In this document: one piece after another, positions 1-64,000 of the stretch
Layout of the letters: the number at the start of each line of letters is the position of its first letter
How positions within the stretch are numbered: the first letter of the stretch is position 1
Sequence record: MZ475898.1
Length of the DNA: 64,000 nt
Strand: one strand, 5' to 3'
The notes under the pieces: model-generated
Database searches by the model: none
Seen by the model: the letters and a program-made list of their open reading frames with translations, nothing else
Told to the model about the DNA's origin: nothing
Translations under genes and position numbers: made by a program

Positions 1-347
1 GCGGTAGCAGCAACGTCGGCAGTAGCCAGAGAACCTGCAAAGTTTTTAGTGATAGCTGTTGTGCGCACAGAGAGGAAACGAGAAATCTCCTGGCCACCAG
101 CGTAACGCTTGAGCACGTTCATGCCCAAGTCGTATGGGTTGTATGATTGTAGTTGATTAACCCACTTTGCTCGCACTTGGCTATACACGTATAAGCCAGG
201 CTGGTTAGCACCAGACACAGCAGTCAGGTTCCACACGCGGCCGTTAGTCGGGCTAGCAGGGAAAGTTGGGCCAGAAGAATTGGGATCACCTGGGGCGCGA
301 ATAATCTGAGAGTTCACACCTGCAAGCTGTAGACCGTAAGATAACAT
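1..347 (-). CDS. Virion fibre-associated protein, partial (runs off the left edge)
   Basis: Manual translation MLSYGLQLAGVNSQIIRAPGDPNSSGPTFPASPTNGRVWNLT...; ATG at 347 with AAGGAG SD; no stop before the edge; not in the ORF track. Confidence 0.75.
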   Translation of the reverse strand, partial: MLSYGLQLAGVNSQIIRAPGDPNSSGPTFPASPTNGRVWNLTAVSGANQPGLYVYSQVRAKWVNQLQSYNPYDLGMNVLKRYAGGQEISRFLSVRTTAITKNFAGSLATADVAAT

Positions 348-358
348 CAGTATTCTCC

Positions 359-580
359 TTAGGCGATTCGCACTTCACCAGTCACCGCGTACGGGAAGGT
401 AATCTTAACAGTGTCCGAGTCAACGATGACTACATCCAGCGGCAGCACTTGATGTAGCTTACCATCAGGTTGCATAGTGCATGTAGTCACGGCGACAGGA
501 CGCCCGAAGTTGTGCAGAATCGTCCATTCAGAAGCAGGCGTGTCTTGCTTGAAGCTACGCCCCATCGAATAGTTGAGCAT
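359..580 (-). CDS. Small beta-domain fibre/whisker protein (WxIxHN-type domain)
   Basis: 73 aa; EWTILHNFG...TVKITFPYAVTGEVRI is paralogous to domains in neighbouring ORFs. Confidence 0.7.
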   Translation of the reverse strand: MLNYSMGRSFKQDTPASEWTILHNFGRPVAVTTCTMQPDGKLHQVLPLDVVIVDSDTVKITFPYAVTGEVRIA

Positions 581-601
581 AAGAGCCTCGCGATTGTGGC
601 G

Positions 602-1198
602 TTAGTACAGGATTACAGTGCCAGACTCAGGATTGTCGAAGGTAATCGTCAACTGGCTGGTGCTGTCATGCACGATAGACTTAGGCTGTACTTCGTTCGC
701 ACCTTGATAGATACGCACCGCAGGGTTATAACCGAGATTATGCACAACAACCCACGTAGCCAGATTCTCATAAGATGCAGTGAATGCAACGGTAGGAGTA
801 GGCAGACCTGACTCAACGCCAGACAACAGTACAGCAGTACCGGCCACGGCAGAAGGGAAGAGGACAACGATGTTGTTAGCATCATCAGCGTGAATTGAAG
901 ATGGCTGCACCACGTCACCATTCTCATCGTAGCACTGTACGATAGGCGTAGCGGTATTCATCTTGTGGTTAATCTCCCAACGAGACGAAGCGGTAGGCTG
1001 CGAGTAGCGAACCATAGTCATCTGTTGAGTTAATGGAACCCAGACAGGAACATCTTCGATAGACACGCAGAACATCAGACGCTTGTCCATGAAGATAGCC
1101 ATACCAGGCTTAGGGTTAAGAGGCCAGTCAGTCGCTACATCAAACGCGAAGTTAGCAAGTGAGCCAAACTCTAAATCAAGAGTCCCTAGGACTTTCAT
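602..1198 (-). CDS. Fibre/whisker protein with two WxIxHN-type domains
   Basis: 198 aa; AGGAGA SD; two internal repeats (WEINHKM...FPSAVAG, WVVVHNLG...FDNPESG). Confidence 0.75.
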   Translation of the reverse strand: MKVLGTLDLEFGSLANFAFDVATDWPLNPKPGMAIFMDKRLMFCVSIEDVPVWVPLTQQMTMVRYSQPTASSRWEINHKMNTATPIVQCYDENGDVVQPSSIHADDANNIVVLFPSAVAGTAVLLSGVESGLPTPTVAFTASYENLATWVVVHNLGYNPAVRIYQGANEVQPKSIVHDSTSQLTITFDNPESGTVILY

Positions 1199-1218
1199 AA
1201 ATCTTTCTCCTGAGAGGT

Positions 1219-1248
1219 AAAAGGGGCAGGCAGAAGCCCACCCCTTTT
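1219..1248 (-). terminator. Intrinsic terminator
   Basis: Minus strand GGGGTGGGC-TTCT-GCCTGCCCC followed by TTTT, downstream of the 539-aa gene. Confidence 0.7.
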
Positions 1249-1261
1249 GTTTGTGTCGTTA

Positions 1262-2881
1262 TTACTCAGCCGGAGTATAAGCGTTCGCACCAGTAACGAA
1301 TGCGATTGCCACTTTCTTCTCGGTGGTCAGTTCAACACGCAGCGTGTTAGCGTCAACAAACACGACCTCATCAGGGATGATCTGATAGCCGGTATCATCA
1401 ACGACGGTAACGGTACCGTATTTGACGCCTGCATTGTGTGCGAAGGTGTGAGTGGTATTAGCCACGTCACCGCTTGCAGTTTTGTCGTACTGGTACAGCT
1501 TAGCAGCAGAACCGCTTGAGCCAGCAGCAATCGCATCGTCAACATATTTCTTGCTGACAACAGACTCATCAACCAGCGCTTCGGTGCCGGTCAGAGTAAG
1601 GGCTTCGACAGCGCCGCCTTCACCAGCGATGAAACCAGCGCTTTTTAAGGCGTCTTGGTCCACGATGATTTTGCTGTTGGTAGTGTCCTGTTTCAGGCCA
1701 GTACCCAGAGCAGCGCCTGCAATCTGCGCATAACCAACGCCACCATCAGTGATTGCCAGACCATCAGCAGTACGTGACAGAGTAGCGCCGTCCAGTTTAA
1801 CGCGAGTAGCACCAGCGTTATCTTCCAGGCCACCAGCAGCGTCCAGCTTAGCAGTAACAGCGTTGCTAGTGATTTCGATACCAGCGCCAGTAACCACGTT
1901 AACGACGTTCGAAACTTTCTCCAAACCATTGCCTGGGTTGAAGTCAGAAGCGCCGCCGAAGGTAGTCCACTGAGTAGCGTCGAAGCGACGGTATTCTTTG
2001 ATGCTCTTAACCCACGTTACAGCGCCACCAGCTTCGCTATCAGCAGGGTTGAAGACAACAACGAACGCAGTGCCGTTGTAGCGCACGATAGCGTTATCAA
2101 CCAGGCCGCTGATAGTACCGAAGTTCGGGTTAACAGTGTCTGCATCGAGGATGATGTACTGCTTACCGTTCTCCAGTACAGGGTCGAGGGTGCCGTCAGT
2201 CTGAATGTCATCAGAATCGTGCAGCCAGTCGATACCAGCGATGGCGTTGTCAATGTCGATCTTACGAGCGGCATCGTTCGCGTTTGCTGGCGCGGCCAGG
2301 TTGGTGATGGTGTTACCGTCAGCGTTCAGGTCACCAGTCAGAACACCAGCGCCTGCATCCAGCTTACCTGCCAGTGCAGTTTCGTTGGCGTCAGATTTGT
2401 TCTTGACTGCGGTGATCTGAGTCTGGATAGAAGAGGTAGCACCCTTCAAATAACCCAGTTCAGTTGCAGTAACATCGCTGGTTTCCAGAGTGCTATCAGC
2501 GCCTGCAAACACAACGGCGTTTTCAGTCAGGCCAGACAGTTTATCCTGCTTACCACTGATAACGGTTTCAACGTGCTTCTTACTAACAGCAGCGTTATCT
2601 TCTGACGCGCTCTGGTCTGGACCAGACAGCAGCAGATCGGCAGTCATGGCTACGGTACCGTCAGCGAGGATAACACCCTCTACAGAACCACCGCCTTCAC
2701 CCAGCTCTTTGATTGCCGTACCGTCGAAGTATTTATACTTCTTGTCTGTGGTGTTATACCACATGCGCCCTTCCTGTGCGGCAACCAAGTCACCTACAGC
2801 AGGGTCAGCAGCAAGTTGTTCCGGACGGAAGTTCTTGAGCTGGGCACCTAACATCAGTTCAATATTACCAGTACGCATCAT
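1262..2881 (-). CDS. Fibre/whisker structural protein
   Basis: 539 aa Gly/Ala/Asp-rich; AVSKKHVE, AARKIDID and VVSKKYVD fibre motifs; C-terminal HN-type domain; AGGAGA SD. Confidence 0.75.
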   Translation of the reverse strand: MMRTGNIELMLGAQLKNFRPEQLAADPAVGDLVAAQEGRMWYNTTDKKYKYFDGTAIKELGEGGGSVEGVILADGTVAMTADLLLSGPDQSASEDNAAVSKKHVETVISGKQDKLSGLTENAVVFAGADSTLETSDVTATELGYLKGATSSIQTQITAVKNKSDANETALAGKLDAGAGVLTGDLNADGNTITNLAAPANANDAARKIDIDNAIAGIDWLHDSDDIQTDGTLDPVLENGKQYIILDADTVNPNFGTISGLVDNAIVRYNGTAFVVVFNPADSEAGGAVTWVKSIKEYRRFDATQWTTFGGASDFNPGNGLEKVSNVVNVVTGAGIEITSNAVTAKLDAAGGLEDNAGATRVKLDGATLSRTADGLAITDGGVGYAQIAGAALGTGLKQDTTNSKIIVDQDALKSAGFIAGEGGAVEALTLTGTEALVDESVVSKKYVDDAIAAGSSGSAAKLYQYDKTASGDVANTTHTFAHNAGVKYGTVTVVDDTGYQIIPDEVVFVDANTLRVELTTEKKVAIAFVTGANAYTPAE

Positions 2882-2902
2882 GTTCTCCTAGTGCGTGGGG
2901 GA

Positions 2903-3646
2903 TTAGAAAAACTGACCGTCACATTCACCAAGACTGCAACGCAGTTCCTGGTATGCAGCGATCCGTTGTTCAATTACATTAATAAACTTGTCATCAATAT
3001 CATACTTCACACGAAGCGGAGCATCATATCCTTCTAAGAGGCCGTGACGTCGATACGCATCTGCACGGAGCAGCGGTGCGCTAACGTGAGCACGTTCCAT
3101 AATGCTTAAATCTATCTTATCGGCATAGATGAACGGCCGCTCTCGTTTACACAGAAGGTAATCGATCTCGTGTAAATTAAAGAGTGTGAAATTCATATAG
3201 CCAATAATGAACTCCGCAATCAAACGAAAACTATCTGCCATATCTGCACTCAGATTGTGAGCGAGTATGGGTTCTATGTGTGGTTGCAGTTCAGTACGCA
3301 TGTCGTACCAAGCTTCACACAGAACAGCAGGGAAGTCTTCAGGGTGAGCGGCCATAAGCCCCATCACCCCTTTCTCCATATCTGCGAATGAGCTTAAAAG
3401 ATTAGCGGTATCTTCAGGTGTTTCAATACCGCGACCCGTTGAAATGAACTGGCATTCAATTTCTCTCAACCAAGACTCGGACGCAGATAGGTATTGGAGA
3501 AGTGTCTCCCGAGCGCCAGCCGAAAACTCATGTCGGTCAGACTCAAGAGCCTGGTCCAACAAGAAGGCTTTAGCTTTGTAGAAGTCACTATAGCGCTCAG
3601 CGGTAAAGCGGCGGAACGCTATATTATTTCTCAAATAGCCTATCAT
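2903..3646 (-). CDS. Hypothetical alpha-helical cytoplasmic protein
   Basis: 247 aa; ATGA overlap with the upstream stop suggests translational coupling. Confidence 0.7.
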   Translation of the reverse strand: MIGYLRNNIAFRRFTAERYSDFYKAKAFLLDQALESDRHEFSAGARETLLQYLSASESWLREIECQFISTGRGIETPEDTANLLSSFADMEKGVMGLMAAHPEDFPAVLCEAWYDMRTELQPHIEPILAHNLSADMADSFRLIAEFIIGYMNFTLFNLHEIDYLLCKRERPFIYADKIDLSIMERAHVSAPLLRADAYRRHGLLEGYDAPLRVKYDIDDKFINVIEQRIAAYQELRCSLGECDGQFF

Positions 3647-4146
3647 CGCAATTTCCTCAGATCATTCGACTCCGAAGCGCCTAAGCCGGGCGGAGCCGTA
3701 TACAACGAACTGGAGAGGCTCTGCAATCTTAGCCCTAGCTTCTCTAGCTCATGTTGATTACCATCAAGACGGCCTAACACTTCACGCATTAGGTCAACTG
3801 ACTCCTGATGGTCACGGGACTGCTGTGATATAATCCGCTCAAACCGCTGAACTGCTCGAAGAACTGAGTTCAATCCCTCTTTAAGATCTATATTGTCGAC
3901 CTGCGTGGTTTCCGAAAACTCATTAAGGGCTTTGAGGACCTGCGCTAGTTCTGCTTCTAGTGACTCACCATCGAGCACTACGGGATTTGCTTCTAACTCG
4001 GCTAACTTCTCTTTGACCCGTTCATAGTCCTGCATGTCGGGAATGACTTTCCACCAGTAAAAGCCAGCTCCTGCAATGAGAAGAACTACTGACAGGACAG
4101 TTGCGAAGTTGGACGCAAGCACTTGTCCTAGTATTTCAGCCCACAT
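3643..4146 (-). CDS. Membrane protein, N-terminal TM helix plus coiled coil (possible lysis/spanin-like)
   Basis: 167 aa; hydrophobic FATVLSVVLLIAGAGFYWW followed by heptad-rich region. Confidence 0.65.
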   Translation of the reverse strand: MWAEILGQVLASNFATVLSVVLLIAGAGFYWWKVIPDMQDYERVKEKLAELEANPVVLDGESLEAELAQVLKALNEFSETTQVDNIDLKEGLNSVLRAVQRFERIISQQSRDHQESVDLMREVLGRLDGNQHELEKLGLRLQSLSSSLYTAPPGLGASESNDLRKLR

Positions 4147-4151
4147 TTCTT

Positions 4152-4436
4152 CTAACCCTTACAGGCTCGGTCATTGAGTTCGATAATAACTCGCTGTGCG
4201 CCTGGTTCGTTTACATCAGTGGTTTTATACGTGTGCGCCATCTTTGGCTTGAACTCTAAGCAGCTCTGTCCATATCGTCCGTCAACGACGCAGATAGCAG
4301 ACAGGCAGCTCACATCTTCCTTGAGGATTCTCGATTCAGGATCTGGGTTGACACTTCTAACGGCCGTGACAATAAGCGACACAAAGGCCAAGGCAATGCC
4401 AACCAAAATCACAATCTTGATTTTCCCGGCGTTCAT
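4152..4436 (-). CDS. Small membrane-anchored protein with four Cys
   Basis: 94 aa; TM IVILVGIALAFVSLIVTAV; four Cys in the C-terminal domain. Confidence 0.65.
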   Translation of the reverse strand: MNAGKIKIVILVGIALAFVSLIVTAVRSVNPDPESRILKEDVSCLSAICVVDGRYGQSCLEFKPKMAHTYKTTDVNEPGAQRVIIELNDRACKG

Positions 4437-4467
4437 TTCGCTCTATCCAGTTGAATTTTGATAGGAG

Positions 4468-4475
4468 AAATTAGC
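4468..4475 (-). promoter_or_regulatory. Candidate late promoter motif GCTAATTT
   Basis: Intergenic, ~32 nt upstream of ATG 4436; same octamer lies upstream of five other genes. Confidence 0.5.
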
Positions 4476-4497
4476 GACCGCGCAGATCCTAAACGGG

Positions 4498-5535
4498 TTA
4501 TTCATCCAATACTCCACTTATATCTTGGAACATGTTTTTATACACGAGGCTACCTCCAAGTTTGTCCAGTCGTTCAATCGAAACATACATGTGCGGTTCT
4601 GTATTCACCTGTGCCCACTTGTTGTCTGTACTCAGGTTTTCCAAAGAAGGAATAAGAACGATGCTCAAGTTATCAGAAGCCCTAACGAAAGCCACATCGA
4701 TATGATTCTTATTGATTCGAATGATGTATCGGTTGATTGCGTCCAAACCAACCGTGCGATTGAACTCTACATCACTGACTGTATTCACCAAACTAATAAG
4801 GAAGCCTTTCGGGCGACTGTTTATGTCGAACAGCGAACTCTTCAACTCAGAGAGGGTAGTAGCCGAGAAGTGTTGAACATCATGGCCCTTGCCTCTTAGA
4901 CACTCACCCAAGATGCGACTCGATTCAATGTGCGCGGTGTTGTCATCACGCATGATATAAATCGGTGCACCTCTGTTGTATGTGCGCTCGGTAATCTGCT
5001 GTATCAGGTCGCATGTAGGCTCCGTAACAGTAGACAGGCCTTTATACGCAATAACAAACTTGTCCTTGTACAGGTCGTAAATCTCAGGCGGCATGTACTT
5101 CATGTAATCATCATCAAGGCTCAAAATCAATCGAGGCTTAACGAGAGGAATCACAAGCTGCACAGACCGCAGAGCGTCCTTGTACTCCGTGTCCGATAGC
5201 ACACGGTTTATAGGTAGGTACTGCACAGTCACATACGGGTCAGAGCCTGTATCGACGATAGAGCGAACGGCTGTGCTGCCTACGTTAGGACCTGCGGAGA
5301 ACTGAGTGATAATCATCAAACTGTTTTGGCCTAAGCCACCGCCACCAGCAACTGTAGTAGCACTACCATCTGCATTCTGGACTGTCTTAGAGCGCGTCAG
5401 CGTTGGCGCTACTCGGTCGTCTCGTCCGTTATCGGCATATACATTAACTGCGCAACACCAGAGACAGCTTCCAAGAACGTAAGCAGCAATACGTTGTCGG
5501 GATCTGCGTCTGCCGGGTTGACGGTGTCCGGCCAT
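4498..5535 (-). CDS. Exported periplasmic-binding-protein-like (type 1, ABC_sub_bind-like) protein
   Basis: 345 aa; AAAGGAG SD before ATG 5535; signal-peptide-like N-terminus; PRLILSLDDD, IYIMRDDN, TLSELKSSL and YVSIERLDKLG resemble PBP1 sensor-domain motifs. Confidence 0.55.
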   Translation of the reverse strand: MAGHRQPGRRRSRQRIAAYVLGSCLWCCAVNVYADNGRDDRVAPTLTRSKTVQNADGSATTVAGGGGLGQNSLMIITQFSAGPNVGSTAVRSIVDTGSDPYVTVQYLPINRVLSDTEYKDALRSVQLVIPLVKPRLILSLDDDYMKYMPPEIYDLYKDKFVIAYKGLSTVTEPTCDLIQQITERTYNRGAPIYIMRDDNTAHIESSRILGECLRGKGHDVQHFSATTLSELKSSLFDINSRPKGFLISLVNTVSDVEFNRTVGLDAINRYIIRINKNHIDVAFVRASDNLSIVLIPSLENLSTDNKWAQVNTEPHMYVSIERLDKLGGSLVYKNMFQDISGVLDE

Positions 5536-6233
5536 AATACTTCTCCTTTCTCGTCAGTGACATAAGGAATACCGGCGCCTTTACCCAATCCATGACGTAA
5601 GGCCCATACGGTGTCGGCATTCTCTTGAACGAACACAAGACCATGCACCTGTGCTTTATCCCCTGTCTGCTCAAGCGCTGTCACACGACTATCGAGTAAC
5701 TGCGTTTGCGATTGGAGAGCACGAATCGATGCAAGGTTGGAGTTAACACGCGTGTTCATATTGTTGAACATGGTGAAGAAGCTGTTGTTCATCGCAGTAC
5801 GGACGCTGTCCGTGTACGACTTAGGAATCAGCTCATTGCTGTCAAACGTTGTTGCGCCCGGTCGAACGAATACCTTACCTTGAAGTGTACCGCCGCTCGC
5901 ACTGATAATCTGAGGTGCAGGCAGATCAGCTGCATCCCAAGTCTGAACAGTGTTCATCACAGTAGCGTAGTCCGTTTCCTCCTGCCACGTATTCTTGTAC
6001 GGGCTGGTGGCTGTTTTAGACTTGCGGCGTAACACTTTCTTGTAGCTGGCGTTGGCACCATCAGCAATGATCCAGAGACCGTTCAGAGGGAATGTATGCG
6101 TAACAGGTTCAGCAAACGCCAGTATGATAATGACGTCCGCTCCCACCTTATACACAATATCATTCGACGCCGAAAGTCCCTGCTGTTGCGCAAGGCTTAC
6201 GAGCGTGTCCACATAGTTAGTCAACTGGCTCAT
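5409..6233 (-). CDS. Fibre protein with coiled coil and C-terminal HN-type domain
   Basis: 274 aa; coiled coil NTRVNSNLASIRALQSQTQLLDSRVTALE; C-terminal WALRHGLG...FLEAVSG. Confidence 0.7.
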   Translation of the reverse strand: MSQLTNYVDTLVSLAQQQGLSASNDIVYKVGADVIIILAFAEPVTHTFPLNGLWIIADGANASYKKVLRRKSKTATSPYKNTWQEETDYATVMNTVQTWDAADLPAPQIISASGGTLQGKVFVRPGATTFDSNELIPKSYTDSVRTAMNNSFFTMFNNMNTRVNSNLASIRALQSQTQLLDSRVTALEQTGDKAQVHGLVFVQENADTVWALRHGLGKGAGIPYVTDEKGEVLWPDTVNPADADPDNVLLLTFLEAVSGVAQLMYMPITDETTE

Positions 6234-6693
6234 CCGAAACTCCTAAGGTTTTTAGAATTGAAGAACTTCTATCGGAGAAGGCTTTTGCAATTGACTTAGC
6301 AGCAGCCTTATCGATAACGATTGTGCTGATAACGCCTTTGGTGTTGCATACGATTGTTTGAGGAGCGTAGTCAACACAAGCCAAGGCGAATAGCAGATGA
6401 TTACCGAGTTCACCGCTGATACAAACGTCTACGTCGAGGTCAGGCACGTAAACGTTCTGGTTAATCTCAGAAATAAACTGCGCCAGCGCAACGGGATCAA
6501 ACTTAGGAGGCGCTGTATCGTATTCCGCAATCAAGTCAATCTGTTTGGTTGCGGGATCGTATTCAAATGCGTTAATGTCCGAGATGATACGACCAAAGAG
6601 TTCGTTGCTTACTTCAATGCAATACTCATCAGACTTCTCACGGACGCGACCAACTACCTTGTTAGTCGCTGGGTTGATACGAATGATTGGCAT
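6217..6693 (-). CDS. Possible fibre assembly chaperone
   Basis: 158 aa directly downstream of a collagen fibre gene; call is by position and size. Confidence 0.45.
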   Translation of the reverse strand: MPIIRINPATNKVVGRVREKSDEYCIEVSNELFGRIISDINAFEYDPATKQIDLIAEYDTAPPKFDPVALAQFISEINQNVYVPDLDVDVCISGELGNHLLFALACVDYAPQTIVCNTKGVISTIVIDKAAAKSIAKAFSDRSSSILKTLGVSDEPVD

Positions 6694-6695
6694 AA

Positions 6696-7517
6696 TTAGT
6701 CGCCCTCTGCACTATACCAGAAGTCCCAGCCGACAACGTTTGTGCCAGTAGACTTAATGGTGAAGCCACCCAACAGGGCGTTCTCGTTCATCGCACTTGT
6801 ACCATCCAGATTATAGAGCTGGAAGGTCCGAGATTGATTGGTTGCAGTATTGACGAACGTGATTTGCACAGACACACAGCGGTTGATGAACGGGCTGTTG
6901 AAGATAACGTTAATCGTATCAGTAGTGGATGTATTCACCACACGACCAAAGTTCTTCGTGTAACCAGTGTTCAGATCGCGGTCGCTACCAATCCATGCGT
7001 TAGGAATAGGCTGACCTGTGATAGGGTCAAGCGCTTGTGCTACGAGATACTCATTGATAGCAGCATCGCGTCCTGCATTACCAGTAGGACCAGTTGGGCC
7101 TGTAGGACCCACACCACCTGTGTTACCTGTAGCGCCGACAGGGCCTGTGTTACCAGTAGGACCTTGACGGCCACGCTGACCACGAGGGCCAGGACAACCG
7201 TCTTCACCATCAGCACCATCACGACCATCAGCACCAGGCAGGCCACGTAGACCGTCTTTACCCTGCTTACCTTCCTTGCCTGACTTCAACTGGTCAGCAG
7301 TAGGCAGGCCAGGCACGGTGCTCTGACTACCGTCTGGCCATACAATAGTAAGCGTACCACTCACTGGATCGAACTGTACGCCTTGTGATCCCGGAATGTT
7401 AGCTGCCTCTGTCGGGTCAATAAACGCAACAGAGTTCAGCGTTTGTTTGCCGAGAACTTTACCGACAGGAAATGCACCGCCATCGATTAGTCCCGGACTT
7501 ATTTTCTGCAAAGACAT
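6696..7517 (-). CDS. Collagen-like fibre protein
   Basis: 273 aa; 24 consecutive G-X-Y triplets (7065-7280); C-terminal beta-rich domain. Confidence 0.85.
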   Translation of the reverse strand: MSLQKISPGLIDGGAFPVGKVLGKQTLNSVAFIDPTEAANIPGSQGVQFDPVSGTLTIVWPDGSQSTVPGLPTADQLKSGKEGKQGKDGLRGLPGADGRDGADGEDGCPGPRGQRGRQGPTGNTGPVGATGNTGGVGPTGPTGPTGNAGRDAAINEYLVAQALDPITGQPIPNAWIGSDRDLNTGYTKNFGRVVNTSTTDTINVIFNSPFINRCVSVQITFVNTATNQSRTFQLYNLDGTSAMNENALLGGFTIKSTGTNVVGWDFWYSAEGD

Positions 7518-7527
7518 GGGCTAGCTC

Positions 7528-7731
7528 CTAACCAGTCAGTGTTGTCCAATCAGGTTGGCCTGATTGACCCGCTTCGGGATTCTTAACTTTCGTGTTGTTG
7601 ATTGTCATACGAATCCAACGCACAGTACCGTCAGAATCCTGCCAGCGAATCTTCGTTCCACCGTATGCTAAATTAGCTACCCATCTGTCTCTGCTAGGGT
7701 CTTTGAAAGCAAGACGTGCATAAGCAGGCAT
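7528..7731 (-). CDS. Small Trp-repeat fibre-associated protein
   Basis: 67 aa; AAGGAG SD; three (K/R)...W motifs similar to the N-terminus of the 673-aa ORF. Confidence 0.65.
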   Translation of the reverse strand: MPAYARLAFKDPSRDRWVANLAYGGTKIRWQDSDGTVRWIRMTINNTKVKNPEAGQSGQPDWTTLTG

Positions 7732-7740
7732 AAGTTCTCC

Positions 7741-10614
7741 TTAGATTTCGTCAGGTTCCCAACACAGAATAGGACGGCGATACACTTGAAATACGCCAGT
7801 AGGTGCGTAGCTTGAGCTAAGGTATTCTTTAGCGTTTGTACTGAGGCTACGTTCTGACGTAAGCAACTGTTGCCTGTTGTGCGTCCACTGACAACGACCA
7901 CAAGACTCTGCTTCGATACCCGCATCTGAGTCCCAACCAGGCACGTCGAATGTTTTGTTCCATCCGTTGAAGTGGTGAGTAGACACCGCTCCGTTGCCTG
8001 TTGCACACAGCACCATGTACTGATAGTCAGACTCGAAGTAGATAGGCACGTTACGGCCTGTAGGGATAGAAGGACCATTAGCGTTATACGTCAATTGCCA
8101 ACCAGTACGGTCTGCTGAGCCTGTAGACATGAACAACGGTCTACGGATAATCATCATGATACCGTTCTGCGTTCCGTTGTCGCTAGTCTTGGTGCAGTAC
8201 GCATTGCAGCGCAGCGCACGGTCAACAGTGAACAACGTACTGTTGGAGAAGTCAGCATTGTACAGGTTAGCCGCCCACTGAGGTAAGTTAGCAGCTTCTG
8301 GTACAATGAAGTGACGCTCTGCCAGTTCCAGATCACCGTAGCGGTCATAAGCAAACACGATATACTCGTAGCCTGCATCGATCTGAATGTTATGTCCTTG
8401 AGAACCCACGCCAGTCCACTTCCAAACAATCTGCCAGTCGTTAGTATCACGTCCAGGCGTATCGTTTATCAGGCCGTACTTGCGTTCGTATATCTGCCAT
8501 ACTCGGGAGCCACCAGTTGCAGCAAAGTACAAGCTGCCTGGATTAGAGCGGTCACCACCACAACGAGTAAGATGGTCGGGTCCTGCTTCGTTGTAAGCAC
8601 TGGCTCCGCCTACACCGTCAAACATTTCCCAGTTCATCATCAAGTGAGAGGTGCACAACTCATTCGGTCCGCTATCATCCGTTGTCGTAACAAGATATTC
8701 GTACTGGTCAGCAAACGGATAGTAGACAGTCTCTGTTCCTGCCATAGCAACACGACGAACCCAATCGTGTGACTGCACTTTAGGTACAGGGAAGCAAGGG
8801 TTAGTCACAGACACGACGAAACTTTTAGTCTCGTACATCGGCAGCTTTTTGAAGCGGTTATCACGAATCGTCACCGTGTGCTTCATGCCGTAAGTCTGTG
8901 CACCGTCCATACCGCCTAGCACTTTGTAGTAGCTGAGATGCGCACTCTTGGTGCTCTCATACAGACCAGTGATACCTAAAGACATTGCGCTGTTGCGGTC
9001 AGTACCACAGCAATACTGATTGCCGTAGCTGTCATACGCGAAGCCCACAGAGAAGTAGCTATCAGGGTCAGACGACTGAGGTCCGTAGTACATCTCAGTA
9101 GGCGCATTGCCCTCACCAACACCAGGCAGGCCAAAGCAGCAATAGCAACCGCGATACTGATACTGTCCGCCTTCGTACACGCGACGAGAAGCACCTATGC
9201 GATACATAGCACCAGCAAGTCCACCTTGAGTACGGTTAACGTTTGCTGTGTCATAGGAAACGACATAAACAAAGTGGTCGGCGCCAATCGAGTTCAGGAA
9301 CGCAGCCATGTTAGCAGCATTCGTCGTGCCCGGCGCAGTACCTTCGGCAGAAACGTGAATGTCATACGCTCTGCGATCTACAAGCACTTGGTCGGACTTG
9401 CGAATCTTGTACACGTTGAAGCCGCGAGAATCTCGGTAGTAAACGCCATTCACATACGTGTAACCAACATCGCCTGTGTCAAGCGTGCGCTGATAACCTA
9501 CGATGTGGCTGAACACGCTACTACGCGCTTGCAGACTCGCACCGTTATCGTTCGACCAGTTGACGGACACATCACCAGCAGCCATACGTGCAGCCCAATC
9601 ATCAGGCTTGTATGGGTAAGTGGTCACGTCAAAGTTAACGCCGTACGCACTGCCTATTTCTACGCAGCACGGGTCACGATAAATGATCTCTGGGTCAAGA
9701 ATAACATCGTCAGGAATATCAACTTGGCCACAGTACATCTGACGCCACACACCAGCTTGACCGCCGATAGAACCCGGGCCAGCAGCACCTGCGCCAGAGT
9801 TGAACTGGTAAGCAGCAGACACACGGTAGTTCTTTTGGTTGCTTAACTGTGGAACGTTCAGCCAGCCTACGTGGTCACCAAAAGCATTGATGGACTTAGA
9901 ACGCGCAGCCTGAGTAGCGACAACGTTAGCAGCACCATTGCTTGTGATACCAAGAGGACTAAAGATAGCGTTGAAGTTAACGTTACCCTCGTACGGGCCT
10001 TTCTGGAGCACAATCAGGCTAACGCCGTTACGGTGCGCTTCACGCAAGGCATTGAGCATTGCAGTAGGCATAGACTGACCGCTAGACGACAGCAGCAGCA
10101 TAACGCAGGACCATTGCTGGAAATACTTGTAGGTTCCGTCGTAACCGTAAGCACCAGCATTGATTTCATCCCACGTATGAGACAGCATATCAAGAGGCAT
10201 ACGCTCAAGATAATGAACAAGCTGTCCCCATGACTCCATTGCAGACTCATCATCCACAGAAGCACCATCACTAATGACCAGCATCGTTGAGCCAGCAGTG
10301 ATGTTAGAGTTATAGGCACGCTCGGTCAGAAACTGGCGCAGCGCACCCATGTTGTTAATTGTGGCATTGCGATAGTTACCCATCCAGCCGTAGCCGTCAG
10401 TAACCATTGGACTATCACTGCGAATGAAGCTACCGTTCATATACACAGAACCGTAACCGCAAACATACGCGAGAGCATGACCATCAACAACAAAGGATGT
10501 GTAGCGATTGCTATCAACGCCCATCGCATCAACAGCAGCTACGGAGCCATCACCTACACCGCCAGTAAAGACAGGAGTAATGCCTCGTGCATACAAGCAA
10601 CTTTGTTGCAGCAT
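7741..10614 (-). CDS. Large virion/fibre protein with ILEI/PANDER-like domain
   Basis: 957 aa; SRGFNVYKI...AAFLNSIGADHFVYVVSYD...YRGCYCCFG matches the ILEI pattern; three C-terminal W...YEY repeats. Confidence 0.7.
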   Translation of the reverse strand: MLQQSCLYARGITPVFTGGVGDGSVAAVDAMGVDSNRYTSFVVDGHALAYVCGYGSVYMNGSFIRSDSPMVTDGYGWMGNYRNATINNMGALRQFLTERAYNSNITAGSTMLVISDGASVDDESAMESWGQLVHYLERMPLDMLSHTWDEINAGAYGYDGTYKYFQQWSCVMLLLSSSGQSMPTAMLNALREAHRNGVSLIVLQKGPYEGNVNFNAIFSPLGITSNGAANVVATQAARSKSINAFGDHVGWLNVPQLSNQKNYRVSAAYQFNSGAGAAGPGSIGGQAGVWRQMYCGQVDIPDDVILDPEIIYRDPCCVEIGSAYGVNFDVTTYPYKPDDWAARMAAGDVSVNWSNDNGASLQARSSVFSHIVGYQRTLDTGDVGYTYVNGVYYRDSRGFNVYKIRKSDQVLVDRRAYDIHVSAEGTAPGTTNAANMAAFLNSIGADHFVYVVSYDTANVNRTQGGLAGAMYRIGASRRVYEGGQYQYRGCYCCFGLPGVGEGNAPTEMYYGPQSSDPDSYFSVGFAYDSYGNQYCCGTDRNSAMSLGITGLYESTKSAHLSYYKVLGGMDGAQTYGMKHTVTIRDNRFKKLPMYETKSFVVSVTNPCFPVPKVQSHDWVRRVAMAGTETVYYPFADQYEYLVTTTDDSGPNELCTSHLMMNWEMFDGVGGASAYNEAGPDHLTRCGGDRSNPGSLYFAATGGSRVWQIYERKYGLINDTPGRDTNDWQIVWKWTGVGSQGHNIQIDAGYEYIVFAYDRYGDLELAERHFIVPEAANLPQWAANLYNADFSNSTLFTVDRALRCNAYCTKTSDNGTQNGIMMIIRRPLFMSTGSADRTGWQLTYNANGPSIPTGRNVPIYFESDYQYMVLCATGNGAVSTHHFNGWNKTFDVPGWDSDAGIEAESCGRCQWTHNRQQLLTSERSLSTNAKEYLSSSYAPTGVFQVYRRPILCWEPDEI

Positions 10615-10636
10615 ATTATGTCCTTAGATCGGCAAG

Positions 10637-10652
10637 AGGGGCCGAAGCCCCT
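10637..10652 (-). terminator. UUCG hairpin (terminator or stabiliser)
   Basis: Minus strand AGGGGC-TTCG-GCCCCT; weak U-tract. Confidence 0.45.
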
Positions 10653-10657
10653 TCCTG

Positions 10658-12679
10658 TTAGCCAAATACAATCTCAGTGATTGCAAGATACGTCACATCG
10701 TTTGAGTCACCACGGTCACCAGAACCGTAGGCCATCAACCAAATCTCTTCACCTGCAGGGATGTTAGTGTCGAATGTGATACGTTGCAGAACGTTAGCGC
10801 TTGAGTAAACACGCTGCGCTGCACCAGCACCCGCATAACGTTCGTAGATGGACATGTCGTGCCAGCTACCGTTATTGCCATCAAACACCCAATCAAATGT
10901 GATTCGCTTGATAGGTCGAGTGAAGAAGTTATTCCACTTGAACCAACCATTCGAGCCACCCCAGAAGTTCATATAGCTGCCGTCCCAAACTTTCAGGTTC
11001 TCAATGCCGCCGCTGACTGTACGACCGCCAGTTTGTGTGAATGCATAGCAGTACCATGGGAATGGATCTGAATCAGGCGGCTGTGAGTTACCACCAGCAA
11101 CGGTGATGCAGCGATACGGAACTGTGAAGTCTCTGACGTTAATGTGCGGAGGCTGAATCGGACAGTACACATAGTAAGACCAGTCACACCCGATAGGGCC
11201 TGTAACGCGCACTGTGATTTCAGAACGCAGGACATGCTCAGGGTATTTCCAGAACTCAAGTGTACCAACAGCGCCTGCTACGACAATCGACGTATCAAGC
11301 AGATTCATATCACGGTCAAACACCTCGAACTTGGTGTCGAATGAGTTAGCAACGCATACGACCAGCTCTGCTCGGATATCTGTCTGTGTGCCTAACGCAA
11401 AATTATCTTCTGTGGTTGGATGACCGGCAGAGTAAACGCTGTAGCTTTGGCACGGATGCATGAACTCACGCGCACCACGCTCCGAAGGACAATAAAGGCT
11501 GTAGAAGAAGCTGTCGAGTGATTCAGCGTTTCCAAAGTCTTTAGATACCACGCGCACCATAATGTCACACGCGATGTTCTTAGGGTCAAAGTAGAAATAC
11601 AGATAACCCTCAAGTGTCTTCGCATCAAGCGTTGTTGCAATACGTCTACCGTTTTGATACACCTCAATGAAGTCGAGCGTTTCCCACGAGGTATAATCAA
11701 GGTACATCCAGCCTGCTGTCCAGCCCACAAAGTGATAATACTCGAACGCGTTAGCATTCTGAATACGCTCTGCAATAGGCCACACTGAGGCATGACACGG
11801 AGCTGGGAAGACTGGCGTGCCGATATAGTCAGGGTTGATAACGTCAGGGTAATTGATAACGTCATACGCGGCTTGACTGTCGAGCGCTAACCCACCACGG
11901 TCAGAAGGTGCAGAAAGCAGAGGAGGATAAACCATCATGCTCCAGCCGTAACCTTGAGTTGTGCGCACACGTATCATGATACGCATATCGGCAGCGTCAG
12001 GGTCAAACTGGAACTTGATGCGAGAACGTCCTGTTACTTTGCCGCAAGATGAAGCTACGCGCACGCCCATGTGATAGACGTCAATGCTTGCACCAGCAGG
12101 AGCATACGAAGCAAAGTTAACCTCGACATAACCTTCAGTTGCAGGCAGAGCGTAGATCGTTTCAGTGATAACAGCACCACGACCGTGAGTAGATGCATAA
12201 GGCACGTTGGGGTTAGCATACGTGCCTAGACCTGCTCTCGATGCTACGCCTACAGGGTCATAAGACTCAAGCGTCTTGATGCCTGGGCGATTGATACTGC
12301 GACCAGTTGGCGGTGCTGACGAGTTGACTACACCGAAGCCTGTACGACCCGCATCAGGCAAGTCGAAGCCTATTGGATAGCCTCCAAGAATCGTATAGCT
12401 CTCACGACCACCACTGCCTATACCGTTACCGGAGCCTTTGGTTGTTGACGTAGGGCCACCGCCACATGCACCTGTTTCGAGATTTGAACAGGGATCATCA
12501 TACGTAGGGTCAAACGTGTCATCGATTAAATGCCAGCGCTTGCCCCACTGATTACGCACGCTGAACTTCTCAGGTGTTAGAGGAGTCCAGTCACCTTCCT
12601 TGGTGCGAACGTACATGGGCGTATCGACACAATCAAGCCAACCGTTATTCGCAGCATTACGAACGCGAAAACGTGACAT
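10658..12679 (-). CDS. Virion/fibre protein with three internal repeats
   Basis: 673 aa; three repeats of the type VY..G.R.A....G...F.FDP...I.VRV. Confidence 0.75.
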   Translation of the reverse strand: MSRFRVRNAANNGWLDCVDTPMYVRTKEGDWTPLTPEKFSVRNQWGKRWHLIDDTFDPTYDDPCSNLETGACGGGPTSTTKGSGNGIGSGGRESYTILGGYPIGFDLPDAGRTGFGVVNSSAPPTGRSINRPGIKTLESYDPVGVASRAGLGTYANPNVPYASTHGRGAVITETIYALPATEGYVEVNFASYAPAGASIDVYHMGVRVASSCGKVTGRSRIKFQFDPDAADMRIMIRVRTTQGYGWSMMVYPPLLSAPSDRGGLALDSQAAYDVINYPDVINPDYIGTPVFPAPCHASVWPIAERIQNANAFEYYHFVGWTAGWMYLDYTSWETLDFIEVYQNGRRIATTLDAKTLEGYLYFYFDPKNIACDIMVRVVSKDFGNAESLDSFFYSLYCPSERGAREFMHPCQSYSVYSAGHPTTEDNFALGTQTDIRAELVVCVANSFDTKFEVFDRDMNLLDTSIVVAGAVGTLEFWKYPEHVLRSEITVRVTGPIGCDWSYYVYCPIQPPHINVRDFTVPYRCITVAGGNSQPPDSDPFPWYCYAFTQTGGRTVSGGIENLKVWDGSYMNFWGGSNGWFKWNNFFTRPIKRITFDWVFDGNNGSWHDMSIYERYAGAGAAQRVYSSANVLQRITFDTNIPAGEEIWLMAYGSGDRGDSNDVTYLAITEIVFG

Positions 12680-12690
12680 GTACTATCTCC

Positions 12691-13182
12691 TTACGGGCGA
12701 ATCCACAGTGCACCTGCTGAAATCTCTTGGTCGAGTGCCGGGTCAGTGTCTTGAATGAATATCTCCAAGACACCTGGGTTTCCAGGAGCACCAGTCGGTC
12801 CTGTAGCACCGGTAGGACCTGCTGGACCACGAATACCCACATAGCCTTGCTTGCCTGGCAGACCATCGATACCACGAGGACCAACACATCCGTCAGTACC
12901 ACGCTTACCGTCAGAACCCATCAGGCCGTCGATACCATCACGACCAGAAGCACCAACGCCACCTTCAGGGCCGTAGCCGATGCTGTAGATAGTAGGCAGG
13001 CCAGAGATAGCGAGCTTTCCGATACTCGGAATATTGATAGACAGCACACCTGTCAGTTGATCGAAGGCGCCTTGTAGCGTTGTTTCGTCTTCGGCCACAT
13101 CAACAGACACACCGCCTTGAGTTGCTACTACCTTACCAGACGCATTCGTCTTGAGTAGCGATATATCAACCTTTTCTACCAC
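12691..13182 (-). CDS. Collagen-like fibre protein
   Basis: 163 aa; ~23 G-X-Y triplets; ends in AGALWIRP. Confidence 0.85.
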   Translation of the reverse strand: MVEKVDISLLKTNASGKVVATQGGVSVDVAEDETTLQGAFDQLTGVLSINIPSIGKLAISGLPTIYSIGYGPEGGVGASGRDGIDGLMGSDGKRGTDGCVGPRGIDGLPGKQGYVGIRGPAGPTGATGPTGAPGNPGVLEIFIQDTDPALDQEISAGALWIRP

Positions 13183-13191
13183 GAGAACTCC

Positions 13192-13824
13192 TTATGGCCA
13201 TGTGGTGCCTTGATCTTTAGTAGGGTCGACCCAGAGCGTGCCGGCAGCTACAGCTCCTGGCTGGGTAGCGCTAACGATAATTGCAAGACGACCGGAAGGA
13301 CCTGCAGGACCAGTTGGGCCAGTAGGACCAGTACCACCAGTAGAGCCAGTAGGACCAGTACCACCGCGAGGACCAGTAGGTCCAGTCGGCCCCATAGGTC
13401 CTTCACGACCTTCTCTGCCCGTAGGCCCAACATTACCGTCACGGCCATCACGACCATCCGGGCCTGGTATGCCTTGCTCGCCATCTGGACCAACAGGGCC
13501 TGTACAGCCTGGACCGCCCGTTGCACCATCACGACCATCACGACCGTCTTTTCCGTCTGCACCTGTTTCACCTTTCTGACCTGTACGACCTGCTGGAATA
13601 TCAGACGCAGTTGGGAAACCTGAGACTTTGAGACTACTGCCGTTAGCAAAGCGCAGAGTTAACACGCCCGCAGTAGCGTCATACGAGGAATCTGACGTGA
13701 CTTCTGATGGAGCTTCGGACTCCGCGCTGTTGACAACAAGTGTACCGCCAGATGCTCGGACAGGTGTCGCAACAGAGCTTACGCCCGCAGCGATTAAACT
13801 TGTTTTTACCTTTATCAAACTCAT
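13192..13824 (-). CDS. Collagen-like fibre protein
   Basis: 210 aa; ~34 G-X-Y triplets; AGTLWVDP near the C-terminus. Confidence 0.85.
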
Positions 13825-15260
13825 TACGTCTTCTCCGCCTGAGCAGTCATATCCGTGTTATGAGCCAGAACATCACCAACGAAATAGCAGTCGAAAGGTT
13901 CAACGTCTATGTCTACGGTATTAACGAGTTGGTCTATACGACGACATTCGTATACAGACACAGGACCTTTACGTCCTCTGACTTGCATTCCTTGCTTAAC
14001 TTCACGAGCAGGAACATAGCGCCATTGCTTATCATCGTAGATCAGCACAGGATGTTCGTGCGTAAACTTCTGTCCGTTAATGACGAAGTAGTGATCTTCC
14101 TGACCGTATTTGAGTGCTCGAACAGCAGCATAGACATTCTTACCTTTCAGACTTGGTGAGGACCATTTACGGAACTCTTTAGGCTGATTGGAGAACGATG
14201 CAAGCATATCACCTACAGACAAACGCTCAACAGGCACAGAGCCTGCGATTGTATGCACAGTAGAGCCGAACACGATACAGCCAGATGTTTTACTCACAGG
14301 GTTACGTGCAACTACGGTCAGAGCAGACTTCACTGTGACTGTAGGTCTGGATGGCTGCCCCATGTCTGTTACTAAACAACTGATGGTGCCTCTGATTGTA
14401 CGATCAGCACCGAGACCAAGACGCAGATAGAAGTTAACTATGCAGGTGTTAGTCTCTATGGCGTCAAGGTTAACGCCCTCAGTTGTTGTGATTGTCCACT
14501 TGTACTTGTATGGACCCACACCGCCACGCGCATTGACAGGCAGATAAGCAAGCGAGGTGAATACGTCAGACCCTTGTACTGTGCGCGTGCCTACCATGTA
14601 CAGACTAGACACAGAAGCAACAAGTGGGCTGATAGTAGGAAGAGGAGGTGCTGGCGATACGTTAGCAGTCGGGTACAGCCACACGAACACGTTAGATGCA
14701 GTGGGTTGCACATTAGACAGCACAGCAGTTTCGATAGGCGCAGGACCTGTAGGACCCGTTGCACCTGCAATACAGCTTGGACCGTCATTGCCTCGTGGGC
14801 CGAGTATGCCAGTAGGACCCGTTGGACCGATTGGTCCTGTAGGTCCGTCTTTACCGTCAGGACCCGTGTCACCGTCAGGACCAGTAGCGCCGTCACGACC
14901 AGGTTCACCCGCAGTGCCGTTAAGACCTCTAGCACCAGGGAGACCACCACAGCCGTCAGCACCAGTAGAGCCATCACGTCCATCACGACCGTCACGACCA
15001 GCAGCGCCTGGCGCACCTCTCTTACCTTGCTTACCTGAACCAAACATTGCACTCGTAGGCAGGCCGGGGATATTAACTAAATCCCCATTCTGTTTGATGA
15101 GTACGAGCACGCCGTTCTTACTGTCAAACTTTACGCTTGCGATCTGTGTCGTTGTCAACACATCGGAGGATTCGAATTGAATACCACCAGCAACAGCAAC
15201 AACGGATTTACCTTCATCGTTGCCTGTTGTCTCGATTTGCGAAAGTTTTAAGTCTGTCAT
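13824..15260 (-). CDS. Collagen-like fibre protein with C-terminal Hint (intein-like) domain
   Basis: 478 aa; ~32 G-X-Y triplets, a beta domain, then a Hint domain (C328...THEH...HN468) and a 10-aa tail. Confidence 0.85.
13857..14279 (-). other. Hint/mini-intein domain (141 aa, no endonuclease)
   Basis: Block [11 protein letters not shown]...VERLSVGD; block B FTHEHPVL (TxxH); block [14 protein letters not shown]; block G LAHN followed by T. Confidence 0.8.
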
Positions 15261-17596
15261 TTAGGCTCGACCTTAATGCACAAGTTACCAATCAGCTTCG
15301 AACCGTAGCTCGTGATTTGGGCATTACTGATACGCACCTTAGCGACAATATCAATAAAGCCTTGAGGTTGGTTCTCGGCTAACACAACAAGCATCTGGGT
15401 GATACTGACATTCGAATATGCGATGATCTCGGTCAGGTTTTCTGTAGAATCAACAACGTTGAAACCACTGCTACCCGTACCTTTAAGACCACGACCATAT
15501 TCAGCCTCAGCAAGGCCAGGCGTCTTGTACGATAGAACGTACTCGATATGCTCTTTGCCGCTGGTGGCCTTGAAGCCAGGACCCAATTGACACTGGAAGT
15601 CTGCAACACAGGTAAGCATAACACCTTTCTTGAACTCGATGCGCTGCGTAATCGTCAGCTCCTCTGAGTCCTCAACATCTTGGTGGATGTTGTACATGTT
15701 CTTAGGGTCAGCTTCTTCTGCGAGCGCTTGCGTGTTGCTGATGGTGATGTTCGGCCACTCACCACTGATCTTAATGCCTTCACCCTGAATGATTTCAGGA
15801 ACGAACATAGGCACATCAATCGGCGAGAGTCCCTGACGCTTGAACATGAAGCCTGTTGGCGTAGGGATAACATCAATGATAACGCCATCAACAGAACTGT
15901 CTTTCGAGCCTACAGCCATCACGTTTTCGAAGATGGTGATTTCCACCAGCGTGTCTGCTGGGATAGGCGATACAGTCTGCAACGAGTTACCAACAACGGT
16001 GAAGTCAGAAGGATGAATCGTCAGACCACCCATCGTTGCAACAACGTGCGCTTTGTTCAGTGGGCTAGTCGGAAGAATGTATGTATCAGCATCATAAGGA
16101 AGGCGATACTGAGAAACACGCATACGAGTAGACCAGTTGGCGCGTTCTTCATAGCGGGCAACATAGAAAGAATATTTCTGGCCAGAAGGAATTGCCTGCG
16201 TTAGCGTAATCTTATTGCCGTTGTTGATCTTGTAGACTGTGGAGGGCTGCCACGTTGAGCCTACAACACAGAAGACCATATCAGCGCTTTCGATTACTTG
16301 ACTACCCAGAGAGAACTGAGTTGTCTGACCGTCACCTACACCTTCGTACAGCTCAAACAGAACGACATGGCCTTGAGATGGTTCGATACGGAACTGTCTC
16401 AGGTCAAGCAGCATCTGTTGTTCAGGGTATGACGAGAGCAGCAACTGATCTTCCTGAACGGAGTATGCAGTACGCGGCTGGAGAACGCCTGACGTGCCTA
16501 CAAACAAATCAGTAGAGCTATCAAGAATTTCGGTCAGTTGGTAACGCAGAGCATCAGGAGTAGCTGTGGTCACAACAGAACTAAACAGCATCTTGCCTGG
16601 AGGTACAAACAGGCTTGCAGTCGTCTGACGTGAACCACCAACAGGACCCCAATACGGTTCGTTGTCTGCACCACGCATCAATCCCCAAGTGCTTGGCACA
16701 TCGTTGTTAGCAGGCCACGGGATGCCAGCGCTCGGCGTAGTTGGGTTAGTGATTCGACGCCACACAGCGATAGACGTTTGCGCAGATACGAATGGGATAG
16801 CGCTGTCCAAGTTGACAAGCTGCTGGTTGGTGTATTTGAAGTGACGACAAGCGCCTGCACCAGTACCTGCAATAGTCTGCACGAGGACGGTCTCACCTTC
16901 TTTGAGAGAAGTAAGACTTGGAATCTTAAACGTGTTAGCGTTAATGAAACCAGTAGAGGTAATCTGGCCGCTGAACACACGGTCGTGCTCGCTGAAAGCC
17001 CAATAGTAAGAGCCTGCACCGTAGCGCGAAGCCTGACCAGGAGACTTAGAGCCATCGCTATTGATATGCATGTCCAGCACAGACACAACGTTGAACACGT
17101 TATCGTTCAAGCTAGGCAGATTCTCCAGCGTTGCTACACTCGGGATGGACGTGTAATCCGCCATCTCAACAGCAAGAATCTTCTGGACGTCCTGCGTCAA
17201 ATGGATGAGCAAGCTAACGCGAGACACAGAATTTGGAACTGCAATGATAGGCTCTTGCAGAACAACGTGACCGAAAGGACGGTTGTCTTTGAGCATGATC
17301 ATCAACTCACCCACACGCTTCAATTGCTCACCAGCGGCGTAGGTCAGTTTTATATCAAAGATAAAGCGTGCGCTATTCTCAGAGAGAACCTGTACATAGG
17401 ACAGGGCGCCGGAAGCAAGCTCGTTGCCAAGTAACTGCTCTGGAACCTCAGATGGGTTAGAGCCGATATAGTCACCTGCTTTGAACGAAACTGGCTGCAC
17501 AGCAATGCCGCCTGCGTTAGCGTTCGCAACGGCCTGTTCTCCCTGAGGCGTTAAACGCAGAGCGTCAACGTAGATAGATTCATCAGCGGCCATCAA
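15257..17596 (-). CDS. Tail-collar/baseplate-attached fibre protein
   Basis: 779 aa; N-terminal [12 protein letters not shown]...GGIAV resembles tail-collar fibre N-termini; three internal beta repeats. Confidence 0.6.
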
Positions 17597-17623
17597 AAGA
17601 ACTCCTTGAATATTTACGTTCTT

Positions 17624-17631
17624 AAATTAGC
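17624..17631 (-). promoter_or_regulatory. Candidate late promoter motif GCTAATTT
   Basis: Between a terminator and the start at 17596 (~28 nt). Confidence 0.55.
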
Positions 17632-17640
17632 AATAAACAA

Positions 17641-17677
17641 AAAGGGAGCCAGGAACACGCAGCTCCAAGCTCCCTTT
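17641..17677 (-). terminator. Intrinsic terminator
   Basis: AAAGGGAGC...GCTCCCTTT inverted repeat followed by a T-run on the minus strand. Confidence 0.65.
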
Positions 17678-17682
17678 ATTTT

Positions 17683-20600
17683 CTACTGGTATCTGACGGT
17701 CAGCACAGAACTACCGAAAGCACGCGCATTGGTACGATAGATACAGACAACATCTGTCAGGTTATCGTAGACTCTGCGACCAACAATCGGTCCTGTTTTA
17801 CCATCTGATCCCGTTACTGGCCACTGAGCACCATCAAAGCCTAACCACGCACGATTCACGTTACCTGTAGCATCAGCAGCAGCGCTGAACACAGGCGTAC
17901 CGTAATCTTGGCGCACAACAAAGTAACCATATTCCTCTGTCTTAGTTGACAGCACGAACTGGCCACCAGTATTAGAGCGCAAGCGCGTAGGCAGTTGATC
18001 GAGTGCAATGCTTATCGTTGTCAAACCGAAAGGTGCAACACCGAAACGAGGATAGGATGAATACGCTGTCATGAAGTGGGTTTGCGTCAAGCGCTGTTGC
18101 CCTTCAATGTACAGTGCTTTCACACCAAACTTGGTATCGTTGAGCAACGTACCGATAACCAGCTTACCTGTCTGAGCGTTAATGCTGATACCTTGCACGT
18201 CTACAACGTCACCCTTCTCGTTTGTTATTTGCCACAGACATTTGGCGCTAACATCTTCCTTGTCAAACGTACCAGTACGGCCGAGCAATGCGCTGATCTG
18301 CATCGCGCTATCATCGCGCACGTTAGTGTAACCACCCACAGATAAATCTTGAGGGAAGCCAACGCCAGGACAAACGATTGTCTGTGTCAGGCTTATCGTG
18401 GTGCGCTGTTCCGTAATGATACACTCCACTTGAACAGTCTGTGGGTCCTTCGAAGCAGCAAAACTAAACGTACCGTCTTGCGCTAAGGTGAATCCAGTAG
18501 ACGACTTAACAACGTTCCATTGGAATGACACAGAGTTAGCATCAGGCAGAACAGACGAGCCTGTCGCACCAGAACGGCGTTCATAGTATGCGATAAACTT
18601 GTAGTCCTTGTTCGGCTCGATGTTTGAAGCAGGGTTCTCGATGGCTCCACTAAGGATAGTGTTCAACGTTTGCAGATTAACCGTACGACTGCTGGTAATC
18701 GTTTCATCCACCAGCGAATACGGGTTCTGCTTGGTGAACGTGGCGTTGATTGTAATCAGGCCATCAGACAACTGAGACTGACCTATATACAGATGACCGT
18801 TAAGCTGATCAATCGATACGCCATCAACGTTGGTGCTTTCCCCGATAGACCACAATGCGTCTGTTGTTGTCAGCTCATCATCAGGGTCGATAATGATACG
18901 CAGCGAGAACGGAACGAACCAGCGGCCATTCTCGTACCCAACATCTGGGTTACGATCAGACACATCCCACACAATATCAGGACCAACGATACCCATCTGA
19001 CGCAGATACGTGTTAGCCTGTACGAGGAATACAGTCAGCGTCTTTTCAATCTGATATTGGTCGCAGGTATAACGCGCACGCAACGTCACAGCACCATTAA
19101 CGTTCTGGTTAGGTGTGATGTTACCTTCATCGTCAATCACTGCGATTATATCGTCGGTCGGCACAAGCACTGTCGTATTATTAGGACCTGCCTGTGTGTA
19201 ATACTGACCAATGATAGCCCACTCAGCATACTGCTCAAGCTCGAACGTGGTAGGCTTCTCTTCCAGATATGAACCATCAATCGTTCGTGCTACGCCGCCT
19301 GTTTGATACGTGAGTACGAGCGCATACGACTCAGACAACACGCCAGCAGAAATCTGAGTAGCACCTTCAATGCGACTGTTGATCACATTGTTGATACTCT
19401 CTTTAGGCTTAGGCGAAACGATCAAATCAATCTTGTTGCTCACACGGAAGAACGAAGCAATCACCTGAGTGTACGTCGGATAGAGACACTTGCCCGCTTG
19501 CAGTATCGCACCATCGTAGAACGTATTCTCCAAATCAGTCAGACTCGCAATGGAGTTGAACATAGGCAGCTTGGAGACTTTCATCGCACGGAAGTCTTTG
19601 TACGAGGCAGGCGTTGAGCCTTCTACGATTTCAACAACAGCCATACCGCTATAACGACCAGGCGAGAACTGTAGGACTTTGTAATCGTCTGTGTCTTTAT
19701 CAGGCCAGTTGCCAGACCACTGTGCGGCAGTAACGTACTCCTGAGTACCATCTGCATAGGTTGCAAGCAAACGCACAAAGGTACGTGTGTTCGAATACAG
19801 GGTGTCAGGACATTCGATAGTGATTGAATCCACCAGCGCACGTAACGGGATAAGCTGAATGTCTCGGTAGTTTACTAGCTCAGTGCCTTCGTATTCATAG
19901 TGCATCGTAATACGTGCAGCACCATGCAAGTCACCTTGGAAGTAAAGCGAGTATTCATCCGACTGACGTTCCATAATCGGATCATACACACTGTTGGACG
20001 AGGCAGATACGTTCAGCGTTACCCAGCGAGCATAATCAGGATTGTCGGGGTCATACTGCGTTGGGTCCTGACCTTGTTCGACAGCTTCCTGTTGCAGCTT
20101 GATTGTACGCTCACGCGCTTCTTCCTTGGCACTCGCACTCGGCACGTATTCAACGCTAACCGATGCCGCCGCCGCATACACTTGGCCATCGTTCCACAAA
20201 CAAACAGTCGGCAGCATCAACGTATTACCGTTACCGATAGACGAGGAGCTACGCAGATCCACCTGCTTAGGAATCATGATAGTGTCATTGATCAAGAACA
20301 GGTTCTGGTATGTCTGTGTCGTACCTTCTGTATAAGCAAAGCACAGAGCATAACGCACAGCATCACCATCAACCAGAGGCGCAGTGAACTCACCGCTCTT
20401 CGGGTCAACATACGTGAGGGCATGTGTATCGGTCGCTGTGTCAGCACGACTGAACCAGACGCCTTGAACCTCTGTGTAAGCTACCACGATCGAGGGGTCA
20501 CGCGCAGCAATCTGCTCAGGCGTTGCAGCGGCAAGAACATACAGCGCCATAGCCTTAGGACGAATGATTGTGCGTTCAACGATGGTGTCTGGTATAACTA

Positions 20601-22209
20601 GGTCAACAGTAGCAAGCGCAATCTCAGGCGCCTTCATCTTAATCTGACGCACAGCCTGAATAGGAGTGACGTCACCAAACTCAGCATACAGCGAGGTCAT
20701 GTAATCCTGACGCATCACCTTAGACTTGAGCGTGGACTCCACAATGTCAGTCCATTCAGAGGTAGAGCGGCACTGTGCAGAGGAGACCTTAGACGTACCA
20801 TCGTTGTATGTAACGACATACTTGATAGCTTGGTCCTGCCCTTGAGCAATCTCGTCATCAACAAGAATCTCCAGATTAACAGGCACAAGGTCCTTGACGC
20901 TGCGGTTGACAGCAAACTCTTTCGTCTGCGTCATATCAAACTGACCCTGGAAGTCTACCGTGATATCCAGAGTGGTGTCAGCATCGACACTAGGCAGCAC
21001 CAACGTCGAACCGTTGAACGTACCCAGAGTAGAACTCAGTTTGACCATACCGCTATCAGTCAGGTCTTTTGTTTGGCCAGTAGTTTTATACAGACCATAC
21101 ACTTTAACCTTAGCGCTTGAGTTACCGTACAGGCTAGACGTTTCGATTGTCAGCTCATCAGGGTCAGGCTCAACGCCGATAGGATAGATGCGACTCTCCA
21201 GCACTTGGCTGGTGGTGTTGTAGCGCAAAGTAAGGCTGATCGATGTGATAGCAAGAGGCTCATTGAAACGCACAGCATTACCATCACGCTCTGCAATCCA
21301 CGAACTGTCTTCTACCCACACTTCGACTGTTTGTTCTGTGTTGTCGCTGTAGCTGATAACAGCACCGAACGTCATCCACTCACCACCACGAATAAACTCA
21401 GGCTGAATGAATGAGATAGCAGACTGCAAAGGACTGCCTACAGTGAAGCGGCGAATAGGCTCGACCACTGTATGTGCACCGATATAAATCTGCGCTGTCA
21501 TGTTGATTGCAGCGTACACGCCTTCCAGAACTTCTTCGATAGGCGCCCACTGGTAGAACAGCTCGGAGATGCGACGATAGAACATTGCACTACGCGCCGT
21601 GTACTGCTCAACATCATTGTTCACAGGGTCAAAGCCAATGTGGTTGTTGAACCAGTCTTCGGCTTCTGTTTGCGTCAACCCTACTTGCTGTAGCGCATTC
21701 ACAACATCGGTCTGTGCGTCTTTTGTGATCGTCAGGTCAAGGCCACCGTCAATCAAATGCGCATCGACTTCCAGATTAACCTTGTTCGTCTTATACCACT
21801 GGCCACCATCTTGAATCAAAGCACCAAGAGGCGTAGGCAGGAATGTCTGATAGTCCGCTGTGTACAGACGGTTAGTATCAAATTGGCCACCCAGCAACAG
21901 ACCAACAAACTTGTTCCACTGTGTTGTTCCACTGACTTGCTGCCAATCAGGCAAGCAATCGATAACACGCTTTAACGTAGGCAGACGCGCACTCATCAGG
22001 TCACGCGTCAAGTTGATGCCTAACTGGCGAATGGATGCAGCCGCCAGTTCATCGTTAGAGTCAGCATTGATGCGACGAAGGTCTAACAGTTGTTGAATCG
22101 CTGTCAGGTTTTGTTCATCGTTGTGATCATCAAAGATTTGGAACAACTCAGCCCATGCTTCATTCGACTCAACAAAGTCGATGTTAAAGGCTATTGAGTT
22201 AGTCTTCAC
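17683..22209 (-). CDS. Large baseplate wedge protein (gp7-like position) with multiple Ig-like domains
   Basis: 1508 aa directly after the gp6-like gene; repeated beta-sandwich-like segments. Confidence 0.65.
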   Translation of the reverse strand: MKTNSIAFNIDFVESNEAWAELFQIFDDHNDEQNLTAIQQLLDLRRINADSNDELAAASIRQLGINLTRDLMSARLPTLKRVIDCLPDWQQVSGTTQWNKFVGLLLGGQFDTNRLYTADYQTFLPTPLGALIQDGGQWYKTNKVNLEVDAHLIDGGLDLTITKDAQTDVVNALQQVGLTQTEAEDWFNNHIGFDPVNNDVEQYTARSAMFYRRISELFYQWAPIEEVLEGVYAAINMTAQIYIGAHTVVEPIRRFTVGSPLQSAISFIQPEFIRGGEWMTFGAVISYSDNTEQTVEVWVEDSSWIAERDGNAVRFNEPLAITSISLTLRYNTTSQVLESRIYPIGVEPDPDELTIETSSLYGNSSAKVKVYGLYKTTGQTKDLTDSGMVKLSSTLGTFNGSTLVLPSVDADTTLDITVDFQGQFDMTQTKEFAVNRSVKDLVPVNLEILVDDEIAQGQDQAIKYVVTYNDGTSKVSSAQCRSTSEWTDIVESTLKSKVMRQDYMTSLYAEFGDVTPIQAVRQIKMKAPEIALATVDLVIPDTIVERTIIRPKAMALYVLAAATPEQIAARDPSIVVAYTEVQGVWFSRADTATDTHALTYVDPKSGEFTAPLVDGDAVRYALCFAYTEGTTQTYQNLFLINDTIMIPKQVDLRSSSSIGNGNTLMLPTVCLWNDGQVYAAAASVSVEYVPSASAKEEARERTIKLQQEAVEQGQDPTQYDPDNPDYARWVTLNVSASSNSVYDPIMERQSDEYSLYFQGDLHGAARITMHYEYEGTELVNYRDIQLIPLRALVDSITIECPDTLYSNTRTFVRLLATYADGTQEYVTAAQWSGNWPDKDTDDYKVLQFSPGRYSGMAVVEIVEGSTPASYKDFRAMKVSKLPMFNSIASLTDLENTFYDGAILQAGKCLYPTYTQVIASFFRVSNKIDLIVSPKPKESINNVINSRIEGATQISAGVLSESYALVLTYQTGGVARTIDGSYLEEKPTTFELEQYAEWAIIGQYYTQAGPNNTTVLVPTDDIIAVIDDEGNITPNQNVNGAVTLRARYTCDQYQIEKTLTVFLVQANTYLRQMGIVGPDIVWDVSDRNPDVGYENGRWFVPFSLRIIIDPDDELTTTDALWSIGESTNVDGVSIDQLNGHLYIGQSQLSDGLITINATFTKQNPYSLVDETITSSRTVNLQTLNTILSGAIENPASNIEPNKDYKFIAYYERRSGATGSSVLPDANSVSFQWNVVKSSTGFTLAQDGTFSFAASKDPQTVQVECIITEQRTTISLTQTIVCPGVGFPQDLSVGGYTNVRDDSAMQISALLGRTGTFDKEDVSAKCLWQITNEKGDVVDVQGISINAQTGKLVIGTLLNDTKFGVKALYIEGQQRLTQTHFMTAYSSYPRFGVAPFGLTTISIALDQLPTRLRSNTGGQFVLSTKTEEYGYFVVRQDYGTPVFSAAADATGNVNRAWLGFDGAQWPVTGSDGKTGPIVGRRVYDNLTDVVCIYRTNARAFGSSVLTVRYQ

Positions 22210-23669
22210 TGATTCATCTTCCTTTCGCTATAAAGGATATTGACTCGCAGGTTACGCAGCGCAACATACTCAAGCACAGTGTTAGGAATGATATCCTGGA
22301 CAGGGCTTGGGATATTGCAGTAGTCCACTTCCGGGCGGCGCACTGGCTTGTCTGGGTCTGTCCAGTCGTACAGCACACGGTCAGTAATGTCAGACAGCGC
22401 AAGACGTTTACCCAACATGCCTGGGCGGCGCTCAAACAACTTGAGGACAGACGCTTCCAGTACAGACTGATTCGACTCACGCGTACCTGGTGCATCAGCG
22501 TAAAGCGACACATCCAGTACACAGTCGATCTGCAACTTGTCAGGGTTCCATGATTGAATATCGAGTGGGCTGCTGTACTGTGAAAGCCAATTGAGGAACT
22601 TAGTCCACTGTGCAGACGAAGGGTTCGGGTTGATGCCTCCCCACGAGCTGGTGTTACGAGGCAGCACACAGATACGCACAACGCCTTGCCACTCTTTGTC
22701 GTTAGGTGCTATCTCTGCTTGCCCCTGAACAACAACGTCAGAAACATCAGGATAGAGCGCACACGCTGCCTTCCATTCATCACGACGAATCAGTTTCTTG
22801 CGGCTACGACCAACGATTGGACTGTAGTTGCGATAATACTCAGGAGGAGTTTCATCAGAACCTCCAAGCGCGGCAGTAGTAGTCTTGCCTTGAAGCTGAG
22901 GGTTATCTAAGCACTGCACCTTCAGGCCCATGCTGTCAGTATTGCCCGCAGCGCCTACAGCTTTGATGCCCTGAACTTTCATCGTATAGCCAGCTGGTGG
23001 TTTGATTCCCCACTGCTCACCACCGAACTGAATCTCAACGTCACCGCTATCTGTCGTCACATCGAGGAAGATCTGTTGTCCAGCATACGCTTCAAACAAA
23101 CACTTCTCATAGCGCTGATACTCAGTCTTGGTACCAGTAGGATGTTCGAACCAGACACGCAGGTCAGACGTAAGCTCAAAGTTCTCGGTGCCTAGAGCAA
23201 CAGTCATGTAATCATACGGGTTAGTGATAACTTGGCTGAACGTGAACATGCTACCGATAATCAAATCAACTGTCTTGACTTCGCCTGGTGCCCATTGAGT
23301 TACTTCGGACAGGAGGGCTGAGCTATCGCCCACAGTGAATGCCGTATACTTGTCATAACTGACTTTCACAGCACTCAGGTTAGCGATGGTAGCACTGACC
23401 GTAGACGTTGACTTGCGTCCAATATCCACACCCAGATAGCGGGCGTTAGCGAGGAGGCTTGTGTTACGACGAGCAAGACGGCTGAACGCTTCACGCGCTG
23501 CAATCAGTGTAGCCCATGAGTTAGACACACCGATATCGCCTAGAGCATCGGCAAGGAGTGCAGTCAATGAACTGACTTGACTATCAGTCCAGTAAGAAGA
23601 TTCGTTGATACGCTTGAGGAAGTCTTGTGCAAACTCCTCGTGCGTAGTATACGTGTTAAGCATGGACAT
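22206..23669 (-). CDS. Baseplate wedge protein (gp6/baseplate J-like)
   Basis: 487 aa; IQFGGEQWG..P and ALGGSDETPPEYYR...LIRRDEW are gp6-like motifs. Confidence 0.8.
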   Translation of the reverse strand: MSMLNTYTTHEEFAQDFLKRINESSYWTDSQVSSLTALLADALGDIGVSNSWATLIAAREAFSRLARRNTSLLANARYLGVDIGRKSTSTVSATIANLSAVKVSYDKYTAFTVGDSSALLSEVTQWAPGEVKTVDLIIGSMFTFSQVITNPYDYMTVALGTENFELTSDLRVWFEHPTGTKTEYQRYEKCLFEAYAGQQIFLDVTTDSGDVEIQFGGEQWGIKPPAGYTMKVQGIKAVGAAGNTDSMGLKVQCLDNPQLQGKTTTAALGGSDETPPEYYRNYSPIVGRSRKKLIRRDEWKAACALYPDVSDVVVQGQAEIAPNDKEWQGVVRICVLPRNTSSWGGINPNPSSAQWTKFLNWLSQYSSPLDIQSWNPDKLQIDCVLDVSLYADAPGTRESNQSVLEASVLKLFERRPGMLGKRLALSDITDRVLYDWTDPDKPVRRPEVDYCNIPSPVQDIIPNTVLEYVALRNLRVNILYSERKMNQ

Positions 23670-24088
23670 TATTGGGCCCTCATGGCAAACGTAACTGACT
23701 GCGTGTTTTCCAGTTTAGGACAACGCCAGTTGATGGTACACACATAGGTCTGATCGTACTGAGCGCTCATACCACACGTTGTCCGTACATCGGTAACGTC
23801 ATCAGTCAACCCATTTGCCGGGTCTTCTAGTGCGATACGCATGTAGGTTGCAATCCACTGCGCGGTCTTATCATCAAACGGTTCGAACAGGTATTGATAG
23901 ACGTCAGCACCAAACGCTTCACGCCATTTACGTGAACGCTTTCTTGTACCAACAACCATCAGAATCTTTTGGACGATGCTGTCCATGTTCTGGACGTTAT
24001 CGCGCGGCTCAAGATGAATCCACACGTTAACGTCACAGTAAACACGCTCGGAGACAGGCACGTCAATCAAACGAATAGCGATAGCCAT
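23669..24088 (-). CDS. Baseplate wedge protein (gp25-like)
   Basis: 139 aa; ILMVVGTRKRSRKWREAFGADVYQYLFEPFD is a gp25 pattern. Confidence 0.8.
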   Translation of the reverse strand: MAIAIRLIDVPVSERVYCDVNVWIHLEPRDNVQNMDSIVQKILMVVGTRKRSRKWREAFGADVYQYLFEPFDDKTAQWIATYMRIALEDPANGLTDDVTDVRTTCGMSAQYDQTYVCTINWRCPKLENTQSVTFAMRAQ

Positions 24089-24378
24089 TAGCCAAATCTC
24101 ACGTTGTTGCTGCCATTGGATGCGGTGTCATTGCACGTATTAGGGTCACCATTGCGCTGAGCAGGCTTACCGTTAACACGCACAGTCGAACTGGAAATAG
24201 CGTAGCCCACATGCGGTGGTTTCTTAGGAGCTGAGTGCGGTTGATACGCATCTCCATGACGCACGCTCCCCTTACCATTGATCATGACATTAGCTGAGGC
24301 TTGTACTGCGACAACAGGGTAGAACCCGTTGTGTCCTGTGGACAGGTCTGCACCTAACCGAATTGCTTTCTGGCCCAT
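24088..24378 (-). CDS. PAAR spike-tip protein (gp5.4-like)
   Basis: 96 aa; AIRLGADLSTGH, VMINGKGSVRHGD, VRVNGKPAQRNGD with His/Cys metal ligands. Confidence 0.9.
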   Translation of the reverse strand: MGQKAIRLGADLSTGHNGFYPVVAVQASANVMINGKGSVRHGDAYQPHSAPKKPPHVGYAISSSTVRVNGKPAQRNGDPNTCNDTASNGSNNVRFG

Positions 24379-24401
24379 TGTTATTCTCCTCTGTTAGGCA
24401 C

Positions 24402-24409
24402 AAATTAGC
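24402..24409 (-). promoter_or_regulatory. Candidate late promoter motif GCTAATTT
   Basis: 24 nt upstream of the PAAR ATG, just after a terminator. Confidence 0.55.
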
Positions 24410-24425
24410 TTTATACGCGACAGAA

Positions 24426-24460
24426 ACAAAAACGGGCAGCCTAATGGCCACCCGGTTCTT
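24426..24460 (-). terminator. Intrinsic terminator
   Basis: Minus strand CGGGTGGC-CATTAG-GCTGCCCG followed by TTTTTGTTT. Confidence 0.65.
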
Positions 24461-24477
24461 GCGCTTGGATTTTGTCG

Positions 24478-24639
24478 CTATTCCCACATCCCTCGAACGT
24501 GTGCCACTGTGCCCTCAAGCACGTAGCCGGAATGAATAGAGGAAGGATAGACTGCCTGAGGTCCTTCCTGTAACGATAACAACCGACCAAGCATTGCGAT
24601 TGCTATCAGCGACAATATGAGCAGTACAATCGTCATCAT
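24478..24639 (-). CDS. Small membrane protein (53 aa, below ORF-track cutoff)
   Basis: Manual translation MMTIVLLILSLIAIAMLGRLLSLQEGPQAVYPSSIHSGYVLEGTVAHVRGMWE; purine-rich upstream; followed by a terminator. Confidence 0.45.
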   Translation of the reverse strand: MMTIVLLILSLIAIAMLGRLLSLQEGPQAVYPSSIHSGYVLEGTVAHVRGMWE

Positions 24640-24739
24640 ATCGTCGTTACTCTTCTTTTGGCCGAACGGTATTGCATGGTTTGATCAGATTACTCCGCTG
24701 CCTATCGTCCACGATCACTTAGGTTTCAGTTTCTTCATC

Positions 24740-25690
24740 TCTTTACCGCCTGCGCTGCGGTCAAGCCGCACACCCTGCACACGAATCTAACACAAAGGGG
24801 CGGAAGAACCTTTATGCTCGAAACATGCACCTGGCGAAGGAGGCCACGCATCGGTGATCTGCTGGTGTTAACACACTTTTAAGGCCTTTCTTTTGTGCAC
24901 CATTCAAGAGACAGGGCCACCAGCTAGTGATCTCTTTAAGGTATCGCACTGACTTGTGAACAAGTCACGGGTTGAAAACTATACACTTCCATATGCGCAT
25001 CGGGAGAAACGCATAAGGCTGATGCACAGCTTTGACTAAGAAGGATTGCGCCCGTCGCCCGACTTCACTTGGGTATCGACAATCGTTCTCTCTTACTCCC
25101 TTGAGTACAGCGCAAGGAACACTGAGTCAATGAGTAGTCTGCGGGTGTTACTCACTAGAGGGTGAAAGCCTTTTAGATTCTTTATTCTGCGCAGCACCTT
25201 AATGGACTTGAATCGCCCGCTGGAGTATCCAATAAGGCCCTCTCGGTTAGGCACCTTGCTGCACAGAAAACCCGGGGAGTACGTTACCATATAAAACGAC
25301 TCTCCCCAATGCATACCAGAGCGACTTGATATGCATCAGGCAGTGAACGTTTGCAGAAGTTCAACTGCTTTGCTTCCCGCAGAACTAGAGCCACACCGTT
25401 GAGTATACGGTCCACAGTAGTTACATGCCTAGAGGATATTGCCTTGGAGTTTATGTCCTATGGAATAACCGGGCTCGTCGCGTCGGTGCCACAGCAATAT
25501 TCTATCATGTGGTGCTGGGGTTGTTCCCCACATTATGCGATTGCTCGCAACCAGCTGGAGGTTTGCGTCCGATGAAAAGAATAACTAAGACGCAGATGAG
25601 CTTTTCAGAAAAAACGGCACACCAAGAAAATTGGCTAAACTCAGTGTGCGTATAGATATTACTATCTACAATTTTTATTTACAGATTTTT
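24740..25690. ncRNA. Candidate large structured non-coding RNA, class unidentified
   Basis: Only long gap in a gene-dense window; more than 12 short stems, nested helices, GNRA loops and a possible pseudoknot; no credible ORF; strand unresolved. Confidence 0.55.
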
Positions 25691-25696
25691 CTGAGA

Positions 25697-27460
25697 TTAG
25701 AATGCCTTACGTTCAACATTCGAATAATACGTTTCGTACGGCTCAGAATACAACTCAGGACCGCGCTGCGCACGCACAGTAACATAGCCTGTATGGCGAT
25801 TCACTGCGGTGATTTCGATAGTAGGCTGTTTAGGCTTAATCGTGCCGTAGATAGGCGCGTTCATCGTTGGTGGGTCTGTCTGAATCTTGTTTACAGATTG
25901 CAGTGCAGCACCAGACAGCGTAGGGAACTTAAAGCGCAATTCAGCACGCGTGCGCCCTGTAGCGATCTTGATACTACCCGCAGGCAGTTCAACGCCGCTC
26001 TGTTTCAAGTAAGCTGCGATGCGACGACCGATACCCGCCAATTGGTTCTTAGCGACAGGGTCCATCAGACCATCGAAACTAATAGCTGATTGCGGTTGAT
26101 TCACTGACAGATGCATACCAGTGTTGAAGTAGCCTTCTGCGAGGAAGCGATACAACTGACGAACAATCTCAGGAGTGTTCTGTGCGATCACAGGCGTCAA
26201 CAACTCAGGTGGGTTGGTCTTCATTGGGTCGCGGTATTCAACCTGACCTTGCGAGTAACCCATGCTGATATGCTTAACACGAGGATAAGCAGACTGCAAT
26301 GAACCAGTAGAGCGAATCAGGATAGAGCCAGACTTCGCTTGATCATACAGTTCATCGCTGGTGGTTGTTGAGAACAGGAAGTAGTCGGTAGGCACAGCCA
26401 TACGACCGATAGCTTCGATTGCTTTCGTCTGTACTTCTTTGATCGTCGAGCCGAACACTACACGACTGCGATTAGGCTGAGCGGTAGACACAGCAAAGAA
26501 TGCACCGTACACCACCTTCTGGTCTTTGACGATAGGCGAAGCAGACTTAACCTTTTGACCGCCTGGCAGTGGAGGTAGCTTAACGCCCACCAGCTTGCCT
26601 TTAGTGATTGCTTTGTTAGCAACAACAGGCTTCAAGGAAGACAGCAATTTGTTCAACTCAGACCCGTCAAGAATCTTCTCCAGCGGAACAACGAGGTTCT
26701 GCGGCAGATAGTGTTTCTTGCGCAACGTATAGATAACGGTGTCTTTCTTGATCTGTAACGGAGTAGCCATGTTACGACCAGCTTGACCAACAGGCTGGAA
26801 CGTATTCGCTTTGTCCTGACCAACAGAGCCGAACTCTTTGTCAAACACAGACTGACCGATGATGTTCGCTGCACGCAGATGACCACGCACGTTGAACACA
26901 ATCTTAGGTTCATCTTTCATGCGCAACTCATAGCGGTCACGCGTCAGATAGACCATACTGAACTTGTCGCCTTTCTCCAGCTCAAGGTCATACTCATCGT
27001 TAGCGTCATCGATAACAACTTTCTTACCCTGATAGGTAGCGTACACGCGAGCGGCAGCAGACTCCGAAGCAATCTTCAACGCTACGCCACAGTTAGACAG
27101 CGCGGTAGCATAGTTGGTTGCGTGGAACAGCGCGTCGTTCGATTCCGTGATAGCGACTTCTTTACCGCGTACGCCCAGCGCAAGGTGGATAGCGCTAGAG
27201 CTGGACATGAACACAGTGTGACCTGTATCTTCATGCTTACCAGCAAAGGACATACCACTAACACGCGACACAGACAGCGCATTCAGGTGCGGAGTAGTGA
27301 ACGTATCACCCGCAGCAAAGTCAAAGATTTCACCTTGACGCCACGCGTAACCGATGTTGTTTGAACTCAAGCCAACAAACGCATCACCCACCTGTCGAAT
27401 CGTAGTAGGGATAATGCTGAGATCGCGGACGATCTGATTTTGTTTCTGAATGATGGTCAT
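25697..27460 (-). CDS. Putative virion-internal protein with Ser-motif-rich leader
   Basis: 587 aa; leader with several S-x-S motifs ending ASESA, then the shared ~70-aa domain. Confidence 0.7.
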   Translation of the reverse strand: MTIIQKQNQIVRDLSIIPTTIRQVGDAFVGLSSNNIGYAWRQGEIFDFAAGDTFTTPHLNALSVSRVSGMSFAGKHEDTGHTVFMSSSSAIHLALGVRGKEVAITESNDALFHATNYATALSNCGVALKIASESAAARVYATYQGKKVVIDDANDEYDLELEKGDKFSMVYLTRDRYELRMKDEPKIVFNVRGHLRAANIIGQSVFDKEFGSVGQDKANTFQPVGQAGRNMATPLQIKKDTVIYTLRKKHYLPQNLVVPLEKILDGSELNKLLSSLKPVVANKAITKGKLVGVKLPPLPGGQKVKSASPIVKDQKVVYGAFFAVSTAQPNRSRVVFGSTIKEVQTKAIEAIGRMAVPTDYFLFSTTTSDELYDQAKSGSILIRSTGSLQSAYPRVKHISMGYSQGQVEYRDPMKTNPPELLTPVIAQNTPEIVRQLYRFLAEGYFNTGMHLSVNQPQSAISFDGLMDPVAKNQLAGIGRRIAAYLKQSGVELPAGSIKIATGRTRAELRFKFPTLSGAALQSVNKIQTDPPTMNAPIYGTIKPKQPTIEITAVNRHTGYVTVRAQRGPELYSEPYETYYSNVERKAF

Positions 27461-27468
27461 ATTGATCC

Positions 27469-27903
27469 CTAATACGAAACAAGGCGGAAGGCATTCTTCT
27501 TGAGAAGATTCAAATTGCCTAACATGAGACTGTAGGCCATTGTGCCGTGCTCTTTAATAAGCTCGTCAGGCACAAGTGAACCGAAATAAATTGAGCGGTC
27601 TGGACGTGAGTTAATCTCAATGCCACTAGACTTCATTGCATTCGGTACGATGAAGCACCAAGGCTCTGCAACGTACTTACCTTTCACATACTGAACTCTA
27701 TAGCCAACGGCAACGCGCTGGCCTTTCGGCGGGCTGTATGAAAAGACATCCGTCTGCAATTCGAGGGCTTTCGATACGGAGAAAAGCGCCATAGTCAGAA
27801 AGCGTTGCTCGAATTGTGGAATGAATGCGTTGTCTTCGCATATCTTTTTCAGTACAGCCTCTTGCCGTGCTCGTGGGAACGAAGCGAAGAGGCTCAGGTT
27901 CAT
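27469..27903 (-). CDS. Hypothetical protein
   Basis: 144 aa in operon context. Confidence 0.65.
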   Translation of the reverse strand: MNLSLFASFPRARQEAVLKKICEDNAFIPQFEQRFLTMALFSVSKALELQTDVFSYSPPKGQRVAVGYRVQYVKGKYVAEPWCFIVPNAMKSSGIEINSRPDRSIYFGSLVPDELIKEHGTMAYSLMLGNLNLLKKNAFRLVSY

Positions 27904-28514
27904 CCGAGACGCGCCAGAATTTGTCGAACAACCTCAGACACAGATGCCGTTTCAGTATCGATAACAAGATCGAAACCACCAGGCACTTGCTTGTAGCGTT
28001 CGCTGTACTGCTCGAACACTTCTTTGGTCTGACGTTGTTCTATGCGGTCTTCACCACCAACGCGATGTTTACGGCGCTCTACCGAAGTCTCGTAAGAAAC
28101 ATTCAGCAGCACAGTAAGACGCTTCTCAGGTGCGAGCACTTCCCACGTATGACGATAGATGCGATCATTGATATCCGAATCACCCGCTTGATAAACGAAG
28201 GTGGACGGGTAACCACGGTCAGCAATAATCATCGTGTTCGGTTCGTTAGCGAGAATACGCTCGTAGGAATTCATGGTCGATGAACGCGCGGCCAAGAACA
28301 GCAGCATTTCGGTGCGACTGTCCATATCTGTTGCGAGGCCGCCTCTGTCGTTAAGCAGAATATCACGCAGATGTTCTGACAAAGGAGTACCACCAGGCTC
28401 GCGCAGTCTCAGGACCTGAGAACCACGTTGTTGCAAAATTTCGGAGATTGCTGTGCAAACTGTAGATTTGCCAGAACCTTCGGGACCTTCTACTAAAAGA
28501 TAAACAGAGTTCAT
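27900..28514 (-). CDS. tmk: Thymidylate (dTMP) kinase
   Basis: P-loop EGPEGSGKST, REPGGT, LLFLAAR, IADR motifs. Confidence 0.95.
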   Translation of the reverse strand: MNSVYLLVEGPEGSGKSTVCTAISEILQQRGSQVLRLREPGGTPLSEHLRDILLNDRGGLATDMDSRTEMLLFLAARSSTMNSYERILANEPNTMIIADRGYPSTFVYQAGDSDINDRIYRHTWEVLAPEKRLTVLLNVSYETSVERRKHRVGGEDRIEQRQTKEVFEQYSERYKQVPGGFDLVIDTETASVSEVVRQILARLG

Positions 28515-28523
28515 AGGGATTCC

Positions 28524-29015
28524 TTAGGCAAATCGCCCACCACGCCATGCGGCCTTGATGAGCAACTTAGCCACGATTTCGTTCTTCATTGTCTTTCGCT
28601 TCGCATTGCTACGGACAAATGCAGAGCCGAACTTATTCACGACAATCAAACCAACACCGCTCACGCGTATGCGTTCGATTATTCTATCGCCGTGAGATTC
28701 AAACAGAGCCTCGTCTATGGCAAAGTACATACGCATACAAAACGGTAGATACTTGTGCCACTTCTTATCGGTATTGAAATCGGCCCAGCAACTCTTAACC
28801 TCAGTGATAATCATATCGCATTTGGTATTAAGGCAGAACACGTCTGCTCTTAGGTTGCCGTGCTTAATCAAACCCAGCTCAACATGACAGGAATAACGTT
28901 TGTCAATCCAATAACGCTGAGCTGCCTCAGTGATAAACATAGTCCTATCAGGACGACTCATTGAGGTAAAGACTGCCTGTGTTTGACGTTCAGCTTTGCG
29001 GCGCTTAAAGGCCAT
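28524..29015 (-). CDS. mmcB: MmcB-like PD-(D/E)XK endonuclease
   Basis: RADVFCL...IITEVKSCWADFNTDKKWHKYLPFCMRMYFA matches the MmcB family pattern. Confidence 0.8.
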   Translation of the reverse strand: MAFKRRKAERQTQAVFTSMSRPDRTMFITEAAQRYWIDKRYSCHVELGLIKHGNLRADVFCLNTKCDMIITEVKSCWADFNTDKKWHKYLPFCMRMYFAIDEALFESHGDRIIERIRVSGVGLIVVNKFGSAFVRSNAKRKTMKNEIVAKLLIKAAWRGGRFA

Positions 29016-29460
29016 ACGAGTCGATAATGTCCAGCGCCTGAGCTAAAATTGGGCGGAGTTTCTTGTCCACCTTCTTTAGAGCTTTATCAGCACTGAACCA
29101 CTTACGCTCACGCATGCCTGCTTCATCGTATTCAGTCAGTTCCTGCTTGACCTTCATGATGAACCATTCAACGTTCTGGGCGCGGCCGGTCTTGCCTTTA
29201 ACATACTTCATAATGTCGATGAAGTCTTTAGGCTTACCGAGAATGCCGCCTTCTTCCATGGCTTCTTTAAGCGCGGAATCCAGTGGCGTCATACCTTTCT
29301 CAACGCCACCTTTAGGGAATCCCCAATTGTTTCCGTGTGTGGTGCGAATCAACAAGATCTGCACTTCACCTTTTTTCTTTTTGTATGGGACAACGCCTGA
29401 CTGCTTACGCGCTTTCTTTTCAGAAGGCAGCTTAGCAGAGAGTGACACATTCAGCATCAT
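29005..29460 (-). CDS. Nudix hydrolase
   Basis: Nudix box WGFPKGGVEKGMTPLDSALKEAMEEGG. Confidence 0.92.
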   Translation of the reverse strand: MMLNVSLSAKLPSEKKARKQSGVVPYKKKKGEVQILLIRTTHGNNWGFPKGGVEKGMTPLDSALKEAMEEGGILGKPKDFIDIMKYVKGKTGRAQNVEWFIMKVKQELTEYDEAGMRERKWFSADKALKKVDKKLRPILAQALDIIDSYGL

Positions 29461-29957
29461 AGATAATCACTTCCACGAGGCATGTTCACTTCCCAGCGAC
29501 CAGAGTTGTCTACCCACAGACCATTATCCTGCAGGCGCTTGTATGCATCATACAGAGAGCATGAGGCGAGCACTTGCAGTTCGGTACCGAAGTCCGACAT
29601 TGAATAGCTGTAGATAGATTCAGGCAGGTACGACAGGCGCTGGCCTTCATACGAGTCGTGAACAATACAGCCATCAGCATCAGTAACAACAGCGTGAGAT
29701 GCAACGAGGGTAGGCCCCAGAACAACGATACGATAGTCTGGGTGCTTGTTGTAGTTGCGCTGAATGAACAACGCAGCTTCTGCAAACGGACGTGCGACTT
29801 GCGCAGCGCGTGTGCAGTTTTGCTCAAACGCAGATTCAGACAAAGAGCGTGCACCAGTCAAATTCATGGCCGATGCAAAAATCATTGTTGTCAGATCGTT
29901 TGGTGCGATAGCTGTGGGGAAGAACTTCGTGCCCCACGCTTGATCTAAAGAAAGCAT
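29457..29957 (-). CDS. Hypothetical protein (possible Cys-His-Asp fold)
   Basis: 166 aa; AGGAG SD; NC..AA, SHAVV and HD spacing. Confidence 0.65.
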   Translation of the reverse strand: MLSLDQAWGTKFFPTAIAPNDLTTMIFASAMNLTGARSLSESAFEQNCTRAAQVARPFAEAALFIQRNYNKHPDYRIVVLGPTLVASHAVVTDADGCIVHDSYEGQRLSYLPESIYSYSMSDFGTELQVLASCSLYDAYKRLQDNGLWVDNSGRWEVNMPRGSDYL

Positions 29958-29987
29958 GGACCGTCTCCTTATTCGATAGTCTAAACT

Positions 29988-29995
29988 AAATTAGC
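29988..29995 (-). promoter_or_regulatory. Candidate late promoter motif GCTAATTT
   Basis: 31 nt upstream of ATG 29957. Confidence 0.55.
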
Positions 29996-29996
29996 G

Positions 29997-30287
29997 TTAA
30001 TCAGCAGGACAGATAAGGACTTGTCTGCGATTCTGCATAAAAGACTTTGGAGCAGGGCCACCTATCACGATAGCGTATTTTAACAGGAAGCCGGGCTTCT
30101 TTGTCGCTACGTTACAGCCACCGTGTGAAAGAGCTGCTAGTGCTTGACTGCGAAAAGGACCGGTCAAGCACAGCGTATGAGCGAAGAAGGGTTTGCTCAC
30201 CTTCTTCATTGTTCTGCTCATCAGAGCGCGGATAGCTTCGCATTGTTCCGCAGTAGGTTCAGCACCGCAATAAACATCGAAATGCAT
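29997..30287 (-). CDS. Stand-alone BRCT-like protein
   Basis: 96 aa; HTLCLTGPFRSQALAALSHGGCNV...YAIVIG resembles the ligase BRCT pattern (FTG...R...l...Gg.v). Confidence 0.45.
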   Translation of the reverse strand: MHFDVYCGAEPTAEQCEAIRALMSRTMKKVSKPFFAHTLCLTGPFRSQALAALSHGGCNVATKKPGFLLKYAIVIGGPAPKSFMQNRRQVLICPAD

Positions 30288-30988
30288 TATGCGCCCTTAA
30301 TAGTCATCAGGCTCTTGTACAGGCCGAACTTCTTCGAGAAGTCAGCAAGCGCATAGCCAGCCATATCTGCGGAATCAATCTGCTTAGTGATCAGCTTGCA
30401 GTTGGATGCGCTCAGGTTGTTTGTCTTGTCTTCATACAGGACAAGGGTGTGGCCATCATAGCGCTTATCGTCCGTAAAGAACACACCAAACTCTTTCCAC
30501 GAGCGAGTGCCGTACTCAAGGACGAACACCGATGCTTCATAGAAGCCAGTGCCCATCTCCTGACTGTTGTCGTTAAGGAAGTGCTGGTCAATGTGGTCAG
30601 CAGCAACAACGTCAATCGTAATAAACTCACACACCTCAGGACAGTTGCGCAACCACGCACGCATACTGCGATCAAAATACGCAGCCAGTGCGCAGCAGAT
30701 GCAGCTACGATTGTTCGGGTCTTTATCGACGCGAGGGATAGCTGTCAGCAAACGATCATACACAGCCCACGAGATGAAATCTGTGTCCAGACGTCCATCC
30801 GAGTACTCGTATTCTTCGTCGTTGATAACGAACAGATTGTGGCGCTGCATGTTGATGTTGCCTAATACATGCTTAACGCGGTTCATCTGCCCGTAAGGGA
30901 ATTGGAATAGAACCTCGGTATTGATAACACGAGGTACGCCATTTTCTAAGTAGGCAAACTCCATAGGGTGCCGTAATACAGAACGCAT
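30287..30988 (-). CDS. Hypothetical protein
   Basis: 233 aa, coupled to neighbouring genes. Confidence 0.7.
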   Translation of the reverse strand: MRSVLRHPMEFAYLENGVPRVINTEVLFQFPYGQMNRVKHVLGNINMQRHNLFVINDEEYEYSDGRLDTDFISWAVYDRLLTAIPRVDKDPNNRSCICCALAAYFDRSMRAWLRNCPEVCEFITIDVVAADHIDQHFLNDNSQEMGTGFYEASVFVLEYGTRSWKEFGVFFTDDKRYDGHTLVLYEDKTNNLSASNCKLITKQIDSADMAGYALADFSKKFGLYKSLMTIKGA

Positions 30989-30998
30989 TGTCTTTCCT

Positions 30999-31787
30999 TT
31001 AGTTTAGGTGGATTATCTGGCCATTAGCTGTAATGTCTTGACCTGCTTCAATTCCGACGCGGCCTTTGACGTCCAGAGTATCATCGCCCTTTATTGTGGT
31101 CTTGCGATTACCTTCAATCACAACTGTCTGATTGCCTGTAATCTTCGTGTACTGATTACCACCATCACCTTTCGCAACACCAGCAAACTTGATGCGCTTC
31201 TTAGGGTCAGGCTTGAGAGCTTTAGGCGTCATTGTAGGGTCATTCAAGATATAATCAGGAATGTCGTTCTTGCTACCTGTAACGATAAGCTGTTGGTTGC
31301 CTACGATGGTCTGATTCACGTCACCCATGATCGTCATGTTGAAATCACCAGACGTCACAAGGAAGTGTTCGTTAGTCAGACGGTCGATAATCAACTGCGT
31401 GCCTGTAGACAGACGGACGCCCACACGATGTGGATAGTTGATCAAGAACTCAGGCAGCTTATCAGCTTCTGTCATACGCACGTTGGTGCTGTATACGCCT
31501 TCGTGCAACTGACCAGTAGGGAATCTGACAGATACCTTAGCGCCCATCATAGGAACAAACTGTGCACCGAATACAGTTCCAGTAGAACCGCCTTTGAGTC
31601 CTTCGAGATGACCGATGCCTGGACGAATCCACGGAATCATCTCATCAGGAATATCATCGGTAAGGCCCATGATGCGTGCGCGTATCATCTGAATCTTCTT
31701 GGGGTCGGAGCTATCAATAACAATAGCCTCGTACTCCATTTGCGGGTCAATCCCTTTCTTTGAGTTTACAGCATTTAGAGGAATCAT
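30999..31787 (-). CDS. Baseplate central spike (gp5/VgrG-like OB fold plus beta-helix)
   Basis: YEAIVIDSSDPKKIQMIRARIMGLTDDIP...PWIRP OB fold; VxG repeats at the C-terminus. Confidence 0.85.
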   Translation of the reverse strand: MIPLNAVNSKKGIDPQMEYEAIVIDSSDPKKIQMIRARIMGLTDDIPDEMIPWIRPGIGHLEGLKGGSTGTVFGAQFVPMMGAKVSVRFPTGQLHEGVYSTNVRMTEADKLPEFLINYPHRVGVRLSTGTQLIIDRLTNEHFLVTSGDFNMTIMGDVNQTIVGNQQLIVTGSKNDIPDYILNDPTMTPKALKPDPKKRIKFAGVAKGDGGNQYTKITGNQTVVIEGNRKTTIKGDDTLDVKGRVGIEAGQDITANGQIIHLN

Positions 31788-33682
31788 TGTTTTACTCGCG
31801 GTAGGTACATCTCAAGTTTCTCACCGTCTGGCGTGCCTGTTTTATTAGAGCCATCAACAGTGCCATCACCGAGAGAACACAGGAAGTTACGCAGGTCTTC
31901 TTCTGCCTGTCTGATCAACTGGCTCAAGTTAGTGCTCGGCCCCATCAGCTTACTGATAGAGGAAGCATCGAGACACTTGTCAGGCAGAGAGTTGTCCAGC
32001 ATCTTCTGCATATCATCAAGTTTGTTTGAGACGCAGCGCTGGTTAATCTGAGGACCATCAAGATACTCGGCGGGAATATCACCGTTAGCGATAAGACCGT
32101 TAATATCGCCGGTCATGCCGCCAAGCATATTCTCCATGCTATCCAGACGACCAGCAAGTCCATCGAGTATGCCTGTCTTATAGTTGATGGACAGGTCAAC
32201 GCTCATCTTCTGGAGTTTGTTGAGCGCAGCACACATGCCCGTAAGCAGCTTGGCTAGGCTGAACTCCTGCATAAGACTGTTTAGGTAGTCAGCACCTTCA
32301 CCGTACTTAGCGGCCAGCTCTGGGAACTTGAACGCTTCGCTGTCTACTTGGAACTGGTTAAGCATCACATCAAGTTTGAGACTGTGTTGCTGTGCAATCC
32401 AATCGAGCGGGCTAGCACCGTCAAGCGCCTGTTTGATGTTCGCGTTAATCTGCATAGGGCGCAGAATGTTAGCGACAGTATCGAGAGGAGTAAGGATGAT
32501 GTTCTTACCACCACCGATATTCGACGTGCCTTCAACAGGAGTGAAGTTACGGGCCAACAGGAATGCTTCGCTGTACATGTGCCCTGAGTAAACGCGAGTA
32601 CGCCCGATGATAATCCACTTGCCTGACAGCTTCTCATCGAGAATCAGTTCACGGTTAGAAGACACCATGCCAGCAGTCACTTCGACAATATCAAACAGGT
32701 CAACCTCAGGACAGCCGCCCATGATAAGTGCGCGTGCAGTCTCGGTATACGTCATTGCCTGACGTTTGTTTGAATAGAACGCCTGCATGTACTTATCGTG
32801 CAGGTTAATGTCGTTCGACGGTCGGGCATAGGCTTTACGTGCACCAACAATATCACCACGTGTATCGCTGTTGATGTTTAGAGGGTCACGGCCTTTGACA
32901 GTCACTGTGGACATTTCATTGACAGCACCTTTACTATCAGCCCACAGCAGCTTGTCCCCATAGTTCGACATACCGTTGAAGATACCGCTAAGAGATTTCG
33001 GGCGGAACTCATGCACGTTGTACTCAGGACTACGACCTGTTGGCGTGTGGTTAAACGTCCAGTAAGCTACAGGGTCTTTGTCAAACTGAGCATTGAGGTC
33101 ACGCACTATCATGCGCTTGTCTGCGCTGATAATCATCTTAGGTGCAGCTTCTTCCGATATCCAGATGTGCTGCTCAATCTCCGACGCAAACTTCTTAGGC
33201 GAACACGCAGCAGACACCCAACTCATAATGTCTTTGGTCTGCATATCACCTGAATCAAGCGTAAGCCCACACGACTGTGCGACTGTGCGTAGCGCCTCAA
33301 GGCTGGTGGATCGCATTGCATAGGAGCGAGAGTCGAAGAGGAACTTGGGTGCATCGATAGCACACAGCACGTTCATCATATGGAAGCCACCCTCGTCGTA
33401 CTCACGCACGGCAAACACACTAAACGTCAGTGTCGTGGATCTGTCAACTGAGGGACCAGTGGTTATCGTGATCTTTGTACCATCAACGATAGCGTGGGAG
33501 CTACGCAGGATATTCGTGCGATCAGCTAATACGAGAAGACAGGCAGGAACAGCGAAGGTGTTTTCATACGTGTGAACGTTGCGAACAAGATTCGGTGCAT
33601 CCGGAGGAGCTTTACCGTCAAGCAACAGACCAAAGTAGCCCTGATTCTTGACGCCACCAGCGGAAGGATTTTCCATCGCCAT
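31784..33682 (-). CDS. Baseplate hub protein (gp27-like) with helical C-terminal extension
   Basis: 632 aa directly upstream of the spike; beta-rich N-terminal ~390 aa. Confidence 0.65.
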   Translation of the reverse strand: MAMENPSAGGVKNQGYFGLLLDGKAPPDAPNLVRNVHTYENTFAVPACLLVLADRTNILRSSHAIVDGTKITITTGPSVDRSTTLTFSVFAVREYDEGGFHMMNVLCAIDAPKFLFDSRSYAMRSTSLEALRTVAQSCGLTLDSGDMQTKDIMSWVSAACSPKKFASEIEQHIWISEEAAPKMIISADKRMIVRDLNAQFDKDPVAYWTFNHTPTGRSPEYNVHEFRPKSLSGIFNGMSNYGDKLLWADSKGAVNEMSTVTVKGRDPLNINSDTRGDIVGARKAYARPSNDINLHDKYMQAFYSNKRQAMTYTETARALIMGGCPEVDLFDIVEVTAGMVSSNRELILDEKLSGKWIIIGRTRVYSGHMYSEAFLLARNFTPVEGTSNIGGGKNIILTPLDTVANILRPMQINANIKQALDGASPLDWIAQQHSLKLDVMLNQFQVDSEAFKFPELAAKYGEGADYLNSLMQEFSLAKLLTGMCAALNKLQKMSVDLSINYKTGILDGLAGRLDSMENMLGGMTGDINGLIANGDIPAEYLDGPQINQRCVSNKLDDMQKMLDNSLPDKCLDASSISKLMGPSTNLSQLIRQAEEDLRNFLCSLGDGTVDGSNKTGTPDGEKLEMYLPRVKQ

Positions 33683-33685
33683 ATT

Positions 33686-33898
33686 TTACTCCAGAATGCG
33701 AAAAGGCCCGCTAACAAAGCGGATAGCTATGTTACTCAGGCCATGTTGTTTCAACAGTTTTGCACAGCAGTTGCAGCAAAGTCTTTTGTCAGTTGGATTG
33801 ATTACGGACGAGGCGTATTCGCTTATCACGTAATTGTCGTACGGTTCATCGCAGAACTGACACAGCTCCTGCTTTTCGAGTGATACTCGGATGCGCAT
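33686..33898 (-). CDS. Small zinc-finger protein
   Basis: 70 aa; CQFC...CCNCC. Confidence 0.55.
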   Translation of the reverse strand: MRIRVSLEKQELCQFCDEPYDNYVISEYASSVINPTDKRLCCNCCAKLLKQHGLSNIAIRFVSGPFRILE

Positions 33899-33900
33899 GG

Positions 33901-34299
33901 TTAGCCCTCGGCGTCAAGCTCCAGCGCAATGGCTTTCAGTTTCGCAGCAAGCAACTTAATCTCAGAAGACTTGGCTTGCATGTTAAAGCCACCACGCCCT
34001 GGTTTTATTTCAGAGTCTTTCTTCGTGTTGTACCACTTGCGCACTTCTACGACACGGTTACCGGCATCATCGTTAGCGAGATCAACAGACAGGAAGGTGT
34101 TAGGTCCGATTGCAATGCGAAACAGCTCTGGCGCAGAAGTCTCTTTGCGAGTCTTCTTTGCTTTCTCTTTCACAGGCTCAGACTTTTTAGACTTCTTAGC
34201 AGGCTTCTCTGTCTCACGTTCGACAGGCTTAACCTTGCTCAGGGTCTTCTTGATCTTCTTCGCTTTCGCGCCAACGATTTTGCCGTTAACCATTGCCAT
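33901..34299 (-). CDS. PC4/YdbC-like ssDNA-binding protein with Lys-rich N-terminus
   Basis: FLSVDL...VVEVRKWYNTKKDSEIKPGRGGFNM resembles the PC4 motif (IDIREYW...KPGRKGISL). Confidence 0.7.
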   Translation of the reverse strand: MAMVNGKIVGAKAKKIKKTLSKVKPVERETEKPAKKSKKSEPVKEKAKKTRKETSAPELFRIAIGPNTFLSVDLANDDAGNRVVEVRKWYNTKKDSEIKPGRGGFNMQAKSSEIKLLAAKLKAIALELDAEG

Positions 34300-34589
34300 T
34301 AGATTTGCGTCCTCTTAATTTGTTTTATTGCAGCACTAGGACGAGGCTGGGGAATAGCAACGAGTGCGCCTGCAAGCATCTCGGATGAGTGAACCCATCC
34401 GTTAGCTATCAGAATATTCCGCCAGTATGCGTTAGTGCTGAGTTCTTTGTACGACAGCAACTGAGGATTTCCCTCCATAGATGCGTCGATACGTTTGGTC
34501 GTGAACAACGATCTGTCCACGTCATCGAATACAGAAACAGACAGCGGGTCAATTCCCCACTTGTCTATGTTAGCGATAGTTTCAGCCAT
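34299..34589 (-). CDS. Baseplate wedge LysM-like protein (gp53/tail X-like)
   Basis: 96 aa; YWRNILIANG...EMLAGALVAIP. Confidence 0.7.
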   Translation of the reverse strand: MAETIANIDKWGIDPLSVSVFDDVDRSLFTTKRIDASMEGNPQLLSYKELSTNAYWRNILIANGWVHSSEMLAGALVAIPQPRPSAAIKQIKRTQI

Positions 34590-35308
34590 TTTTTCAGATC
34601 CTCACGAGTCACGGCAAAGTAACTGCTTACCTGCAGGACGAAGTCAACGGAGATTGGATTCCCTGTACCATCTTCCCACACGTTGTCGAAGTTAGCACTG
34701 ACGCTATCAACAACGCAAGGTGTCATAGAGAAGAAATTACCAATATCAACTGAAAACGCCTCGTCATCAGAAAACTCTATGTTCTGTCCCGCTTGAGCAG
34801 CAGCCGCATTAGCGATTGCTTTAGCAGGGCTTGGGCCTGGTGCAACAAGTATCCCGCCTACCTCAGACGGAGCGCACAGGCTCAACAGATTATAGGTTGT
34901 CTCGACAACTTCGCTGCGTGTATCATCGTAAGCATCAACGAAGATAGGGAGGTCAAGCGTAAAGTAACTTGGTCCTCCCCACATCTTGAAGCTGGCCAAC
35001 TTGTGAATGGAGCTGGCACCACCGAGCTTTAACGCAGAGTCAGCAGTGCCTGCGAGTCTACCCAACATACCGCCAGACCTATCAGAGATCCCCTGACCGA
35101 TTGAAGTGTCCCCGAAAGGAGCACTCCAACCGCTTGACAGAGAGAACGTAAAGTCAGGTGGCACGAATCCGGTAAACTTGATGGTGCCGCTTTTGTTGTA
35201 GATCTGAACACGGTACATGTTATCGACGCTTATCACGTCACCACGTTGTCGTGCAGTACCCACAGCAGTGGCGGTATTACCATCAGCAGGAATCAGATAG
35301 TTAGCCAC
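34565..35308 (-). CDS. Tail tube initiator (gp48/gp54-like)
   Basis: 247 aa between the tape-measure and LysM genes; CVVDSVSANFD...PISVDFVL tube-fold ending. Confidence 0.6.
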   Translation of the reverse strand: MANYLIPADGNTATAVGTARQRGDVISVDNMYRVQIYNKSGTIKFTGFVPPDFTFSLSSGWSAPFGDTSIGQGISDRSGGMLGRLAGTADSALKLGGASSIHKLASFKMWGGPSYFTLDLPIFVDAYDDTRSEVVETTYNLLSLCAPSEVGGILVAPGPSPAKAIANAAAAQAGQNIEFSDDEAFSVDIGNFFSMTPCVVDSVSANFDNVWEDGTGNPISVDFVLQVSSYFAVTREDLKKWLKLSLT

Positions 35309-35319
35309 AGATAGTCCTC

Positions 35320-38100
35320 TTACATATAATCCATAGTAATCATGTTCGTCATAGGGTCGTTCATGAATACTGGAATACCATCCAATGAATGTGCATTGCC
35401 TGGGCGACCTTGAGCAGGAACAGGACCTTGCTGAGGAGTAGCAGCACCTGTAACTTTAGCCGTATCTGTTGGAGCAGGAGGCGGCGCTACAGGCTCAGGC
35501 ACTTCGGTACGAGCAACATCTCCTACAGATACTAGGGGCTGGTGATCGACTTCGGGCTGAGGTTGCTGCTTAGGCTCAATGCGTGATACTTGGTCCTGTA
35601 CTTCTTTAGGCTGTAGCCCACCAGCTTGCTCATCGTTGACACGCTTACGCGCAGCAGGCAGCTCCTGGCTGTTAATGTCTTTGCCTTGACCAGAAGCAAC
35701 GAGGTCTTGCATCTTACGGTCGTAGTCTGCTTGAGACTGCTTAGGCGTGACAGCACCTTTGCCAGTCAAGTCTGGGACGTTTTTGTTTGCATCCACTTGC
35801 GTGTTCGCATAGTCCTCAGGCTTACCAGTGCCTTTCTTCAACTCAGGGAACTTCTCTGCAATTCGGCGATCTTCATCGGACATATCTGTCAGCTTAGGCA
35901 TCTTTACAGACTTATTTAGGTCTGCCTCAGATACTTTGAGCAACACGTCCTTTTCGTTTTGAGCACGGTTCGCTACTGATTGTTGCGTCTGTGCTGAACT
36001 CGATTTGAAGTAACGATCGGTTGTCGCAGCTTTGTAGTCCTGAATGGTCTTAATCATATCCGCATCGGACATGGAGTTAACGTCTTTGCCTTTAAGAGCA
36101 TTGGCAATAACGCTAGTACCAGCACCATACTGAACTGCCGTGCTGTACATCAACTCCTTGACACCAGCACCACGCTTCGTCAAGTCCACACCAACATCGT
36201 TCTGCACTTTAGCAGCAAGCGGTGCGTAGTGAGTACGCGTAATGTAATCACCCTGTGCTTTATCGAACTCTTCTCCTTGAGTGTTAGCAACGTCCTTGTA
36301 CACAGAGTTGAACTGTGCTGTGCCCGGAGCAAGGCCACCGAAACGAGCAAGGAATGGTTTGCCTTCAGGACTGTTCAGGAAGTTAGTCATACTGCCTGTG
36401 TTAGTAGCAAGCTGGTGCTTACCGTAGCTTACACCACCAGCATCACCTGCGCCCGTAGACACAGTACCAACACCACGACCGCCTGATTCGAATTGCTCTG
36501 ACACTGAACCAAGACCGCCCTCAGCAATAGCCTTGTTAGCGATATCGGTTACTTGCTTGCTGTCCATACGACGAGAAGGCTGTGCACGGAACGGGCCTTG
36601 ATACTGACCAGCACCAGAGCCAGGCATACCACCAGCAAGAGCGCCTAAGTTAAACGGTACAACAACAGGTGCAGGAGTCTTAGACTTGTCCAAGTTCTCA
36701 AGCGTTGTGTCGTTGTATTCATCCATCTTCTCTTGGCGATCTTTCTCACCATCAGCAATCATCTTGTCAGAGGTGTCGGTAATCTTGTCAGACACGTACT
36801 CACCAACAGAGCTACCGAAGTAGTCACCTAGGATGCCGCCAATAGTAGCACCAAGAGCAGCGCCAGCAGCAGTCCCCGCTACAGGTACGACAGACCCCAA
36901 TATGCCACCAATCCAACCGCCAGCCACTGCGCCGATAGAGCCACCAGCAGTGCCACCAATGGCCGAGCCAGCAGCCTTCTTTTTAGCTCCAGCTTTCTCA
37001 GCATCTGTCATGTCCTGATCAGCATCGATGTGTTGAACATCATTTGCGTATGAAAGGCCATTACCTAACGCTGGACCGATTACAGGGATGCGCTTAGAAG
37101 CACCCATAAGCAGTGCGCTGGTTCCCGCAACTGCAACATCCTGAACAGCGGAAGGTGCAGTTGGTGTCTTAGCAGCGATAGTCTGTGCAGCACTATCGTC
37201 AGCTTGTGTTGTGTCTTGTTGTGCAACGGATGGATTAACCGCAGCAGGAACAATGTCAGGCTTACCTGCACCTTCGTTGCTTGCGTTGTCATCAACAGAA
37301 TCCGTGTCAGTCTTATCCTTGAGCCAGTTACCTACACCCAGACCAGCAGCGGCAGTAAGAGCAACAGCAGCAAACGATCCCCACTTACCAAGCTTACCCA
37401 AACGAGGGAAGCGCTCACGTAGAGGTCTGCGACGATTAGGCAAGTCACGACCTGGACCACGACGTTCACCACGGTTACGTCCATAGCGTCTACCACGTCT
37501 GCGACCTCTTCTGCGATCTGGCCCATCAAGGTCTATGCCTGGACCGTCATCCGCTGGTGGTGGACCATCGTCATTAGCAGACTTACCGCCTTCGCCATTC
37601 TGTTGTCCATACGGGTCAGACTTGGCTTTGTTCTTAGCGCGGAATGCTTCTGACTTCTCCCACGCTAACCATTCTTCCAGTGCTTTCTGCGTCTTCTGAT
37701 TGACTAACGTACCGTCACGAATAGCATCAACGATTTCATCACTGGAGCGCTCGCCTGAGATGAACAGGTCTTCAAGCGCAGACTCAACCTGTTTAGGATT
37801 CGGCACGGTAGCACGCGGCGATGGGTCCTGACTTAGGTTGATATTGATTGCACGTTCTTTCTCACGGGCAGCTTTACGCTCACGCACAGCACGGTTCTTA
37901 GCACGCGAACCTGGGCCAACATAATACTCGTCTTCATCATCCACGAGATCATCGTCGTGCATGTTAAACGAGAAGTCAGGACCTTTCTTCCGCGCTTTGC
38001 GTCCTTTAGGCATACCCGCTACAAAGGAGCCTAAGCCATCAGCGTGCTCGATCATTAGTTCGAGTGCAGACAGCTCTTTCTCTTGAGGCTTAGCCATCAT
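35320..38100 (-). CDS. Tape-measure-like protein with TM/Gly-zipper segments and a VgrG3-like muramidase domain
   Basis: 926 aa; LGSVSEQFESGGRGVGTVSTGAGDAGGVSYGKHQL lysozyme-like motif; Gly-zipper at aa ~380-430. Confidence 0.7.
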   Translation of the reverse strand: MMAKPQEKELSALELMIEHADGLGSFVAGMPKGRKARKKGPDFSFNMHDDDLVDDEDEYYVGPGSRAKNRAVRERKAAREKERAININLSQDPSPRATVPNPKQVESALEDLFISGERSSDEIVDAIRDGTLVNQKTQKALEEWLAWEKSEAFRAKNKAKSDPYGQQNGEGGKSANDDGPPPADDGPGIDLDGPDRRRGRRRGRRYGRNRGERRGPGRDLPNRRRPLRERFPRLGKLGKWGSFAAVALTAAAGLGVGNWLKDKTDTDSVDDNASNEGAGKPDIVPAAVNPSVAQQDTTQADDSAAQTIAAKTPTAPSAVQDVAVAGTSALLMGASKRIPVIGPALGNGLSYANDVQHIDADQDMTDAEKAGAKKKAAGSAIGGTAGGSIGAVAGGWIGGILGSVVPVAGTAAGAALGATIGGILGDYFGSSVGEYVSDKITDTSDKMIADGEKDRQEKMDEYNDTTLENLDKSKTPAPVVVPFNLGALAGGMPGSGAGQYQGPFRAQPSRRMDSKQVTDIANKAIAEGGLGSVSEQFESGGRGVGTVSTGAGDAGGVSYGKHQLATNTGSMTNFLNSPEGKPFLARFGGLAPGTAQFNSVYKDVANTQGEEFDKAQGDYITRTHYAPLAAKVQNDVGVDLTKRGAGVKELMYSTAVQYGAGTSVIANALKGKDVNSMSDADMIKTIQDYKAATTDRYFKSSSAQTQQSVANRAQNEKDVLLKVSEADLNKSVKMPKLTDMSDEDRRIAEKFPELKKGTGKPEDYANTQVDANKNVPDLTGKGAVTPKQSQADYDRKMQDLVASGQGKDINSQELPAARKRVNDEQAGGLQPKEVQDQVSRIEPKQQPQPEVDHQPLVSVGDVARTEVPEPVAPPPAPTDTAKVTGAATPQQGPVPAQGRPGNAHSLDGIPVFMNDPMTNMITMDYM

Positions 38101-38936
38101 TTACTCCTATTGCGCTTCGATTTCTCCAGCGCTCGGGCTTCTTCTGCTTTGTTCTTATCGTGAACGTAAGCACTATGCCAGTAGAGCAGTTTGTTTATAT
38201 TGATATTGTCTGGCACGTAAATGTTCTTGGCCGAGGCAAGGTCCAACGTCATGTTGTTCATTGACGTATCGGAGTACACACGCAAGTAACCCAAGATATT
38301 GATAGGGCTTTTGTGTTTGTACGTGCGGAAGCAGCGGTTACACTTGTGGGTTGTTTCCAACTCGCAGCTAATGTACTCGTAGCTTCCTGCATTAAGCAGC
38401 TCGGCAGGGTCCGTGTACAGGATGGTATCTTCCAGTGATAAATCGCTGTCCACGTAAAGCGCATTCATTACCTGTGTGCGTTCATACGTCTCTGCCAACA
38501 ACTCGGCTTCAATCCAACGCTGCACTGTAGGGTGACGAACACCAGCAGGTACATCATACCACTTGTGTTCAATGATGCGCTGCTTACTCACTTCCTCTGT
38601 GTTAAGCATATCACAAGGCACTTCAACGAACTTGCGACCACGTGGTCTGTCGTAATGACGTTCACCACGCATATCAACATAGAACGATTGCACACAGCGC
38701 CACTCATACAGACGGTGAGACTGAGGCCAACTGTTTCTGTCGAACATTGCAAGCATGTAGCGGAAGTCTTCCAAATACATATCGCGGACACGCACGTTGG
38801 TAAAACGTTGCAGCGTGTCAACAAAGAGGTCAGGCAGTTTATACTTCTGTGCGTTGTACAGGCTAGACATAGCATCAGCCGTGACCTGTTGAATACGCAC
38901 ATCGGTCCTGCCTGAGGGCAGATATATCTCTAACAT
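38097..38936 (-). CDS. Baseplate hub assembly chaperone (gp26/gp51-like), paralog 1
   Basis: 279 aa; N-terminal LPSG and late CNRC. Confidence 0.55.
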   Translation of the reverse strand: MLEIYLPSGRTDVRIQQVTADAMSSLYNAQKYKLPDLFVDTLQRFTNVRVRDMYLEDFRYMLAMFDRNSWPQSHRLYEWRCVQSFYVDMRGERHYDRPRGRKFVEVPCDMLNTEEVSKQRIIEHKWYDVPAGVRHPTVQRWIEAELLAETYERTQVMNALYVDSDLSLEDTILYTDPAELLNAGSYEYISCELETTHKCNRCFRTYKHKSPINILGYLRVYSDTSMNNMTLDLASAKNIYVPDNININKLLYWHSAYVHDKNKAEEARALEKSKRNRSK

Positions 38937-39619
38937 TAGCTGATAAAGATCTGAGGTGTCATTTCCCAGCGACGAGTCGAGTGACGGCCGCAGGAAGGAC
39001 AGAGCAGTTCAATATCATTGAGCACACCATGACGAGAAGCAAGCACCCACTCAGACAATTCAGTCCATAGCTTGAGGTCTTGTTGATCTTCTAAGCGTGC
39101 CATGTTGCGATCAAAGTTAGGACCAAGATGCGCTACGTGCCAGTTGAAAATATCTTCTGACGCGCGGTCATAATCACGCATACGAGGCAGGTCAAAGTGT
39201 TCATGCTCAGCAGTCAGCACCGCGATTGTCATAGACGAATCATCGATGATACCCACGTTACGGCTGGCGCACGGGAAGGTGTTGATAACGCCTGCGTCCG
39301 TACGTAATTCGTTGACGATACCATCAGAATATTCAAACAGAGGTTTCTTACACTGCCAGTATGTGCGCAGCGGCACAACAGGCGACATGAACATGCGTTG
39401 CTGGAATACAAGTGCGTGCGCATCAGGTATTGTCAGCTCATCCAGACTGACGTTCAGGCAAGGGGCTAGAGCATCAAGCAAGATGTAGCGCATATCTTTT
39501 GTTTCAACTGCTTTGGCGATAGCACGGTTCTGTCTGCCGCTAAAGTGTGTCATCTCAAACGACTCAGGCAGGTTAGCCTTGTAGCCGCGTGACGGTAAGC
39601 TCGCTGTTTGAATTTCCAT
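38936..39619 (-). CDS. Baseplate hub assembly chaperone (gp26/gp51-like), paralog 2
   Basis: Start re-called at ATG 39619 (MEIQTASLPSRG) just after the tube stop; C-terminal CPSC. Confidence 0.55.
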   Translation of the reverse strand: MEIQTASLPSRGYKANLPESFEMTHFSGRQNRAIAKAVETKDMRYILLDALAPCLNVSLDELTIPDAHALVFQQRMFMSPVVPLRTYWQCKKPLFEYSDGIVNELRTDAGVINTFPCASRNVGIIDDSSMTIAVLTAEHEHFDLPRMRDYDRASEDIFNWHVAHLGPNFDRNMARLEDQQDLKLWTELSEWVLASRHGVLNDIELLCPSCGRHSTRRWEMTPQIFIS

Positions 39620-39626
39620 AATGATC

Positions 39627-40142
39627 TCAACTAAATTCAGGGATTTGGGCATCAAGCTGCATTTGCACTGACCATACACCACGGCCGCCTGTGCCGTTAA
39701 GTTGTATGCCTTGCCCACCCACTGGCCAACAGTTACGAAGCTGCATAGCGGCAACCATTTTTCCTTGGTTGTCGTACAGTTCAATGAACATATTCTTTTT
39801 ATAAGCTGACGGTAAACGCATACCGCCTGTGTACGGATTCTGAATCAGGTTCTGCCACGCTGTGAAATACTTCATTACAGCAAGACGTTGGTCGATACCG
39901 AACATCAGATTGAATCCGTCAATGCTGGAACCATGTGGCCAGTTGATTGCTACAGAAGCCACTTCTTTTGATTTAGACTGAAAGACAGAGAACGGCAAAT
40001 CGACTTCTTCACACGCAAAAGGACTGAGTGACACACCGCCCATTGTAGGAAACTCACGGATGCGCCACTTGTCCAGCATGAAGGGATCGTCTAAGCCAGG
40101 TGCAGATGTGTCTTGCAGGTCAGCAAGCGTCGGCAGCGGCAT
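39627..40142 (-). CDS. Tail tube protein paralog
   Basis: 171 aa; KKNMFIELYDNQGKMV...LRNCWP tube (gp19-like) motif. Confidence 0.75.
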   Translation of the reverse strand: MPLPTLADLQDTSAPGLDDPFMLDKWRIREFPTMGGVSLSPFACEEVDLPFSVFQSKSKEVASVAINWPHGSSIDGFNLMFGIDQRLAVMKYFTAWQNLIQNPYTGGMRLPSAYKKNMFIELYDNQGKMVAAMQLRNCWPVGGQGIQLNGTGGRGVWSVQMQLDAQIPEFS

Positions 40143-40144
40143 GA

Positions 40145-40822
40145 TCAGTCCTCTACAATAATAAGCACAGGTCTAACAGCATCATCGAACTTGATGAACG
40201 CAGCGCCAACAAGATAGCCACCCTTCTCTACTTGTTTCACGACGGCCTTTTCAAGATCTGTTTCCCACTTATCGCGCTGTGCGGGTTTGTAAGAAGCAAA
40301 CGTCTCAGAAGCATCGTAGTAGTTATAGGTACCACCAGTAGGCATTGGGATACGTGCAAGGAACTCTAAGCGACTACAGTTCTTGAACGGGGTCTTGCGC
40401 AGCTCTTGCGTCAGCTTGGAGTTCTCTGATTTAGAGCCAGGCACAGCGGTGAATACTTTCTTAGGCTGAGGCTCACGAGGAGCAGCAGGCATCTTCTCAC
40501 GCGCTGGCGTATTCTTGTCGCTGGCTTTCTTAACACGAATACCAGAAACAGTCCCTGTGAATGGACGACTGCGACCAAGCAACGAACGTGCGGCCGTAGC
40601 GTCAACAACAAACACAACAGACGGGTCATCACGGTGCAGCACATAGAACTTGTTACGTGCAGCGGCCTTGATACCGAATACGTCTTTGTCCTCAATATCC
40701 GCTTCGTGTTCTTTGTTCTCGATACTGACCTTGCGCTTACCTTCAAAGCGATACCAGTCGCAGTCATTGATAGACACGATAGGTGTTTTGCGTGAAGCAC
40801 TCTCGCTCAGAAAAATAAGCAT
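40145..40822 (-). CDS. Hypothetical virion protein with SESAS leader and shared ~70-aa domain
   Basis: 225 aa; MLIFLSESAS...DWYRFEG...DVFGI...SRPF. Confidence 0.7.
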   Translation of the reverse strand: MLIFLSESASRKTPIVSINDCDWYRFEGKRKVSIENKEHEADIEDKDVFGIKAAARNKFYVLHRDDPSVVFVVDATAARSLLGRSRPFTGTVSGIRVKKASDKNTPAREKMPAAPREPQPKKVFTAVPGSKSENSKLTQELRKTPFKNCSRLEFLARIPMPTGGTYNYYDASETFASYKPAQRDKWETDLEKAVVKQVEKGGYLVGAAFIKFDDAVRPVLIIVED

Positions 40823-40842
40823 GGTATCTCCAGGAAACGAGA

Positions 40843-40865
40843 AAGGGCCAAAACATCTGGCCCTT
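40843..40865 (-). terminator. Hairpin/terminator after the major tube gene
   Basis: AAGGGCCA...TGGCCCTT inverted repeat. Confidence 0.5.
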
Positions 40866-40870
40866 AGTTA

Positions 40871-41383
40871 TTACGATGCGAGTTCAACGTAGTCGAAGGA
40901 CCATTCGATTGAGATCGGTACAGCCTGTGCAGCGCCAGAGAAGCTCAGGTCAGGAACCTGCTTCGGCCACACACCGAACACGTTGTATTCTGCAACCACA
41001 GAACCATCCATATCAAAGATACGGAAGATAGCTTTGGTTGAGTAGTCCGCTTTCTTCGCACCCAACTGAGTCTGCGTAGCACGAACGAGTTCATGCCATG
41101 CTTCCAGTTGTTTGTACACAGCCATCTCTGAGTTCTCGTTATACTCAGTAGAGATTGTGTGCGAGAAGGTTTTACGACCCGCGTAGTTAAGCTGGTGGCC
41201 GAACGCTTCTTTCAATACTTCTTCCAGCGTTGAGCCAGGCTTAACGCCAGTCTTACAGAAGATACGCAGAGTACGCGCATAGTCTGTACCACCAACTGGC
41301 GGGTTCGGAATCAGGAACTCGAAGTTGTCATCGAGTAACGGATCGAGCGTAGACGAAAATTCGTCAAGAGTTACCTTTGGCAT
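40871..41383 (-). CDS. Tail tube protein (gp19-like)
   Basis: 170 aa; YSTKAIFRIFDMDGSVVAEYNVFGVWP...WSFDY; follows the sheath gene. Confidence 0.88.
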   Translation of the reverse strand: MPKVTLDEFSSTLDPLLDDNFEFLIPNPPVGGTDYARTLRIFCKTGVKPGSTLEEVLKEAFGHQLNYAGRKTFSHTISTEYNENSEMAVYKQLEAWHELVRATQTQLGAKKADYSTKAIFRIFDMDGSVVAEYNVFGVWPKQVPDLSFSGAAQAVPISIEWSFDYVELAS

Positions 41384-41393
41384 CTAAAGCTCC

Positions 41394-43079
41394 TTAGATT
41401 GCGCCAGACTGGATGAGTTGCAGCGCGTACTGGATATCGCCAACAGGTGGCACGATAGCAGTTACGTGAATGCGTTTAGTGTAGCGAGTCGGGTCAAGGA
41501 AAATATCGATGATCAGATCGCCACGCGCTTCGTCTTCTGCGGTGTTGTTGGTATAGTCACAAGTAACTGCATACCAACGCAGGCCACGACCGGTCTTAAT
41601 CGGTTCGAGGATTGCTTCCATCGCAGACTTCTGGCGCTGCTTCAGGATGTCATCGTTCGGCTCAAACACGGCGCTAAGGTTGTTAGCACGCGCAGATGCA
41701 TGAAGCATCGCAAGCAGACGACGTACACCGATATCCTGAAGAGGAGACTTCGTGGTGTAAGTGGTATCAGCACCCCACATGAAGATGCCTTCACCTTCGA
41801 AGATAGCAATCGGGTTGATTTGGTTCTCAACCAGAATATCGCGATCCCCGAGTTTGAAGCGATAGCGCACATCAGTAGCGAAGTCCAGTTTACCACGTTG
41901 CAGACCGCCAGGAGCAAGCCATGAAGCAACTTGGTCAGCAGTCAACATGCAGTAAGCAGAACACACAGACGCAGGCACATAGAAGTCGCGTGCGTTGTCG
42001 TTGTCGCGTGCTTTAACATCGGAGTTAGCCAGAGAAGACCAAGAACCCGTGATAGAGAACTCAGCGTTCTGGTACTCTTTGTTGCCACGACGATACGCAA
42101 CAGCGTTGTCACGACCTTGCAGCAGCACAGGGATACCGTGCGTTGCAATACAGTCCATGCGAGACTCGGCCAGGGTGTCAATCTTGTTGGCAATCACTGG
42201 ATGCTCAAGACCACCAGAGCACAGGATGCCAGCTTGAATGTCTTCCCAATCGCGGTAGTTATCCCACGCACTGACGACAGCGCTCAGACTCTGGTTCGCT
42301 ATAGTTGCATCGGAGTGATCGACGTCAATAACAGCACCATCAGAACCGCCAGTAAACTGACCGTTAACTGCATCAGGGTCCGTAGGATCAGCTGGCCCAC
42401 CACCGATAGCATTGATGACCACATAGTTTGGGTCCTCCAGCAATTTGTAGTGATCGGTATTCAGCTTGACACGGATATACTTGGACGCTGTGTTGATAAC
42501 GTCTTCAATATAGAACTGATTGCCAGCTTCGTCTTTGTAGTAACGAGTAGTCACCACGTGGGTTTCGAGTGCTGTCAGGTAACCTGTCTGATACACTTTG
42601 ATGATGGACTTAATGCCCAGTGCATCAGTCACGTCAGGCTCAAACGTGATGTACAGGTTGTTCGCCGCTGCATACTGAGACAAGGAATAAATCAGGCAAA
42701 TGTCGCGGGTAGAGAAAGCGACTTGCTCTGGGTCATCTAATCCAGCATCACCCAGAGGGCGGCAGGTGGCGAAGTTGTTATAAGTTGTGAGGAACACACC
42801 TGCGTACTTGACAGAGAGAGCGACACGCGTAATGTTCAGCTTGGTCGCCTTCGTCATCAGAATCTTAGCGATCTGAACGTTGTTGGCATACTGACCGGTC
42901 GCTGGACCAAACAGGGCATCAATCTCGTCTTTGCTTGTCACAGTTGTGTTAACGCCAACAGGACCTCGTGGGAACGGCAGCACAAGAGTACACATGCCAA
43001 AAGTGACAAGTGACGCTTGGTTACTGCGGTCGTTCTCCATCGAGTAAACCCCAGGAGAGGGGTGATTCGGAATTAACAT
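41394..43079 (-). CDS. Tail sheath protein (gp18-like)
   Basis: 561 aa; SPGVYSMEND, WLAPGGLQRG, INPIAIF...GIFMWGADT, VRRLL, VFEPND. Confidence 0.95.
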   Translation of the reverse strand: MLIPNHPSPGVYSMENDRSNQASLVTFGMCTLVLPFPRGPVGVNTTVTSKDEIDALFGPATGQYANNVQIAKILMTKATKLNITRVALSVKYAGVFLTTYNNFATCRPLGDAGLDDPEQVAFSTRDICLIYSLSQYAAANNLYITFEPDVTDALGIKSIIKVYQTGYLTALETHVVTTRYYKDEAGNQFYIEDVINTASKYIRVKLNTDHYKLLEDPNYVVINAIGGGPADPTDPDAVNGQFTGGSDGAVIDVDHSDATIANQSLSAVVSAWDNYRDWEDIQAGILCSGGLEHPVIANKIDTLAESRMDCIATHGIPVLLQGRDNAVAYRRGNKEYQNAEFSITGSWSSLANSDVKARDNDNARDFYVPASVCSAYCMLTADQVASWLAPGGLQRGKLDFATDVRYRFKLGDRDILVENQINPIAIFEGEGIFMWGADTTYTTKSPLQDIGVRRLLAMLHASARANNLSAVFEPNDDILKQRQKSAMEAILEPIKTGRGLRWYAVTCDYTNNTAEDEARGDLIIDIFLDPTRYTKRIHVTAIVPPVGDIQYALQLIQSGAI

Positions 43080-43121
43080 CGTGAATCTCCATAAGAGAGG
43101 GTATCGTGCAACGACTGGTGT

Positions 43122-43129
43122 AAATTAGC
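43122..43129 (-). promoter_or_regulatory. Candidate late promoter motif GCTAATTT
   Basis: 43 nt upstream of the sheath ATG. Confidence 0.55.
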
Positions 43130-43135
43130 GTGTTG

Positions 43136-43480
43136 TCAGTAGCAAATCACATTAACACGCTGATCAACGTCACTTACCAGAACACTTTTATCCATAGAGC
43201 CAGTAAGAGTAAACTGACCTTCGATAATCATCTGGCCTCCAGCGAATTGCAGAATAATAGGCTCAGCAGTATCAATATACAACAAGCCTACAACAGCAGG
43301 CAGTTGATAGCCCGTAGGCCCTACAATAACAGACTGCATCTGATACAGGCCATCAAGAGGAATACCTACTGCATGAGACTGACGCTTGAGCACTTCGTTT
43401 TGATTAGAAGTAACTGAACGCACACGGCTGTCAATGACAAGCGTACGGTCGAGCTTACGATACTTTTGGCGCGTATACAT
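43136..43480 (-). CDS. Hypothetical protein
   Basis: 114 aa, coupled to the upstream gene. Confidence 0.65.
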   Translation of the reverse strand: MYTRQKYRKLDRTLVIDSRVRSVTSNQNEVLKRQSHAVGIPLDGLYQMQSVIVGPTGYQLPAVVGLLYIDTAEPIILQFAGGQMIIEGQFTLTGSMDKSVLVSDVDQRVNVICY

Positions 43481-44151
43481 TACTCTTCCTCTTCGTCGTC
43501 AGGCAGCCCCAAGTCCATATCGATCTCAACGTTCTCGGAGACTTCACCGTAGTTGTTGATTTTCGCTTGTTCGAGGTTAAAGCCAATCTTTGTTTTAATC
43601 GAGAACGGGATTTCAAGTTCAAAGCTGCCAGGCGTTGAGCCTTCATCAAGGTTATCGATAGCAGGCATTGGGATGCTGTCGCCGTCAAGCAACACACGCA
43701 CAGTCCAGGCGGACGTAGGCATCTCAATCTTAAAGCTGAGCAGTTCCGTGATAGACGCAATCAACAGTTGCTGCGTGAACAACAGCGCTTGGTCGATATC
43801 CAAGAACTTGATGAAGAAGCTACCACTCATCGTTACAGGGAAGTAGTAGTTGGTGACGACAATAGCGTTGGTGTCGTCTTTGCCCATCGCCCAGCCAGAA
43901 CCAAAGCGAGCAACATTCTTAGGGTTGCCCAGCAGTTCGCGGTCGAATGCGATAGTGGACAACTTGAACCAACCGTAAGGATATTCTGTGCTCTGATTGT
44001 TATTGGCACGAATACCTTGCTTAGGGTTGTTGTGTACAGACCACACAAAGCGCTTTAGACCAAAGCCTCGGCATAGTTGTCGCTGTACTCCGAAAATCGA
44101 GGTGCGCAATGAAGTAGAGTTCTTCATCAGACCTGTAATGTTTACCGTCAT
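43480..44151 (-). CDS. Tail completion/sheath terminator-like protein
   Basis: 223 aa between the head and sheath genes; call is by position and beta-rich composition. Confidence 0.5.
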   Translation of the reverse strand: MTVNITGLMKNSTSLRTSIFGVQRQLCRGFGLKRFVWSVHNNPKQGIRANNNQSTEYPYGWFKLSTIAFDRELLGNPKNVARFGSGWAMGKDDTNAIVVTNYYFPVTMSGSFFIKFLDIDQALLFTQQLLIASITELLSFKIEMPTSAWTVRVLLDGDSIPMPAIDNLDEGSTPGSFELEIPFSIKTKIGFNLEQAKINNYGEVSENVEIDMDLGLPDDEEEE

Positions 44152-44170
44152 TTGTGGTACCCCAGATACG

Positions 44171-44198
44171 AAAAAGGGCAGCCGAAGCCACCCTTTTG
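44171..44198 (-). terminator. Intrinsic terminator with UUCG loop
   Basis: Minus strand GGGTGGC-TTCG-GCTGCCC followed by TTTTT. Confidence 0.8.
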
Positions 44199-44216
44199 GT
44201 TACCCGTAATCGGGTG

Positions 44217-44621
44217 CTAGTCGAGACGCAAGCGAATCAGCGAGCTAGACTCAGAATCAACAACGGTAACGTCATCTTCATCGTCCAGGTCTTCTTCGTC
44301 TTCAACATCATCCGCAGAATCATCTTCGGAGGTATTGAGACTAACTACTTCATCGTCATACAACGACTCGGCTCTTTCTTCCTCGGCAGTAAGCGCTAAG
44401 GCCGCAGACAGAGCAGTAACCGAATCAGCCATGCTTGACGCACCACTCACGGAATTAACGAGGCAGTTAGCTTCGAAGTTATCAGTGAGTTCGCATTCAA
44501 GAAACTGATCAGCATCGGGAGCAACAGCAGCTTGAGTTAACAAGCGAGCTACGTCCAACCACTGTCCGTCACGCGCGGCGACAATTGCCAGTGCAGCTAA
44601 GGAACCAGATAAGGTCTTCAT
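44217..44621 (-). CDS. Small acidic head-associated protein
   Basis: 134 aa; acidic tail; NSVSG, ALSA and DSESS motifs. Confidence 0.65.
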   Translation of the reverse strand: MKTLSGSLAALAIVAARDGQWLDVARLLTQAAVAPDADQFLECELTDNFEANCLVNSVSGASSMADSVTALSAALALTAEEERAESLYDDEVVSLNTSEDDSADDVEDEEDLDDEDDVTVVDSESSSLIRLRLD

Positions 44622-44638
44622 GTTTGGTCCTCAGTGAA

Positions 44639-44660
44639 GAGGGCAGCTTATGCCACCCTC
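44639..44660 (-). terminator. Hairpin downstream of the capsid gene
   Basis: Minus strand GAGGGTGGC-ATAA-GCTGCCCTC. Confidence 0.55.
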
Positions 44661-44676
44661 AGATTGCACAACAATT

Positions 44677-45777
44677 TTATCCACGAACCGCTTTTGCGAC
44701 TGAACGCACGTTCGCCAGAGTGAAGGAGAAGGTGCTTGACAGCAACCAGCCGCGGTCAGTGTTACCCTGGTTAGCGCCAGAGGTAGGAGTAGACTGCGTA
44801 CCGCCACGGGTAGTATATACCGCATGGTAGTCCTGGTCAGCCAGAACATACAACTCGCCCTGTTTCAGAACGATGTGCTCTGGAGCACGCATACCATCAG
44901 TCACCAGCTCCATACCCAGCAGGGTACCCAGACGACCGGTGATCAGCAAATCATACTTAGACACTGGGTCCAGAGCAGAAGAGAACTGATCGTTACCGAT
45001 AATGTCGTTCCAGTAGTCCCACGCCATCACGGCGGTAGAGGTCGGCAGCGGCCATGAAGCAACGCTGTTTTTCAGGGTAGACAGCAGACGCGGAGTCAGG
45101 TCACCGTGAACGTAGGTGATCGGGTTAGCGATACCAACAGCTTCGTCACACGCTTGTTTCCACAGACGGTCTTCTGCAACCATGATAGAAGACAGGCCAT
45201 CTTGCTGCGCACGGTCCAGCAGGTCGCCGTTGATCTGGTCCAGATCCATTTTGCTTACGCGGATGTTGGATTTCAGTTCGAACTCAGCCGGCTGGTAGGT
45301 ACGGCCGCGGAACTGGCGGTAACCGAAATCGGTAGGACCAGTTGCGATGATTGCTTCTGCCTGGTGAATTTTCAGTTCGATACGAGCAATGTCGCCCTGA
45401 CGAACGGTAGCACCCTTACAGACTTTACGCAGCAGACCAGCACGCTCAGCACGGTCTTCGATAGATGCAACGATAGAAGCACCAAGCGAGTCCCACTTAG
45501 CGCCAGAGGTATCAGCAGCAGCTTCGGCAAACAGTTCAATCTTCTCAGCTTCTGACAGACCGTTAGAAGCGTTAGACTGTGAATGAACCAGCTCACCATT
45601 TTGGAACGCGTTAGCCAGACGGCTGATCTGAGAGATCAGGTCTTTCTGGCTTGATGCGTTAATCTCACCAGTGCTTTGGCTCAGAGCTAATTCATTGCTC
45701 TTGCCGAAACGCAGGTCTTCAATCGGGGCGCCATTACGCAGAGTTACTTTCGCGCCGCGCATTAAGGAATTAGTCAT
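44677..45777 (-). CDS. Major capsid protein (HK97 fold)
   Basis: 366 aa after scaffold and decoration genes; EFELKSNIRVSKMDLDQ, IMVAEDRLW, GRLGTLLGMELVTD. Confidence 0.8.
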   Translation of the reverse strand: MTNSLMRGAKVTLRNGAPIEDLRFGKSNELALSQSTGEINASSQKDLISQISRLANAFQNGELVHSQSNASNGLSEAEKIELFAEAAADTSGAKWDSLGASIVASIEDRAERAGLLRKVCKGATVRQGDIARIELKIHQAEAIIATGPTDFGYRQFRGRTYQPAEFELKSNIRVSKMDLDQINGDLLDRAQQDGLSSIMVAEDRLWKQACDEAVGIANPITYVHGDLTPRLLSTLKNSVASWPLPTSTAVMAWDYWNDIIGNDQFSSALDPVSKYDLLITGRLGTLLGMELVTDGMRAPEHIVLKQGELYVLADQDYHAVYTTRGGTQSTPTSGANQGNTDRGWLLSSTFSFTLANVRSVAKAVRG

Positions 45778-45840
45778 TGCTTTGCTCCTGAGATTTTAAT
45801 CTCGTAGTTTCAGTTTCTAACAGTTACGGTGCGCGACGAA

Positions 45841-46563
45841 TTAGGCGCCGTAAGAGGAAGACATTTCGATGATCAGGTAACCTTTATCAGAGGTCGGCGA
45901 ATGCTTGATGATGCAGCCAGTCAGCTCAGTGCCGGTACCGCCGATAGTCAGCATACCGTTCGGGCCCAGGGTAGGATGCAGCACATTGTCAGCAGACCAG
46001 TCAACAGACGGGTCGAACATTGACGTTGCGATGTTACCCAGCTTGATGTAGCCGATACGGCCAACAACGTTTGACGCCAGACCACCGATAGGAGCATCAG
46101 CAGTGTAAGAACGCGCTTCGGTAACGGTCAGCTCGTATGCGTACTGAACGTATACGGTTTTGCCAACGTCATCAGCGTGGAAGTACAGGTCAGCGCCATC
46201 AACGCCAACGATACCTTTAGCAGACGCTTCGGTATCAGCTTCCTGGTCAGCTTTTTTGCCGTCGATTTTAACGAACAGCTTACCAGCATCAGGTACGCGA
46301 GAAGCAGTGAACTTTTTGGTAGCGTCGATAGTGAAGGTTTCAACGCGGTTCATGTGCGCAGGCGGCATGTTACGAGCCAGAGCGAAACCAGCGAACACTT
46401 CGTTAGCAGCACCAGTAGACAGACGCAGGAATGATTGACCGTTTTCACGGGCCCATACCAGCGCAACGCCTTCTTCGTGGATTACTTCGCCCGGCAGCAG
46501 GTCAGCTTCCTGGGTCTGTACAATGTCAGTAGCATTCTGATACAACATAATTGGAATCTCCAA
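45841..46563 (-). CDS. Capsid decoration/cementing-like protein
   Basis: 240 aa immediately upstream of the capsid gene; EGVALV...FAGFAL beta-tulip-like pattern. Confidence 0.55.
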   Translation of the reverse strand: MEIPIMLYQNATDIVQTQEADLLPGEVIHEEGVALVWARENGQSFLRLSTGAANEVFAGFALARNMPPAHMNRVETFTIDATKKFTASRVPDAGKLFVKIDGKKADQEADTEASAKGIVGVDGADLYFHADDVGKTVYVQYAYELTVTEARSYTADAPIGGLASNVVGRIGYIKLGNIATSMFDPSVDWSADNVLHPTLGPNGMLTIGGTGTELTGCIIKHSPTSDKGYLIIEMSSSYGA

Positions 46564-46598
46564 TAAGAGAGTAAAGTTTAACTAGCGTAAGGCCGCTC

Positions 46599-48704
46599 TT
46601 ATGAGCAGCGCAGACGGGCCAGTTTATCTTCGAACGAGTCAGTGGAAGCTGAACTCTGTGATTGAATAGGTGCACTATCTTCGTCACCCAGAAGCTGCGC
46701 TGCAACGCTTGGTTGCTGCGGCTTAACAGGTGCGGTGACCTGCTGTTGAACTACAGGCTGAGCCTGCTGCACGGTACCGGCTGCGGCTTCGATTGACTGT
46801 GCAACTTCGTTCTGTGCAGTTTCAGACATAGACATAAGAGTCTGTGCTTTTGCCAGAGAAGTTGTCAGGAAATCTTTACCATGCGCGATAAACGCGTTTT
46901 GAATCAGCGCGTTCGGGTCTTTGATGCCTGCGGCAGACAGAGAGCGAACGAGAGAATCAACGATCGGGTTACGCACTTCACCCCAGTAGTTTTTGGTGAT
47001 ACCCAGCTGAGCAGAAGACAGGGCAGCAATCAAACGTTCCTGATGGGAAGCAACAGTGTCGTTGATGGTAGACGATACGCTGGTAGTGGCTTCGTTGATG
47101 CGAGCATCAGATTCAGCAACCAGCAACTTGTCTACAGGCATTTCGATTTGATACGGCATAAAGCCATACGCTTCGACTGTACCTACAACACCGCTTTGAA
47201 CCAGGCTGTGTGAAACGGCACGGATGAAATTATCAGTTGCGAAAGATTTACGCGCAACTTCTTCACCAACAACGTTAGACACAGAGTTGAACGTGGCGCG
47301 AGCAACTGGCTGGCCGTCGTAGTACATGTGTACCGATTCGACTTTACCGCCGTTAGAACGGCTGAGGCTTACCAGGGTCGGGTCCAGTTCGCCGTACTGA
47401 GCTTGTACGGTAGACAGGCTGTCGAAGGTGCGATTAACGACTTTAGATTCAGAATCGAAGTCTTCATCGTCGAGGTCGAGATCATCTTCTTCCAGATCTT
47501 CGTCCTCGTCGAGGTCTTCGTCTTCATCAGCGCCAGACTCAGAATCGAAATCTTCGTCTTCGTCTTCGTCTTCGTCTTCGCCTTCGAGGTCCAGATCGTC
47601 TTCATCCAGATCTTCGTCGTCGTCGCCTGCACCAGATTCGGAGTCGAAGTCTTCGTCATCTTCGAGGTCTTCCTCGTCTTCGTCGTCCAGATCATCTTCA
47701 TCCAGATCTTCGTTGTCGAGGTCATCCTCTTCGTCTTCGTCTTCCTCTTCCTCTTCGTCTTCGTCGAAGTCATCTTCATCGAAGTCGTCTTCATCTTCAT
47801 CACCCTCAGATGATTCAGAATCAAAGTCGTCGTCAGAATCTTCGTCTTCGTCGTCGAGGTCCAGATCGTCTTCGTCCAGGATATCAATGTCGCTGTCGCT
47901 ATCATCGTCACCGGAGTTAGATTCAATCGGCTCGTCGACCAGCGCCGCAGAGCAATGCGCACAGAAGACAGGCTCTTCATCGGAGCTTACAGTAAACGGC
48001 TGTTCGCATTTAGCGGAGCAGCTATAGATGTGAGCTTCGACGGTACCGTCAGCGGCAGCAGAAGACAGAGCAGTAACAGCTTCAGGAGCGTCCTGAGCAT
48101 CACAGCTATCAACAGCCTGGCCGGTGTACGGGTCGAATTTGGCAACAGTAGCAGCGTTGAAGCTACCAGTGTTGGACAGAGCTGTGAACGTTTGAGCACC
48201 AGACAGGGCCTGCGCGAAGTTGCGTTGAGCTTCTTCGGCAGTCTCGCCAGTAGCGATCAGGCTCGCGTGTTCAATCTGTTCATCAGCGTTTGCGCTCTCA
48301 GCAAGGAACTGTGATACGCGTTCATCAGTGATTTCTGACAGGTCAGCAGAGCACGACGGGCAGCAGCCCTGAACGAGCGAAGCACTGTCGCTGATAACGT
48401 GGCTACCACAACCATCCAGACAGATAGTGTAATGCGCCTTCACGTCACCAGCAGAAGACTGAGACTGAACTTCGGCTTTCTCAACCAAATCAGGATGCTC
48501 ATCCAGCAGTTCGTTACCGCCGGTTGGGTTGTAGAGGTCAGCGCCACTTTGCGAAGCAAAGCCCACACCGTCAGAAGAACCATAAATCATTAAGTTCTGG
48601 CCTAACGCAGTGCGACGAAAGTTCTCTACTGCCTGATTATGGTTTTTACCGACACACAGGATACCCGCGAGTTGGGTAATCTTTGGCATGGTTAAAACCC
48701 TCAT
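46599..48704 (-). CDS. Prohead scaffold/core protein with two zinc-finger-like motifs and a long acidic tract
   Basis: 701 aa; CLDGC...CPSC and CSAKC...CAHC; ~160-aa D/E tract with four DFDSES repeats. Confidence 0.75.
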   Translation of the reverse strand: MRVLTMPKITQLAGILCVGKNHNQAVENFRRTALGQNLMIYGSSDGVGFASQSGADLYNPTGGNELLDEHPDLVEKAEVQSQSSAGDVKAHYTICLDGCGSHVISDSASLVQGCCPSCSADLSEITDERVSQFLAESANADEQIEHASLIATGETAEEAQRNFAQALSGAQTFTALSNTGSFNAATVAKFDPYTGQAVDSCDAQDAPEAVTALSSAAADGTVEAHIYSCSAKCEQPFTVSSDEEPVFCAHCSAALVDEPIESNSGDDDSDSDIDILDEDDLDLDDEDEDSDDDFDSESSEGDEDEDDFDEDDFDEDEEEEEDEDEEDDLDNEDLDEDDLDDEDEEDLEDDEDFDSESGAGDDDEDLDEDDLDLEGEDEDEDEDEDFDSESGADEDEDLDEDEDLEEDDLDLDDEDFDSESKVVNRTFDSLSTVQAQYGELDPTLVSLSRSNGGKVESVHMYYDGQPVARATFNSVSNVVGEEVARKSFATDNFIRAVSHSLVQSGVVGTVEAYGFMPYQIEMPVDKLLVAESDARINEATTSVSSTINDTVASHQERLIAALSSAQLGITKNYWGEVRNPIVDSLVRSLSAAGIKDPNALIQNAFIAHGKDFLTTSLAKAQTLMSMSETAQNEVAQSIEAAAGTVQQAQPVVQQQVTAPVKPQQPSVAAQLLGDEDSAPIQSQSSASTDSFEDKLARLRCS

Positions 48705-48734
48705 AAGGAATGAAGTCGTTGAATCGACAGGTTG

Positions 48735-48742
48735 AAATTAAC
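48735..48742 (-). promoter_or_regulatory. Variant promoter motif GTTAATTT
   Basis: One mismatch to GCTAATTT; 31 nt upstream of the scaffold ATG. Confidence 0.4.
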
Positions 48743-48767
48743 GAAAGCAGAAAAATTTAAGGTATTT

Positions 48768-49898
48768 TTAGACTTTTCTGCTATCAATATCTGACTGAGG
48801 AATATAGCGATTTTCGAAGTATTTATTCACTACTTCGACACCGTTTAGCGTATAAACGTTACGCAAACTATCTCCCCATACCATTAGTTCTGCCAGCGTT
48901 GCAAAGTGCTCCGTAGGCACGGATTTAATGGTCAGTGCATTGTTCGAATCAGGATGGATTCGCTTACCACGAATGGCCTGATCAAACTTCATACGGTCTA
49001 CGTTACGCAGCATAGTATGGTCCACAAAGTGAGCCAATTCATGCGTCATAACGTGGGCCATACTTTTGCTGTTATATCCACCCAGCAGACGAACAAGCTG
49101 TTGTGGACTAATAGCGATAACGCCGTACATAAAGCCACGAATCATGTACGTGCTAATGTGAGAACCGCCTACATCGTTACCTTCCTGCCCACCCAGAATA
49201 GAAACGTACAGGCGCTTAAACGGCAGATTAACGTTCAGCCCTACGGCAGGCATTACGTTGTCCTGGATATCCTTTAGCACGAATGCTGGTGGACTAACAC
49301 CGTTGACTGAGATGTTTAGGCCAGGGATATTCAGTTCATCTGCACCACGCACTTCGAGATGTACCGTACCACATTTAGGCAGTGGTTGAATTGCGTAGTT
49401 GTTTGGCGTACCACCAGCATAAGCAATATCAGAGTATTGCAGAGGCGTGAATTTACCGAACTGAGGCCTGTCAAGTTCTCGACGTTGACGCGCTTCTTTG
49501 GATGCACGATCATCATCGATAGGAGTATCAACAGGAGGTTTTGGCTCAGGTTCAGGCGGTGGGATTGGCACTTCGGCAGCGGCAGGTTTTGGAACTTTCG
49601 CAGGCTTAGGCACTTTGACAGGCTTAGGCTTAGCAGACTTCTCCTCGTACGGAGTAAAGTCAAAGCCATCAAACAACGCATCAGGCTGAGCAGCAAAAGG
49701 TCTGCTATTAGCCAGTATCATTCCAGCGCTCTCCCCGCTGATTGCAACAGCTTGAGGGTACTTAGGGTGAGCGATGTAATAGAGGTCATCGTTAACTTGA
49801 TGGAGACCTACGACCTCGCGTGGCTGCATACGCACACCATTTGAAATCATAGTATCTCCACCTAAGTAACGGACGAATTTGTAGTCCGTTATATCCAT
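48768..49898 (-). CDS. Zincin metallopeptidase with N-terminal shared domain and Pro-rich linker
   Basis: THELAHFVDH (HExxH) plus downstream EHFA; start re-called at 49898 (TAATG overlap with the protease stop). Confidence 0.75.
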   Translation of the reverse strand: MDITDYKFVRYLGGDTMISNGVRMQPREVVGLHQVNDDLYYIAHPKYPQAVAISGESAGMILANSRPFAAQPDALFDGFDFTPYEEKSAKPKPVKVPKPAKVPKPAAAEVPIPPPEPEPKPPVDTPIDDDRASKEARQRRELDRPQFGKFTPLQYSDIAYAGGTPNNYAIQPLPKCGTVHLEVRGADELNIPGLNISVNGVSPPAFVLKDIQDNVMPAVGLNVNLPFKRLYVSILGGQEGNDVGGSHISTYMIRGFMYGVIAISPQQLVRLLGGYNSKSMAHVMTHELAHFVDHTMLRNVDRMKFDQAIRGKRIHPDSNNALTIKSVPTEHFATLAELMVWGDSLRNVYTLNGVEVVNKYFENRYIPQSDIDSRKV

Positions 49899-50677
49899 TA
49901 ACGCATCCGCAGCAGGTGTTCTTTGTACGTTGCAGCACAAGCAAACGCTGGGTCATCCACAGAGCTACACTCGAAACCAGTGAGGCCCTTACAGTCACGA
50001 TACACCAGACGGCCTGTACGTGCATCCAAATACGTAGGCTTGTTGAACGCTGTGTGCGAACAGAAGTTACGATTCTTCGGCGTTACCATCTGACCACAGA
50101 TACTGCATTTATAAGCACGGTAGGTTGTGCCCTTGCTGTATGTGTTCAGTTCACCGCTGAGAATACGGTCACAACGTTCCTTACAGCGCGTGCGGTCAAA
50201 CGCCAGCAACAGAGTCAGACGCGCATGATTGCCACGGAAGTTTTTCAGCTTAGACAGGTTCGAGTCAAAGATCATGCCCATTGCTTGGCGATAGTCTTTG
50301 TTGTTGTGCTCGATAAACGTCGGCTTACCAATGAACGTCTGATACGCAAGGCGTCCTTGATCAGGGTTAAACGTCAACCATTCCTGCAAGCTGAATGCAT
50401 CACCGTTAGTGTTCGGCAGCTCCGTGATGTTTACCACAACAGGCGCAATGATATAGTCACGGATATCACGCGAGGTGTTGTACATCTCAGCAGCTTTAGG
50501 CAGCCACACGTTAACGTCGAGGTTAAAAGATCCCGTCTCAATACCGAAACGCGAAGCATCAACACGAATAGACTTAGCGTTTCGGCTAACATCTTCTTTG
50601 TGCATATCAATCGCGTTCAGTCCGACGAGGCCCATGTCTGAGGTATCAAACGACTCAGACTTGATGAGCTGGGTCAT
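49898..50677 (-). CDS. Prohead maturation protease (HK97/S78-like) with zinc ribbon
   Basis: KPTFIEHN (His), SKG (Ser candidate), CSICG...CSH, FECSSVDDPAF terminal motif; upstream of scaffold and capsid genes. Confidence 0.75.
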   Translation of the reverse strand: MTQLIKSESFDTSDMGLVGLNAIDMHKEDVSRNAKSIRVDASRFGIETGSFNLDVNVWLPKAAEMYNTSRDIRDYIIAPVVVNITELPNTNGDAFSLQEWLTFNPDQGRLAYQTFIGKPTFIEHNNKDYRQAMGMIFDSNLSKLKNFRGNHARLTLLLAFDRTRCKERCDRILSGELNTYSKGTTYRAYKCSICGQMVTPKNRNFCSHTAFNKPTYLDARTGRLVYRDCKGLTGFECSSVDDPAFACAATYKEHLLRMR

Positions 50678-50687
50678 CGTGTTCTCC

Positions 50688-51104
50688 CTATTGGAAATTG
50701 TTTATGTTATCAAGGCCGCAATTGGCTAGACGCACATGCGACTCGGGCACCTCGAAGAGTTGAGAGCAACCCAAGTCGGTCAGTTGATATATCAATCGTC
50801 CATTAGAAATTATTGCGTTTTCAACATAGGCAGCAACTTCTGTACCATCTTCTTGCTTGACCATAACTTCAACTCCAGGATAGAATACGTCGAAACTCTT
50901 GGAGCTAAAGATAGGTCGAACAATGTCGGTCTCTGCAACAGGATGCTGGGCATAGCGCGTTTGAATCATATACAGCGCACAGTCACCGCTGATCAGGATA
51001 GTATTGATTGTGCCACGCAGATTGTACGGAGCACCCTGAGCAGTAGTGCCAGCAACGAACGTGACAATATCACCGATGTTATACGCAAACGAGAACTGAG
51101 CCAT
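50688..51104 (-). CDS. Hypothetical protein with tandem SH3/KOW-like barrels
   Basis: Start re-called at ATG 51104 (GAGG SD); YNIGDIV and FYPGVEV repeats. Confidence 0.6.
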   Translation of the reverse strand: MAQFSFAYNIGDIVTFVAGTTAQGAPYNLRGTINTILISGDCALYMIQTRYAQHPVAETDIVRPIFSSKSFDVFYPGVEVMVKQEDGTEVAAYVENAIISNGRLIYQLTDLGCSQLFEVPESHVRLANCGLDNINNFQ

Positions 51105-51105
51105 G

Positions 51106-51960
51106 TTAACCTCGAAGTGCACCACGCGCCCAAGACTTAGCGAGAGCCAGAGTCATGCGGCTAGGGTTCTGGAGTTTGACTTCACCTCGATGAACAGCAG
51201 TGAACGGTTCATTAGGGTTCTCGCTGCGTCCAGAACGATACGCAGATTCATTGAAGCCATCAAACAAAGTAACCAGCCAGCCAGTTGACTTATCAGAGCA
51301 TTCGCCGCACTTGTTGTCCCAGCTAATCTTACCGCATGTACGGCCACCAGCATTGATAGCGTATGACACACGGTCTTTGTCAGAGTAAACGTCCTTAGCA
51401 CGAATGGTCTTGAACGTCACACGAGACGAGGATTCGGAGCGCGGCATCATGCGTGCTTTAATCGCTTCTGCATCAATCGAGGACCAGAATGATTCAAACA
51501 GCATACCTAGCTTCTGATCGATAGGCAGCTTGAGTCCATTGATTTGCGCAATGGTACTGGAGCTATCATTGATAACGCGATTCAGGAAGTAGCCACCAAT
51601 GATTATCGGCAGCTGTGTTCCCTGTGAGCCTACAGTGATACCAGATTGCTTGCAGTAGATCTCAGACAGACCGATAGCAAGACGCGCAAGAACCTTGAAC
51701 GTCTCCTTCTCTGTCGTGTTTGCGATTTCAGTATACAGACGCGCTGCAATGTTCGGCACGACTGTACGCTTGGCAACGCTGGCAATATCTTCGGCTGTGA
51801 TAGTCTGGCCCAGTTTCTTCTTGGCAGCTAACGCAAAGGCGTTATACAGGCTGGCTTTGTTCTCCGACGTCAGGGCCTCGTTCAGCTTGCTGATCGTCGT
51901 CTCCGCGCTGCTTTTCAGACTCGGAGTTTGAACTGTTTTGAGTCTCGCAACTTTCGGCAT
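51106..51960 (-). CDS. Hypothetical protein
   Basis: 284 aa; CAGGAG SD. Confidence 0.7.
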   Translation of the reverse strand: MPKVARLKTVQTPSLKSSAETTISKLNEALTSENKASLYNAFALAAKKKLGQTITAEDIASVAKRTVVPNIAARLYTEIANTTEKETFKVLARLAIGLSEIYCKQSGITVGSQGTQLPIIIGGYFLNRVINDSSSTIAQINGLKLPIDQKLGMLFESFWSSIDAEAIKARMMPRSESSSRVTFKTIRAKDVYSDKDRVSYAINAGGRTCGKISWDNKCGECSDKSTGWLVTLFDGFNESAYRSGRSENPNEPFTAVHRGEVKLQNPSRMTLALAKSWARGALRG

Positions 51961-53074
51961 TGGAGTTTTTCTCCTGGTTGAGGGCTTGCTTCGCTAAAAT
52001 CCCAAGCAGGCCAGAGGCTTTGATTTCTGTCTCAACGTCAAGCCCACGATGCAGACTGAGTTGAGCTAAATAGTTCAATGCAGGTTCGACCATATTAAGA
52101 TTACGACAACCCCAATAGGCACATTCGTAACATAAGTCTAAATTAACAGAGGTCTGGTCAAACAAGAAACTTTTTGGATTCTGTTGCGCAACAGACAGTC
52201 CCTGGATAGCCATGCCCACAGAGTTGATCATATCGTCACGGCGATAGAAAATATCAGACAACATCGCGTAGCATTCAATACGATCAGAGCGGGCTGCAAT
52301 AGCACGGTAGCAGCAGTTAACGGCTTCCTGAATAAAGCCCTGCTTGAACGTTGCTTTTGACAGTTCCAGATTAGCCACAGCAACATAGTCAGACCACGTT
52401 GCGAGTTTGGTGAGACGTGCCACTTCGGCGCGTGCATCATCAAGCAGGTCAGCACGGTCATAGTAAGCAACCGAGTAGCACAGCTCACGCGCATAGTAAA
52501 ACGAGCAACGCTGGTCACGAGGCCAATCGCCCGCATCACGCGCCAGCTCCATGAGATAACCACGAGGCTTAGTGTGATCTGGGAAATGGTCAGTAGCGAA
52601 CTCAGCACGCACAGTATGCGGTGGGTTACCTTCACGAATACGCATCAATACTTCATGCGCACGGTAACGCCACGTATACGCTCGGCTCTTGTATGCTTTC
52701 ATCTGGTCATACTGGCTATCGCCGTTACGCATCAGAATCCAAACACCATCAGCCTGTTCAATGTCAGGCATCTGACGTAACTTCTCAACCCAATCTGGAT
52801 CGTCGAAGCGTTCATCAATGTCCAGCCAAACGATTAAATCATCTTCATGGAATGGCGCAGCGGCCAGGTCGCGACTTGCACCCAGATTGCGTTCTTCGGA
52901 GATGTCCGTAGAGTGATACAGCGCTGGGTGCGCGAACTCGGAAACAATCTGAGTCGTTGCATCAATGCTGCCTGTGTCCACGATACTGATAGCATCAGCA
53001 GCAGACACATGCTTCAACCACTCGGCCATATTCTTTTCTTCATCACGGCAGATAGCCGCTACGCAAATTCTCAT
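51842..53074 (-). CDS. GT2 family glycosyltransferase with TPR-like C-terminus
   Basis: ICRDEEKN, IVDTGSIDAT, WLDIDE (DxD), YRAHE; helical repeats (FYYAREL, AVNCCYRAI). Confidence 0.9.
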   Translation of the reverse strand: MRICVAAICRDEEKNMAEWLKHVSAADAISIVDTGSIDATTQIVSEFAHPALYHSTDISEERNLGASRDLAAAPFHEDDLIVWLDIDERFDDPDWVEKLRQMPDIEQADGVWILMRNGDSQYDQMKAYKSRAYTWRYRAHEVLMRIREGNPPHTVRAEFATDHFPDHTKPRGYLMELARDAGDWPRDQRCSFYYARELCYSVAYYDRADLLDDARAEVARLTKLATWSDYVAVANLELSKATFKQGFIQEAVNCCYRAIAARSDRIECYAMLSDIFYRRDDMINSVGMAIQGLSVAQQNPKSFLFDQTSVNLDLCYECAYWGCRNLNMVEPALNYLAQLSLHRGLDVETEIKASGLLGILAKQALNQEKNSNAESCETQNSSNSESEKQRGDDDQQAERGPDVGEQSQPV

Positions 53075-53085
53075 GAGTGCCTCTT

Positions 53086-53994
53086 TTATACAAGAACGTT
53101 ACCGCTATCCCACCACTTCTTGCCATAGATTTCAGACAGGCGGTAGTCAAGCACGATTGGTTGGTCAAGATCGACCTGAAGGATATCGCGACCTAGTGCA
53201 GCGCTATAAACTGTTTTCTCCTCAGTGTATACGCGTATCTCTAGTTCCATGTCGCCTTGCGAATACTTGGGAACGAACGGCACATTCAGATCGCCATTGA
53301 ACCCCTGACCGAGCGTATCGTCAAAGTAAGTAGACATACGAATCTCGGTGCCCTGATTGATAACTGTAGGTGCGTACACCGTGCGATTGTTATACGCCGT
53401 GTAGTCAGCTACCGTGGACTGTTGTACCAGGCGCCGCTTATAGATGCGCGTTACGCCTTTGTCGTCCACTACCGTACGATACTGATTGTAGAACCAGTTG
53501 ATCTCATAGAACTTAACTGGCTTGAGGCCAGCAGATGAAACCAACGAGGCAGTCATACGGTGATAGGTCTTCTCCGTATTCAGACGGTAGAGCAGAATCT
53601 TAAACGCGTACCATTGGTAAACGTCTAACGTGATTGAGCCTGCATCTGATTGCTGAGTACCGTTAGTGAGGATATACGAGAAGCAATCACCACCAACGTA
53701 ACCGCTACGGGGATCGTAAATGAACGCATCACTAAAGCTATTCAGTTCGACAGTACCTAACAGTGGGTCGCTCACTTTGATTGCAGCAAGGCGCCAACCA
53801 CGCTGGGCTGGAACCTTGTCGAGAACGCCTTCTGTGGGACTGTGGCCTGTTAGCTCGTCGCGTGCGCCTTGCAGAATTTGATCGATAGTGATTTCAGTTT
53901 TACCTGAGTTCTTCACACGTATCGTTCTGTTTGGTGCTATTGGCTTATAGTTGCGCCAGTAGTCAAACGTACAAGGCAAAGAGAGCATAGTCAC
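53086..53994 (-). CDS. Virion protein with Ig/cadherin-like domain
   Basis: FIYDPRSGYVGGDCFSYILTNG Big_9-like motif. Confidence 0.6.
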   Translation of the reverse strand: MTMLSLPCTFDYWRNYKPIAPNRTIRVKNSGKTEITIDQILQGARDELTGHSPTEGVLDKVPAQRGWRLAAIKVSDPLLGTVELNSFSDAFIYDPRSGYVGGDCFSYILTNGTQQSDAGSITLDVYQWYAFKILLYRLNTEKTYHRMTASLVSSAGLKPVKFYEINWFYNQYRTVVDDKGVTRIYKRRLVQQSTVADYTAYNNRTVYAPTVINQGTEIRMSTYFDDTLGQGFNGDLNVPFVPKYSQGDMELEIRVYTEEKTVYSAALGRDILQVDLDQPIVLDYRLSEIYGKKWWDSGNVLV

Positions 53995-55961
53995 TCCAAC
54001 TTATATTTACGTCGGAACTCTGCTAGACCCATGACAGGAATGCCTTTGTCCATGGCCTTCTGGAGTTTCGCAGAACCCGAGCCTGGGTCTTTGGCGATAA
54101 GAATGGTTGTATCTGCTTTCATGCTATCTGAGGCAGTACCACCAAGCTCAACGATACGCTGCATCAGTTCACGATCACGAATGCCCGTGAATGCAACGTT
54201 AACGCCTTTCAGCTTAGAACTCGTCACCTGAACACGTTTCGGTGCCACCAGCTTGACACCGATTTCATTCGCAAGCTGATACGCAGAGACACACGCAAGA
54301 GCAATGTCAGGTGATTTCGTTTTGATGCCGTGAATGTCCGAGATAGCTTTAGCGAGCGCCAGAGGATTCTGTTTGCGCACTAGCTTGTCAAGGTCAGGCA
54401 CGCTATCGACCACTTTATCAAACGTAGTGTTGGCGCCACGCATGAAGTACGGCGAGCACGCTTTAAGCCACGTATTGACAGCAACGCCTGAGCGTAATGC
54501 TTTGAGGTCTTTCGCAAGCTGAGCGCCACGCGAGTCACCAACCACTTCACGCAGCACACCGATAGTTGCAGCAAACAAACGGGCAGGTGTATCAATGCCA
54601 GACTCTACGAGCAGCTTCGACGTACTCGGTCCTGTGTTAGCAACGTCCAATCCTTTGAGGAATGAACTGAGCAGTCGAGTAGTGCCTACCTCAGTCTTGG
54701 TATTGATAACAAACTCAACGCCATTGACTTTGTAAGGCACGTCAGGCAGCTTTGGCTTCTTCGCAGGCTTGAGAATCTCCATGATGTATGGGATTACCTT
54801 ACCACTACGAATCAGCTTGACTGTAGCACCTGGGCCAAGAGGCTTCTTAGCATGAGGTGCAGTCGCTTTACCTTTAGGCTTGAGATAGCCGTGCTCAACA
54901 TAGAATCCATTGTGGCCATTAGCACGCTGCACAGTGACGCCACCAGTCATCAGCGTTGGTGGGAAGATGATAACAGGCTGCAAGATACCGTACTTGGTTT
55001 CTTGGTAGATAACATCCTCTACCTTAACGATCACTGTGTCAGCTTCTGCATTCATTTTAAACTTGAATGCGTGCTTTGGATTGGATGCAGTCGCTTTAGG
55101 GCTAGGCACATCTTCCGTGAGTACAACACCATCCAGCTCGTAAATAGCTTTAGACAGACGGCGCTCCAAGAACGCGATCAACTCATCTTCTGAATTGAAG
55201 CGCTTTGGTGGCGTATGCCTAACGACTTCGAATCCCCAGCGCTCTAGCAGGGCGAACTGCTTAGACTGTTTGAGCGTAGCACCGTCACCGCCGATGATAG
55301 AGAAGCACACCATGCGGACGTACTTGAACTCGGACGCTGTTTCAAAGTTACGCACAAGTCCAGACGCAGCGTTACGAGCGGCCTTGAAGCGACCACCAGC
55401 AGACTCATGCATCTTAGCCATGAATGTCTTTTGAGGAATGAGTGCCTCAAAGCGCAACACAGTCTGACCCCTGACTGGAATCTTTTTAGGGATTTTCATC
55501 GCAGGGATATGATGGGATACGTCTTTACCGTGAGTAGCATCGCCACGAGTGTACGCCTTTACAGGCACACCGTCTTGATACACAATCTCAAGGCTCAAGC
55601 CATCGAGCTTGTCCGTTGCAACGTAGTCCACATCTTTCGACAGTGCTTTGGCAATCTGCTTCGAGCCCGCCTGAAACTGATTGAGACTTGCCATAGGTAC
55701 AGGCAGCTTAACATCAGCATCATCACGCTGACCAATCTTACGAGCCAGCTTAGACTTGGGCCATTTAGCGTCGATGTAGTTACGGATGGAATCGTACACT
55801 GCATCGCTCACCAGACCTTCATCATCCGTATGATATGCGTTGTCCAGAGCGGTTATTAAGTTACGCACTTGCGTCTGGTTCAAGGTGTCCAAGACCTTTT
55901 GAGGGTTCTTGGACAGTTGCTTGAGACTAACAGAGGCAGAAATAGAAAGCCTTACTTTCAT
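53991..55961 (-). CDS. ligA: NAD+-dependent DNA ligase
   Basis: Domain Ia AYH...VSDAVYD; KLDG adenylation motif; ELDGVV; AFKF; C-terminal BRCT (FTG...ELGG...KLQKA). Confidence 0.95.
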   Translation of the reverse strand: MKVRLSISASVSLKQLSKNPQKVLDTLNQTQVRNLITALDNAYHTDDEGLVSDAVYDSIRNYIDAKWPKSKLARKIGQRDDADVKLPVPMASLNQFQAGSKQIAKALSKDVDYVATDKLDGLSLEIVYQDGVPVKAYTRGDATHGKDVSHHIPAMKIPKKIPVRGQTVLRFEALIPQKTFMAKMHESAGGRFKAARNAASGLVRNFETASEFKYVRMVCFSIIGGDGATLKQSKQFALLERWGFEVVRHTPPKRFNSEDELIAFLERRLSKAIYELDGVVLTEDVPSPKATASNPKHAFKFKMNAEADTVIVKVEDVIYQETKYGILQPVIIFPPTLMTGGVTVQRANGHNGFYVEHGYLKPKGKATAPHAKKPLGPGATVKLIRSGKVIPYIMEILKPAKKPKLPDVPYKVNGVEFVINTKTEVGTTRLLSSFLKGLDVANTGPSTSKLLVESGIDTPARLFAATIGVLREVVGDSRGAQLAKDLKALRSGVAVNTWLKACSPYFMRGANTTFDKVVDSVPDLDKLVRKQNPLALAKAISDIHGIKTKSPDIALACVSAYQLANEIGVKLVAPKRVQVTSSKLKGVNVAFTGIRDRELMQRIVELGGTASDSMKADTTILIAKDPGSGSAKLQKAMDKGIPVMGLAEFRRKYKLE

Positions 55962-56000
55962 GCTTTTCTCCGATCGACATTAACACTCTTGTTTACAGTG

Positions 56001-57947
56001 TTATGATGCGATAGGGTCCTTGTTGACCTCGTAATCTTCCGCCATGTCGTACACGCGATTGAACAGCTTAGGCGCCATATCTTTCACATGCTCGGCATAG
56101 TCGAACAGGTTCTGCTTACGCGCACGATTGACACGCACCTGACGTACTTCGTCTGGGCTATTCGTAATATCGTACAGCGTATACACAACGATGTTATCAG
56201 AGGAGTTATGAGTGCTTACCTTGAGGACTACCCAATCGCGTTGCAGTTTAGCATCAGCCTTGAAGCGGAGGACGTCGCCCTCTTCGGCTTCATCTGCACG
56301 CGCATCAGGAGTAGACTTGTTAGTTGCGGCAATCTTCTTCGCAGTCTCGGCAGCTTCTTTCTCTGCCTCAGCCACATCAGAATCTTGGTCTTCATCCGCT
56401 TCTGTTTCGTCTACGGCGTCAGAGGTATCGTCAGCGGAGTCGTCGTCTTCTTCGTCGTCATCTCCAGACGTATCTTCCTCGTCATCTCCTCCGTCGTCGG
56501 CATCATCAGATTCCACATCGGAGTCGTCATCTGAATCGTCGGAGCTATCATCCCCATCCTCATCATCAGACTCTGAATCGCTATCGTCAGCATCTTCTTC
56601 TGCATCTGGATCGTCCTCTTCCGTTTCGTCGTCTGGATCAACGTCACCGCCTTCAGGGTCATCCTCTTCCAGCTCGGAGTCATCGTCGAGGTTAGCCTCT
56701 TCTGAGTCGTCTGGCTCATCATCCTTGGTTGAGTTCTTAACAGAGCCGCCTTTCTTGCGAACCTTAGACTTAGGAGCAACTTCCTCTTCGTCATCATCTG
56801 GTTCATCAATGTCAGACAGGTCAAGCTCAGAATCGACTTCGTTGTCTGCGCTATCGTCACCGCCGAACATAGAGCTAACGGTGTCTTCCAGACTGAATAC
56901 ATCACCTGCAAACGGGCTACGTTGAAGAATGTCTTCAAGGCGTTGCTCATCGAGGTCCTGCTCAAGGTCCAGATGTTCTTCGATAGCATCATCGAGGTTT
57001 TCATGCTCAATGACTTTAGGCAGACGACGACGATCATTCAGGCCAGGGTCATCAGAGTAGATGGTACGCTGAGGTCCTGTAGGCGCTTCAATCTCACCGT
57101 CACGCACTTTGCGTCTGAGGTCACGCATCTCTGCGCTACGCTCACGAGCTTTCTTACGTGCTTCCTGTGCGAGTTCCTTGCGCTGTTGTTTGCGCTCAAG
57201 GGCAGATGCCTCACGACCTAAACGTTCAGCTTCTTCCTGTTCACGGCCTTCGCGATGGCGAGCACGACGAACCATACGACGATACTGTTTGATAGTATCA
57301 ACATCAACACTACCAACAGGCCAGTCATTAAGAGGCAGAATGTTTGTGTCATGCACAATCAGATCGTACTGGGCGTCATCGACTTTCAGGAACAGGCCTT
57401 CTGTGTTGATAACGATACCGCCTTTGCCTTGACGCAAGAAACGCACGCCAATCATATCGTTGCGGTACATCTTATAAATACCCTTGGTAGTCTTCACAGG
57501 ATATTCAGTGCCAGGCACCATGCGCCATTGATAGTTGGCAAAGTCAACGCCATACACAGCTTCTGACTTAACCGATTTCGGCATAAAGCGAGGAGCATCA
57601 AACAGGGTGCGATTGATCTTACGCTCAAGGCTCTTAGCGCCAGCAACGCGTGCAGTAGTACCGGCCTCACGTTTAACCACAGCTGGTGGTTTACGCAACT
57701 TAGAGCTACGTTCAATGAGGAGCAGACCTGTCGTTTTGTCGAGAGGGAAATCGACGTGCGGCATGTCTGGGAAAATCAGTGTATAACGACCACCATTCCT
57801 GAGTGGCAGAATACCAAAAGTGTCGCCATTACGAATCATACGTTTGTGTGATCGCTGCGTCACCTCTCGTCCACGTGAACCAGTAAACTGCATCCACGCG
57901 TACTTCGATACGGCATCTTCATATGATGCGGATTCGGAGAGTACCAT
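56001..57947 (-). CDS. Acidic low-complexity protein with SESAS leader and two copies of the shared domain
   Basis: 648 aa; MVLSESAS; charged helix; ~200-aa D/E tract; C-terminal SH3-like barrel. Confidence 0.75.
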   Translation of the reverse strand: MVLSESASYEDAVSKYAWMQFTGSRGREVTQRSHKRMIRNGDTFGILPLRNGGRYTLIFPDMPHVDFPLDKTTGLLLIERSSKLRKPPAVVKREAGTTARVAGAKSLERKINRTLFDAPRFMPKSVKSEAVYGVDFANYQWRMVPGTEYPVKTTKGIYKMYRNDMIGVRFLRQGKGGIVINTEGLFLKVDDAQYDLIVHDTNILPLNDWPVGSVDVDTIKQYRRMVRRARHREGREQEEAERLGREASALERKQQRKELAQEARKKARERSAEMRDLRRKVRDGEIEAPTGPQRTIYSDDPGLNDRRRLPKVIEHENLDDAIEEHLDLEQDLDEQRLEDILQRSPFAGDVFSLEDTVSSMFGGDDSADNEVDSELDLSDIDEPDDDEEEVAPKSKVRKKGGSVKNSTKDDEPDDSEEANLDDDSELEEDDPEGGDVDPDDETEEDDPDAEEDADDSDSESDDEDGDDSSDDSDDDSDVESDDADDGGDDEEDTSGDDDEEDDDSADDTSDAVDETEADEDQDSDVAEAEKEAAETAKKIAATNKSTPDARADEAEEGDVLRFKADAKLQRDWVVLKVSTHNSSDNIVVYTLYDITNSPDEVRQVRVNRARKQNLFDYAEHVKDMAPKLFNRVYDMAEDYEVNKDPIAS

Positions 57948-57980
57948 GTTATTGTCTCTTTGTTATACGAACGCTCATTG

Positions 57981-57988
57981 AAATTAGC
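57981..57988 (-). promoter_or_regulatory. Candidate late promoter motif GCTAATTT
   Basis: 34 nt upstream of ATG 57947, just after a hairpin at 58001-58020. Confidence 0.55.
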
Positions 57989-58008
57989 TTTTTGAGGGAA
58001 AGCGGGGA

Positions 58009-61000
58009 TTATCCCCCGCTCATATAACCTCGTGCGGAACAAGACATAGAACCACATGCAGAATCACATACGGTTACCTGTGCCCACGTCCATGCACCAT
58101 TAGGCTGCTCGATAGCGTACACAGCAGACGCATCGAATCCCCAAACCTGAGTAGCATTTTGCAGCGCCTCCAGCTCAGTAGCGAAGTAACCCTCTTTGAG
58201 CGGTTCATCTCGCGTACCGTGATTAGGAGTTGCAGTCCACGTTTCAAACACAGGACCTTTGACACGCACAGCGCTGTTGGACGTAGCTTTACGCGCAGTA
58301 GGCACTTTAGCACGAACAACAGGACGAGCGGTAGTCTTAGGCGCACTTACCTTAGCACGAACAGCATTAGCACTCACAACCTTGATAGGCGGTGCTGCTT
58401 CTGGATGTCCGATAGCCGCAGTAGGAACGTGTTTGATTCCCTCGTTTGAAGCCAGGTACGCAGGCGCGGTAGCTTTGAACGCAATGCTATGCGGAACTAC
58501 TGAATCAGCCACCAGCTTCAATTGATAGAACTGAGGACGTGATGGGTCAATCAGATATTTCTGCGGAGCTTTCTGCCAATCAGACGCAGCAGGGCCTACG
58601 TGGTAGTAGACAGGGTTCGTGTGGAAACGAACGAACGGTATCTCAGGCATAAAGATTACTGCCGGATGATATACCGGGTCCACATACTTACCAACGATAG
58701 CCTTGACTTGATACGTCACTACCGAAGGCAGCCACTGAGGACGTGCTGGGTCGATATGATACGTTGTCGATGTAGACACATACACAGGCAATGCAGTATC
58801 AGCAGCGTACAGTCCAGGCTGTTTGACATACTGAGGTCGTGCACCTTCAACGACGACATAAGAGTGATCGACTTTGCGGCCAGGCGCAGCAGGAACATGA
58901 TGCAGGCCCGGCTCAGGACGATACTTACCTTCTGTCTTAGGTGCTACAACCAGAGTCTGCTTGACGTAACGCGGCGCAGCAATCTCGAATGAATCCCATG
59001 CAGCTTCCAAACTAAAGTGTGCATCGAACTCAGGGACAAACGCATCAGCTACTGCCTTACTGCCTTGCGTCATTTCAAACAGTGGGAACTCTGCAACAGA
59101 GTCCTTTTGTCCGAGTGTTGCTTCGAACAGCGGCATATCTGTGACTGTATGTTCTGTACCTTGAGTCAGTTCAAACAGCGGCATGTCCGTTACTGCGTGC
59201 TCGGTGCCCTGAGTCATTTCAAACAGATCGAACTCAGTTACACCATTAGAGCCCACAACTGCTTCCGGTTTCATCAAAGGAGTTGTTTCGACAACATCCT
59301 TCTTACCTTCCACCAGCTCAAACAGAGGCATGTCCGTTACTGCTTTCTCTGTGCCTGCCACAAGTTCGAACAGGTCGAAATCGGTAACAACAATATCCGA
59401 ACGAGCAATAAGATCTGCCATGCGGAAGTTATCAACGAAGTCTTTCTGACCTGTATCAAACGCAGGACCTGCAACAGTTTCTGCATCAAACTCAGGCGCT
59501 ACGAAGTTACGGACAAGAGGCTCGGCCAGAGTAACAGATGCATCCTCAAACTCAAACAGGTCAATGTAGTTAGCACTGTCTGTCTTAGTCTCGTACTCAA
59601 CCTCGATCGAGGCAACGTTCTCTGTATGCGCTGCAATGAAGTGTTGGTCAACGAACTGTGCTGTTTGCTCTCCCCACTCGTAGGTAGGGTCAACCGTCAT
59701 GTCGTACAACCAAGGAAGTGGTGCATTACCCAGCATCAACGTATGCGGTTGATCGTGCGACGGCAAGCCGTAGATTTTCAGCATCGTGTCTGCGCATTCG
59801 AATGGACCTACAACGAGTCCTTGATTCTTATACACACCACGTACGTCCAGCTCTTGGACAACACGATTGCCGTCAACATCAAGCAGCAAACCTGCAGGCA
59901 CTGTGATATACGTCCAGAAGTTATCTGGGATGTTATCAAAGAAAATGTCACCGCTATCTGCCATGACGTAACGTTCGGCACGCTTTGTCTGAGGCACATC
60001 ACCAAGCCACACCTTGTCAGCCCACACGTACCATTCGTAATCGTGCTGCTCTGTGCTGAACTTGACAGTATATTGAATGTTCTCTGTAGGCGTGAACTCA
60101 ATCTGAGCCGTACCGTTAGCAGGGACAGTTACTGTCTTGCCTCCTGACACAAACTTAGCATCGGTGTCAGTGATTGTCAGGACAAGAGCACTGGTGCCTG
60201 TGTTGCGAATAACATCAGAACGTACAGGCTTACCAATAGGAGCATATGCCCAGTGACGTCCTACATTCAGCACAGGTTCGACGATGGTATACACACCAAA
60301 CGAGGAGCTTGTCTTGCCTACTTCAACGCCAATCTTTGTCGTGTTGTTTTGTTGCAGAACTTCGAAGCCAAGCGTCTGACCATTACGAATAACAGCAGGC
60401 TGGGCAGTCTCTATGCCATCAACAAAGATCTTAACACGTTCATCAGTTGCTTCTTCACCATCCACCAGCACTGTGATAGGCACAGTAACGTTGATGCCAC
60501 TGATTGTCACATCTTCGGTGCGTGTCCACGTATCGTTCTCAACACCAACAATGTTCTCCCACTTGAAAGCGTTAGGAGTATCATCGATTTTGGTTTCGAA
60601 CTGATAGACGGTACGGCCAATCGCTACAGGGAATGACGTACCTGTGATGTAAGCATGAGACAGCGTGATAGTAACTTCATCACCGTTGAACACACGCGTT
60701 ACGGACTTACCACCAACAGTTGCAGATACAGACACACCTGCAGGCGCTGAGATAGCGAGAGGTAAGTCTGGGTCTTCTGCCTGAACTGTCAACGTGAAAC
60801 TAACAGTCGGACCTAGCTCAACATCAGCCAGGTTAGGCCAGACAGTGTTGTAGTTGCGGTAGTCGATGTGTTTCAGGTTGTTAGTAGGACGTGCTGCGTA
60901 ATAGAACAGGCGATCATACTGATCTGCATCAGTGTACGGAGCATTGAACAGCGATAGCACAGGCCAACCGCTGCGCGTAGACGTAGCAACATCTGAACCA

Positions 61001-62202
61001 CGCAGTGAACTGATAAGAGCATCCGTACCATCAGTACACATACCCTTGGACATATAACCAGCATCAGTCCAAGCACCGTCAGACCAGTAGAACAGTCTGT
61101 CACCATTATCACTGCGACGACTGCCCTGTCCAGCAAACGACCAACGCATCTCATACACACTTGCGCGGGTAGGGTCTGTGTCATACGCAGCAGTGTTAAA
61201 ACCAACGGCAACAGTTGAGCCAGTAGGGAACTGGAACCATAAAGTGTTTGCTGGTGGTGTGTAGCTGCCGTTATCAGTAACGAAACCGATCATTTCACCT
61301 GATGCAGTGACGAGTATGTCATTACCATCAGAGGCGTTGACGTAGAACTTATCCGTCAATACCTTAGTCTGATTGAAAGACGCATCGAGGTAATGTGCAG
61401 CACCATCACGGTCAAACACCACATAGCTATCAGCAGTACCGTTAAGCGCGAAGTTAGCGCGACGATACACAACACGGTTGACCTTATACCCGAGTTGGAT
61501 AGGGTCCGCTGTAGACGTCAGGGCTTCATCGAGAATATCGATATGACCATCACGATGAATCAGCACCAGACCTGTACGCTTACCAGTAGAGTCAAAAGTC
61601 ACATGGTAGTGTGCAAGGTCAACGTCAGTCAGTGCGCTGAAGATCTTCGTGTTAGCCACAGCACCGTTAGTGTATAAACAGTACAGGGTTTTAGCTTGGC
61701 GATCATATACGAACGACACACGCTTGGTAAGGTCAAACGGTGCGTATGCGAGATCACTGATTTTAACTACAGGCGATTGCTGCAATTCAGCCTGAGTAGG
61801 ATTGCGTACACCACCACCAATAACAAGACCGTTGTACGTCGGGTTTAGGGACGCACCAAGCGGCATTGCATCAACGCCTTGCGTGAAGAAGCGATAGTCC
61901 AGCGTCTTCTTGCGAGGTACGGTGAAGATACGAGAAGCTGAATGAACCAGCATCCAGTTGTCACCGTCTTTGTAATAGACGACTACAGGCTGGGTTGTTG
62001 TCTCATCAACAGTGATAGTTGCCTTGAGGGATAGTGCATACACAGAACCCGTTGGGGTAATGTCCATCTGAGATGTGTTATTGCTAAACGTACCACCAGC
62101 AACACGAAACGTCAGGACGTCGGTATGACCAGAAATCGTTACGCTATCTGACCACGTAACTGGACCGCTGGCCTGCTCGACTACAGGAATCAATTCAGCC
62201 AT
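58009..62202 (-). CDS. Large virion/fibre protein with Ig-like modules and 16-aa periodic repeats
   Basis: 1397 aa; DTPNAFKW...VTISG Ig-like repeats; TDMPLFELTQGTEHTV-type array. Confidence 0.75.
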   Translation of the reverse strand: MAELIPVVEQASGPVTWSDSVTISGHTDVLTFRVAGGTFSNNTSQMDITPTGSVYALSLKATITVDETTTQPVVVYYKDGDNWMLVHSASRIFTVPRKKTLDYRFFTQGVDAMPLGASLNPTYNGLVIGGGVRNPTQAELQQSPVVKISDLAYAPFDLTKRVSFVYDRQAKTLYCLYTNGAVANTKIFSALTDVDLAHYHVTFDSTGKRTGLVLIHRDGHIDILDEALTSTADPIQLGYKVNRVVYRRANFALNGTADSYVVFDRDGAAHYLDASFNQTKVLTDKFYVNASDGNDILVTASGEMIGFVTDNGSYTPPANTLWFQFPTGSTVAVGFNTAAYDTDPTRASVYEMRWSFAGQGSRRSDNGDRLFYWSDGAWTDAGYMSKGMCTDGTDALISSLRGSDVATSTRSGWPVLSLFNAPYTDADQYDRLFYYAARPTNNLKHIDYRNYNTVWPNLADVELGPTVSFTLTVQAEDPDLPLAISAPAGVSVSATVGGKSVTRVFNGDEVTITLSHAYITGTSFPVAIGRTVYQFETKIDDTPNAFKWENIVGVENDTWTRTEDVTISGINVTVPITVLVDGEEATDERVKIFVDGIETAQPAVIRNGQTLGFEVLQQNNTTKIGVEVGKTSSSFGVYTIVEPVLNVGRHWAYAPIGKPVRSDVIRNTGTSALVLTITDTDAKFVSGGKTVTVPANGTAQIEFTPTENIQYTVKFSTEQHDYEWYVWADKVWLGDVPQTKRAERYVMADSGDIFFDNIPDNFWTYITVPAGLLLDVDGNRVVQELDVRGVYKNQGLVVGPFECADTMLKIYGLPSHDQPHTLMLGNAPLPWLYDMTVDPTYEWGEQTAQFVDQHFIAAHTENVASIEVEYETKTDSANYIDLFEFEDASVTLAEPLVRNFVAPEFDAETVAGPAFDTGQKDFVDNFRMADLIARSDIVVTDFDLFELVAGTEKAVTDMPLFELVEGKKDVVETTPLMKPEAVVGSNGVTEFDLFEMTQGTEHAVTDMPLFELTQGTEHTVTDMPLFEATLGQKDSVAEFPLFEMTQGSKAVADAFVPEFDAHFSLEAAWDSFEIAAPRYVKQTLVVAPKTEGKYRPEPGLHHVPAAPGRKVDHSYVVVEGARPQYVKQPGLYAADTALPVYVSTSTTYHIDPARPQWLPSVVTYQVKAIVGKYVDPVYHPAVIFMPEIPFVRFHTNPVYYHVGPAASDWQKAPQKYLIDPSRPQFYQLKLVADSVVPHSIAFKATAPAYLASNEGIKHVPTAAIGHPEAAPPIKVVSANAVRAKVSAPKTTARPVVRAKVPTARKATSNSAVRVKGPVFETWTATPNHGTRDEPLKEGYFATELEALQNATQVWGFDASAVYAIEQPNGAWTWAQVTVCDSACGSMSCSARGYMSGG
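59040..59400 (-). repeat. Coding tandem repeat, ~48 nt/16 aa, about 7 copies
   Basis: Repeated + strand tcaaacagcggcatgtccgttactgc; protein T(D/E)(M/F)(P/D)LFE. Confidence 0.8.
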
Positions 62203-62227
62203 TGCTTTTCCTCACGATGTAGAAACT

Positions 62228-62251
62228 AAAAAGGGCGGCCGAAGCCACCCT
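62228..62251 (-). terminator. Intrinsic terminator with UUCG loop
   Basis: Minus strand AGGGTGGC-TTCG-GCCGCCCT followed by TTTT. Confidence 0.8.
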
Positions 62252-62264
62252 GTGAGGAATAGGC

Positions 62265-63437
62265 TTAGGCGCCTGAAGTTGGAGCTGGGTCTGCCGCTTT
62301 GTAGCCACGCAGGAAGAAGACACGCATACCGGTGTTGTTCGGACTGTTAGCAGTCAGAGCTTTATAGGTACGCTTCTTCGGCGTAGTGCCATCGCTTTCC
62401 ATCTCGTTGTACACCTGCACGTCGAGGTCGGTACCGTTCGATACAACGTCAGCAGACGCGTAACCAACAATGTCCATCTCGTACGGGTAGCTGTAGCGCT
62501 GCGTGTTGAAGCCAGCAGGCAGACGGAAGTCGAAGTGGTTATCCTCAGAGAATGGAACCATCTGATATGGGTTGATAACCGCAGAGCAGTCAGCGCTGTG
62601 CAGATGCGCAGGAGCTGGAGCAGTCGGCGCATTCACATCAGATTCACGCACGGTAAAGCGCATGAGCTGGTACGAACCTGGGCTGTACGTGATAGGACGC
62701 ACTTCGGTGTTGTTATCCGCAGCGCCACCACCGTTAACGGTGAACATACAGAACAGAGGAGCTTTACCATCAACAACCACAGTACCATCGCTGTTGATAG
62801 CACGCTGAACAACGAACCACGCTGCACGGCAACCATCAGAGTCATGGCCTTCTGCCTGAATGTGAACAGCGAAGCCGTGCTCAGTCAGAGAGATGTGGTA
62901 AGTGAACGGCGTAGCTTCTGGGTCAGCGAAGATCAGACTGTCTGGGTTAGTCTGAGTTGGCGTGGTAACGTTCTGTGGGAACGCCATAGTGCCGCTGTAG
63001 TACACGCTGTTTTGGTTAGCACCAGCAATACCACGATGCCAGAAGCATACTTCGGTATCACCAGTTGCACCCTGAGTACCAGTGAAGCGAGCACCAATCT
63101 GACCTGAATACTCAGGCATAGAGTTGGAGGTGGTACCAGTAGTGCCTGTCTTAGACACAGTGCCCGTGTCAGAGATCTGCGTAGGCGAAGCAACATAAAG
63201 CTGCGTGCGCTTATCAGTTCCCTTCATGGCCACACGCCATTTCTGCGTAGCAGCCAGCGGATCAATGGTATCAGTCGCTTCGATTACGAAGGACGACAGG
63301 TCGGTAGAAGGCACAGTGGTTGCTGCCGTACCGTTGAAGCTGATCAGCTTAAAGCCATTAGCCAACAAATCATTCAGAATGTCTTTCCACATCTTCAGGT
63401 TGTTGGTGTAGCCTGATTTAACAATCAGTTTGTTCAT
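62265..63437 (-). CDS. Virion structural protein
   Basis: 390 aa; paralog of the next ORF. Confidence 0.7.
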   Translation of the reverse strand: MNKLIVKSGYTNNLKMWKDILNDLLANGFKLISFNGTAATTVPSTDLSSFVIEATDTIDPLAATQKWRVAMKGTDKRTQLYVASPTQISDTGTVSKTGTTGTTSNSMPEYSGQIGARFTGTQGATGDTEVCFWHRGIAGANQNSVYYSGTMAFPQNVTTPTQTNPDSLIFADPEATPFTYHISLTEHGFAVHIQAEGHDSDGCRAAWFVVQRAINSDGTVVVDGKAPLFCMFTVNGGGAADNNTEVRPITYSPGSYQLMRFTVRESDVNAPTAPAPAHLHSADCSAVINPYQMVPFSEDNHFDFRLPAGFNTQRYSYPYEMDIVGYASADVVSNGTDLDVQVYNEMESDGTTPKKRTYKALTANSPNNTGMRVFFLRGYKAADPAPTSGA

Positions 63438-63455
63438 GTTTCAAATCCCCTAAGA

Positions 63456-64000
63456 TTAAGCTGAATCGCCGGCAGCAACAGGAAGCATCAGACGCATACC
63501 ACGGTTGTCTTTACCGTTAGCGTTCATACCCTGATACACGGTCTTATCAGCAGCTTTCAGCGGGTTCAGTTGCACCTGAGAGCCAGAAGACAGCACGTCG
63601 GCAGAGGTGTATCCCAGCATGTCCAGTGTAGCGAAGTACACGTAACGCTGAGTGTTGATCATCTGCGGGAACAGCACGATAGCGCGGTTACCTTCGGCAA
63701 TCATAACCTGTTGCATTGGGTTGATGATTGGACCGCAGTCAGCGCTCGCCTGCACAGCAGACACAGGAACGGTAGCAGCATAGATGCCGTTCTCGATAAC
63801 AACGTAGCGCTGAATCGATTCAGGCTTCAATGTATCGGGGTCGCCTGCCAGACCGCCGCCACATGAGAACACAGCGAACAACGGACTCTGGTCACCAGGC
63901 TTAGTGTCGCCTTCCTGAACGCCACGCTGAACAACGAACCACGAGAACGCAGTACCGGTGTTGTCGAAGCCTTCCGCATTCACATGCAGTGCTACGCCGT
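63456..64000 (-). CDS. Virion structural protein, partial (5' end beyond the window)
   Basis: Frame open to the edge; shares WFVVQR, PLFxxF, INPxQ, DxxGYxSADV and YxxxxAN...GMR with the 390-aa ORF. Confidence 0.7.
   Translation of the reverse strand, partial: GVALHVNAEGFDNTGTAFSWFVVQRGVQEGDTKPGDQSPLFAVFSCGGGLAGDPDTLKPESIQRYVVIENGIYAATVPVSAVQASADCGPIINPMQQVMIAEGNRAIVLFPQMINTQRYVYFATLDMLGYTSADVLSSGSQVQLNPLKAADKTVYQGMNANGKDNRGMRLMLPVAAGDSA

Follow-up and report, generated by a model that had tools for sequence, protein, structure and literature searches.

A conserved four-gene cassette of Erwinia jumbo phages and distant relatives with the appearance of a periplasm-to-cytoplasm sensing complex

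Type-1 periplasmic binding proteins (PBPs) act as co-sensors for membrane receptors, as in the LuxP-LuxQ, TorT-TorS and ChvE-VirA pairs. A phage-encoded binding protein is also known in the form of cyanophage PstS, a phosphate-binding protein regarded as an auxiliary metabolic gene, while T5 Llp and the Cor proteins of phi80-like phages are the products of exclusion genes which lie beside receptor-binding genes. To our knowledge, few means have been described by which virulent phages sense conditions beyond the cytoplasm. According to two accounts, lysis inhibition in T4 involves the periplasmic antiholin RI, the holin T and the cytoplasmic antiholin RIII (PMC8385771, PMC11413866). The present analysis concerns four adjacent genes, here termed p1 to p4, on which nothing was found in the literature and whose function had not been studied before. 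The reading favoured here, which is put forward as possible rather than probable, is that their products form one inner-membrane-spanning sensing complex, made late together with virion parts, which tunes a decision at the end of infection.

The genes belong to the Erwinia jumbo phage pEa_SNUABM_25 (MZ475898.1), of which a window of 64,000 nucleotides, the whole stretch of DNA analysed, was available. All four minus-strand open reading frames reported in the earlier note (5535..4498, 4436..4152, 4146..3643 and 3646..2903) were recovered, and the description of the cassette as interrupting the fibre genes is borne out by fibre-like genes on both sides of it. The features of the locus are listed below.

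1262..2881, minus strand: 539-aa virion fibre-like neighbour (ORF, PHROG matches)
2903..3646, minus strand: p4, 247 aa (ORF; structure model)
3643..4146, minus strand: p3, 167 aa (ORF; PHROG 31730, 'membrane protein')
4152..4436, minus strand: p2, 94 aa (ORF; TM segment and charge-based topology)
4498..5535, stop codon included, minus strand: p1, 345 aa in its long form (ORF; PHROG 31505, labelled function unknown)
4501..5316, minus strand: p1 residues 74-345, predicted two-lobed alpha/beta domain (alignment, AlphaFold model, Foldseek)
5317..5433, minus strand: p1 residues 35-73, variable low-confidence linker (pLDDT and alignment)
5434..5535, minus strand: p1 residues 1-34, predicted signal peptide (sequence, conservation, synonymous resampling)
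5409..5535, minus strand: p0/p1 dual-coding overlap of 127 nt (p0 3' end and p1 5' end, in different frames)
5409..6233, minus strand: p0, 274-aa fibre-like neighbour (ORF, PHROG matches)

The cassette is tightly embedded among these neighbours. The 539-aa fibre gene starts 22 nt past the p4 stop codon with an AGGAG site, and the p3 stop and p4 start overlap in ATGA, in agreement with the translational coupling that had been proposed for this pair. In p0, the N-terminal part matches one tail-protein PHROG and one unnamed PHROG, while the C-terminal part carries PHROG domain 21918, which is common to the 539-aa neighbour. These matches point to a fibre-like protein, and the database label 'HNH endonuclease' attached to p0 is misleading and not credible. 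A promoter motif belonging to the cassette itself, also claimed in the earlier note, found no support: sigma-70-like matches between positions 1000 and 8000 occur at chance level (6 vs 7.3 expected), and the single match adjoining the p1 start ends at the start codon. Because p1 begins 127 nt within the upstream gene p0, the two are not separated by an intergenic region. A promoter and terminator scan of the cassette region gave no signal above chance, which together with the tight spacing indicates that the cassette is probably co-transcribed with the late fibre genes.

The position of the p1 start determines whether an export signal is seen at all. Public records mostly annotate a 272-aa p1 which has no signal peptide, and nearly all RefSeq/GenBank versions of p1 in relatives lack one because the annotated start is an internal Met. 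The long 345-aa product is, judged by comparison of the genomes, the real form. Its ATG and an accompanying GGAG/GAGG/AAGG site are kept in 10/10 genomes, located inside the 3' end of p0, as is the hydrophobic core that follows (10/10 relatives), and the p0/p1 overlap measures 124-133 nt in 10/10 relatives. In two Salmondvirus genomes the long form begins with GTG, preceded by GGAG, and in Yoloswag and SNUABM_5 the conserved domain of p1 has no start codon close to where it begins. Pairwise comparison of synonymous sites in p0 inside and outside the overlap yielded a weak difference (0.39 vs 0.44), and a resampling test was used instead, in which p0 was resampled synonymously in seven genomes with the p0 protein sequence held fixed. 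The alternative frame stayed free of stops in 0.5-3.6% of the resamplings per genome, and a frame both free of stops and equally hydrophobic arose in at most 0.05% of them in each of the seven.

The N-terminus encoded in this overlap, which the earlier note had called signal-peptide-like, is therefore not only present but selected, as the conserved start, Shine-Dalgarno site and core and the resampling attest. In it, a basic n-region precedes a hydrophobic core of about 15-19 aa, and V-Y-A stands ahead of the likely cleavage site, with small residues at -3/-1 kept in relatives. The core contains a lipobox-like L-G-S-C, conserved among relatives as L-G-[AS]-C, while most remote p1 homologues have plain signal peptides without Cys. 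Beyond the signal, the linker cannot be aligned between genera, yet it is in frame throughout. By rule-based sequence criteria, a classical hydrophobic signal is present at the N-terminus of 25 of the 29 full-length remote homologues, and p1 is very probably exported. For some 50 public phage records, the p1 annotation would accordingly change to a longer gene with a selected overlap of about 127 nt with p0 and a predicted exported product.

The conserved domain of p1 has the appearance of a binding protein. In the AlphaFold model (mean pLDDT 68), residues 1-69 score below 50 and the N-lobe is weak (pLDDT 43-78), while residues 73-345 show an alternation of beta strands and alpha helices. Type-1 PBP and Venus-flytrap (VFT) structures make up the majority of the 50 best Foldseek matches in the PDB (E about 2e-5, probability 0.97-1.0, alignments of 255-371 columns), and include sugar, amino-acid and amide binders as well as CaSR, mGluR and the ANP receptor. 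The TM-scores against PBPs are 0.24-0.44 with an rmsd of 8-12 A, and other two-lobed alpha/beta proteins (ATCase and amino-acid dehydrogenases) also occur in the list. This model, of moderate quality, leads us to infer a two-lobed PBP-like fold. The motifs singled out earlier (PRLILSLDDD, IYIMRDDN, TLSELK and YVSIERLDKLG) are all found in p1, and alignment of the family reveals the conserved motifs DDDY, RDDN..H.E and N.KH.D. In the model, these polar motifs follow beta strands, the usual place of cleft residues, which is suggestive of a ligand cleft.

At the level of sequence, p1 has no match in Pfam or NCBIfam, none of 42 members of its family matches a PBP family (Peripla_BP, ABC_sub_bind, ANF_receptor, Bmp and others) even at E up to 10, and profiles of the family retrieved no PBP from the PDB sequences. 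The proposal that p1 is a type-1 PBP is supported by its predicted fold and best structural matches and not by its sequence family. A fold search in BFVD returned uncharacterised members of its own family only. Matches of a broad p1 profile to GH5 cellulases (E 0.007-0.07) cover one beta-alpha-beta unit without the catalytic Glu context and were rejected.

When compared to the PBP co-sensors, p1 is similar in that it is predicted to be exported and two-lobed, an alpha/beta protein of about 270 aa whose gene lies beside those of membrane proteins through which it could pass on a signal from the periplasm, and in that its best structural matches fall in the same fold class. It differs in standing outside all PBP sequence families, in having as partners two small single-pass proteins and a new helical protein rather than a kinase, chemoreceptor or ABC permease, and in that the four genes are phage-encoded and occur in phage contigs only. 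With cyanophage PstS it shares the status of a virus-encoded, apparently exported subunit of binding-protein fold; however, PstS can be recognised as homologous to one part of a host transporter and works with host permeases, whereas no cellular homologue of p1 could be detected and its gene is tied to those of three phage partners. The fold and export would also suit a solute-binding protein which feeds a host ABC importer and boosts nutrients, and p3 and p4 are placed by PHROG in the category 'moron, auxiliary metabolic gene and host takeover'. Such an uptake role is nonetheless highly improbable, given that p1 resembles no solute-binding family in sequence and is strictly linked to three non-transporter proteins, that the 'ABC transporter' label of p4 is unsupported, and that late expression would leave little time for nutritional gain.

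The two membrane proteins were assigned topologies by the positive-inside rule. From its charges, p2 is predicted to be an N-in single-pass protein with a TM segment at residues 8-26 and a periplasmic domain of about 65 aa; K/R are confined to the N side and four invariant Cys lie past the TM segment in 10/10 homologues, consistent with the TM protein with four Cys of the earlier description. No match to p2 was found in Pfam, PHROG, NCBIfam or PADLOC, and a profile of 10 homologues retrieved nothing relevant from PDB sequences at E up to 10. The likeness that had been drawn to T4 antiholin RI extends to size and topology, both proteins having a hydrophobic N-terminal segment ahead of a periplasmic domain, and is one of architecture only, homology finding no support in Pfam, PHROG or PDB sequences. 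In p3, an acidic N-tail is followed by one TM segment, a conserved Pro and a long charged helical region, as the designation TM plus coiled-coil had implied. Since eight of nine homologues have no K/R ahead of the TM segment and 1-5 K/R just past it, p3 is predicted to be N-out/C-in with a cytoplasmic coiled coil. A p3 profile gave weak matches of coiled-coil type only among PDB sequences; those to chemoreceptor cytoplasmic domains (E about 1e-4) were outranked by a designed coiled coil and are read as compositional.

These architectures invite comparison with lysis systems. Like RI, T and RIII as described for T4 in the accounts mentioned above, p1-p4 are small phage proteins predicted to be distributed over periplasm, inner membrane and cytoplasm, and could read a periplasmic cue. 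They differ in that p3 is predicted to face the cytoplasm, in the additional PBP-like subunit p1, and in that, in this phage lineage, neither the endolysin nor the holin candidate adjoins them; no relatives of RI, T or RIII were detected for p2, p3 and p4 in Pfam, PHROG or the PDB. In SNUABM_7, which is 99.8% identical, the endolysin gp201 and a neighbour of 112 aa with three TM segments, a holin candidate, lie at about 169 kb, some 100 kb from the cassette at about 66 kb. It is conceivable that the envelope is the direct target of the set when infection ends, the proteins forming a holin/antiholin-like or spanin-like group: p3 is superficially i-spanin-like with its TM segment and helical region, p2 is like a small periplasmic antiholin in size and topology, the SNUABM_7 endolysin has no evident spanin pair beside it, and in one remote lineage, the only one with such an adjacency, the four-part set is directly upstream of an M15 peptidase endolysin. 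A lysis effector is nevertheless very unlikely. The predicted N-out/C-in orientation of p3 is the opposite of that of T4-type holin T and of two-component i-spanins, which are N-in and C-out with a large periplasmic C-terminal domain. Furthermore, p2 has no lipobox, no holin, antiholin or spanin match was obtained in Pfam, PHROG or the PDB, and a holin candidate already adjoins the distant endolysin. Of the features expected of an outer-membrane lipoprotein partner in a two-component spanin, p1 has the conserved L-G-[AS]-C inside its signal core; most remote homologues, however, have Cys-free signal peptides, and p1 is far larger than the o-spanins known to us.

The fourth protein, p4, yielded a confident model (pLDDT 92, pTM 0.88) of a predicted soluble protein with five long helices and a small alpha/beta C-terminal part, in line with the helical cytoplasmic protein that had been anticipated. 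Its fold search returned no structural relative (best E 0.43), and no match was found in Pfam, NCBIfam or PDB sequences, a search with the family profile included. The database label 'ABC transporter' is misleading, p4 being a helical bundle that has no ABC domain; neither ABC ATPase nor permease domains occur in the cassette, in which p2 and p3 are single-pass and p4 is a five-helix bundle. Scans of all four proteins against Pfam, NCBIfam, PADLOC and PDB sequences yielded nothing meaningful. Kinase, cyclase, ABC and DNA-binding domains were undetectable in p1-p4, and for this reason no output module could be identified within the cassette. Both p1 and p4 are thus families without sequence-detectable characterised relatives, p4 also having no structural relative, and they are therefore good structural targets.

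The gene order of the cassette is the same in 12 phage genomes, covering seven named genera and one unclassified Yersinia phage, as well as in three metagenomic phage loci (L015, L017 and L024), and all relatives examined have the four genes together. The earlier note had named a fold that is not two-lobed, a protein that is not exported and genes that do not co-occur as reasons to abandon its idea; the fold of p1 is predicted to be two-lobed, export is very probable and the genes co-occur, and so none of the three applies. Among 50,697 cultured phage genomes, p1 is found in the jumbo clade only, throughout which the cassette lies inside the fibre cluster. Remote T4-like contigs bear the same four-part architecture between tail-tube and portal genes, a variant with no tblastn match among the same 50,697 genomes. 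A search of bacterial genomes gave a single match, to a phage-like contig of 7 kb that had been binned into a MAG.

The location within the fibre cluster of the whole jumbo clade could suggest superinfection exclusion or receptor masking, where the cassette alters or occupies an envelope component used by incoming phages or by progeny re-adsorbing to debris. As with T5 Llp and Cor, the products are predicted to be located in the envelope and are encoded among fibre or receptor-binding genes, the exposed parts all face the periplasm, and p1 is the fastest-evolving member (26-61% identity vs 49-72% for p4), as expected if it tracks a host surface or periplasmic partner. Exclusion is nonetheless unlikely, since there would be no need for a conserved cytoplasmic partner or for a coiled coil, the analogous T4-like set is not beside fibre genes, and exclusion is of greatest use early whereas the genes appear to belong to a late operon. 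The exclusion proteins known to us beside receptor-binding genes are, moreover, single small lipoproteins or membrane proteins, and here there are four products, cytoplasmic p4 included.

Constant residence in late structural clusters, be it the jumbo fibre cluster or the T4-like tube-portal interval, and conservation on a par with that of the adjacent structural genes would also fit a morphogenetic factor, namely a platform or chaperone anchored in the inner membrane which helps to assemble tail fibres ('hairs') or further virion parts there. This is quite improbable. Virion assembly is cytoplasmic, so that an exported p1 and a disulfide-bonded periplasmic domain in p2 would have no obvious role in it, and most myoviruses must assemble without the cassette, given the restriction of p1 to the jumbo clade and the lack of the remote variant in cultured phages. 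As a weak further point, the Y3 record calls the neighbouring fibre, and not the cassette products, a virion protein.

The favoured reading, that of a sensing complex, would combine these parts as follows. After Sec-type export, p1 would serve as a two-lobed periplasmic subunit which binds a small ligand or some component of the envelope, and would dock onto the disulfide-bonded periplasmic domain of p2. Within the membrane, N-in p2 would pair with N-out p3, whose cytoplasmic coiled coil would hold the helical p4. The state of the periplasm would in this way be relayed to the cytoplasm, most likely tuning lysis timing or a superinfection response. The p1-p2, p2-p3 and p3-p4 contacts, the binding of a ligand and the output of the system are what we infer from the architecture, and a sensing role with lysis timing as output is our best guess. 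A bolder form of the proposal, which is somewhat unlikely, holds that the quartet forms a viral sensory device capable of horizontal movement, in which two single-pass proteins connect a periplasmic receptor of PBP fold with a new cytoplasmic effector, so that large virulent phages would read an external or envelope cue late in infection and adjust lysis or release. If true, this would constitute PBP-based signalling of purely viral origin, mechanistically unrelated to T4 lysis inhibition.

An exported, binding-protein-like p1 linked to a cytoplasmic partner would offer a new entry point to how phages sense conditions outside the cytoplasm. The idea of lysis timing or a superinfection response, as first raised, is compatible with the late-operon placement of the cassette and with the one remote relative beside an endolysin. 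The cassette occurs in large phages that are considered for fire-blight and soft-rot control.

The region matches Erwinia phage pEa_SNUABM_25 at 100% identity; this jumbo myovirus of 263 kb is a relative of SNUABM_7, the Snuvirus type. Four consecutive minus-strand ORFs fit the description in an earlier note made from the sequence alone, and every motif quoted there was located in p1, the first of them. The ORFs (p1 to p4) and the gene preceding them (p0) are arranged as follows:

6233..5409, minus strand: p0, fibre-like gene upstream of the cassette
5535..4498, minus strand: p1, ORF of 345 aa
4436..4152, minus strand: p2, ORF of 94 aa
4146..3643, minus strand: p3, ORF of 167 aa
3646..2903, minus strand: p4, ORF of 247 aa

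The translational coupling of p3 and p4 was verified, with ATGA common to the p3 stop and the p4 start, and the cassette does lie within the fibre genes, as both flanking genes are fibre-like: p0 upstream and a 539-aa virion protein downstream, whose start is 22 nt past the p4 stop. The proposal that the cassette has its own promoter did not hold, with sigma-70-like matches occurring at chance level (6 observed vs 7.3 expected), and there is no intergenic region ahead of p1 because its start falls within p0. The N-terminal part of p0 matches one unnamed PHROG and one tail-protein PHROG; its PHROG/RefSeq label of 'HNH endonuclease' was rejected. The C-terminal beta domain of p0 corresponds to PHROG 21918, and the 539-aa protein ends with this domain too. 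Placed among such virion genes, the cassette could encode a membrane-anchored morphogenetic factor, a reading considered decidedly unlikely.

Nearly all public records give p1 as a protein of approximately 272 aa from an internal Met, at which PHROG 31505 also starts, and this short form is devoid of a signal peptide. The 345-aa long form is real, on five lines of evidence. The upstream ATG occupies the same place in all 10 non-Salmondvirus genomes compared (five named genera and one unclassified Yersinia phage), each with a GGAG, GAGG or AAGG site 5' of it and a p0/p1 overlap of 124-133 nt (127 nt in the window); the two Salmondvirus genomes, counted apart, carry a GTG with GGAG ahead of it. 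The conserved p1 domain of Yoloswag and SNUABM_5 has no start codon near its beginning, and the annotated starts cut off 20-30 conserved residues. When synonymous codons were redrawn in seven genomes with the p0 protein held constant, the p1 frame was stop-free in 0.5-3.6% of resamplings per genome, and at most 0.05% in each of the seven also reached the observed hydrophobicity. An exhaustive profile search recovered 29 full-length remote p1 homologues, of which 25 have classical signal peptides. In distant loci that share the synteny, p1 with its signal begins at the p0 stop, and the long overlap therefore appears peculiar to the Erwinia/Dickeya/Yersinia clade, where it looks like overprinting.

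The signal-peptide-like N-terminus described earlier was thus upheld, the long form being kept in relatives and the export signal rarely reproduced by resampling. This signal comprises a basic n-region, a 15-19-residue hydrophobic core and small residues at -3/-1 (V-Y-A in the window). Lipoprotein processing is possible through an L-G-[AS]-C motif conserved within the core, and with either signal type the p1 domain is predicted to be periplasmic. An AlphaFold2 model based on 22 family sequences is of moderate quality (mean pLDDT 68), with residues 1-69 disordered, clean beta/alpha alternation over residues 73-345 and a C-terminal lobe with pLDDT near 90. A Foldseek search of the PDB with this model gave 207 matches at E <=0.001, and among the best 50 the majority are type-1 periplasmic binding (PBP)/Venus-flytrap proteins. 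The matches include MSMEG_1712, AmiC and PnrA, the Trp-binding protein 3lft (deposition title 'ABC domain'), receptors (CaSR, mGluR, taste and ANP receptors) and other two-lobed alpha/beta proteins (ATCase, amino-acid dehydrogenases); probabilities are approximately 1.0, yet TM-scores are just 0.24-0.44, with rmsd of 8-12 Å. Sequence methods detected no PBP-family link for p1 or 41 relatives. The earlier claim of a type-1 PBP therefore stands as to fold, a PBP-like two-lobed architecture being the best structural reading of the model, and family membership is not accepted. Leu/Ile/Val-, ribose- and galactose-binding proteins are also among the type-1 PBP matches. The notion of an auxiliary nutrient-binding gene was judged highly improbable.

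In all 10 p2 homologues, very distant ones included, Lys/Arg residues are confined to the N side of the transmembrane (TM) segment, which is followed by four Cys in a C-x4-C ... C ... C pattern; this fits a predicted N-in anchor whose periplasmic domain is held by disulfide bonds. The p3 N-tail is acidic, with no Lys/Arg in eight of nine homologues; after it come a single TM segment, a Pro conserved throughout and a Lys/Arg-rich helical region. From this distribution and the positive-inside rule, the coiled coil is placed in the cytoplasm, a predicted orientation opposite to that of i-spanins and the T4-type holin. A p3 profile (3643-4146, minus strand) also matched methyl-accepting chemotaxis proteins in their cytoplasmic domain, weakly (E ~1e-4) and behind a designed coiled coil; composition probably accounts for these matches. 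The p4 model is confident (pLDDT 92, pTM 0.88), consisting of a small alpha/beta part and five long helices, and a fold search found no structural relative (best E-value 0.43). The PHROG/RefSeq label of "ABC transporter" is unsupported for this helical protein.

Co-occurrence of the four genes in relatives has been confirmed. The same order and fibre-like flanks are found in Snuvirus, Alexandravirus (including Dickeya phage AD1), Sasquatchvirus Y3, Yoloswagvirus, Rivsvirus, Yersinia phage fHe-Yen9-02 and Salmondvirus, and the order is repeated in the metagenomic loci L015, L017 and L024. The last, left out of profile building, was matched by all four HMMs (p1 6e-14, p2 1.5e-17, p3 2e-13, p4 5e-44). 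Amino-acid conservation of the cassette is similar to that of neighbouring structural genes; over long range it is highest in p4 and lowest in p1. No p1 was found beyond the jumbo clade among 50,697 cultured phage genomes, and a search of 185,579 species-representative genomes of bacteria and archaea gave a single match, a 7-kb phage-like contig (JAVWLC010000123.1), binned in a 'Raoultibacter sp.' MAG, with a full-length p1 of 62% identity; this contig is almost certainly phage DNA that was mis-binned.

More remote p1-like proteins, matched for the most part over the C-lobe (E ~1e-5 to 1e-3), stand at the head of sets with cassette-like architecture:

First member: signal-bearing protein, 318-344 aa
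Second member: single-pass protein, 89-121 aa
Third member: 175-232 aa, with acidic N-tail, one TM segment (Pro after it in most) and helical region
Fourth member: soluble Cys-rich protein, 287-310 aa

In T4-like contigs of uncultured phages (L029 5392-12077, L027 and L020) this set comes directly after a gp19-like tail-tube gene; L029, the sole contig of sufficient length, has a portal (gp20-like) gene downstream with three genes between. In one remote lineage the fourth member is a polytopic membrane protein, directly followed by an M15 peptidase endolysin. The equivalence is architectural and not proven, since the p2, p3 and p4 profiles detect none of the remote sets. A TnsA-like nuclease gene follows the set in T4-like contigs, a sign that the site may be a hot spot for insertion or that the set is mobile.

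The four products are best explained as one inner-membrane-spanning complex, produced late along with virion parts. In this complex, p1 would be the periplasmic ligand-binding subunit, p2 would offer a periplasmic docking domain on an N-in anchor, p3 would be an oppositely oriented anchor with its coiled coil in the cytoplasm, and p4 would act as the cytoplasmic partner. The whole would have a sensing or relay role, its output bearing on the end of infection, for example on lysis timing or superinfection. The accessory nature and patchy distribution of the set favour this role, as do its apparent movement as one unit into late operons and, in one case, its position beside an endolysin. This reading, for which we infer the contacts, ligand and output, is tentative and somewhat short of an even chance, and lysis timing specifically is considerably more doubtful. 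Superinfection exclusion or receptor masking by the same envelope proteins is unlikely without being far-fetched. In SNUABM_7, whose cassette is 99.8% identical, the annotated endolysin gp201 lies at ~169 kb, adjoined by gp202 (112 aa, three predicted TM segments), a plausible holin, with no obvious spanin pair alongside; the two genes occupy L019 42604-43579 (NC_061451 169.1-170.1 kb), outside the window. The cassette is thus not the core lysis cassette of the phage, and a direct lysis effector is very unlikely.

The proposed mode of working most resembles that of PBP-dependent transmembrane sensors, and there is a conceptual likeness to the T4 RI/T/RIII lysis-inhibition set (PMC8385771, PMC11413866). 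The cassette belongs to neither system, since homology to both is undetectable, the predicted p3 topology is unlike that of T4 holin T and there is no kinase or other recognised output domain. A literature search found no paper describing these genes.

Several observations concern the surrounding genes. Two neighbours, of 198 aa and 73 aa, also show a PHROG 21918-type domain on inspection by eye. A 273-aa fibre protein (6696-7517, minus strand) carries a long collagen-like Gly-X-Y tract, and its equivalent in L015 has a Collagen Pfam match on record. Upstream of the fibre genes lies a gene for a 957-aa protein (7741-10614, minus strand) on which the records of relatives disagree (ILEI domain vs T4 gp35-like). 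Within the tail/baseplate cluster, a stretch of ~1.3 kb (24379-25696) bounded by a PAAR-like gene and a gene for a 587-aa protein holds no ORF of at least 80 aa on either strand, has no annotation in any Snuvirus record and gave no match in Rfam and tRNA searches. Other genera keep only its ends, some annotating hypothetical proteins there, and the stretch may be what is left of a decayed gene or a non-coding element that has escaped recognition.

What the first reader, a model, noticed from the sequence alone, without database searches (positions are those of the whole stretch)
13824..14279. Splicing-competent-looking mini-intein at the tip of a collagen fibre with a 10-residue C-extein
All canonical catalytic positions are present: Cys1 (C328), TxxH (THEH), block F Asp, penultimate His, terminal Asn468 and +1 Thr. 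There is no homing endonuclease, and only [10 protein letters not shown] follows. Inteins usually sit in conserved replication enzymes; the C-terminal position here resembles bacterial intein-like/Hedgehog Hint domains. Inference: a programmed maturation step that splices on a short tail, releases the domain, or ligates the activated fibre C-terminus (...KTSG-thioester) to another protein or small molecule.
Basis: partly seen in the sequence, partly recalled or inferred. Interest (0 to 1): 0.8.

Follow-up and report, generated by a model that had tools for sequence, protein, structure and literature searches.

The report
Self-removing Hint domain on phage fibre
A collagen-like tail-fibre protein of an Erwinia jumbo phage ends in a conserved, non-mobile intein-like (Hint) domain that most likely cuts itself off during fibre maturation; it belongs to a large, little-studied class of such domains that are followed only by a short lysine-bearing tail.

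Summary
The window is Erwinia jumbo phage pEa_SNUABM_25. Gene 13824..15260 (-) encodes a 478-aa fibre protein: N-domain, collagen repeats, a 150-aa beta-sandwich, a 141-aa Hint domain (C328..N468) and a 10-aa tail.

The Hint domain models confidently. Its closest solved structures are bacterial intein-like (BIL) domains: 2lwy, then Tetrahymena BIL2.

It is not a mobile intein:
- It has no endonuclease.
- Every close homologue carries it.
- It has been co-inherited with the fibre down to 38% identity.
- The one Hint-free orthologue (Dickeya JA phages, 324 aa) stops 6 residues before the junction and also lacks the tail.

The "splicing-competent" Thr+1 is lineage-specific. Orthologues have Val, Ala or Met there.

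Among 145 distant relatives with an aligned His-Asn junction (of 150 examined), 103 have only a tail of at most 20 aa. Of these tails, 99 contain Lys (27 expected).

Best reading: a domesticated BIL-type autoprocessing module that excises itself from the mature fibre. The chemical route is unresolved: Thr+1 splice, Lys isopeptide transfer or hydrolysis. No processing has been shown. GenBank notes for phages Y3 and NCTB already say "contains intein domain".

The parts
13824..15260 (-). Whole gene: 478-aa collagen-like tail-fibre protein with a C-terminal Hint domain (stop 13824-13826)
   Evidence: phrog_38766, full length; 100% identical to MZ475898
15039..15260 (-). N-terminal domain (aa 1-74), shared with the two downstream paralogues
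   Evidence: alignment of the three paralogues
14736..15035 (-). Collagen G-X-Y region (aa 76-175), with invariant Cys104 and Cys163
   Evidence: Pfam Collagen E=1e-13
14298..14735 (-). Middle beta-sandwich (Ig-like) domain (aa 176-321). The Hint-free JA11 orthologue ends one residue after the equivalent of aa 321
   Evidence: AF2 pLDDT 72-92 and all-beta; weak Ig/cadherin/pilus-chaperone fold hits
14280..14297 (-). Six-residue linker (aa 322-327) ending in invariant Gly327, the predicted -1 residue that would carry the thioester
13857..14279 (-). Hint (BIL-type) domain, Cys328 to Asn468, with block B T400-x-x-H403 and terminal His467-Asn468
13827..13856 (-). Ten-residue tail (Thr469..Thr478) containing invariant Lys477
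   Evidence: family-wide Lys enrichment
13833..13836 (-). GGAG Shine-Dalgarno of the downstream gene, lying inside the Ala475/Glu476 codons of the tail
13192..13824 (-). Paralogue 2: 210-aa collagen-like fibre protein without a Hint domain. Its start overlaps the stop of the Hint gene by 1 nt
12691..13182 (-). Paralogue 3: 163-aa collagen-like fibre protein without a Hint domain
15257..17596 (-). Upstream cassette gene, 779 aa, with a weak tail-collar-fibre N-terminal match. Its stop overlaps the Hint gene's start by 4 nt
10658..12679 (-). Downstream cassette gene, 673 aa. The body is conserved and the C-terminal ~145 aa are divergent

Best explanation
The C-terminal 151 residues are a domesticated, non-mobile Hint domain of the bacterial-intein-like (A-type BIL / PT-HINT) kind. 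It is fused through a short Gly-ended linker to a collagen-like tail-fibre protein.

Inferred mechanism:
1. After folding, Cys328 attacks the Gly327 carbonyl (N-to-S acyl shift), giving a thioester.
2. The thioester is resolved and Asn468 cyclises, so the ~16-kDa Hint domain is excised.
3. The mature fibre ends at or just after Gly327. That is almost exactly the length of the natural Hint-free orthologue in Dickeya JA phages.

In this lineage the acyl group is probably passed to the 10-residue tail before the Hint domain leaves, either to the Thr469 hydroxyl or to the amine of the invariant Lys477. The mature fibre would then carry a small tail remnant. Plain hydrolysis is the alternative.

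The likely role is a transient C-terminal maturation module of the fibre, controlling folding or assembly. It would be analogous in logic to the self-cleaving C-terminal chaperone domains of other phage fibres; it is not a selfish element.

Shown here: the fold, the catalytic residues, their conservation, the distribution and the Hint-free orthologue. Inferred: that processing happens, its route and its purpose.
For: - Fold: AF2 pLDDT 85-93. Foldseek's best PDB hits are 2lwy (BIL, TM 0.80) and Tetrahymena BIL2 6y75/6tmm (TM 0.75), followed by mini-inteins. The family profile hits 2lwy at E=2.3e-7 over its full length.
- Catalytic set: invariant in 21 clusters. In 76-150 distant relatives, Cys1, block-B Thr and His, and the terminal His-Asn are at least 90% conserved. 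His-Asn is present in 145 of 150.
- Not mobile: every homologue of the middle domain or the Hint domain in 5.8e9 proteins is 476-481 aa long. Afa-NA1 has an end-to-end homologue at 38% identity with the same architecture. The same gene cassette occurs in NCTB, Afa-NA1 and Sen-NF.
- Dispensable in the mature fibre: JA11 gp096 (324 aa, 49% identity over aa 4-321) ends 6 residues before the junction, in the same cassette.
- Precedent: BIL domains autocleave (PMC7765530). BIL2 forms a Lys isopeptide to the C-terminus (PMC8616854, section 2.4).
Against: - No experimental evidence of processing was found for any member. I found no virion proteomics that gives peptide coverage for this protein.
- Pfam Hint models match only below their curated thresholds (Hint_2 21.2 vs 28.4 bits; PT-HINT 16.9 vs 27.7).
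- The tail is modelled with low confidence (pLDDT <50), so its position relative to the active site is unknown.
- The JA phages show that the fibre can exist without the module, so its benefit is unclear.
- A Hint domain is not known to trimerise, so a chaperone-like role is only an analogy.
Confidence: 0.6

Rival explanations
1. It is a canonical class-1 cis-splicing mini-intein. Thr469 attacks the thioester, Asn468 cyclises, and the 10-residue tail is joined by a normal peptide bond. Attaching that tail is the selected function.
For: All class-1 positions are present in the window protein. Position +1 is Thr or Ser in all 21 close clusters and Thr in Alexandra, Y3 and Yoloswag. The tail is conserved within the genus group.
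Against: - Position +1 is Val in the 55%-identical Yersinia phage orthologue, Ala in P0022, P0023 and NCTB, and Met in Afa-NA1/Sen-NF.
- Only 16 of 145 distant relatives have C/S/T at +1.
- Part of the tail's conservation is explained by the next gene's GGAG lying inside the tail codons.
- The Hint-free JA11 orthologue has no tail at all.
Confidence: 0.15
2. It is a ligation device. The Hint-generated thioester at Gly327 is captured by a lysine or other amine of another virion protein or of the host surface, giving a covalent cross-link. This would be Hedgehog-like or BUBL-like transfer to an external acceptor.
For: Structurally close BIL2 conjugates its N-extein to lysines of other proteins (PMC8616854). 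The domain sits at the distal end of a fibre protein within a multi-protein fibre cassette.
Against: - There is no acceptor-binding region after the Hint domain, only 10 residues.
- The conserved His-Asn and tail Lys point to an intramolecular resolution.
- A thioester would be labile in stored virions.
- JA phages manage without it.
Confidence: 0.08
3. The Hint domain is retained unprocessed in the virion as a structural or receptor-binding distal knob. Its catalytic residues are conserved for structural reasons or are relics.
For: The protein family is annotated as a virion structural protein. No processing data exist. The domain is compact and well folded in the model.
Against: - Cys1, TxxH and His-Asn are invariant across 38-100% identity, and at least 90% conserved in hundreds of distant relatives, while surrounding residues vary. 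This is the signature of retained chemistry.
- The Hint-free JA orthologue sits in an otherwise identical cassette.
Confidence: 0.12
4. It is an ordinary selfish mini-intein that invaded the fibre gene and is neutral to it.
For: A Hint-free orthologue exists (JA11). Inteins are common in phage genomes, for example in terminases (PMC3556154, PMC7412058).
Against: - There is no endonuclease and no room for one.
- The Hint-free allele lacks the C-extein and linker, so there is no homing site.
- The domain is strictly co-inherited with the fibre over deep divergence.
- It sits at the extreme C-terminus of a non-conserved structural protein.
- Its nearest relatives are BIL/PT-HINT domains, not inteins.
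Confidence: 0.05

Closest known systems
A-type bacterial intein-like (BIL) domain, e.g. the Clostridium thermocellum BIL domain (PDB 2lwy)
   Same: Best sequence and structure match. Both have an N-terminal Cys, TxxH and a terminal His-Asn. Both are small, lack an endonuclease, and sit in variable non-housekeeping proteins. In most family members there is no nucleophile at +1.
   Different: Here the domain is at the extreme C-terminus, followed only by a short Lys-bearing tail. It is in phage collagen-like fibre proteins. This particular lineage has Thr at +1.
Pfam PT-HINT (PF07591), the pretoxin Hint domain of polymorphic toxins
   Same: It is the Pfam family matched by most distant relatives: 49 of 76, best E=6.5e-42. 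It is also listed as a precomputed hit for several close homologues. The presumed role, autoproteolytic release, is the same.
   Different: No toxin or other domain follows the Hint domain. The window protein scores below the curated cut-off (16.9 vs 27.7 bits).
Tetrahymena BUBL BIL2 domain (PDB 6y75/6tmm)
   Same: Second-best structural match, TM 0.75. BIL2 resolves its thioester onto a lysine epsilon-amine (PMC8616854), which gives a precedent for a role of the near-universal tail Lys.
   Different: There are no ubiquitin-like flanks here, sequence identity is about 17-18%, and the organism and context differ. Lys transfer is untested here.
Canonical class-1 mini-inteins (e.g. gp41-1, Npu DnaB, RadA mini-intein)
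   Same: Same fold and the same catalytic positions, including Thr+1 in this lineage.
   Different: It is not inserted in a conserved site of a conserved enzyme. There is no intein-free allele with joined exteins. The +1 nucleophile is not conserved in orthologues. Structural matches are weaker (E 1e-5 to 1e-3, against 3e-7 for BIL).
Hedgehog Hog autoprocessing domain
   Same: A C-terminal Hint domain that activates a Gly-Cys junction as a thioester to process the N-terminal functional part. Many relatives have Gly-Cys-Phe-type junctions.
   Different: There is no sterol- or adduct-recognition region after the Hint domain. The terminal His-Asn is present here; by my recollection Hog domains lack it, which is not tested here.
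Self-cleaving C-terminal intramolecular chaperone domains of phage tail fibres and spikes (Peptidase S74; from general knowledge)
   Same: Same logic: a C-terminal module of a phage fibre that removes itself after doing its job.
   Different: Unrelated fold and chemistry. There is no Pfam match to that family. This is an analogy only.

Membership tests
Hint superfamily | Hint (horseshoe beta) fold | tested here: met
   AF2 pLDDT 85-93 over residues 328-469. The top 21 PDB matches at E<=1e-3 are all BIL domains or inteins.
Hint superfamily | Sequence match above the curated Pfam thresholds | tested here: not met
   Hint_2 scores 21.2 bits against 28.4, and PT-HINT 16.9 against 27.7. However, the family profile hits 2lwy at E=2.3e-7, and distant relatives reach PT-HINT at 6.5e-42.
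Hint superfamily | N-terminal Cys/Ser nucleophile and block B TxxH | tested here: met
   C328, T400 and H403 are invariant in 21 clusters and at least 90% conserved in distant relatives.
Canonical class-1 intein | Terminal His-Asn plus a Cys/Ser/Thr at +1 | tested here: inconclusive
   Present in the window (H467, N468, T469). In orthologues, +1 is Val, Ala or Met.
Canonical class-1 intein | Insertion into a host protein whose intein-free alleles have contiguous N- and C-exteins | tested here: not met
   The only Hint-free orthologue (JA11 gp096) ends before the junction and has no C-extein. No other Hint-free allele was found.
Canonical class-1 intein | Homing endonuclease or a remnant of one; evidence of mobility | tested here: not met
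   The domain is 141 aa with no insert. Inheritance with the fibre is vertical down to 38% identity.
Canonical class-1 intein | Demonstrated protein splicing | not testable with these tools
   This needs protein-level data.
A-type BIL domain | Conserved C-terminal His-Asn | tested here: met
   Invariant in 21 clusters and present in 145 of 150 relatives.
A-type BIL domain | No nucleophilic residue at the C'-flank | tested here: inconclusive
   The window has Thr469. The wider family has C/S/T at +1 in only 16 of 145 members.
A-type BIL domain | Located in variable, non-conserved (secreted or surface) proteins | tested here: met
   It is in a tail-fibre protein. Relatives carry collagen, Ig, PKD, Calx-beta, BACON and fn3 domains.
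A-type BIL domain | Closest solved relative is a BIL domain | tested here: met
   2lwy is the best hit by sequence and by structure.
PT-HINT (polymorphic toxin pretoxin Hint) | A toxin or other cargo domain follows the Hint domain | tested here: not met
   Only 10 residues follow.
Hedgehog Hog domain | Sterol- or adduct-recognition region C-terminal to the Hint domain | tested here: not met
   Only a 10-residue tail follows.
BUBL-type BIL (isopeptide-forming) | Ubiquitin-like domains flanking the BIL domain | tested here: not met
   Pfam finds only collagen and Hint.
BUBL-type BIL (isopeptide-forming) | A lysine acceptor resolves the thioester | not testable with these tools
   Lys477 is invariant, and Lys lies within 12 aa of His-Asn in 132 of 145 relatives. 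The chemistry itself is untested.
Peptidase S74 intramolecular chaperone | Sequence or fold similarity to the family | tested here: not met
   There is no Pfam hit, and the fold is Hint.

The most novel reading that the evidence does not exclude
The short tail is not an extein but the built-in acceptor of a distinct reaction class. In these terminal Hint modules, a lysine a few residues after His-Asn would take the N-extein acyl group from the thioester as an isopeptide. Asn cyclisation would then discard the Hint domain. The result would be 'isopeptide self-splicing' that needs no Cys/Ser/Thr at +1.

This would define a widespread class (hundreds of 50%-identity clusters) of self-removing C-terminal maturation modules, especially on phage fibre and adhesin-like proteins. 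It would also predict a branched C-terminus on the mature fibre.
Probability: 0.25. Interest if true: 0.75.

Novelty: new variant of a known kind. Interest (0 to 1): 0.5.

Why it matters
Hint and BIL domains are known, and the GenBank records of phages Y3 and NCTB already note an intein domain in this tail protein. What appears to be undescribed is the pattern:
- A terminal Hint domain that is stably inherited with a phage collagen-like fibre cassette across very different phages.
- A natural Hint-free orthologue that ends just before the junction.
- A family-wide hallmark of a very short tail that nearly always contains lysine, while the canonical +1 nucleophile is mostly absent.

If processing is confirmed, three things would follow. 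It would add an intein-type chemistry to the set of phage fibre maturation mechanisms. It might identify a natural lysine-directed splicing module that is compact enough for protein engineering. It would also help to define the proteins behind the unexplained "hairs" of the hairy jumbo myoviruses.

Tried and rejected
- Single-sequence AlphaFold2 of residues 201-478 gave pLDDT 36 and was unusable. It was replaced by the alignment-based model.
- NCBIfam has no model for the Hint part.
- Pfam on the full set of 150 relatives exceeded the size limit, so a 76-member subset was used.
- Full-text searches for Hint or BIL domains in phage tail fibres, and for intein-like lysine isopeptide chemistry beyond BUBL, found nothing specific.
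- The Y3 paper is not held in the library. The AD1/JA and PaBG papers contain no proteomic coverage of this protein.
- I considered whether the tail's conservation is purely a Shine-Dalgarno artefact. That holds only partly, for the Ala-Glu codons in the jumbo-phage group. It cannot explain Lys in 99 of 103 unrelated tails.
- I considered whether the Lys enrichment is a generic gene-end bias. It was rejected against three controls: each protein's own composition (27 expected), long-flank relatives (6 of 42 with Lys in the last 4 residues) and window ORFs (9 of 58 with Lys in the last 3).
- The 'large intein domain protein' labels on neighbouring genes in NCTB and Afa-NA1 have no Pfam support.
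Full report
**Identity of the window and the gene.**
- Region 12600-15400 is 100% identical to Erwinia phage pEa_SNUABM_25 (MZ475898, 263 kb). It is 96-99% identical to eight sister isolates and about 74% identical to other Alexandravirus-type jumbo phages, including Dickeya phage AD1.
- The finding lies at the 3' end of ORF 13824..15260 on the minus strand, which encodes 478 aa.
- The Cys328 codon is 14279-14277, His467-Asn468 are 13862-13857, Thr469 is 13856-13854 and the stop is 13826-13824. The ATG of the next gene begins at 13824.

**Anatomy of the protein.**
- An N-terminal domain (aa 1-74) is shared with the two downstream paralogues.
- A collagen G-X-Y run spans aa 76-175 (Pfam Collagen E=1e-13).
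- An all-beta middle domain spans aa 176-321, followed by a six-residue linker ending in Gly327.
- The Hint-like domain runs from Cys328 to Asn468 and is followed by a ten-residue tail.
- The Hint domain is therefore separated from the collagen by a domain of about 150 aa, a small correction to the finding's title.

**Is it a Hint domain?**
- Single-sequence searches are weak. Pfam Hint_2 gives E=4e-4 (21.2 bits, cut-off 28.4) and PT-HINT gives E=0.008. phmmer against the PDB has its best hit at the bacterial intein-like domain 2lwy, E=0.019, aligned end to end up to the terminal His-Asn.
- A profile of 21 homologue clusters raises the 2lwy hit to E=2.3e-7 over the full length. It is the only non-collagen PDB family found.
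- AlphaFold2 with that alignment gives pLDDT of about 85-93 for residues 210-469.
- Foldseek against the PDB returns 2lwy first (E=2.8e-7, TM 0.80). Next is the BIL2 domain of the Tetrahymena BUBL locus (6y75/6tmm, TM 0.70-0.75), followed by some fifteen mini-inteins.
- The domain is a Hint fold, and its nearest solved relatives are BIL domains rather than replication-enzyme inteins.

**Conservation.**
- Searches of 5.8 billion proteins with either the Hint part or the middle domain return only proteins of 476-481 aa.
- In their alignment (45-100% identity) the following are invariant: G327, C328, T400, H401, E402, H403, P404, H467, N468, D470, E476 and K477. Position +1 is Thr in 20 clusters and Ser in one.
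- tblastn against 50,697 phage records finds the domain in 57 records. These are the Alexandravirus group, Y3, Yoloswag, pEa_SNUABM_5 and Yersinia phage fHe-Yen9-02. More distant matches are Alcaligenes phage Afa-NA1 and Salmonella phage Sen-NF (34% identity), phage NCTB (31%), two Ruminococcus phages and an uncultured 484-kb phage.

**It is inherited with the fibre and is not mobile.**
- Afa-NA1, Sen-NF and NCTB carry the same gene cassette. It consists of a large protein, a ~476-506-aa collagen/Hint protein and collagen paralogues of ~210 aa and ~164 aa. In Afa-NA1 and Sen-NF a further protein follows directly; NCTB has an extra 153-aa ORF inside the cassette.
- The Afa-NA1 protein aligns with the window protein from residue 4 to residue 470 at 38% identity.
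- The 673-aa downstream protein is 57% identical to its Sen-NF counterpart over residues 1-527.
- The 141-aa domain has no room for a homing endonuclease.

**A natural Hint-free orthologue.**
- The middle domain, but not the Hint domain, is found in the Dickeya JA phages (Salmondvirus).
- JA11 has the same cassette: gp097 (773 aa), gp096 (324 aa), gp095 (210 aa), gp094 (164 aa) and gp093 (673 aa).
- gp096 is 49% identical to the window protein over residues 4-321. It stops one residue after the equivalent of Pro321, six residues before the Gly327|Cys328 junction, with no linker, no Hint domain and no tail.
- This is not an empty intein site with joined exteins. The whole appendage (linker, Hint domain and tail) is present or absent as a unit.
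- The fibre evidently functions at the length that excision of the Hint domain would produce.

**The +1 nucleophile is lineage-specific.**
- Reading the junctions as they stand, +1 is Thr in the window, Alexandra, Y3 and Yoloswag.
- It is Val in the 55%-identical Yersinia phage orthologue, Met in Afa-NA1/Sen-NF and Ala in NCTB.
- It is Ala in the 480-484-aa metagenomic orthologues P0022 and P0023.
- Canonical class-1 splicing through residue +1 therefore cannot be the function that conserved this module.
- In the jumbo-phage group, the GGAG Shine-Dalgarno of the next gene lies inside the Ala-Glu codons of the tail (13836-13833 in the window). Part of the tail's conservation is thus a nucleotide-level constraint.

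**The wider family.**
- An exhaustive phmmer search of 1.84 billion cluster representatives found 271 relatives at E<=1e-3.
- Of the best 150, 145 have His-Asn at the aligned C-junction. In 103 of these, only 1-20 residues follow, most often 4-10.
- Position +1 is mostly Ala, Lys, Val, Leu or Asn. Only 16 of 145 have Cys, Ser or Thr there.
- The N-junction is typically a glycine run followed by Cys: 67 of 105 scorable cases.
- Of 76 relatives of 250-760 aa, 49 match Pfam PT-HINT (best E=6.5e-42), 29 match Hint_2 and 17 carry collagen repeats. Others carry Ig, PKD, Calx-beta, BACON or fn3 domains.
- Of the same 76, 64 match phrog_38766 and 17 match tail-fibre PHROGs.
- BFVD fold matches include uncultured Caudovirales proteins annotated fn3, PASTA and 'Hint domain containing'.
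- The window protein is thus one member of a large class of fibre- or adhesin-like proteins, many of them from phages, that end in a BIL-type Hint domain.

**An unexplained hallmark: lysine in the tail.**
- 99 of the 103 short tails contain Lys, against 27 expected from each protein's own composition. Arg is depleted: 9 observed against 20.4 expected.
- Lys makes up 14.3% of tail residues and Arg 1.5%.
- The last Lys lies within the final three residues in 69 of 103 tails. The same is true of only 9 of 58 long ORFs of this window. Among relatives with long C-flanks, 6 of 42 have Lys in the last four residues.
- In relatives with long C-flanks, Lys is at +1 in 23 of 42 and within +10 in 33 of 42, against 14.2 expected.
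- Overall, 132 of 145 have Lys within 12 residues after His-Asn. In the window this is the invariant Lys477.
- The second-best structural match, BIL2, is reported to resolve its thioester onto a lysine epsilon-amine, forming an isopeptide to the C-terminus (PMC8616854, section 2.4).
- This makes a lysine-directed resolution of the thioester a concrete and testable hypothesis, but it is inference only. The tail is modelled at pLDDT <50.

**Most likely mechanism.**
- Shown: the fold, the catalytic residues, their conservation, the distribution and the Hint-free orthologue.
- Inferred steps: Cys328 forms a thioester at Gly327, the acyl group is resolved, and Asn468 cyclises. The Hint domain is excised and the mature fibre ends at about residue 327, possibly carrying the ten-residue tail.
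- The acyl group could be resolved by transfer to the tail, through Thr469 in this lineage or Lys477 generally, or by hydrolysis.
- The module would act as a transient C-terminal maturation device.
- I put about 0.6 on autocatalytic removal and do not commit between the three chemical routes beyond a slight preference for transfer to the tail.
- Rivals are scored in the report sections: canonical splicing as the selected function, trans-ligation to another protein, a retained structural knob, and a selfish mini-intein.

**Context and prior knowledge.**
- AD1, Y3 and the JA phages are 'hairy Myoviridae'. The proteins forming the hairs are unknown, and the tail-fibre proteins were named as candidates (PMC6143709). 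The collagen-like cassette is an obvious candidate, but I have no evidence for it.
- The GenBank notes for Y3_110 and NCTB BN7874_136 already read 'putative phage tail protein, contains intein domain'. The bare presence of the domain is therefore not new.
- I found no paper that analyses it, and the Y3 paper is not in the library.
- BIL domains are reviewed as autocleaving Hint domains in variable bacterial proteins, the A-type having conserved His-Asn (PMC7765530).

**Verdict.**
- The feature is real and functional-looking. It is best filed as a BIL-type (A-type BIL / PT-HINT-like) terminal autoprocessing Hint domain, not as a member of the canonical inteins.
- It is a new variant of a known kind. 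The variant features are the extreme C-terminal position on phage collagen-like fibres and the short lysine-bearing tail.
- Interest is moderate (0.5). It would be higher if lysine-directed splicing is confirmed.

Noticed in passing
window 12691-15260 (-): The three adjacent collagen-like paralogues (478, 210 and 163 aa) share the N-terminal domain. Each has a single Cys in the same aligned G-X-Y column (C104, C107 and C99). The genes are tightly coupled, with a 4-nt overlap upstream, a 1-nt overlap, and then 9- and 11-nt gaps. This would fit an A-B-C heterotrimeric collagen fibre with an interchain disulfide knot, in which only one chain carries the middle domain and the Hint domain.
   Followed up: partly
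L003 4483-4944 (phage NCTB, BN7874_135): A stand-alone 153-aa Hint-like ORF sits directly after NCTB's Hint-bearing fibre gene. It has only about 7 residues before its Cys and 3 residues (starting with Lys) after its His-Asn. Its BFVD model matches the window's Hint domain at TM 0.83. Its Pfam Intein_splicing match is only E=0.019.
   Followed up: partly
window 10658-12679 (-): The 673-aa protein downstream of the collagen genes is 57% identical to Salmonella phage Sen-NF's 670-aa protein over residues 1-527, but diverges over the last ~145 residues. This is the pattern expected of a receptor-binding tip. It has no Pfam family. Homologues in Afa-NA1 and NCTB are labelled 'large intein domain protein' without any Pfam support.
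   Followed up: partly
L002 and L004 (Alcaligenes phage Afa-NA1, 78 kb; Salmonella phage Sen-NF, 108 kb): These two records have different stated hosts and genome sizes, yet carry what looks like the same fibre cassette. The Hint-gene 3' end is identical in sequence, and the gene coordinates within the fetched loci are the same. This could reflect a shared module, or the records may need checking.
   Followed up: no
window 13833-13836 (-): The Shine-Dalgarno GGAG of the 210-aa gene lies inside the Hint gene's tail codons. The arrangement is conserved in Alexandra, Y3, Yoloswag and fHe-Yen9-02, so the tail sequence is under dual constraint.
   Followed up: yes
L006 3178-3471 (Yoloswag): In Yoloswag, an annotated HNH endonuclease gene directly follows the three collagen genes, where the other phages have the ~673-aa protein.
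   Followed up: no
L008 (Y3_110) and L003 (BN7874_136): Existing GenBank notes already state 'putative phage tail protein, contains intein domain'. The RefSeq and PHROG label 'virion structural protein / head and packaging' for this family looks like a miscategorised tail-fibre protein.
   Followed up: yes

Follow-up and report, generated by a model that had tools for sequence, protein, structure and literature searches.

A probable gene for a large structured RNA at a module boundary of Erwinia and Dickeya jumbo phage genomes

The Erwinia jumbo phage pEa_SNUABM_25 (MZ475898.1) has a genome of 263 kb, of which a stretch of 64,000 nucleotides, hereafter the window, has been analyzed; window positions correspond to record positions minus 62000. 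The 50 genes annotated between positions 1 and 49000 of the window are all located on the minus strand, and the spacers between them do not exceed 93 nt, apart from a single gap of 1318 nt (24379-25696) that carries no annotated feature in GenBank MZ475898.1. The initial annotation of this DNA had pointed to the same place as the sole long gap among spacers below ~90 nt, which is borne out. The gap is bordered by the PAAR (tail-spike) gene (24088-24378, minus strand) and by the gene of a 587-aa protein (25697-27460, minus strand), both annotated in GenBank, the latter with a match to a KMPT-N domain. On the minus strand, the genes located 3' of the gap encode PAAR, a gp25-like protein, a wedge protein and a 1508-aa tail protein, and those located 5' of it encode the 587-aa KMPT-N protein, a 144-aa protein and thymidylate kinase. 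Since the functions of the flanking genes differ on its two sides, nucleotide-metabolism and unknown genes being followed by the PAAR/gp25/wedge genes, the gap is a module boundary and does not lie inside the baseplate cluster, where it had first been placed. A tRNA/tmRNA scan of the window returned no tRNA and nothing relevant.

The gap is kept, unannotated and between the same flanking genes, at a length of 1267-1456 nt in Snuvirus, Alexandravirus and Sasquatchvirus Y3. Outside Snuvirus its identity to the window is 53-61%, and conservation is patchy. Full-length homologues of its content are found in Snuvirus, Sasquatchvirus and several Alexandravirus sub-lineages, comprising Erwinia phages and Dickeya phage AD1. 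A scan of metagenomes with a neighbouring protein uncovered one new full-length lineage (L048, ~65% identical) and two distant loci; a very divergent partial contig (L028/L039) is ~53% identical. Parts of the core are recognizable in Yoloswagvirus, Rivsvirus, two metagenomic jumbo-phage contigs and Salmondvirus JA29. In these partial-core phages the interval reaches 2.0-2.3 kb and also contains three real small protein genes, gp112, gp111 and gp110, which are found between the same flanking genes in Yoloswag, Rivsvirus, L051, L052 and Salmondvirus. Two patterns derived from the RNA described below have no match in 185,579 bacterial and archaeal genomes (one per species), and their matches in IMG/VR are confined to this phage group.

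Most of the gap does not encode protein. The period-3 power of substitutions is at most 0.9 throughout 24619-25698, as compared to 23-98 in both flanking genes, and tblastx between divergent gaps yields matches spread equally over the six frames, with no hidden conserved ORF. Every genome examined has 15-28 stop codons per frame and no single stop codon type is absent; stop-codon recoding or one long interrupted frame is rejected on these grounds. The mean column variability of the gap (0.21-0.36) lies below that of third codon positions (~0.45), indicating that the gap is constrained. About 1 kb of the gap is therefore non-coding yet under purifying selection. It might still be held that the stretch is the neutral remainder of lost genes, or a set of micro-ORFs, given that relatives possess the gp112, gp111 and gp110 genes in the same interval and that small ORFs are annotated here and there within the gap in some GenBank records. 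These annotated ORFs, however, are inconsistent in place and strand from genome to genome and come with no period-3 signal, tblastn with the small proteins of the relatives finds nothing in the gap, and a variability lower than that of third codon positions, together with the more than 100 compensatory base pairs presented below, is incompatible with neutral decay. Decayed genes are thus a highly improbable explanation.

The exception to the lack of coding signal is found at the 3' end of the gap and is to be added to the initial annotation. An unannotated ORF of 53 aa (24478-24639, minus strand) is intact in all 15 homologues, with lengths of 47-53 aa, and is homologous to Yoloswag gp109. Its product is predicted to have a conserved hydrophobic helix at its N-terminus, where the substitutions appear to be synonymous, and a conserved motif at its C-terminus; the period-3 signal is weak (1.7-3.8). 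The peptide matches no Pfam or PHROG family, and a protein search with it retrieved one relative, from a phage contig nearly identical to pEa_SNUABM_30. These features argue that the unit carries a real small ORF near its 3' end, with the RNA on one side and the terminator on the other, and an unannotated, conserved gene for a putative membrane peptide can be added to these phage genomes.

The remainder of the gap was analyzed by comparison of 16 homologues from ~7 lineages (50-99% identity), 14 of which, non-redundant, constitute the minus-strand alignment A2. The full alignment of 1701 columns was trimmed before consensus folding with RNAalifold. The resulting consensus fold of the 14 homologues has ~215 base pairs, 103 of them with compensatory double changes. 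Its consensus energy of -168.8 corresponds to z = -20, and its covariance term to z = +24, relative to 40 alignments with columns shuffled within conservation and gap classes. In a second control, each 3' partner was slid by 1-3 columns, which preserves the relatedness of the sequences: the covariation score is 0.363 as observed versus at most 0.09 for the slid partners, and non-pairs amount to 8.5% versus at least 60%.

Three distinct domains were each described by a covariance model, and the models were aligned anew to the whole set of genomes: R1 for the core (alignment A5), R2 for the 5' domain (A8) and R3 for the 3' module (A9). Paired cells reach 95.4% in R1, 96.2% in R2 and 94.4% in R3, versus 84.1 ± 0.8, 83.6 ± 0.9 and 76.6 ± 0.8 in the respective shuffles, and pairs with double changes number 20, 24 and 34, versus 10.0 ± 1.8, 10.5 ± 2.0 and 18.9 ± 1.9; the counts were made on alignments that had been fitted to the structures, so that these values lean towards the model, and the shuffle statistics are not phylogeny-aware. 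For each domain model, none of 500 shuffles scores as high, and the score is far above that of every slid version. De novo single-pair covariation over all column pairs gives 1618 candidate pairs, 36 of which belong to the structure, and is not specific with ~7 lineages. Taken together, these comparisons establish, at the level of prediction, a conserved RNA structure with more than 30 helices that are kept in the relatives by compensatory changes.

The fold would have been difficult to recognize in a single sequence. Folded as single sequences, the two minus-strand halves reach z = -1.77 and -0.65, no clear gain over shuffled sequence, and the plus-strand halves z = -1.93 (25141-25652) and -0.16. 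Sliding windows of 150 nt have a mean z of ~-0.8 on either strand, slightly below that of the coding flanks. The description of the region as highly structured, with folding better than that of shuffled sequence, holds for the comparative signal and not for single-sequence thermodynamics, which are unremarkable on the minus strand (z from -0.65 to -1.8).

Two properties of the alignment identify the strand. The conserved pairs, read as a minus-strand consensus, include 420 G-U cells versus 31 A-C cells; the consensus energy is -168.8 on the minus strand versus -85.2 on the plus strand, with a covariance term more than four times larger on the former. Because of this G-U/A-C asymmetry and of the twofold consensus energy, the RNA is assigned to the minus strand, and the asymmetry combined with a minus-strand terminator (see below) indicates that the structured RNA most likely lies on the strand of the genes. 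The initial annotation had leaned towards the plus strand and had proposed a hairpin and U-run near 25675 as the end of such a transcript; that hairpin belongs to an invariant block situated at the 5' end of the minus-strand unit and does not mark the end of a transcript. An RNA transcribed from the plus strand, antisense to the gene array, would account for a hairpin at 25155-25176 that, when read on the plus strand, displays a GAAA loop and is classed as terminator-like, and for the z = -1.93 of the plus-strand half 25141-25652. Yet this hairpin is specific to Snuvirus and absent from all other lineages, and a plus-strand structure would have half the consensus energy and a quarter of the covariance term and would carry 420 A-C mismatches, which makes an antisense RNA extremely improbable.

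From the 5' to the 3' end on the minus strand, the predicted unit is composed of a 33-nt block, a hairpin (P1), a 5' domain, a central domain, the hairpin H24, a linker, a 3' module, the peptide ORF and a terminator. P1 (25617-25649) has a stem of 10 base pairs in the window; the homologues all fold a hairpin of 10-14 base pairs at this place, with an entirely different stem sequence. The U run that follows it (to about 25606) is found in the lineage of the window only. The 5' domain (25375-25599; RNAalifold and model R2) consists of helices H03-H10 and includes a branched sub-domain (25375-25513). The central domain (25026-25376; RNAalifold and model R1) comprises H12-H23, exhibits invariant loops and is closed by the long-range helix H11, which pairs 25376-25372 with 25030-25026. 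H24 (24984-25024) has 16 pairs in the RNAalifold consensus, nine of them covarying, and corresponds to helix 7 of model R1, in which 9 of 12 pairs show double changes. The Alexandravirus group and Salmondvirus JA29 share a conserved 11-nt loop in H24, which differs in the window, Y3 and mg28. The linker (24861-24983) holds H25-H27, as given by RNAalifold, and a hairpin at 24950-24967 identified from the folds of the homologues; in H25, the pair types GC, AU and UA alternate among homologues with zero broken cells. The 3' module, or module C (24692-24860; model R3 on A9), is made of H28-H32 and harbors a nearly invariant, unpaired CCUCC-type motif. Like P1, the 24950-24967 hairpin is blurred in the global alignment, and both are found in every homologue with different stem sequences.

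About 12 of the 16 stems listed in the initial annotation match helices kept through compensatory changes in relatives. From the 5' end, the stems 25536-25549 and 25516-25530 are accounted for by H04-H06, 25340-25368 by H12/H13, 25309-25336 by H14, 25274-25307 by H15, 25191-25262 by H16/H17, 25131-25154 by H18, 25094-25107 by part of H20/H21, 25054-25080 by H22/H23, 24992-25015 by H24, and 24861-24867/24918-24924 by H25, and the stems 25617-25649 and 24950-24967 are P1 and the linker hairpin. Four stems are not supported in the form first given. Two insertions exclusive to Snuvirus explain the hairpin 25155-25176 as well as part of 25340-25368; instead of the stem 25433-25459, the consensus forms a long-range helix between 25510-25489 and 25447-25423; and 25653-25668 falls within the invariant 33-nt block, where no covariation is observed.

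The predicted RNA is built partly from duplicated modules, as comparison of its parts shows. Model R3, made for the 3' module, also matches 25041-25140 (module B, minus strand) with E = 1.9e-7; of the 13 other genomes in which the 3' module is present, 12 are matched at the corresponding site as well. The closing helix is common to modules B and C, and the two copies differ by compensatory changes. Besides, the model of H24 also matches H14 (25306-25339), its paralogue within the central domain. In Yoloswag, the RNA is made up of two units of about 255 nt arranged in tandem.

No Rfam family reaches its gathering score in the 64-kb window, and at E ≤ 10 the sole match in 24300-26000 is a chance snoRNA. 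The models of GOLLD, ROOL, OLE, group I and II introns, RNase P and tmRNA do not match, in line with the earlier view that the RNA belongs to no known class, and the literature yielded neither a description of it nor a transcriptome of these phages. The reading of the gap as a ~1-kb structured non-coding RNA, put forward in the initial annotation, is supported by the covariation, the lack of coding signal and the lack of an Rfam match. By these criteria it looks like a real, new family of large structured phage RNA, and the gap is probably where a lineage of Erwinia/Dickeya jumbo phages encodes a large structured RNA not described before. Its modular and ornate character, and the fact that phages often carry introns of such size, may also call to mind a degenerate or novel self-splicing intron, or another mobile ribozyme. 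That explanation is scarcely credible: the group I and II models fail to match even at E = 10, the flanks are two complete and separate genes (one closing with a stop codon, the other opening with a start codon preceded by its ribosome-binding site), a single copy per genome occupies the same fixed position in every genus, and no homing-endonuclease or reverse-transcriptase ORF is present.

Conservation, covariation and a predicted terminator place the bounds of the whole inferred transcription unit at 24424-25687 on the minus strand. The feature thus exceeds the bounds given initially, 24740-25690, and extends further at its 3' end. The unit begins with the 33-nt block (25655-25687, minus strand), an AT-rich, nearly invariant element with dyad symmetry (94% column identity) that lies directly after the stop codon of the 587-aa gene. 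Matches covering at least 80% of it are limited to 57 records of this phage group, with one place each. Covariation is absent from the block, and 2 of its 8 pairs are broken in the homologue that diverges most. Yoloswag has two copies, each at the head of a unit, one before the RNA and one ~50 nt before the peptide ORF, as a promoter or operator would behave, and in Yoloswag-type phages a predicted intrinsic terminator precedes the block. The block is regarded as a candidate promoter/operator; alternatively, it could be the RNA's 5' hairpin. A scan for promoters gave no sigma-70-type match in it, and a pattern combining an octamer of the window with the late-promoter octamer of phage T4 gave a negative result. 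With a single occurrence each in the 64 kb of the window, neither the block nor the leader of the PAAR gene proved to be a phage promoter motif that recurs, so that a promoter role is not confirmable by recurrence here. With neither a sigma-70 match nor recurrence of the block in the window, the start point remains inferred.

The opposite end is marked by a predicted intrinsic terminator (24423-24454, minus strand), the top-ranked terminator-like site in 20 kb. Its stem-loop (24454-24433) has a 9-bp stem with 7 G-C pairs and a 4-nt loop and is followed by a U-rich tail (24432-24423), the features of a Rho-independent terminator. G-U pairs of the stem are valid on the minus strand only, and in relatives the stem covaries and carries a different tetraloop. 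The terminator is conserved as far as Salmondvirus. The 44 nt that separate it from the PAAR start (24379-24422, minus strand) form the PAAR leader and ribosome-binding region, with 80-89% column identity and no frame preference.

A unique long non-coding stretch headed by an AT-rich dyad block that is invariant without covariation, as would suit a protein-binding DNA site, could also be an element that acts as DNA, whether an origin of replication, a site for packaging or a hotspot of recombination, the stems then being cruciforms or protein-binding sites. Tolerance of G-T on one strand only is not expected of DNA hairpins, yet the conserved pairs contain the 420 G-U cells noted above. Tandem Repeats Finder reported a single match, a 13-nt, 2-copy repeat inside the 33-nt block, and no array of short direct repeats such as a ToxI-like or CRISPR-like repeat RNA would have; the gap holds no repeat family beyond chance, neither iterons nor tandem repeats, and GC content and skew do not change across it. 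The terminator and the small ORF, moreover, fit a transcription unit. A DNA element is accordingly very unlikely, and it shares with decayed genes, a plus-strand RNA and an intron that each is contradicted by specific results.

The favored interpretation, a stand-alone functional RNA, is probable in the light of these comparisons. Transcription would start at or just after the 33-nt block (about 25650-25687), in the same direction as the neighbouring genes, and would end at about 24424; the folded part of ~1 kb may then act as an RNA in its own right during infection, most likely as a protein-binding or self-assembling scaffold by analogy with other large ornate RNAs. This interpretation is preferred because of the size and complexity of the structure, of the terminator before it and the different genes after it in Yoloswag-type phages, and of the separate block with which the peptide ORF is provided there.

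The main rival is that of a giant cis-leader, either a folded 5' UTR controlling the translation or stability of what lies downstream, or an attenuator/antiterminator acting at 24433-24454 on entry into the PAAR-gp25-wedge-tail operon. The RNA indeed always heads a unit with coding capacity for small proteins (in the window, the 53-aa ORF), and in the Yoloswag type the next start codon comes directly after the last RNA hairpin. In addition, the terminator ends only 44 nt before the PAAR start with no promoter-like site evident between the two, in an array of genes that are all co-directional and have very short spacers. Because the gene array is co-directional and no PAAR promoter is evident in the 44 nt, regulation by read-through keeps some likelihood. 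Against a leader stand the length of ~1 kb, the more than 30 helices and the duplicated modules, a combination that no leader known to us approaches. The RNA core is kept while the downstream genes vary between lineages, and in Yoloswag three genes and the second 33-nt block lie between the RNA and the peptide ORF/PAAR. Furthermore, neither the ribosome-binding site nor the terminator was seen to engage in an alternative pairing that covaries, and in the window the ribosome-binding region differs whereas the CCUCC motif stays. Since the Yoloswag-type core precedes three different protein genes, and since a separate copy of the block serves the peptide ORF there, the RNA is probably no leader tuned to one downstream gene. 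A cis-leader is on the whole rather unlikely, albeit the strongest of the competing explanations.

Beyond a stand-alone functional RNA, a more specific and more tentative proposal, with somewhat less than an even chance of being correct, is that of a new class of ornate, modular ~1-kb RNA, restricted to one lineage of jumbo phages and working as a machine or scaffold, self-assembling or bound by phage proteins, possibly tied to the membrane peptide, and with a role late in infection in tail-tip assembly or host handling. If this were true, enterobacterial jumbo phages would have their first described large functional non-coding RNA. The RNA is found in cultivable, sequenced phages whose host is tractable in the laboratory, with clear bounds, at least seven diverged lineages and internal paralogous modules, and its structure and expression are therefore directly examinable. 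It also illustrates that "hypothetical" gaps in jumbo-phage genomes can hide RNA genes.

Several known systems invite comparison with this locus. The prohead (packaging) RNA of phage phi29 is likewise a phage-encoded structured RNA, with a part in virion assembly, and the RNA presented here heads a tail-tip/baseplate gene block; the prohead RNA is, however, about six times shorter and shows no similarity to it, and an assembly role of the same kind is pure conjecture. A hok-like type I toxin mRNA resembles the unit in its small hydrophobic peptide ORF, preceded by folded untranslated RNA and followed by a terminator. Such leaders measure 0.1-0.3 kb versus 1 kb here, the peptide belongs to no family, no antisense RNA gene was found, and the core of the phage RNA is kept in relatives where other genes follow it. 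Among type I toxin-antitoxin features, the hydrophobic peptide is present, and neither a conserved plus-strand promoter/terminator pair nor a plus-strand structure was found.

The OLE RNA and its protein OapA offer another parallel, in that a large ornate RNA shares its locus with a gene for a small membrane protein, which suggests by analogy that the phage RNA may be part of an RNA-protein particle at the membrane. The two systems differ in that the phage RNA has no Rfam match, that the peptide is here a single hydrophobic helix of 47-53 aa without Pfam or PHROG family, and that OLE resides in the chromosome of an extremophile, the phage RNA in a phage. The link is further weakened by Yoloswag, in which RNA and peptide are separate units.

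To our knowledge, very few classes of bacterial or phage RNA are longer than ~500 nt and highly structured, and each of those that we know of, the rRNAs, RNase P, self-splicing introns, OLE, GOLLD and ROOL, has proved to be a machine or an unusual assembly. GOLLD and ROOL are large ornate RNAs often found in phages and prophages. Cryo-EM has revealed that both form RNA-only multimeric cages (bioRxiv 10.1101/2024.12.08.627333). The phage RNA matches neither of them in Rfam sequence or structure, has no tRNA genes nearby, and is associated with Erwinia and Dickeya hosts instead of Firmicutes or rumen and lake bacteria; it is also longer, contains partly paralogous modules, and is followed by a small ORF within the same terminator-bounded unit. 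What the phage RNA has in common with GOLLD and ROOL is to be a phage-borne non-coding RNA of many helices, on a scale of 0.6-1 kb, with strongly conserved loops and junctions, brought to light by its conservation, and its resemblance to GOLLD, ROOL and OLE in scale and ornateness is one of analogy, not of membership.

The RNA, an inferred structured non-coding transcript of about 1 kb on the minus strand, is framed by two conserved genes. Its immediate upstream neighbour, in every genus examined, is a gene for a 587-aa protein (25697-27460, minus strand). This protein contains a KMPT-N domain (Pfam PF20294, E = 8e-20), and its PHROG has no assigned function. On its 3' side lies a small conserved gene for a 53-aa peptide, lacking an annotation in the record (24478-24639, minus strand) and intact in 15/15 homologues. 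The peptide possesses a single hydrophobic helix at its N-terminus and a conserved motif at its C-terminus, and Yoloswag gp109 is a homologue; no Pfam or PHROG family was matched.

The same interval is arranged differently in the Yoloswag-type phages (2553-4700 in the Yoloswag locus L033, and the loci L032 and L051). A terminator is followed by the nearly invariant AT-rich 33-nt block, by an RNA of about 640 nt formed by two modules in tandem, and by three conserved small protein genes. The 33-nt block then recurs ahead of the peptide ORF, after which another 180 nt or so of non-coding DNA lead to a terminator. GenBank ORF pEaSNUABM5_00121, which overlaps this RNA, is probably spurious.

Two types of conserved motif are found in the RNA. 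The CCUCC-type motifs, predicted to be unpaired, lie on the minus strand at about 25553-25561, where the motif is invariant in 14/14 homologues, and at about 24836-24846, where it is nearly invariant and absent from Y3; they could base-pair with the purine-rich ribosome-binding sites of the window, to which their sequences are complementary. The AGCGG motif occupies three conserved loops or arms: the loop of the 5' hairpin P1 in Alexandravirus, a second loop near 25215-25225, and a site near 24920-24926. Both types may be binding sites. Two hairpin-forming insertions, at 25155-25176 (the "GAAA-loop" hairpin of the initial annotation) and at about 25345-25360, are Snuvirus-only, lineage-specific decorations of the RNA, both being carried by the window phage and pEa_SNUABM_7.

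Sigma-70-type promoter-like sites are fewer in 15000-34900 than in shuffled sequences (14 versus 22.1 +/- 5.1), which is compatible with long co-directional transcription units or with promoters of a non-host type. Another good intrinsic-terminator-like hairpin (17645-17666, minus strand) sits in the 89-nt spacer that separates the gene for the 1508-aa tail protein from its neighbour, the next gene along. At the 5' extreme of the RNA, P1 and the six-U run after it (25606-25649, minus strand) are found together only in the Snuvirus lineage, while elsewhere P1 is kept without the U run. Because of this run, the Snuvirus P1 looks like an intrinsic terminator or attenuator.

Follow-up and report, generated by a model that had tools for sequence, protein, structure and literature searches.

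A selected S-x-S leader on proteins of a jumbo Erwinia phage may be a capsid-targeting and propeptide tag

We found that about 16 proteins encoded by Erwinia phage pEa_SNUABM_25 (a jumbo phage, 263 kb) carry a short N-terminal leader of the form M-x(1-14)-[VIL]-S-x-S-[A>F,K], and the sequence evidence indicates that this motif is a real, selected signal that acts at the protein level. Its locations are those anticipated for a prohead-protease or capsid-targeting signal: at many N termini, on the protease, in the capsid linker and in an acidic head-module protein. Most likely, the shared tag singles out proteins for uptake into the head and for trimming inside it. The phage belongs with Alexandravirus, Sasquatchvirus, Yoloswagvirus, Rivsvirus and the PaBG lineage, and is not phiKZ-like. 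The window is a stretch of 64,000 nucleotides (bases 62001-126000 of record MZ475898.1); feature positions and coordinates prefixed w refer to it, and genome-wide motif counts refer to the rebuilt 263-kb genome. The strings quoted in an earlier sequence-only reading were all present at the genes that it gave, all on the minus strand (its copy of the Nudix string had lost one M). The tagged cargo candidates among them are as follows.

57924..57947, minus strand, leader MVLSESAS of a 648-aa KMPT-N protein (gene w56001-57947)
40793..40822, minus strand, leader MLIFLSESAS of a 225-aa KMPT-N protein (gene w40145-40822)
27056..27073, minus strand, IASESA at residues 130-135 of a 587-aa protein (gene w25697-27460)
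55923..55961, minus strand, leader MKVRLSISASVSL, which begins MKVRLSISAS, of a 656-aa NAD-dependent DNA ligase (gene w53991-55961)
29431..29460, minus strand, leader MMLNVSLSAK of a 151-aa Nudix hydrolase (gene w29005-29460)
29829..29846, minus strand, SLSESA at residues 38-43 of a 166-aa protein, a probable chance occurrence

Enrichment of the motif at N termini across the proteome, a check named in advance by that reading, was borne out. Genome-wide, S[ELI]SA occurs 12 times within the first 20 residues against 0.83 expected, a 14-fold excess (Poisson P ~1e-10, a post-hoc value for a pattern picked once the data had been seen), and nine times over the other ~77,000 positions of the proteome. 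The stricter pattern [LVIFM]S.SA[SKPAT] was observed nine times against 0.65 expected, and an unbiased scan of short patterns placed S.SA, VSL and SL.A in the top ten for N-terminal enrichment. Fifteen of 17 leader genes fall within the minus-strand block of head and tail genes (P 1e-4); this count includes the doubtful match in a 177-aa protein (MRVSASF), which we rejected as a chance match with a non-conserved motif and left out of the ~16 carriers. Only three pairs of carriers show homology beyond residue 22, leaving ~13 carrier families that are unrelated outside the leader. There is thus a common extreme-N-terminal peptide on unrelated proteins, as in a T4-type capsid-targeting or propeptide system. 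The serine codons vary between leaders, drawing on both TCN and AGY (CTC TCC GAA TCC, CTG AGC GAG AGT, CTT TCT ATT TCT), and because they differ between copies the leader is a protein-level signal and no DNA repeat.

Both serines are kept in orthologues of five genera, with E, L, V, T, I, A or M between them (L22, E14, T7, V4, I4 and others over 57 sites). In 13 families the most distant orthologue keeps both, even though the first 120 residues are just 33-83% identical; from those identities, a naive estimate of the chance of such retention is ~7e-8. This retention shows purifying selection on the two leader serines. In PaBG and L079 the motif is weak or altered (A-x-A). The sequence-only reading had likened the motif to prohead sites cut after Glu; this comparison fails because the middle residue changes while the two serines stay invariant. 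Glu-specific prohead cleavage was accordingly rejected, orthologous sites exchanging E, V and L where an invariant P1 Glu was sought. The leader is short and a Lys/Pro/Thr-rich linker comes next. Since Pro immediately follows Ala in four families, a cut after Ala is argued against and one after the second Ser is allowed. We also rejected a Sec or lipoprotein signal peptide (n-region, hydrophobic core of at least 10 residues, A-x-A or lipobox Cys): S-x-S comes after only 3-5 hydrophobic residues, Cys is absent and the Lys/Pro/Thr-rich linker follows.

The carriers had been described as unrelated, which holds for most of them; the 648-, 225- and 587-aa proteins are paralogues in which KMPT-N comes straight after the motif. 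Together with a leaderless 376/390-aa protein, they match PF20294 (KMPT-N) with 60 (648 aa), 68 (225 aa), 71 (587 aa) and 73 (376/390 aa) bits, all above the gathering cut-off of 28.9. KMPT-N spans residues 16-81 of the 648-aa protein and 21-85 of the 225-aa protein. In the 587-aa protein it spans residues 139-201, and IASESA ends four residues upstream of it; the flanks of this site are poorly conserved before and well conserved after. Orthologues of the 648-aa protein begin MVLSVSAS (AD1), MVLSESAS (Y3) or MHSLSAT (Yoloswag, SNUABM5); the sites in orthologues of the 225-aa protein are SESA, SESA, SASA and SVSA, and those in orthologues of the 587-aa protein SESA, SESA, SMSA and SESA, plus SESA in Y3. 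The 166-aa SLSESA, put forward as a further copy, did not hold up: it is kept only in Y3, with ALAESA in AD1 and PVIEQA in Yoloswag and SNUABM5, and is probably a chance occurrence.

Among the carriers outside the window, a 183-aa protein is ART-like (phrog_832, E 2.6e-13) and one of 1944 aa is an SNF2 ATPase, classes that are head-packaged elsewhere as T4 Alt and P1 DarB (PMC9503650, PMC5512222). In the distant relative L078, whose protease is 41% identical, MKSESAR stands on a KMPT-N protein, and a topoisomerase IB carries MTISKLIMVSQSAD.

The two enzymes singled out as packaged cargo differ in how well the leader is kept. The Nudix gene starts at a codon overlapping the stop of the upstream gene (ATGA), its Pfam NUDIX domain begins at residue 22, and AD1, Y3, Yoloswag and SNUABM5 all retain V-S-L-S-A-[KR]. 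Among 19 database homologues, 11 have an S-x-S leader, three a variant and five start directly at the Nudix core; the PaBG Nudix is without a leader. The ligase leader extends the protein beyond the PHROG ligase profile, which matches from residue 24. It is kept in three genera, being present in SNUABM5 (MKVQLSLSASVSL) and JA29 (MTEFKSISASISL), whereas at least three genera lack it: it is missing from Alexandravirus (Alexandra, SNUABM3, AD1), Y3, Yoloswag, PaBG and two metagenomic relatives; the ligase starts MQISLKRL in Alexandra, SNUABM3, AD1 and Y3, and MAVQLSLKRL in Yoloswag. Because the leader is so patchy and missing from most relatives, packaging of the ligase appears the weakest claim of the sequence-only reading. 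Given Nudix and ligase homologues with and without it, we read the leader as a modular add-on.

The protease proposed to act on the motif carries a copy itself, at a position modelled as disordered (residues 1-17, AF2 model, pLDDT 84).

50648..50677, minus strand, N terminus MTQLIKSESF of the 259-aa prohead serine protease (gene w49898-50677)

Its S-x-S-F is kept in 35 homologues, down to ~40% identity, in which H124 and S181, a conserved His-then-Ser arrangement, are invariant; these residues are the probable catalytic pair. The protein also has a Cys3-His zinc ribbon. A structural search of the model matched T4 gp21 (5JBL; VIA Z 10.5, 139 residues, rmsd 2.9), with the next match far lower, and BFVD matches include COG3740 and prohead serine proteases. 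We conclude from the modelled fold, which agrees with that of a solved member, that the phage encodes a prohead serine protease of assemblin fold. The earlier label 'HK97-like' stands at the level of fold and not of sequence: no Pfam protease family matched at E values as high as 10, precomputed Pfam domains are absent from all 62 homologues, and the nearest solved structure is T4 gp21. Assignment to the HK97 gp4 family (Peptidase_S78) was rejected, as no sequence match to the family model was found.

We then located S-x-S motifs in the capsid protein and in the acidic proteins of the head module.

45574..45591, minus strand, LVHSQS at capsid residues 63-68, a candidate maturation site in the linker after the conserved N-terminal segment
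45673..45684, minus strand, LSQS at capsid residues 32-35, in a conserved block
46599..48704, minus strand, 701-aa acidic head-module protein, a candidate scaffold or core protein
44217..44621, minus strand, 134-aa acidic protein with S-x-S stretches, beside the capsid gene

The capsid linker is hypervariable and gap-rich across 67 homologues, residues 66-72 have pLDDT < 50 in the AF2 model, and at the site, a Φ-x-S-x-S motif, four genera show HSQS, HSHS, HSES and QSTS. A cut at residue 68 would shorten the protein by 18.6%, which agrees with the ~20% mass loss of the PaBG capsid protein on maturation (PMC7412058). The copy originally noted, ALSQS at residues 31-35, lies in a strongly conserved block (L-S-x-S-T-G-E-x-N-A in PaBG and metagenomic relatives; S33 in 49 and S35 in 47 of 67 homologues), and LSxS at 32-35 may be structural rather than a cleavage site.

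No other protein of the genome exceeds expectation for S-x-S as far as the 701-aa protein, which has 22 copies where its Ser content predicts 8.2 (P 5e-5). Within its D/E-rich residues 253-431 stand four DFDSES, at 293, 352, 385 and 415, and [DE][FIV][DE]SES repeats recur in AD1, Y3, Yoloswag and SNUABM5; no such surplus of S-x-S is seen in the 690-aa homologue from L078. The repeats had been assigned to a scaffold. They are indeed in this acidic protein and absent from the neighbouring 235-aa 'structural protein', and the scaffold role itself is presumptive. The protein has no Pfam match, and the PHROG label 'ATPase' was dropped for want of support. The 134-aa protein combines N-terminal MKTLSGS, central NSVSG and DSESS (residue 122) before a conserved C-terminal LIRLRLD; five genera, as well as L078 and L079, retain a Ser-rich S-x-S stretch ahead of L-I-R-L.

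We consider it an even chance that the leader is a capsid-targeting and propeptide tag like the T4 capsid-targeting sequence (CTS), with a different recognition motif and a cut after the second Ser. Tagged proteins would be built into the prohead core alongside the protease, whose H124/S181 pair would cut with Ser at P3, any residue at P2, Ser at P1 and mostly Ala at P1'. Such a cut would take 6-17 residues off the cargo, nine off the protease itself, ~68 off the capsid protein and 134 off the 587-aa protein, and would split the 701-aa protein into pieces. [quoted passage not shown] The protease and targeting elements of the sequence-only reading thus survive in a selected motif at the expected places and an assemblin-fold protease, without cleavage after Glu. 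We know of no prohead protease with Ser at P1, which counts against the proposed cut. No virion proteome was found for this phage group (phiR1-37 is too distant for use), and the GenBank records of pEa_SNUABM_25 and Y3 hold no mass-spectrometry notes.

Herpesvirus assemblin sites have the form V/L/I-x-A|S. The phage protease would share their fold clan, with small uncharged residues at the scissile bond, whereas the invariant residues of the phage motif are the two Ser rather than the Ala, and Pro follows Ala in four families. In T4, the CTS on IPI-III and Alt is MKTYQEFIAE, cut by gp21 (Mullaney & Black 1996, cited via PMC10052503). Likewise, the leader is an extreme N-terminal tag of ~8-10 residues common to unrelated proteins, the phage encodes an assemblin-fold prohead protease close by and one carrier is ADP-ribosyltransferase-like. 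Unlike the CTS, an amphipathic helix ending L/I-x-E, it is hydrophobic-S-x-S-A with no need for Glu; it has many more carriers, including Nudix, ligase and SNF2 proteins that are not known T4 cargo, and its targeting and cleavage are putative. In the jumbo phages phiKZ and SPN3US, N-terminal propeptides are removed from many head and ejection proteins, and the prohead proteases gp175 and gp245, respectively, cut after S/A/G-x-E or A-x-E (PMC10052503). The resemblance lies in a small P3, a free P2 and the existence there of short propeptides of 20-24 residues; the differences lie in the proposed P1 (Ser, not Glu) and in a protease of another sequence family, with no Pfam match and a zinc-ribbon insert. 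ART, SWI2/SNF2 ATPase, metallopeptidase and KMPT-N fusion domains also recur in polyvalent injected proteins and P1 DarB (PMC5512222). Those are giant polypeptides anchored by MuF or portal fusion, unlike the small separate tagged proteins here, and membership of that class was rejected, the ART-like, Nudix, SNF2 and metallopeptidase functions being on separate genes.

One alternative, which we regard as unlikely, is that the tag is a docking strand only, added by β-strand pairing to scaffold, core or portal and not scissile; the protease would be among the recruits, with cleavage elsewhere or none. Hydrophobic residues at P5, P4 and P2 alternate with Ser at P3 and P1 as in an amphipathic strand, the motif at the N terminus of the protease fits targeting as plausibly as self-cleavage, and a modelled co-fold of protease and peptide was not specific. 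Docking hardly accounts for the internal sites, however: the 587-aa domain boundary, the disordered capsid linker and the repeats of the acidic protein. Somewhat less probable still is a function outside the virion: the leader might serve as an N-terminal degron, be a target of regulated proteolysis or modification, or influence how late proteins are translated or folded. Ligase and Nudix are normally cytoplasmic enzymes, and the ligase of most relatives manages without the leader, but the motif on the protease, capsid linker and acidic head protein would be left unexplained. A translation effect is unlikely because both Ser codon families are used.

The third alternative involves the fourth KMPT-N protein, whose gene adjoins that of the serine protease.

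48768..49898, minus strand, 376-aa KMPT-N protein (Pfam KMPT-N match) with HExxH (THELAHFVDH)

This protein starts MDITDYKF, without an S-x-S leader, and can be read as a putative zinc metallopeptidase. That it cuts the motif, in the head or after ejection, we consider improbable. In its favour are the adjoining genes, conservation of HExxH in four genera (it is kept in AD1, Yoloswag and SNUABM5), and S-E-S-A just upstream of the domain in three KMPT-N paralogues; injected polyvalent proteins have metallopeptidase domains as their main hub, and for these domains post-ejection cutting has been proposed (PMC5512222). However, L078 and L079 keep the protease S-x-S-F in 20-kb head loci without a KMPT-N metallopeptidase, and trimming of capsid and scaffold is the classical role of an assemblin-fold protease. 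Chance or shared ancestry, meaning Ser-rich N termini plus paralogy, is hardly credible and already largely refuted: although three carriers are KMPT-N paralogues, ~4 S.SA matches are expected by chance in N termini and the 166- and 177-aa matches are not conserved, the 14-fold enrichment, the independence of ~13 carrier families outside the leader and the retention of both Ser around a variable residue in 13 families across genera speak against it. The sequence-only reading had overlooked the HExxH protein, a second peptidase beside the serine protease.

The window is 100% identical to bases 62001–126000 of the 263,017-bp genome of Erwinia phage pEa_SNUABM_25 (MZ475898.1), in which every gene is annotated as 'hypothetical protein'. 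Its relatives comprise Alexandravirus (Alexandra, AD1, SNUABM3), Sasquatchvirus (Y3), Yoloswagvirus, Rivsvirus (SNUABM5) and Salmondvirus (JA29) and, further off, Pseudomonas phage PaBG and metagenomic contigs. The sequence-only reading had proposed that a recurrent S-x-S-(A/S) motif, found mainly in N-terminal leaders, may mark head cargo processed by the prohead protease, and all the strings that it quoted were found at the genes concerned, all on the minus strand. We compared the complete genomes of pEa_SNUABM_25, AD1, Yoloswag, SNUABM5, PaBG and phiR1-37. The N-terminal enrichment that the proposal called for is present: S[ELI]SA occurs 12 times in residues 1–20 against 0.83 expected and nine times in ~77,000 positions beyond the first 20 residues across the whole pEa_SNUABM_25 genome, the pattern having been picked after the data were seen and ranking high in an unbiased scan as well. 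Once fourth-position variants are included, there are about 16 carriers:

Within the window: Nudix protein (151 aa), 225-aa protein, NAD-dependent DNA ligase (656 aa), 648-aa protein
Outside the window: proteins of 388, 90, 1944, 429, 359, 333, 198, 148, 183, 178, 219 and 270 aa

Past residue 22, only three pairs of carriers are homologous (225/648, 333/359 and 270/388). The 648- and 225-aa proteins, taken in the sequence-only reading to be unrelated, and the 587-aa protein proved to be paralogues, with the Pfam domain KMPT-N directly behind S-E-S-A in each; with a 376-aa protein they make four KMPT-N paralogues in the window. Leader genes are concentrated in the minus-strand head/tail block (15 of 17, P = 1e-4, where the 17 include a 177-aa match later found unconserved). 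Their start codons are sound, with no further in-frame Met downstream; the Nudix ATG overlaps the stop codon of the upstream gene (ATGA), and GGAG ribosome-binding sites precede the ligase and 225-aa genes. A repeated or regulatory DNA element as the source of the leader is ruled out by the differing codons between leaders; since both Ser codon families are used, the similarity must have been selected at the protein level.

We next considered conservation among orthologues in AD1, Y3, Yoloswag and SNUABM5, in which both Ser residues are kept and the middle residue and flanks drift. Sites read SESA, SVSA or SLSA in the 648-aa protein, SLSA, SLSV, SLSQ or SLSD in the 148-aa protein and SLSA or SLSF in the 219-aa protein; the Nudix leader is VSLSA[KR] throughout the five genera. 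In a logo built from 57 sites, V/I/L/A at P4 precedes Ser, a variable x (L22/E14/T7/V4/I4), a second Ser and A41/F6/K5, and the residues beyond are rich in Lys/Pro/Thr/Ser. The Nudix leader is an add-on, since 19 database homologues either carry S-x-S (11), carry a variant (three) or start at the core, at R-K-Q-S-G-V (five). The ligase leader is patchy: the pEa_SNUABM_25 lineage, SNUABM5 and JA29 have it, and it is missing from Alexandra, SNUABM3, AD1, Y3, Yoloswag, PaBG and the distant metagenomic loci L078 and L079; these absences look like small deletions. Two further matches look like chance, both being unconserved: SLSESA in a 166-aa protein, which the sequence-only reading had counted among internal copies, and the N-terminus MRVSASF of the 177-aa protein. 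With or without the ligase leader, a KMPT-N gene followed by the ligase gene forms a syntenic pair beside the head module, down to relatives with a protease just ~41–47% identical:

Window 53991–57947: KMPT-N/ligase pair
L078:3812–6252: KMPT-N/ligase pair
L079:3064–6266: KMPT-N/ligase pair
PaBG 173160–176296: KMPT-N/ligase pair

In L078 (protease 41% identical), the KMPT-N protein begins MKSESAR and a topoisomerase IB begins MTISKLIMVSQSAD, an S-x-S-A leader; the equivalent leaders of PaBG and L079 are A-x-A. A whole-genome N-terminal scan of PaBG (56% GC) was too noisy without dependable gene starts. No motif enrichment was seen in the phiR1-37 genome, which was also dropped as a proteome stand-in because the ligase and other leader proteins have no homologues there by BLASTP or tblastn; the annotation of its Nudix protein, g060, has no 'structural protein' note. 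In Yoloswag (160413–162050) and SNUABM5 (163782–165722), homologues of the 198-aa and 359/333-aa proteins are fused into one reading frame. The fused frame keeps the second leader (MSLIRL...VSESAK) at an internal position, where a polyprotein processed at S-x-S would be expected to have it. The L078 topoisomerase IB gene has an Acb1-family (anti-CBASS) gene in its vicinity (L078:7824–9539 and L078:6748–7236).

The candidate processing enzyme is the 259-aa prohead serine protease. It matched no protease family in Pfam, and a search of Pfam and solved-structure sequences returned zinc-finger noise only; its AF2 model (pLDDT 84) aligns to T4 gp21 with Z 10.5 and also resembles predicted HK97-type prohead proteases. 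H124 and S181 are invariant among homologues, a Cys3-His ribbon is inserted, and the N-terminus, disordered in the model, keeps S-x-S-F in homologues down to ~40% identity. The Yoloswag orthologue, P0007, is labelled 'putative endolysin' in NCBI and UniRef, probably a misannotation. The gene for the 376-aa KMPT-N protein (window 48768–49898, minus strand) adjoins that of the serine protease and overlaps its end; its conserved HExxH (THELAHFVDH) makes it a second candidate peptidase in the head module, of metallo-type.

Other head-assembly proteins carry the motif internally. In the capsid protein, L-S-x-S at residues 32–35 lies within a strongly conserved block, and Φ-x-S-x-S at residues 63–68 falls in a linker that is hypervariable, rich in gaps and, by AF2 prediction, disordered. 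A cut at residue 68 would take off 18.6% of the protein; a mass loss of ~20% has been reported for the PaBG capsid protein (PMC7412058). In the 587-aa protein, S-x-S-A (x = E/E/M/E) is retained where the variable first 130 residues meet KMPT-N. No protein of the genome exceeds its expected S-x-S count by more than the 701-aa protein (window 46599–48704, minus strand; 22 found, 8.2 expected), which the sequence-only reading called a scaffold and whose [DE]-[FIV]-[DE]-S-E-S repeats have been retained in four further genera within an otherwise low-complexity acidic region. Ribbon-like motifs rich in Cys are present in it, along with a D/E-rich region of 180 residues and a C-terminus rich in Ser. 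An Atlas look-alike search with it gave sub-threshold leads only, among them a T4_CASP cluster (score 0.59). PHROGs and RefSeq records of relatives name it 'ATPase', with no Pfam ATPase match. The 134-aa acidic protein adjoining the capsid gene likewise keeps S-x-S stretches. None of the 701-, 134- and 235-aa proteins gave a match in a Pfam search.

Where would the leader be cut? The sequence-only reading drew a comparison with cleavage after Glu, which is unlikely here: x varies, so Glu cannot be the determinant. Four families have Pro directly behind the Ala, which makes cleavage after Ala unlikely too. The best reading of the leader is a tag like the T4 capsid targeting sequence; the tag would be recognised while the prohead assembles, and the serine protease would cleave it behind its second Ser. 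The P3-small, P2-free layout would be similar to that of phiKZ and SPN3US (A/S/G-x-E; PMC10052503), except that here Ser occupies P1. Our literature search on this phage group found no cleavage motif, virion N-termini or proteomic data.

As to cargo, the 183-aa carrier matches the phage ADP-ribosyltransferase family phrog_832 (E 2.6e-13) and the 1944-aa carrier is a SNF2-type ATPase. The ADP-ribosyltransferase Alt of T4 (PMC9503650) and the SNF2 protein DarB of P1 (PMC5512222) are documented head-packaged, injected proteins. We infer packaging and ejection of the Nudix, ADP-ribosyltransferase-like, SNF2 and KMPT-N proteins; for the ligase the leader hints only weakly at the same fate. More broadly, and rather doubtfully, a prohead protease that takes Ser at P1 (S-x-S|A) might act with a universal tag of ~8 residues through which at least a dozen distinct enzymes enter the capsid for co-injection. 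These would include the Nudix protein, the ADP-ribosyltransferase-like protein, the DarB-like SNF2 ATPase and the metallopeptidase, joined by DNA ligase in certain genera and, in one distant relative, by topoisomerase IB.

If true, such tag loading would offer an alternative to polyvalent proteins that is modular and easily swapped, and a tag that packages would be a ready-made means to load foreign proteins into capsids. If confirmed, the motif would give the substrate specificity of an uncharacterised prohead protease family, which occurs in Erwinia, Dickeya and Yersinia jumbo phages, PaBG, phiRSL1, phage G and cluster C mycobacteriophages, and its S-x-S rule would set this family apart from T4 and phiKZ, where the rule is Glu-specific. 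Proteomics is usually the sole route to head cargo and ejected proteins; the motif would predict them from sequence alone, pointing to the Nudix protein, the ADP-ribosyltransferase-like protein and the SNF2 ATPase as possible early-acting enzymes.

Other regions of the window also stood out:

24379–25696: gene-free stretch of 1.3 kb in an otherwise tightly packed genome
27900–29460, minus strand: cluster of dTMP kinase, MmcB-like nuclease and Nudix genes
30999–31787: gp5/VgrG-like OB protein, among the baseplate genes

Searches of the gene-free stretch for tRNA and Rfam families found none; it is weakly similar to AD1 and missing from Yoloswag and SNUABM5. The cluster lies just upstream of the baseplate genes, and within it the Nudix protein alone carries the leader.
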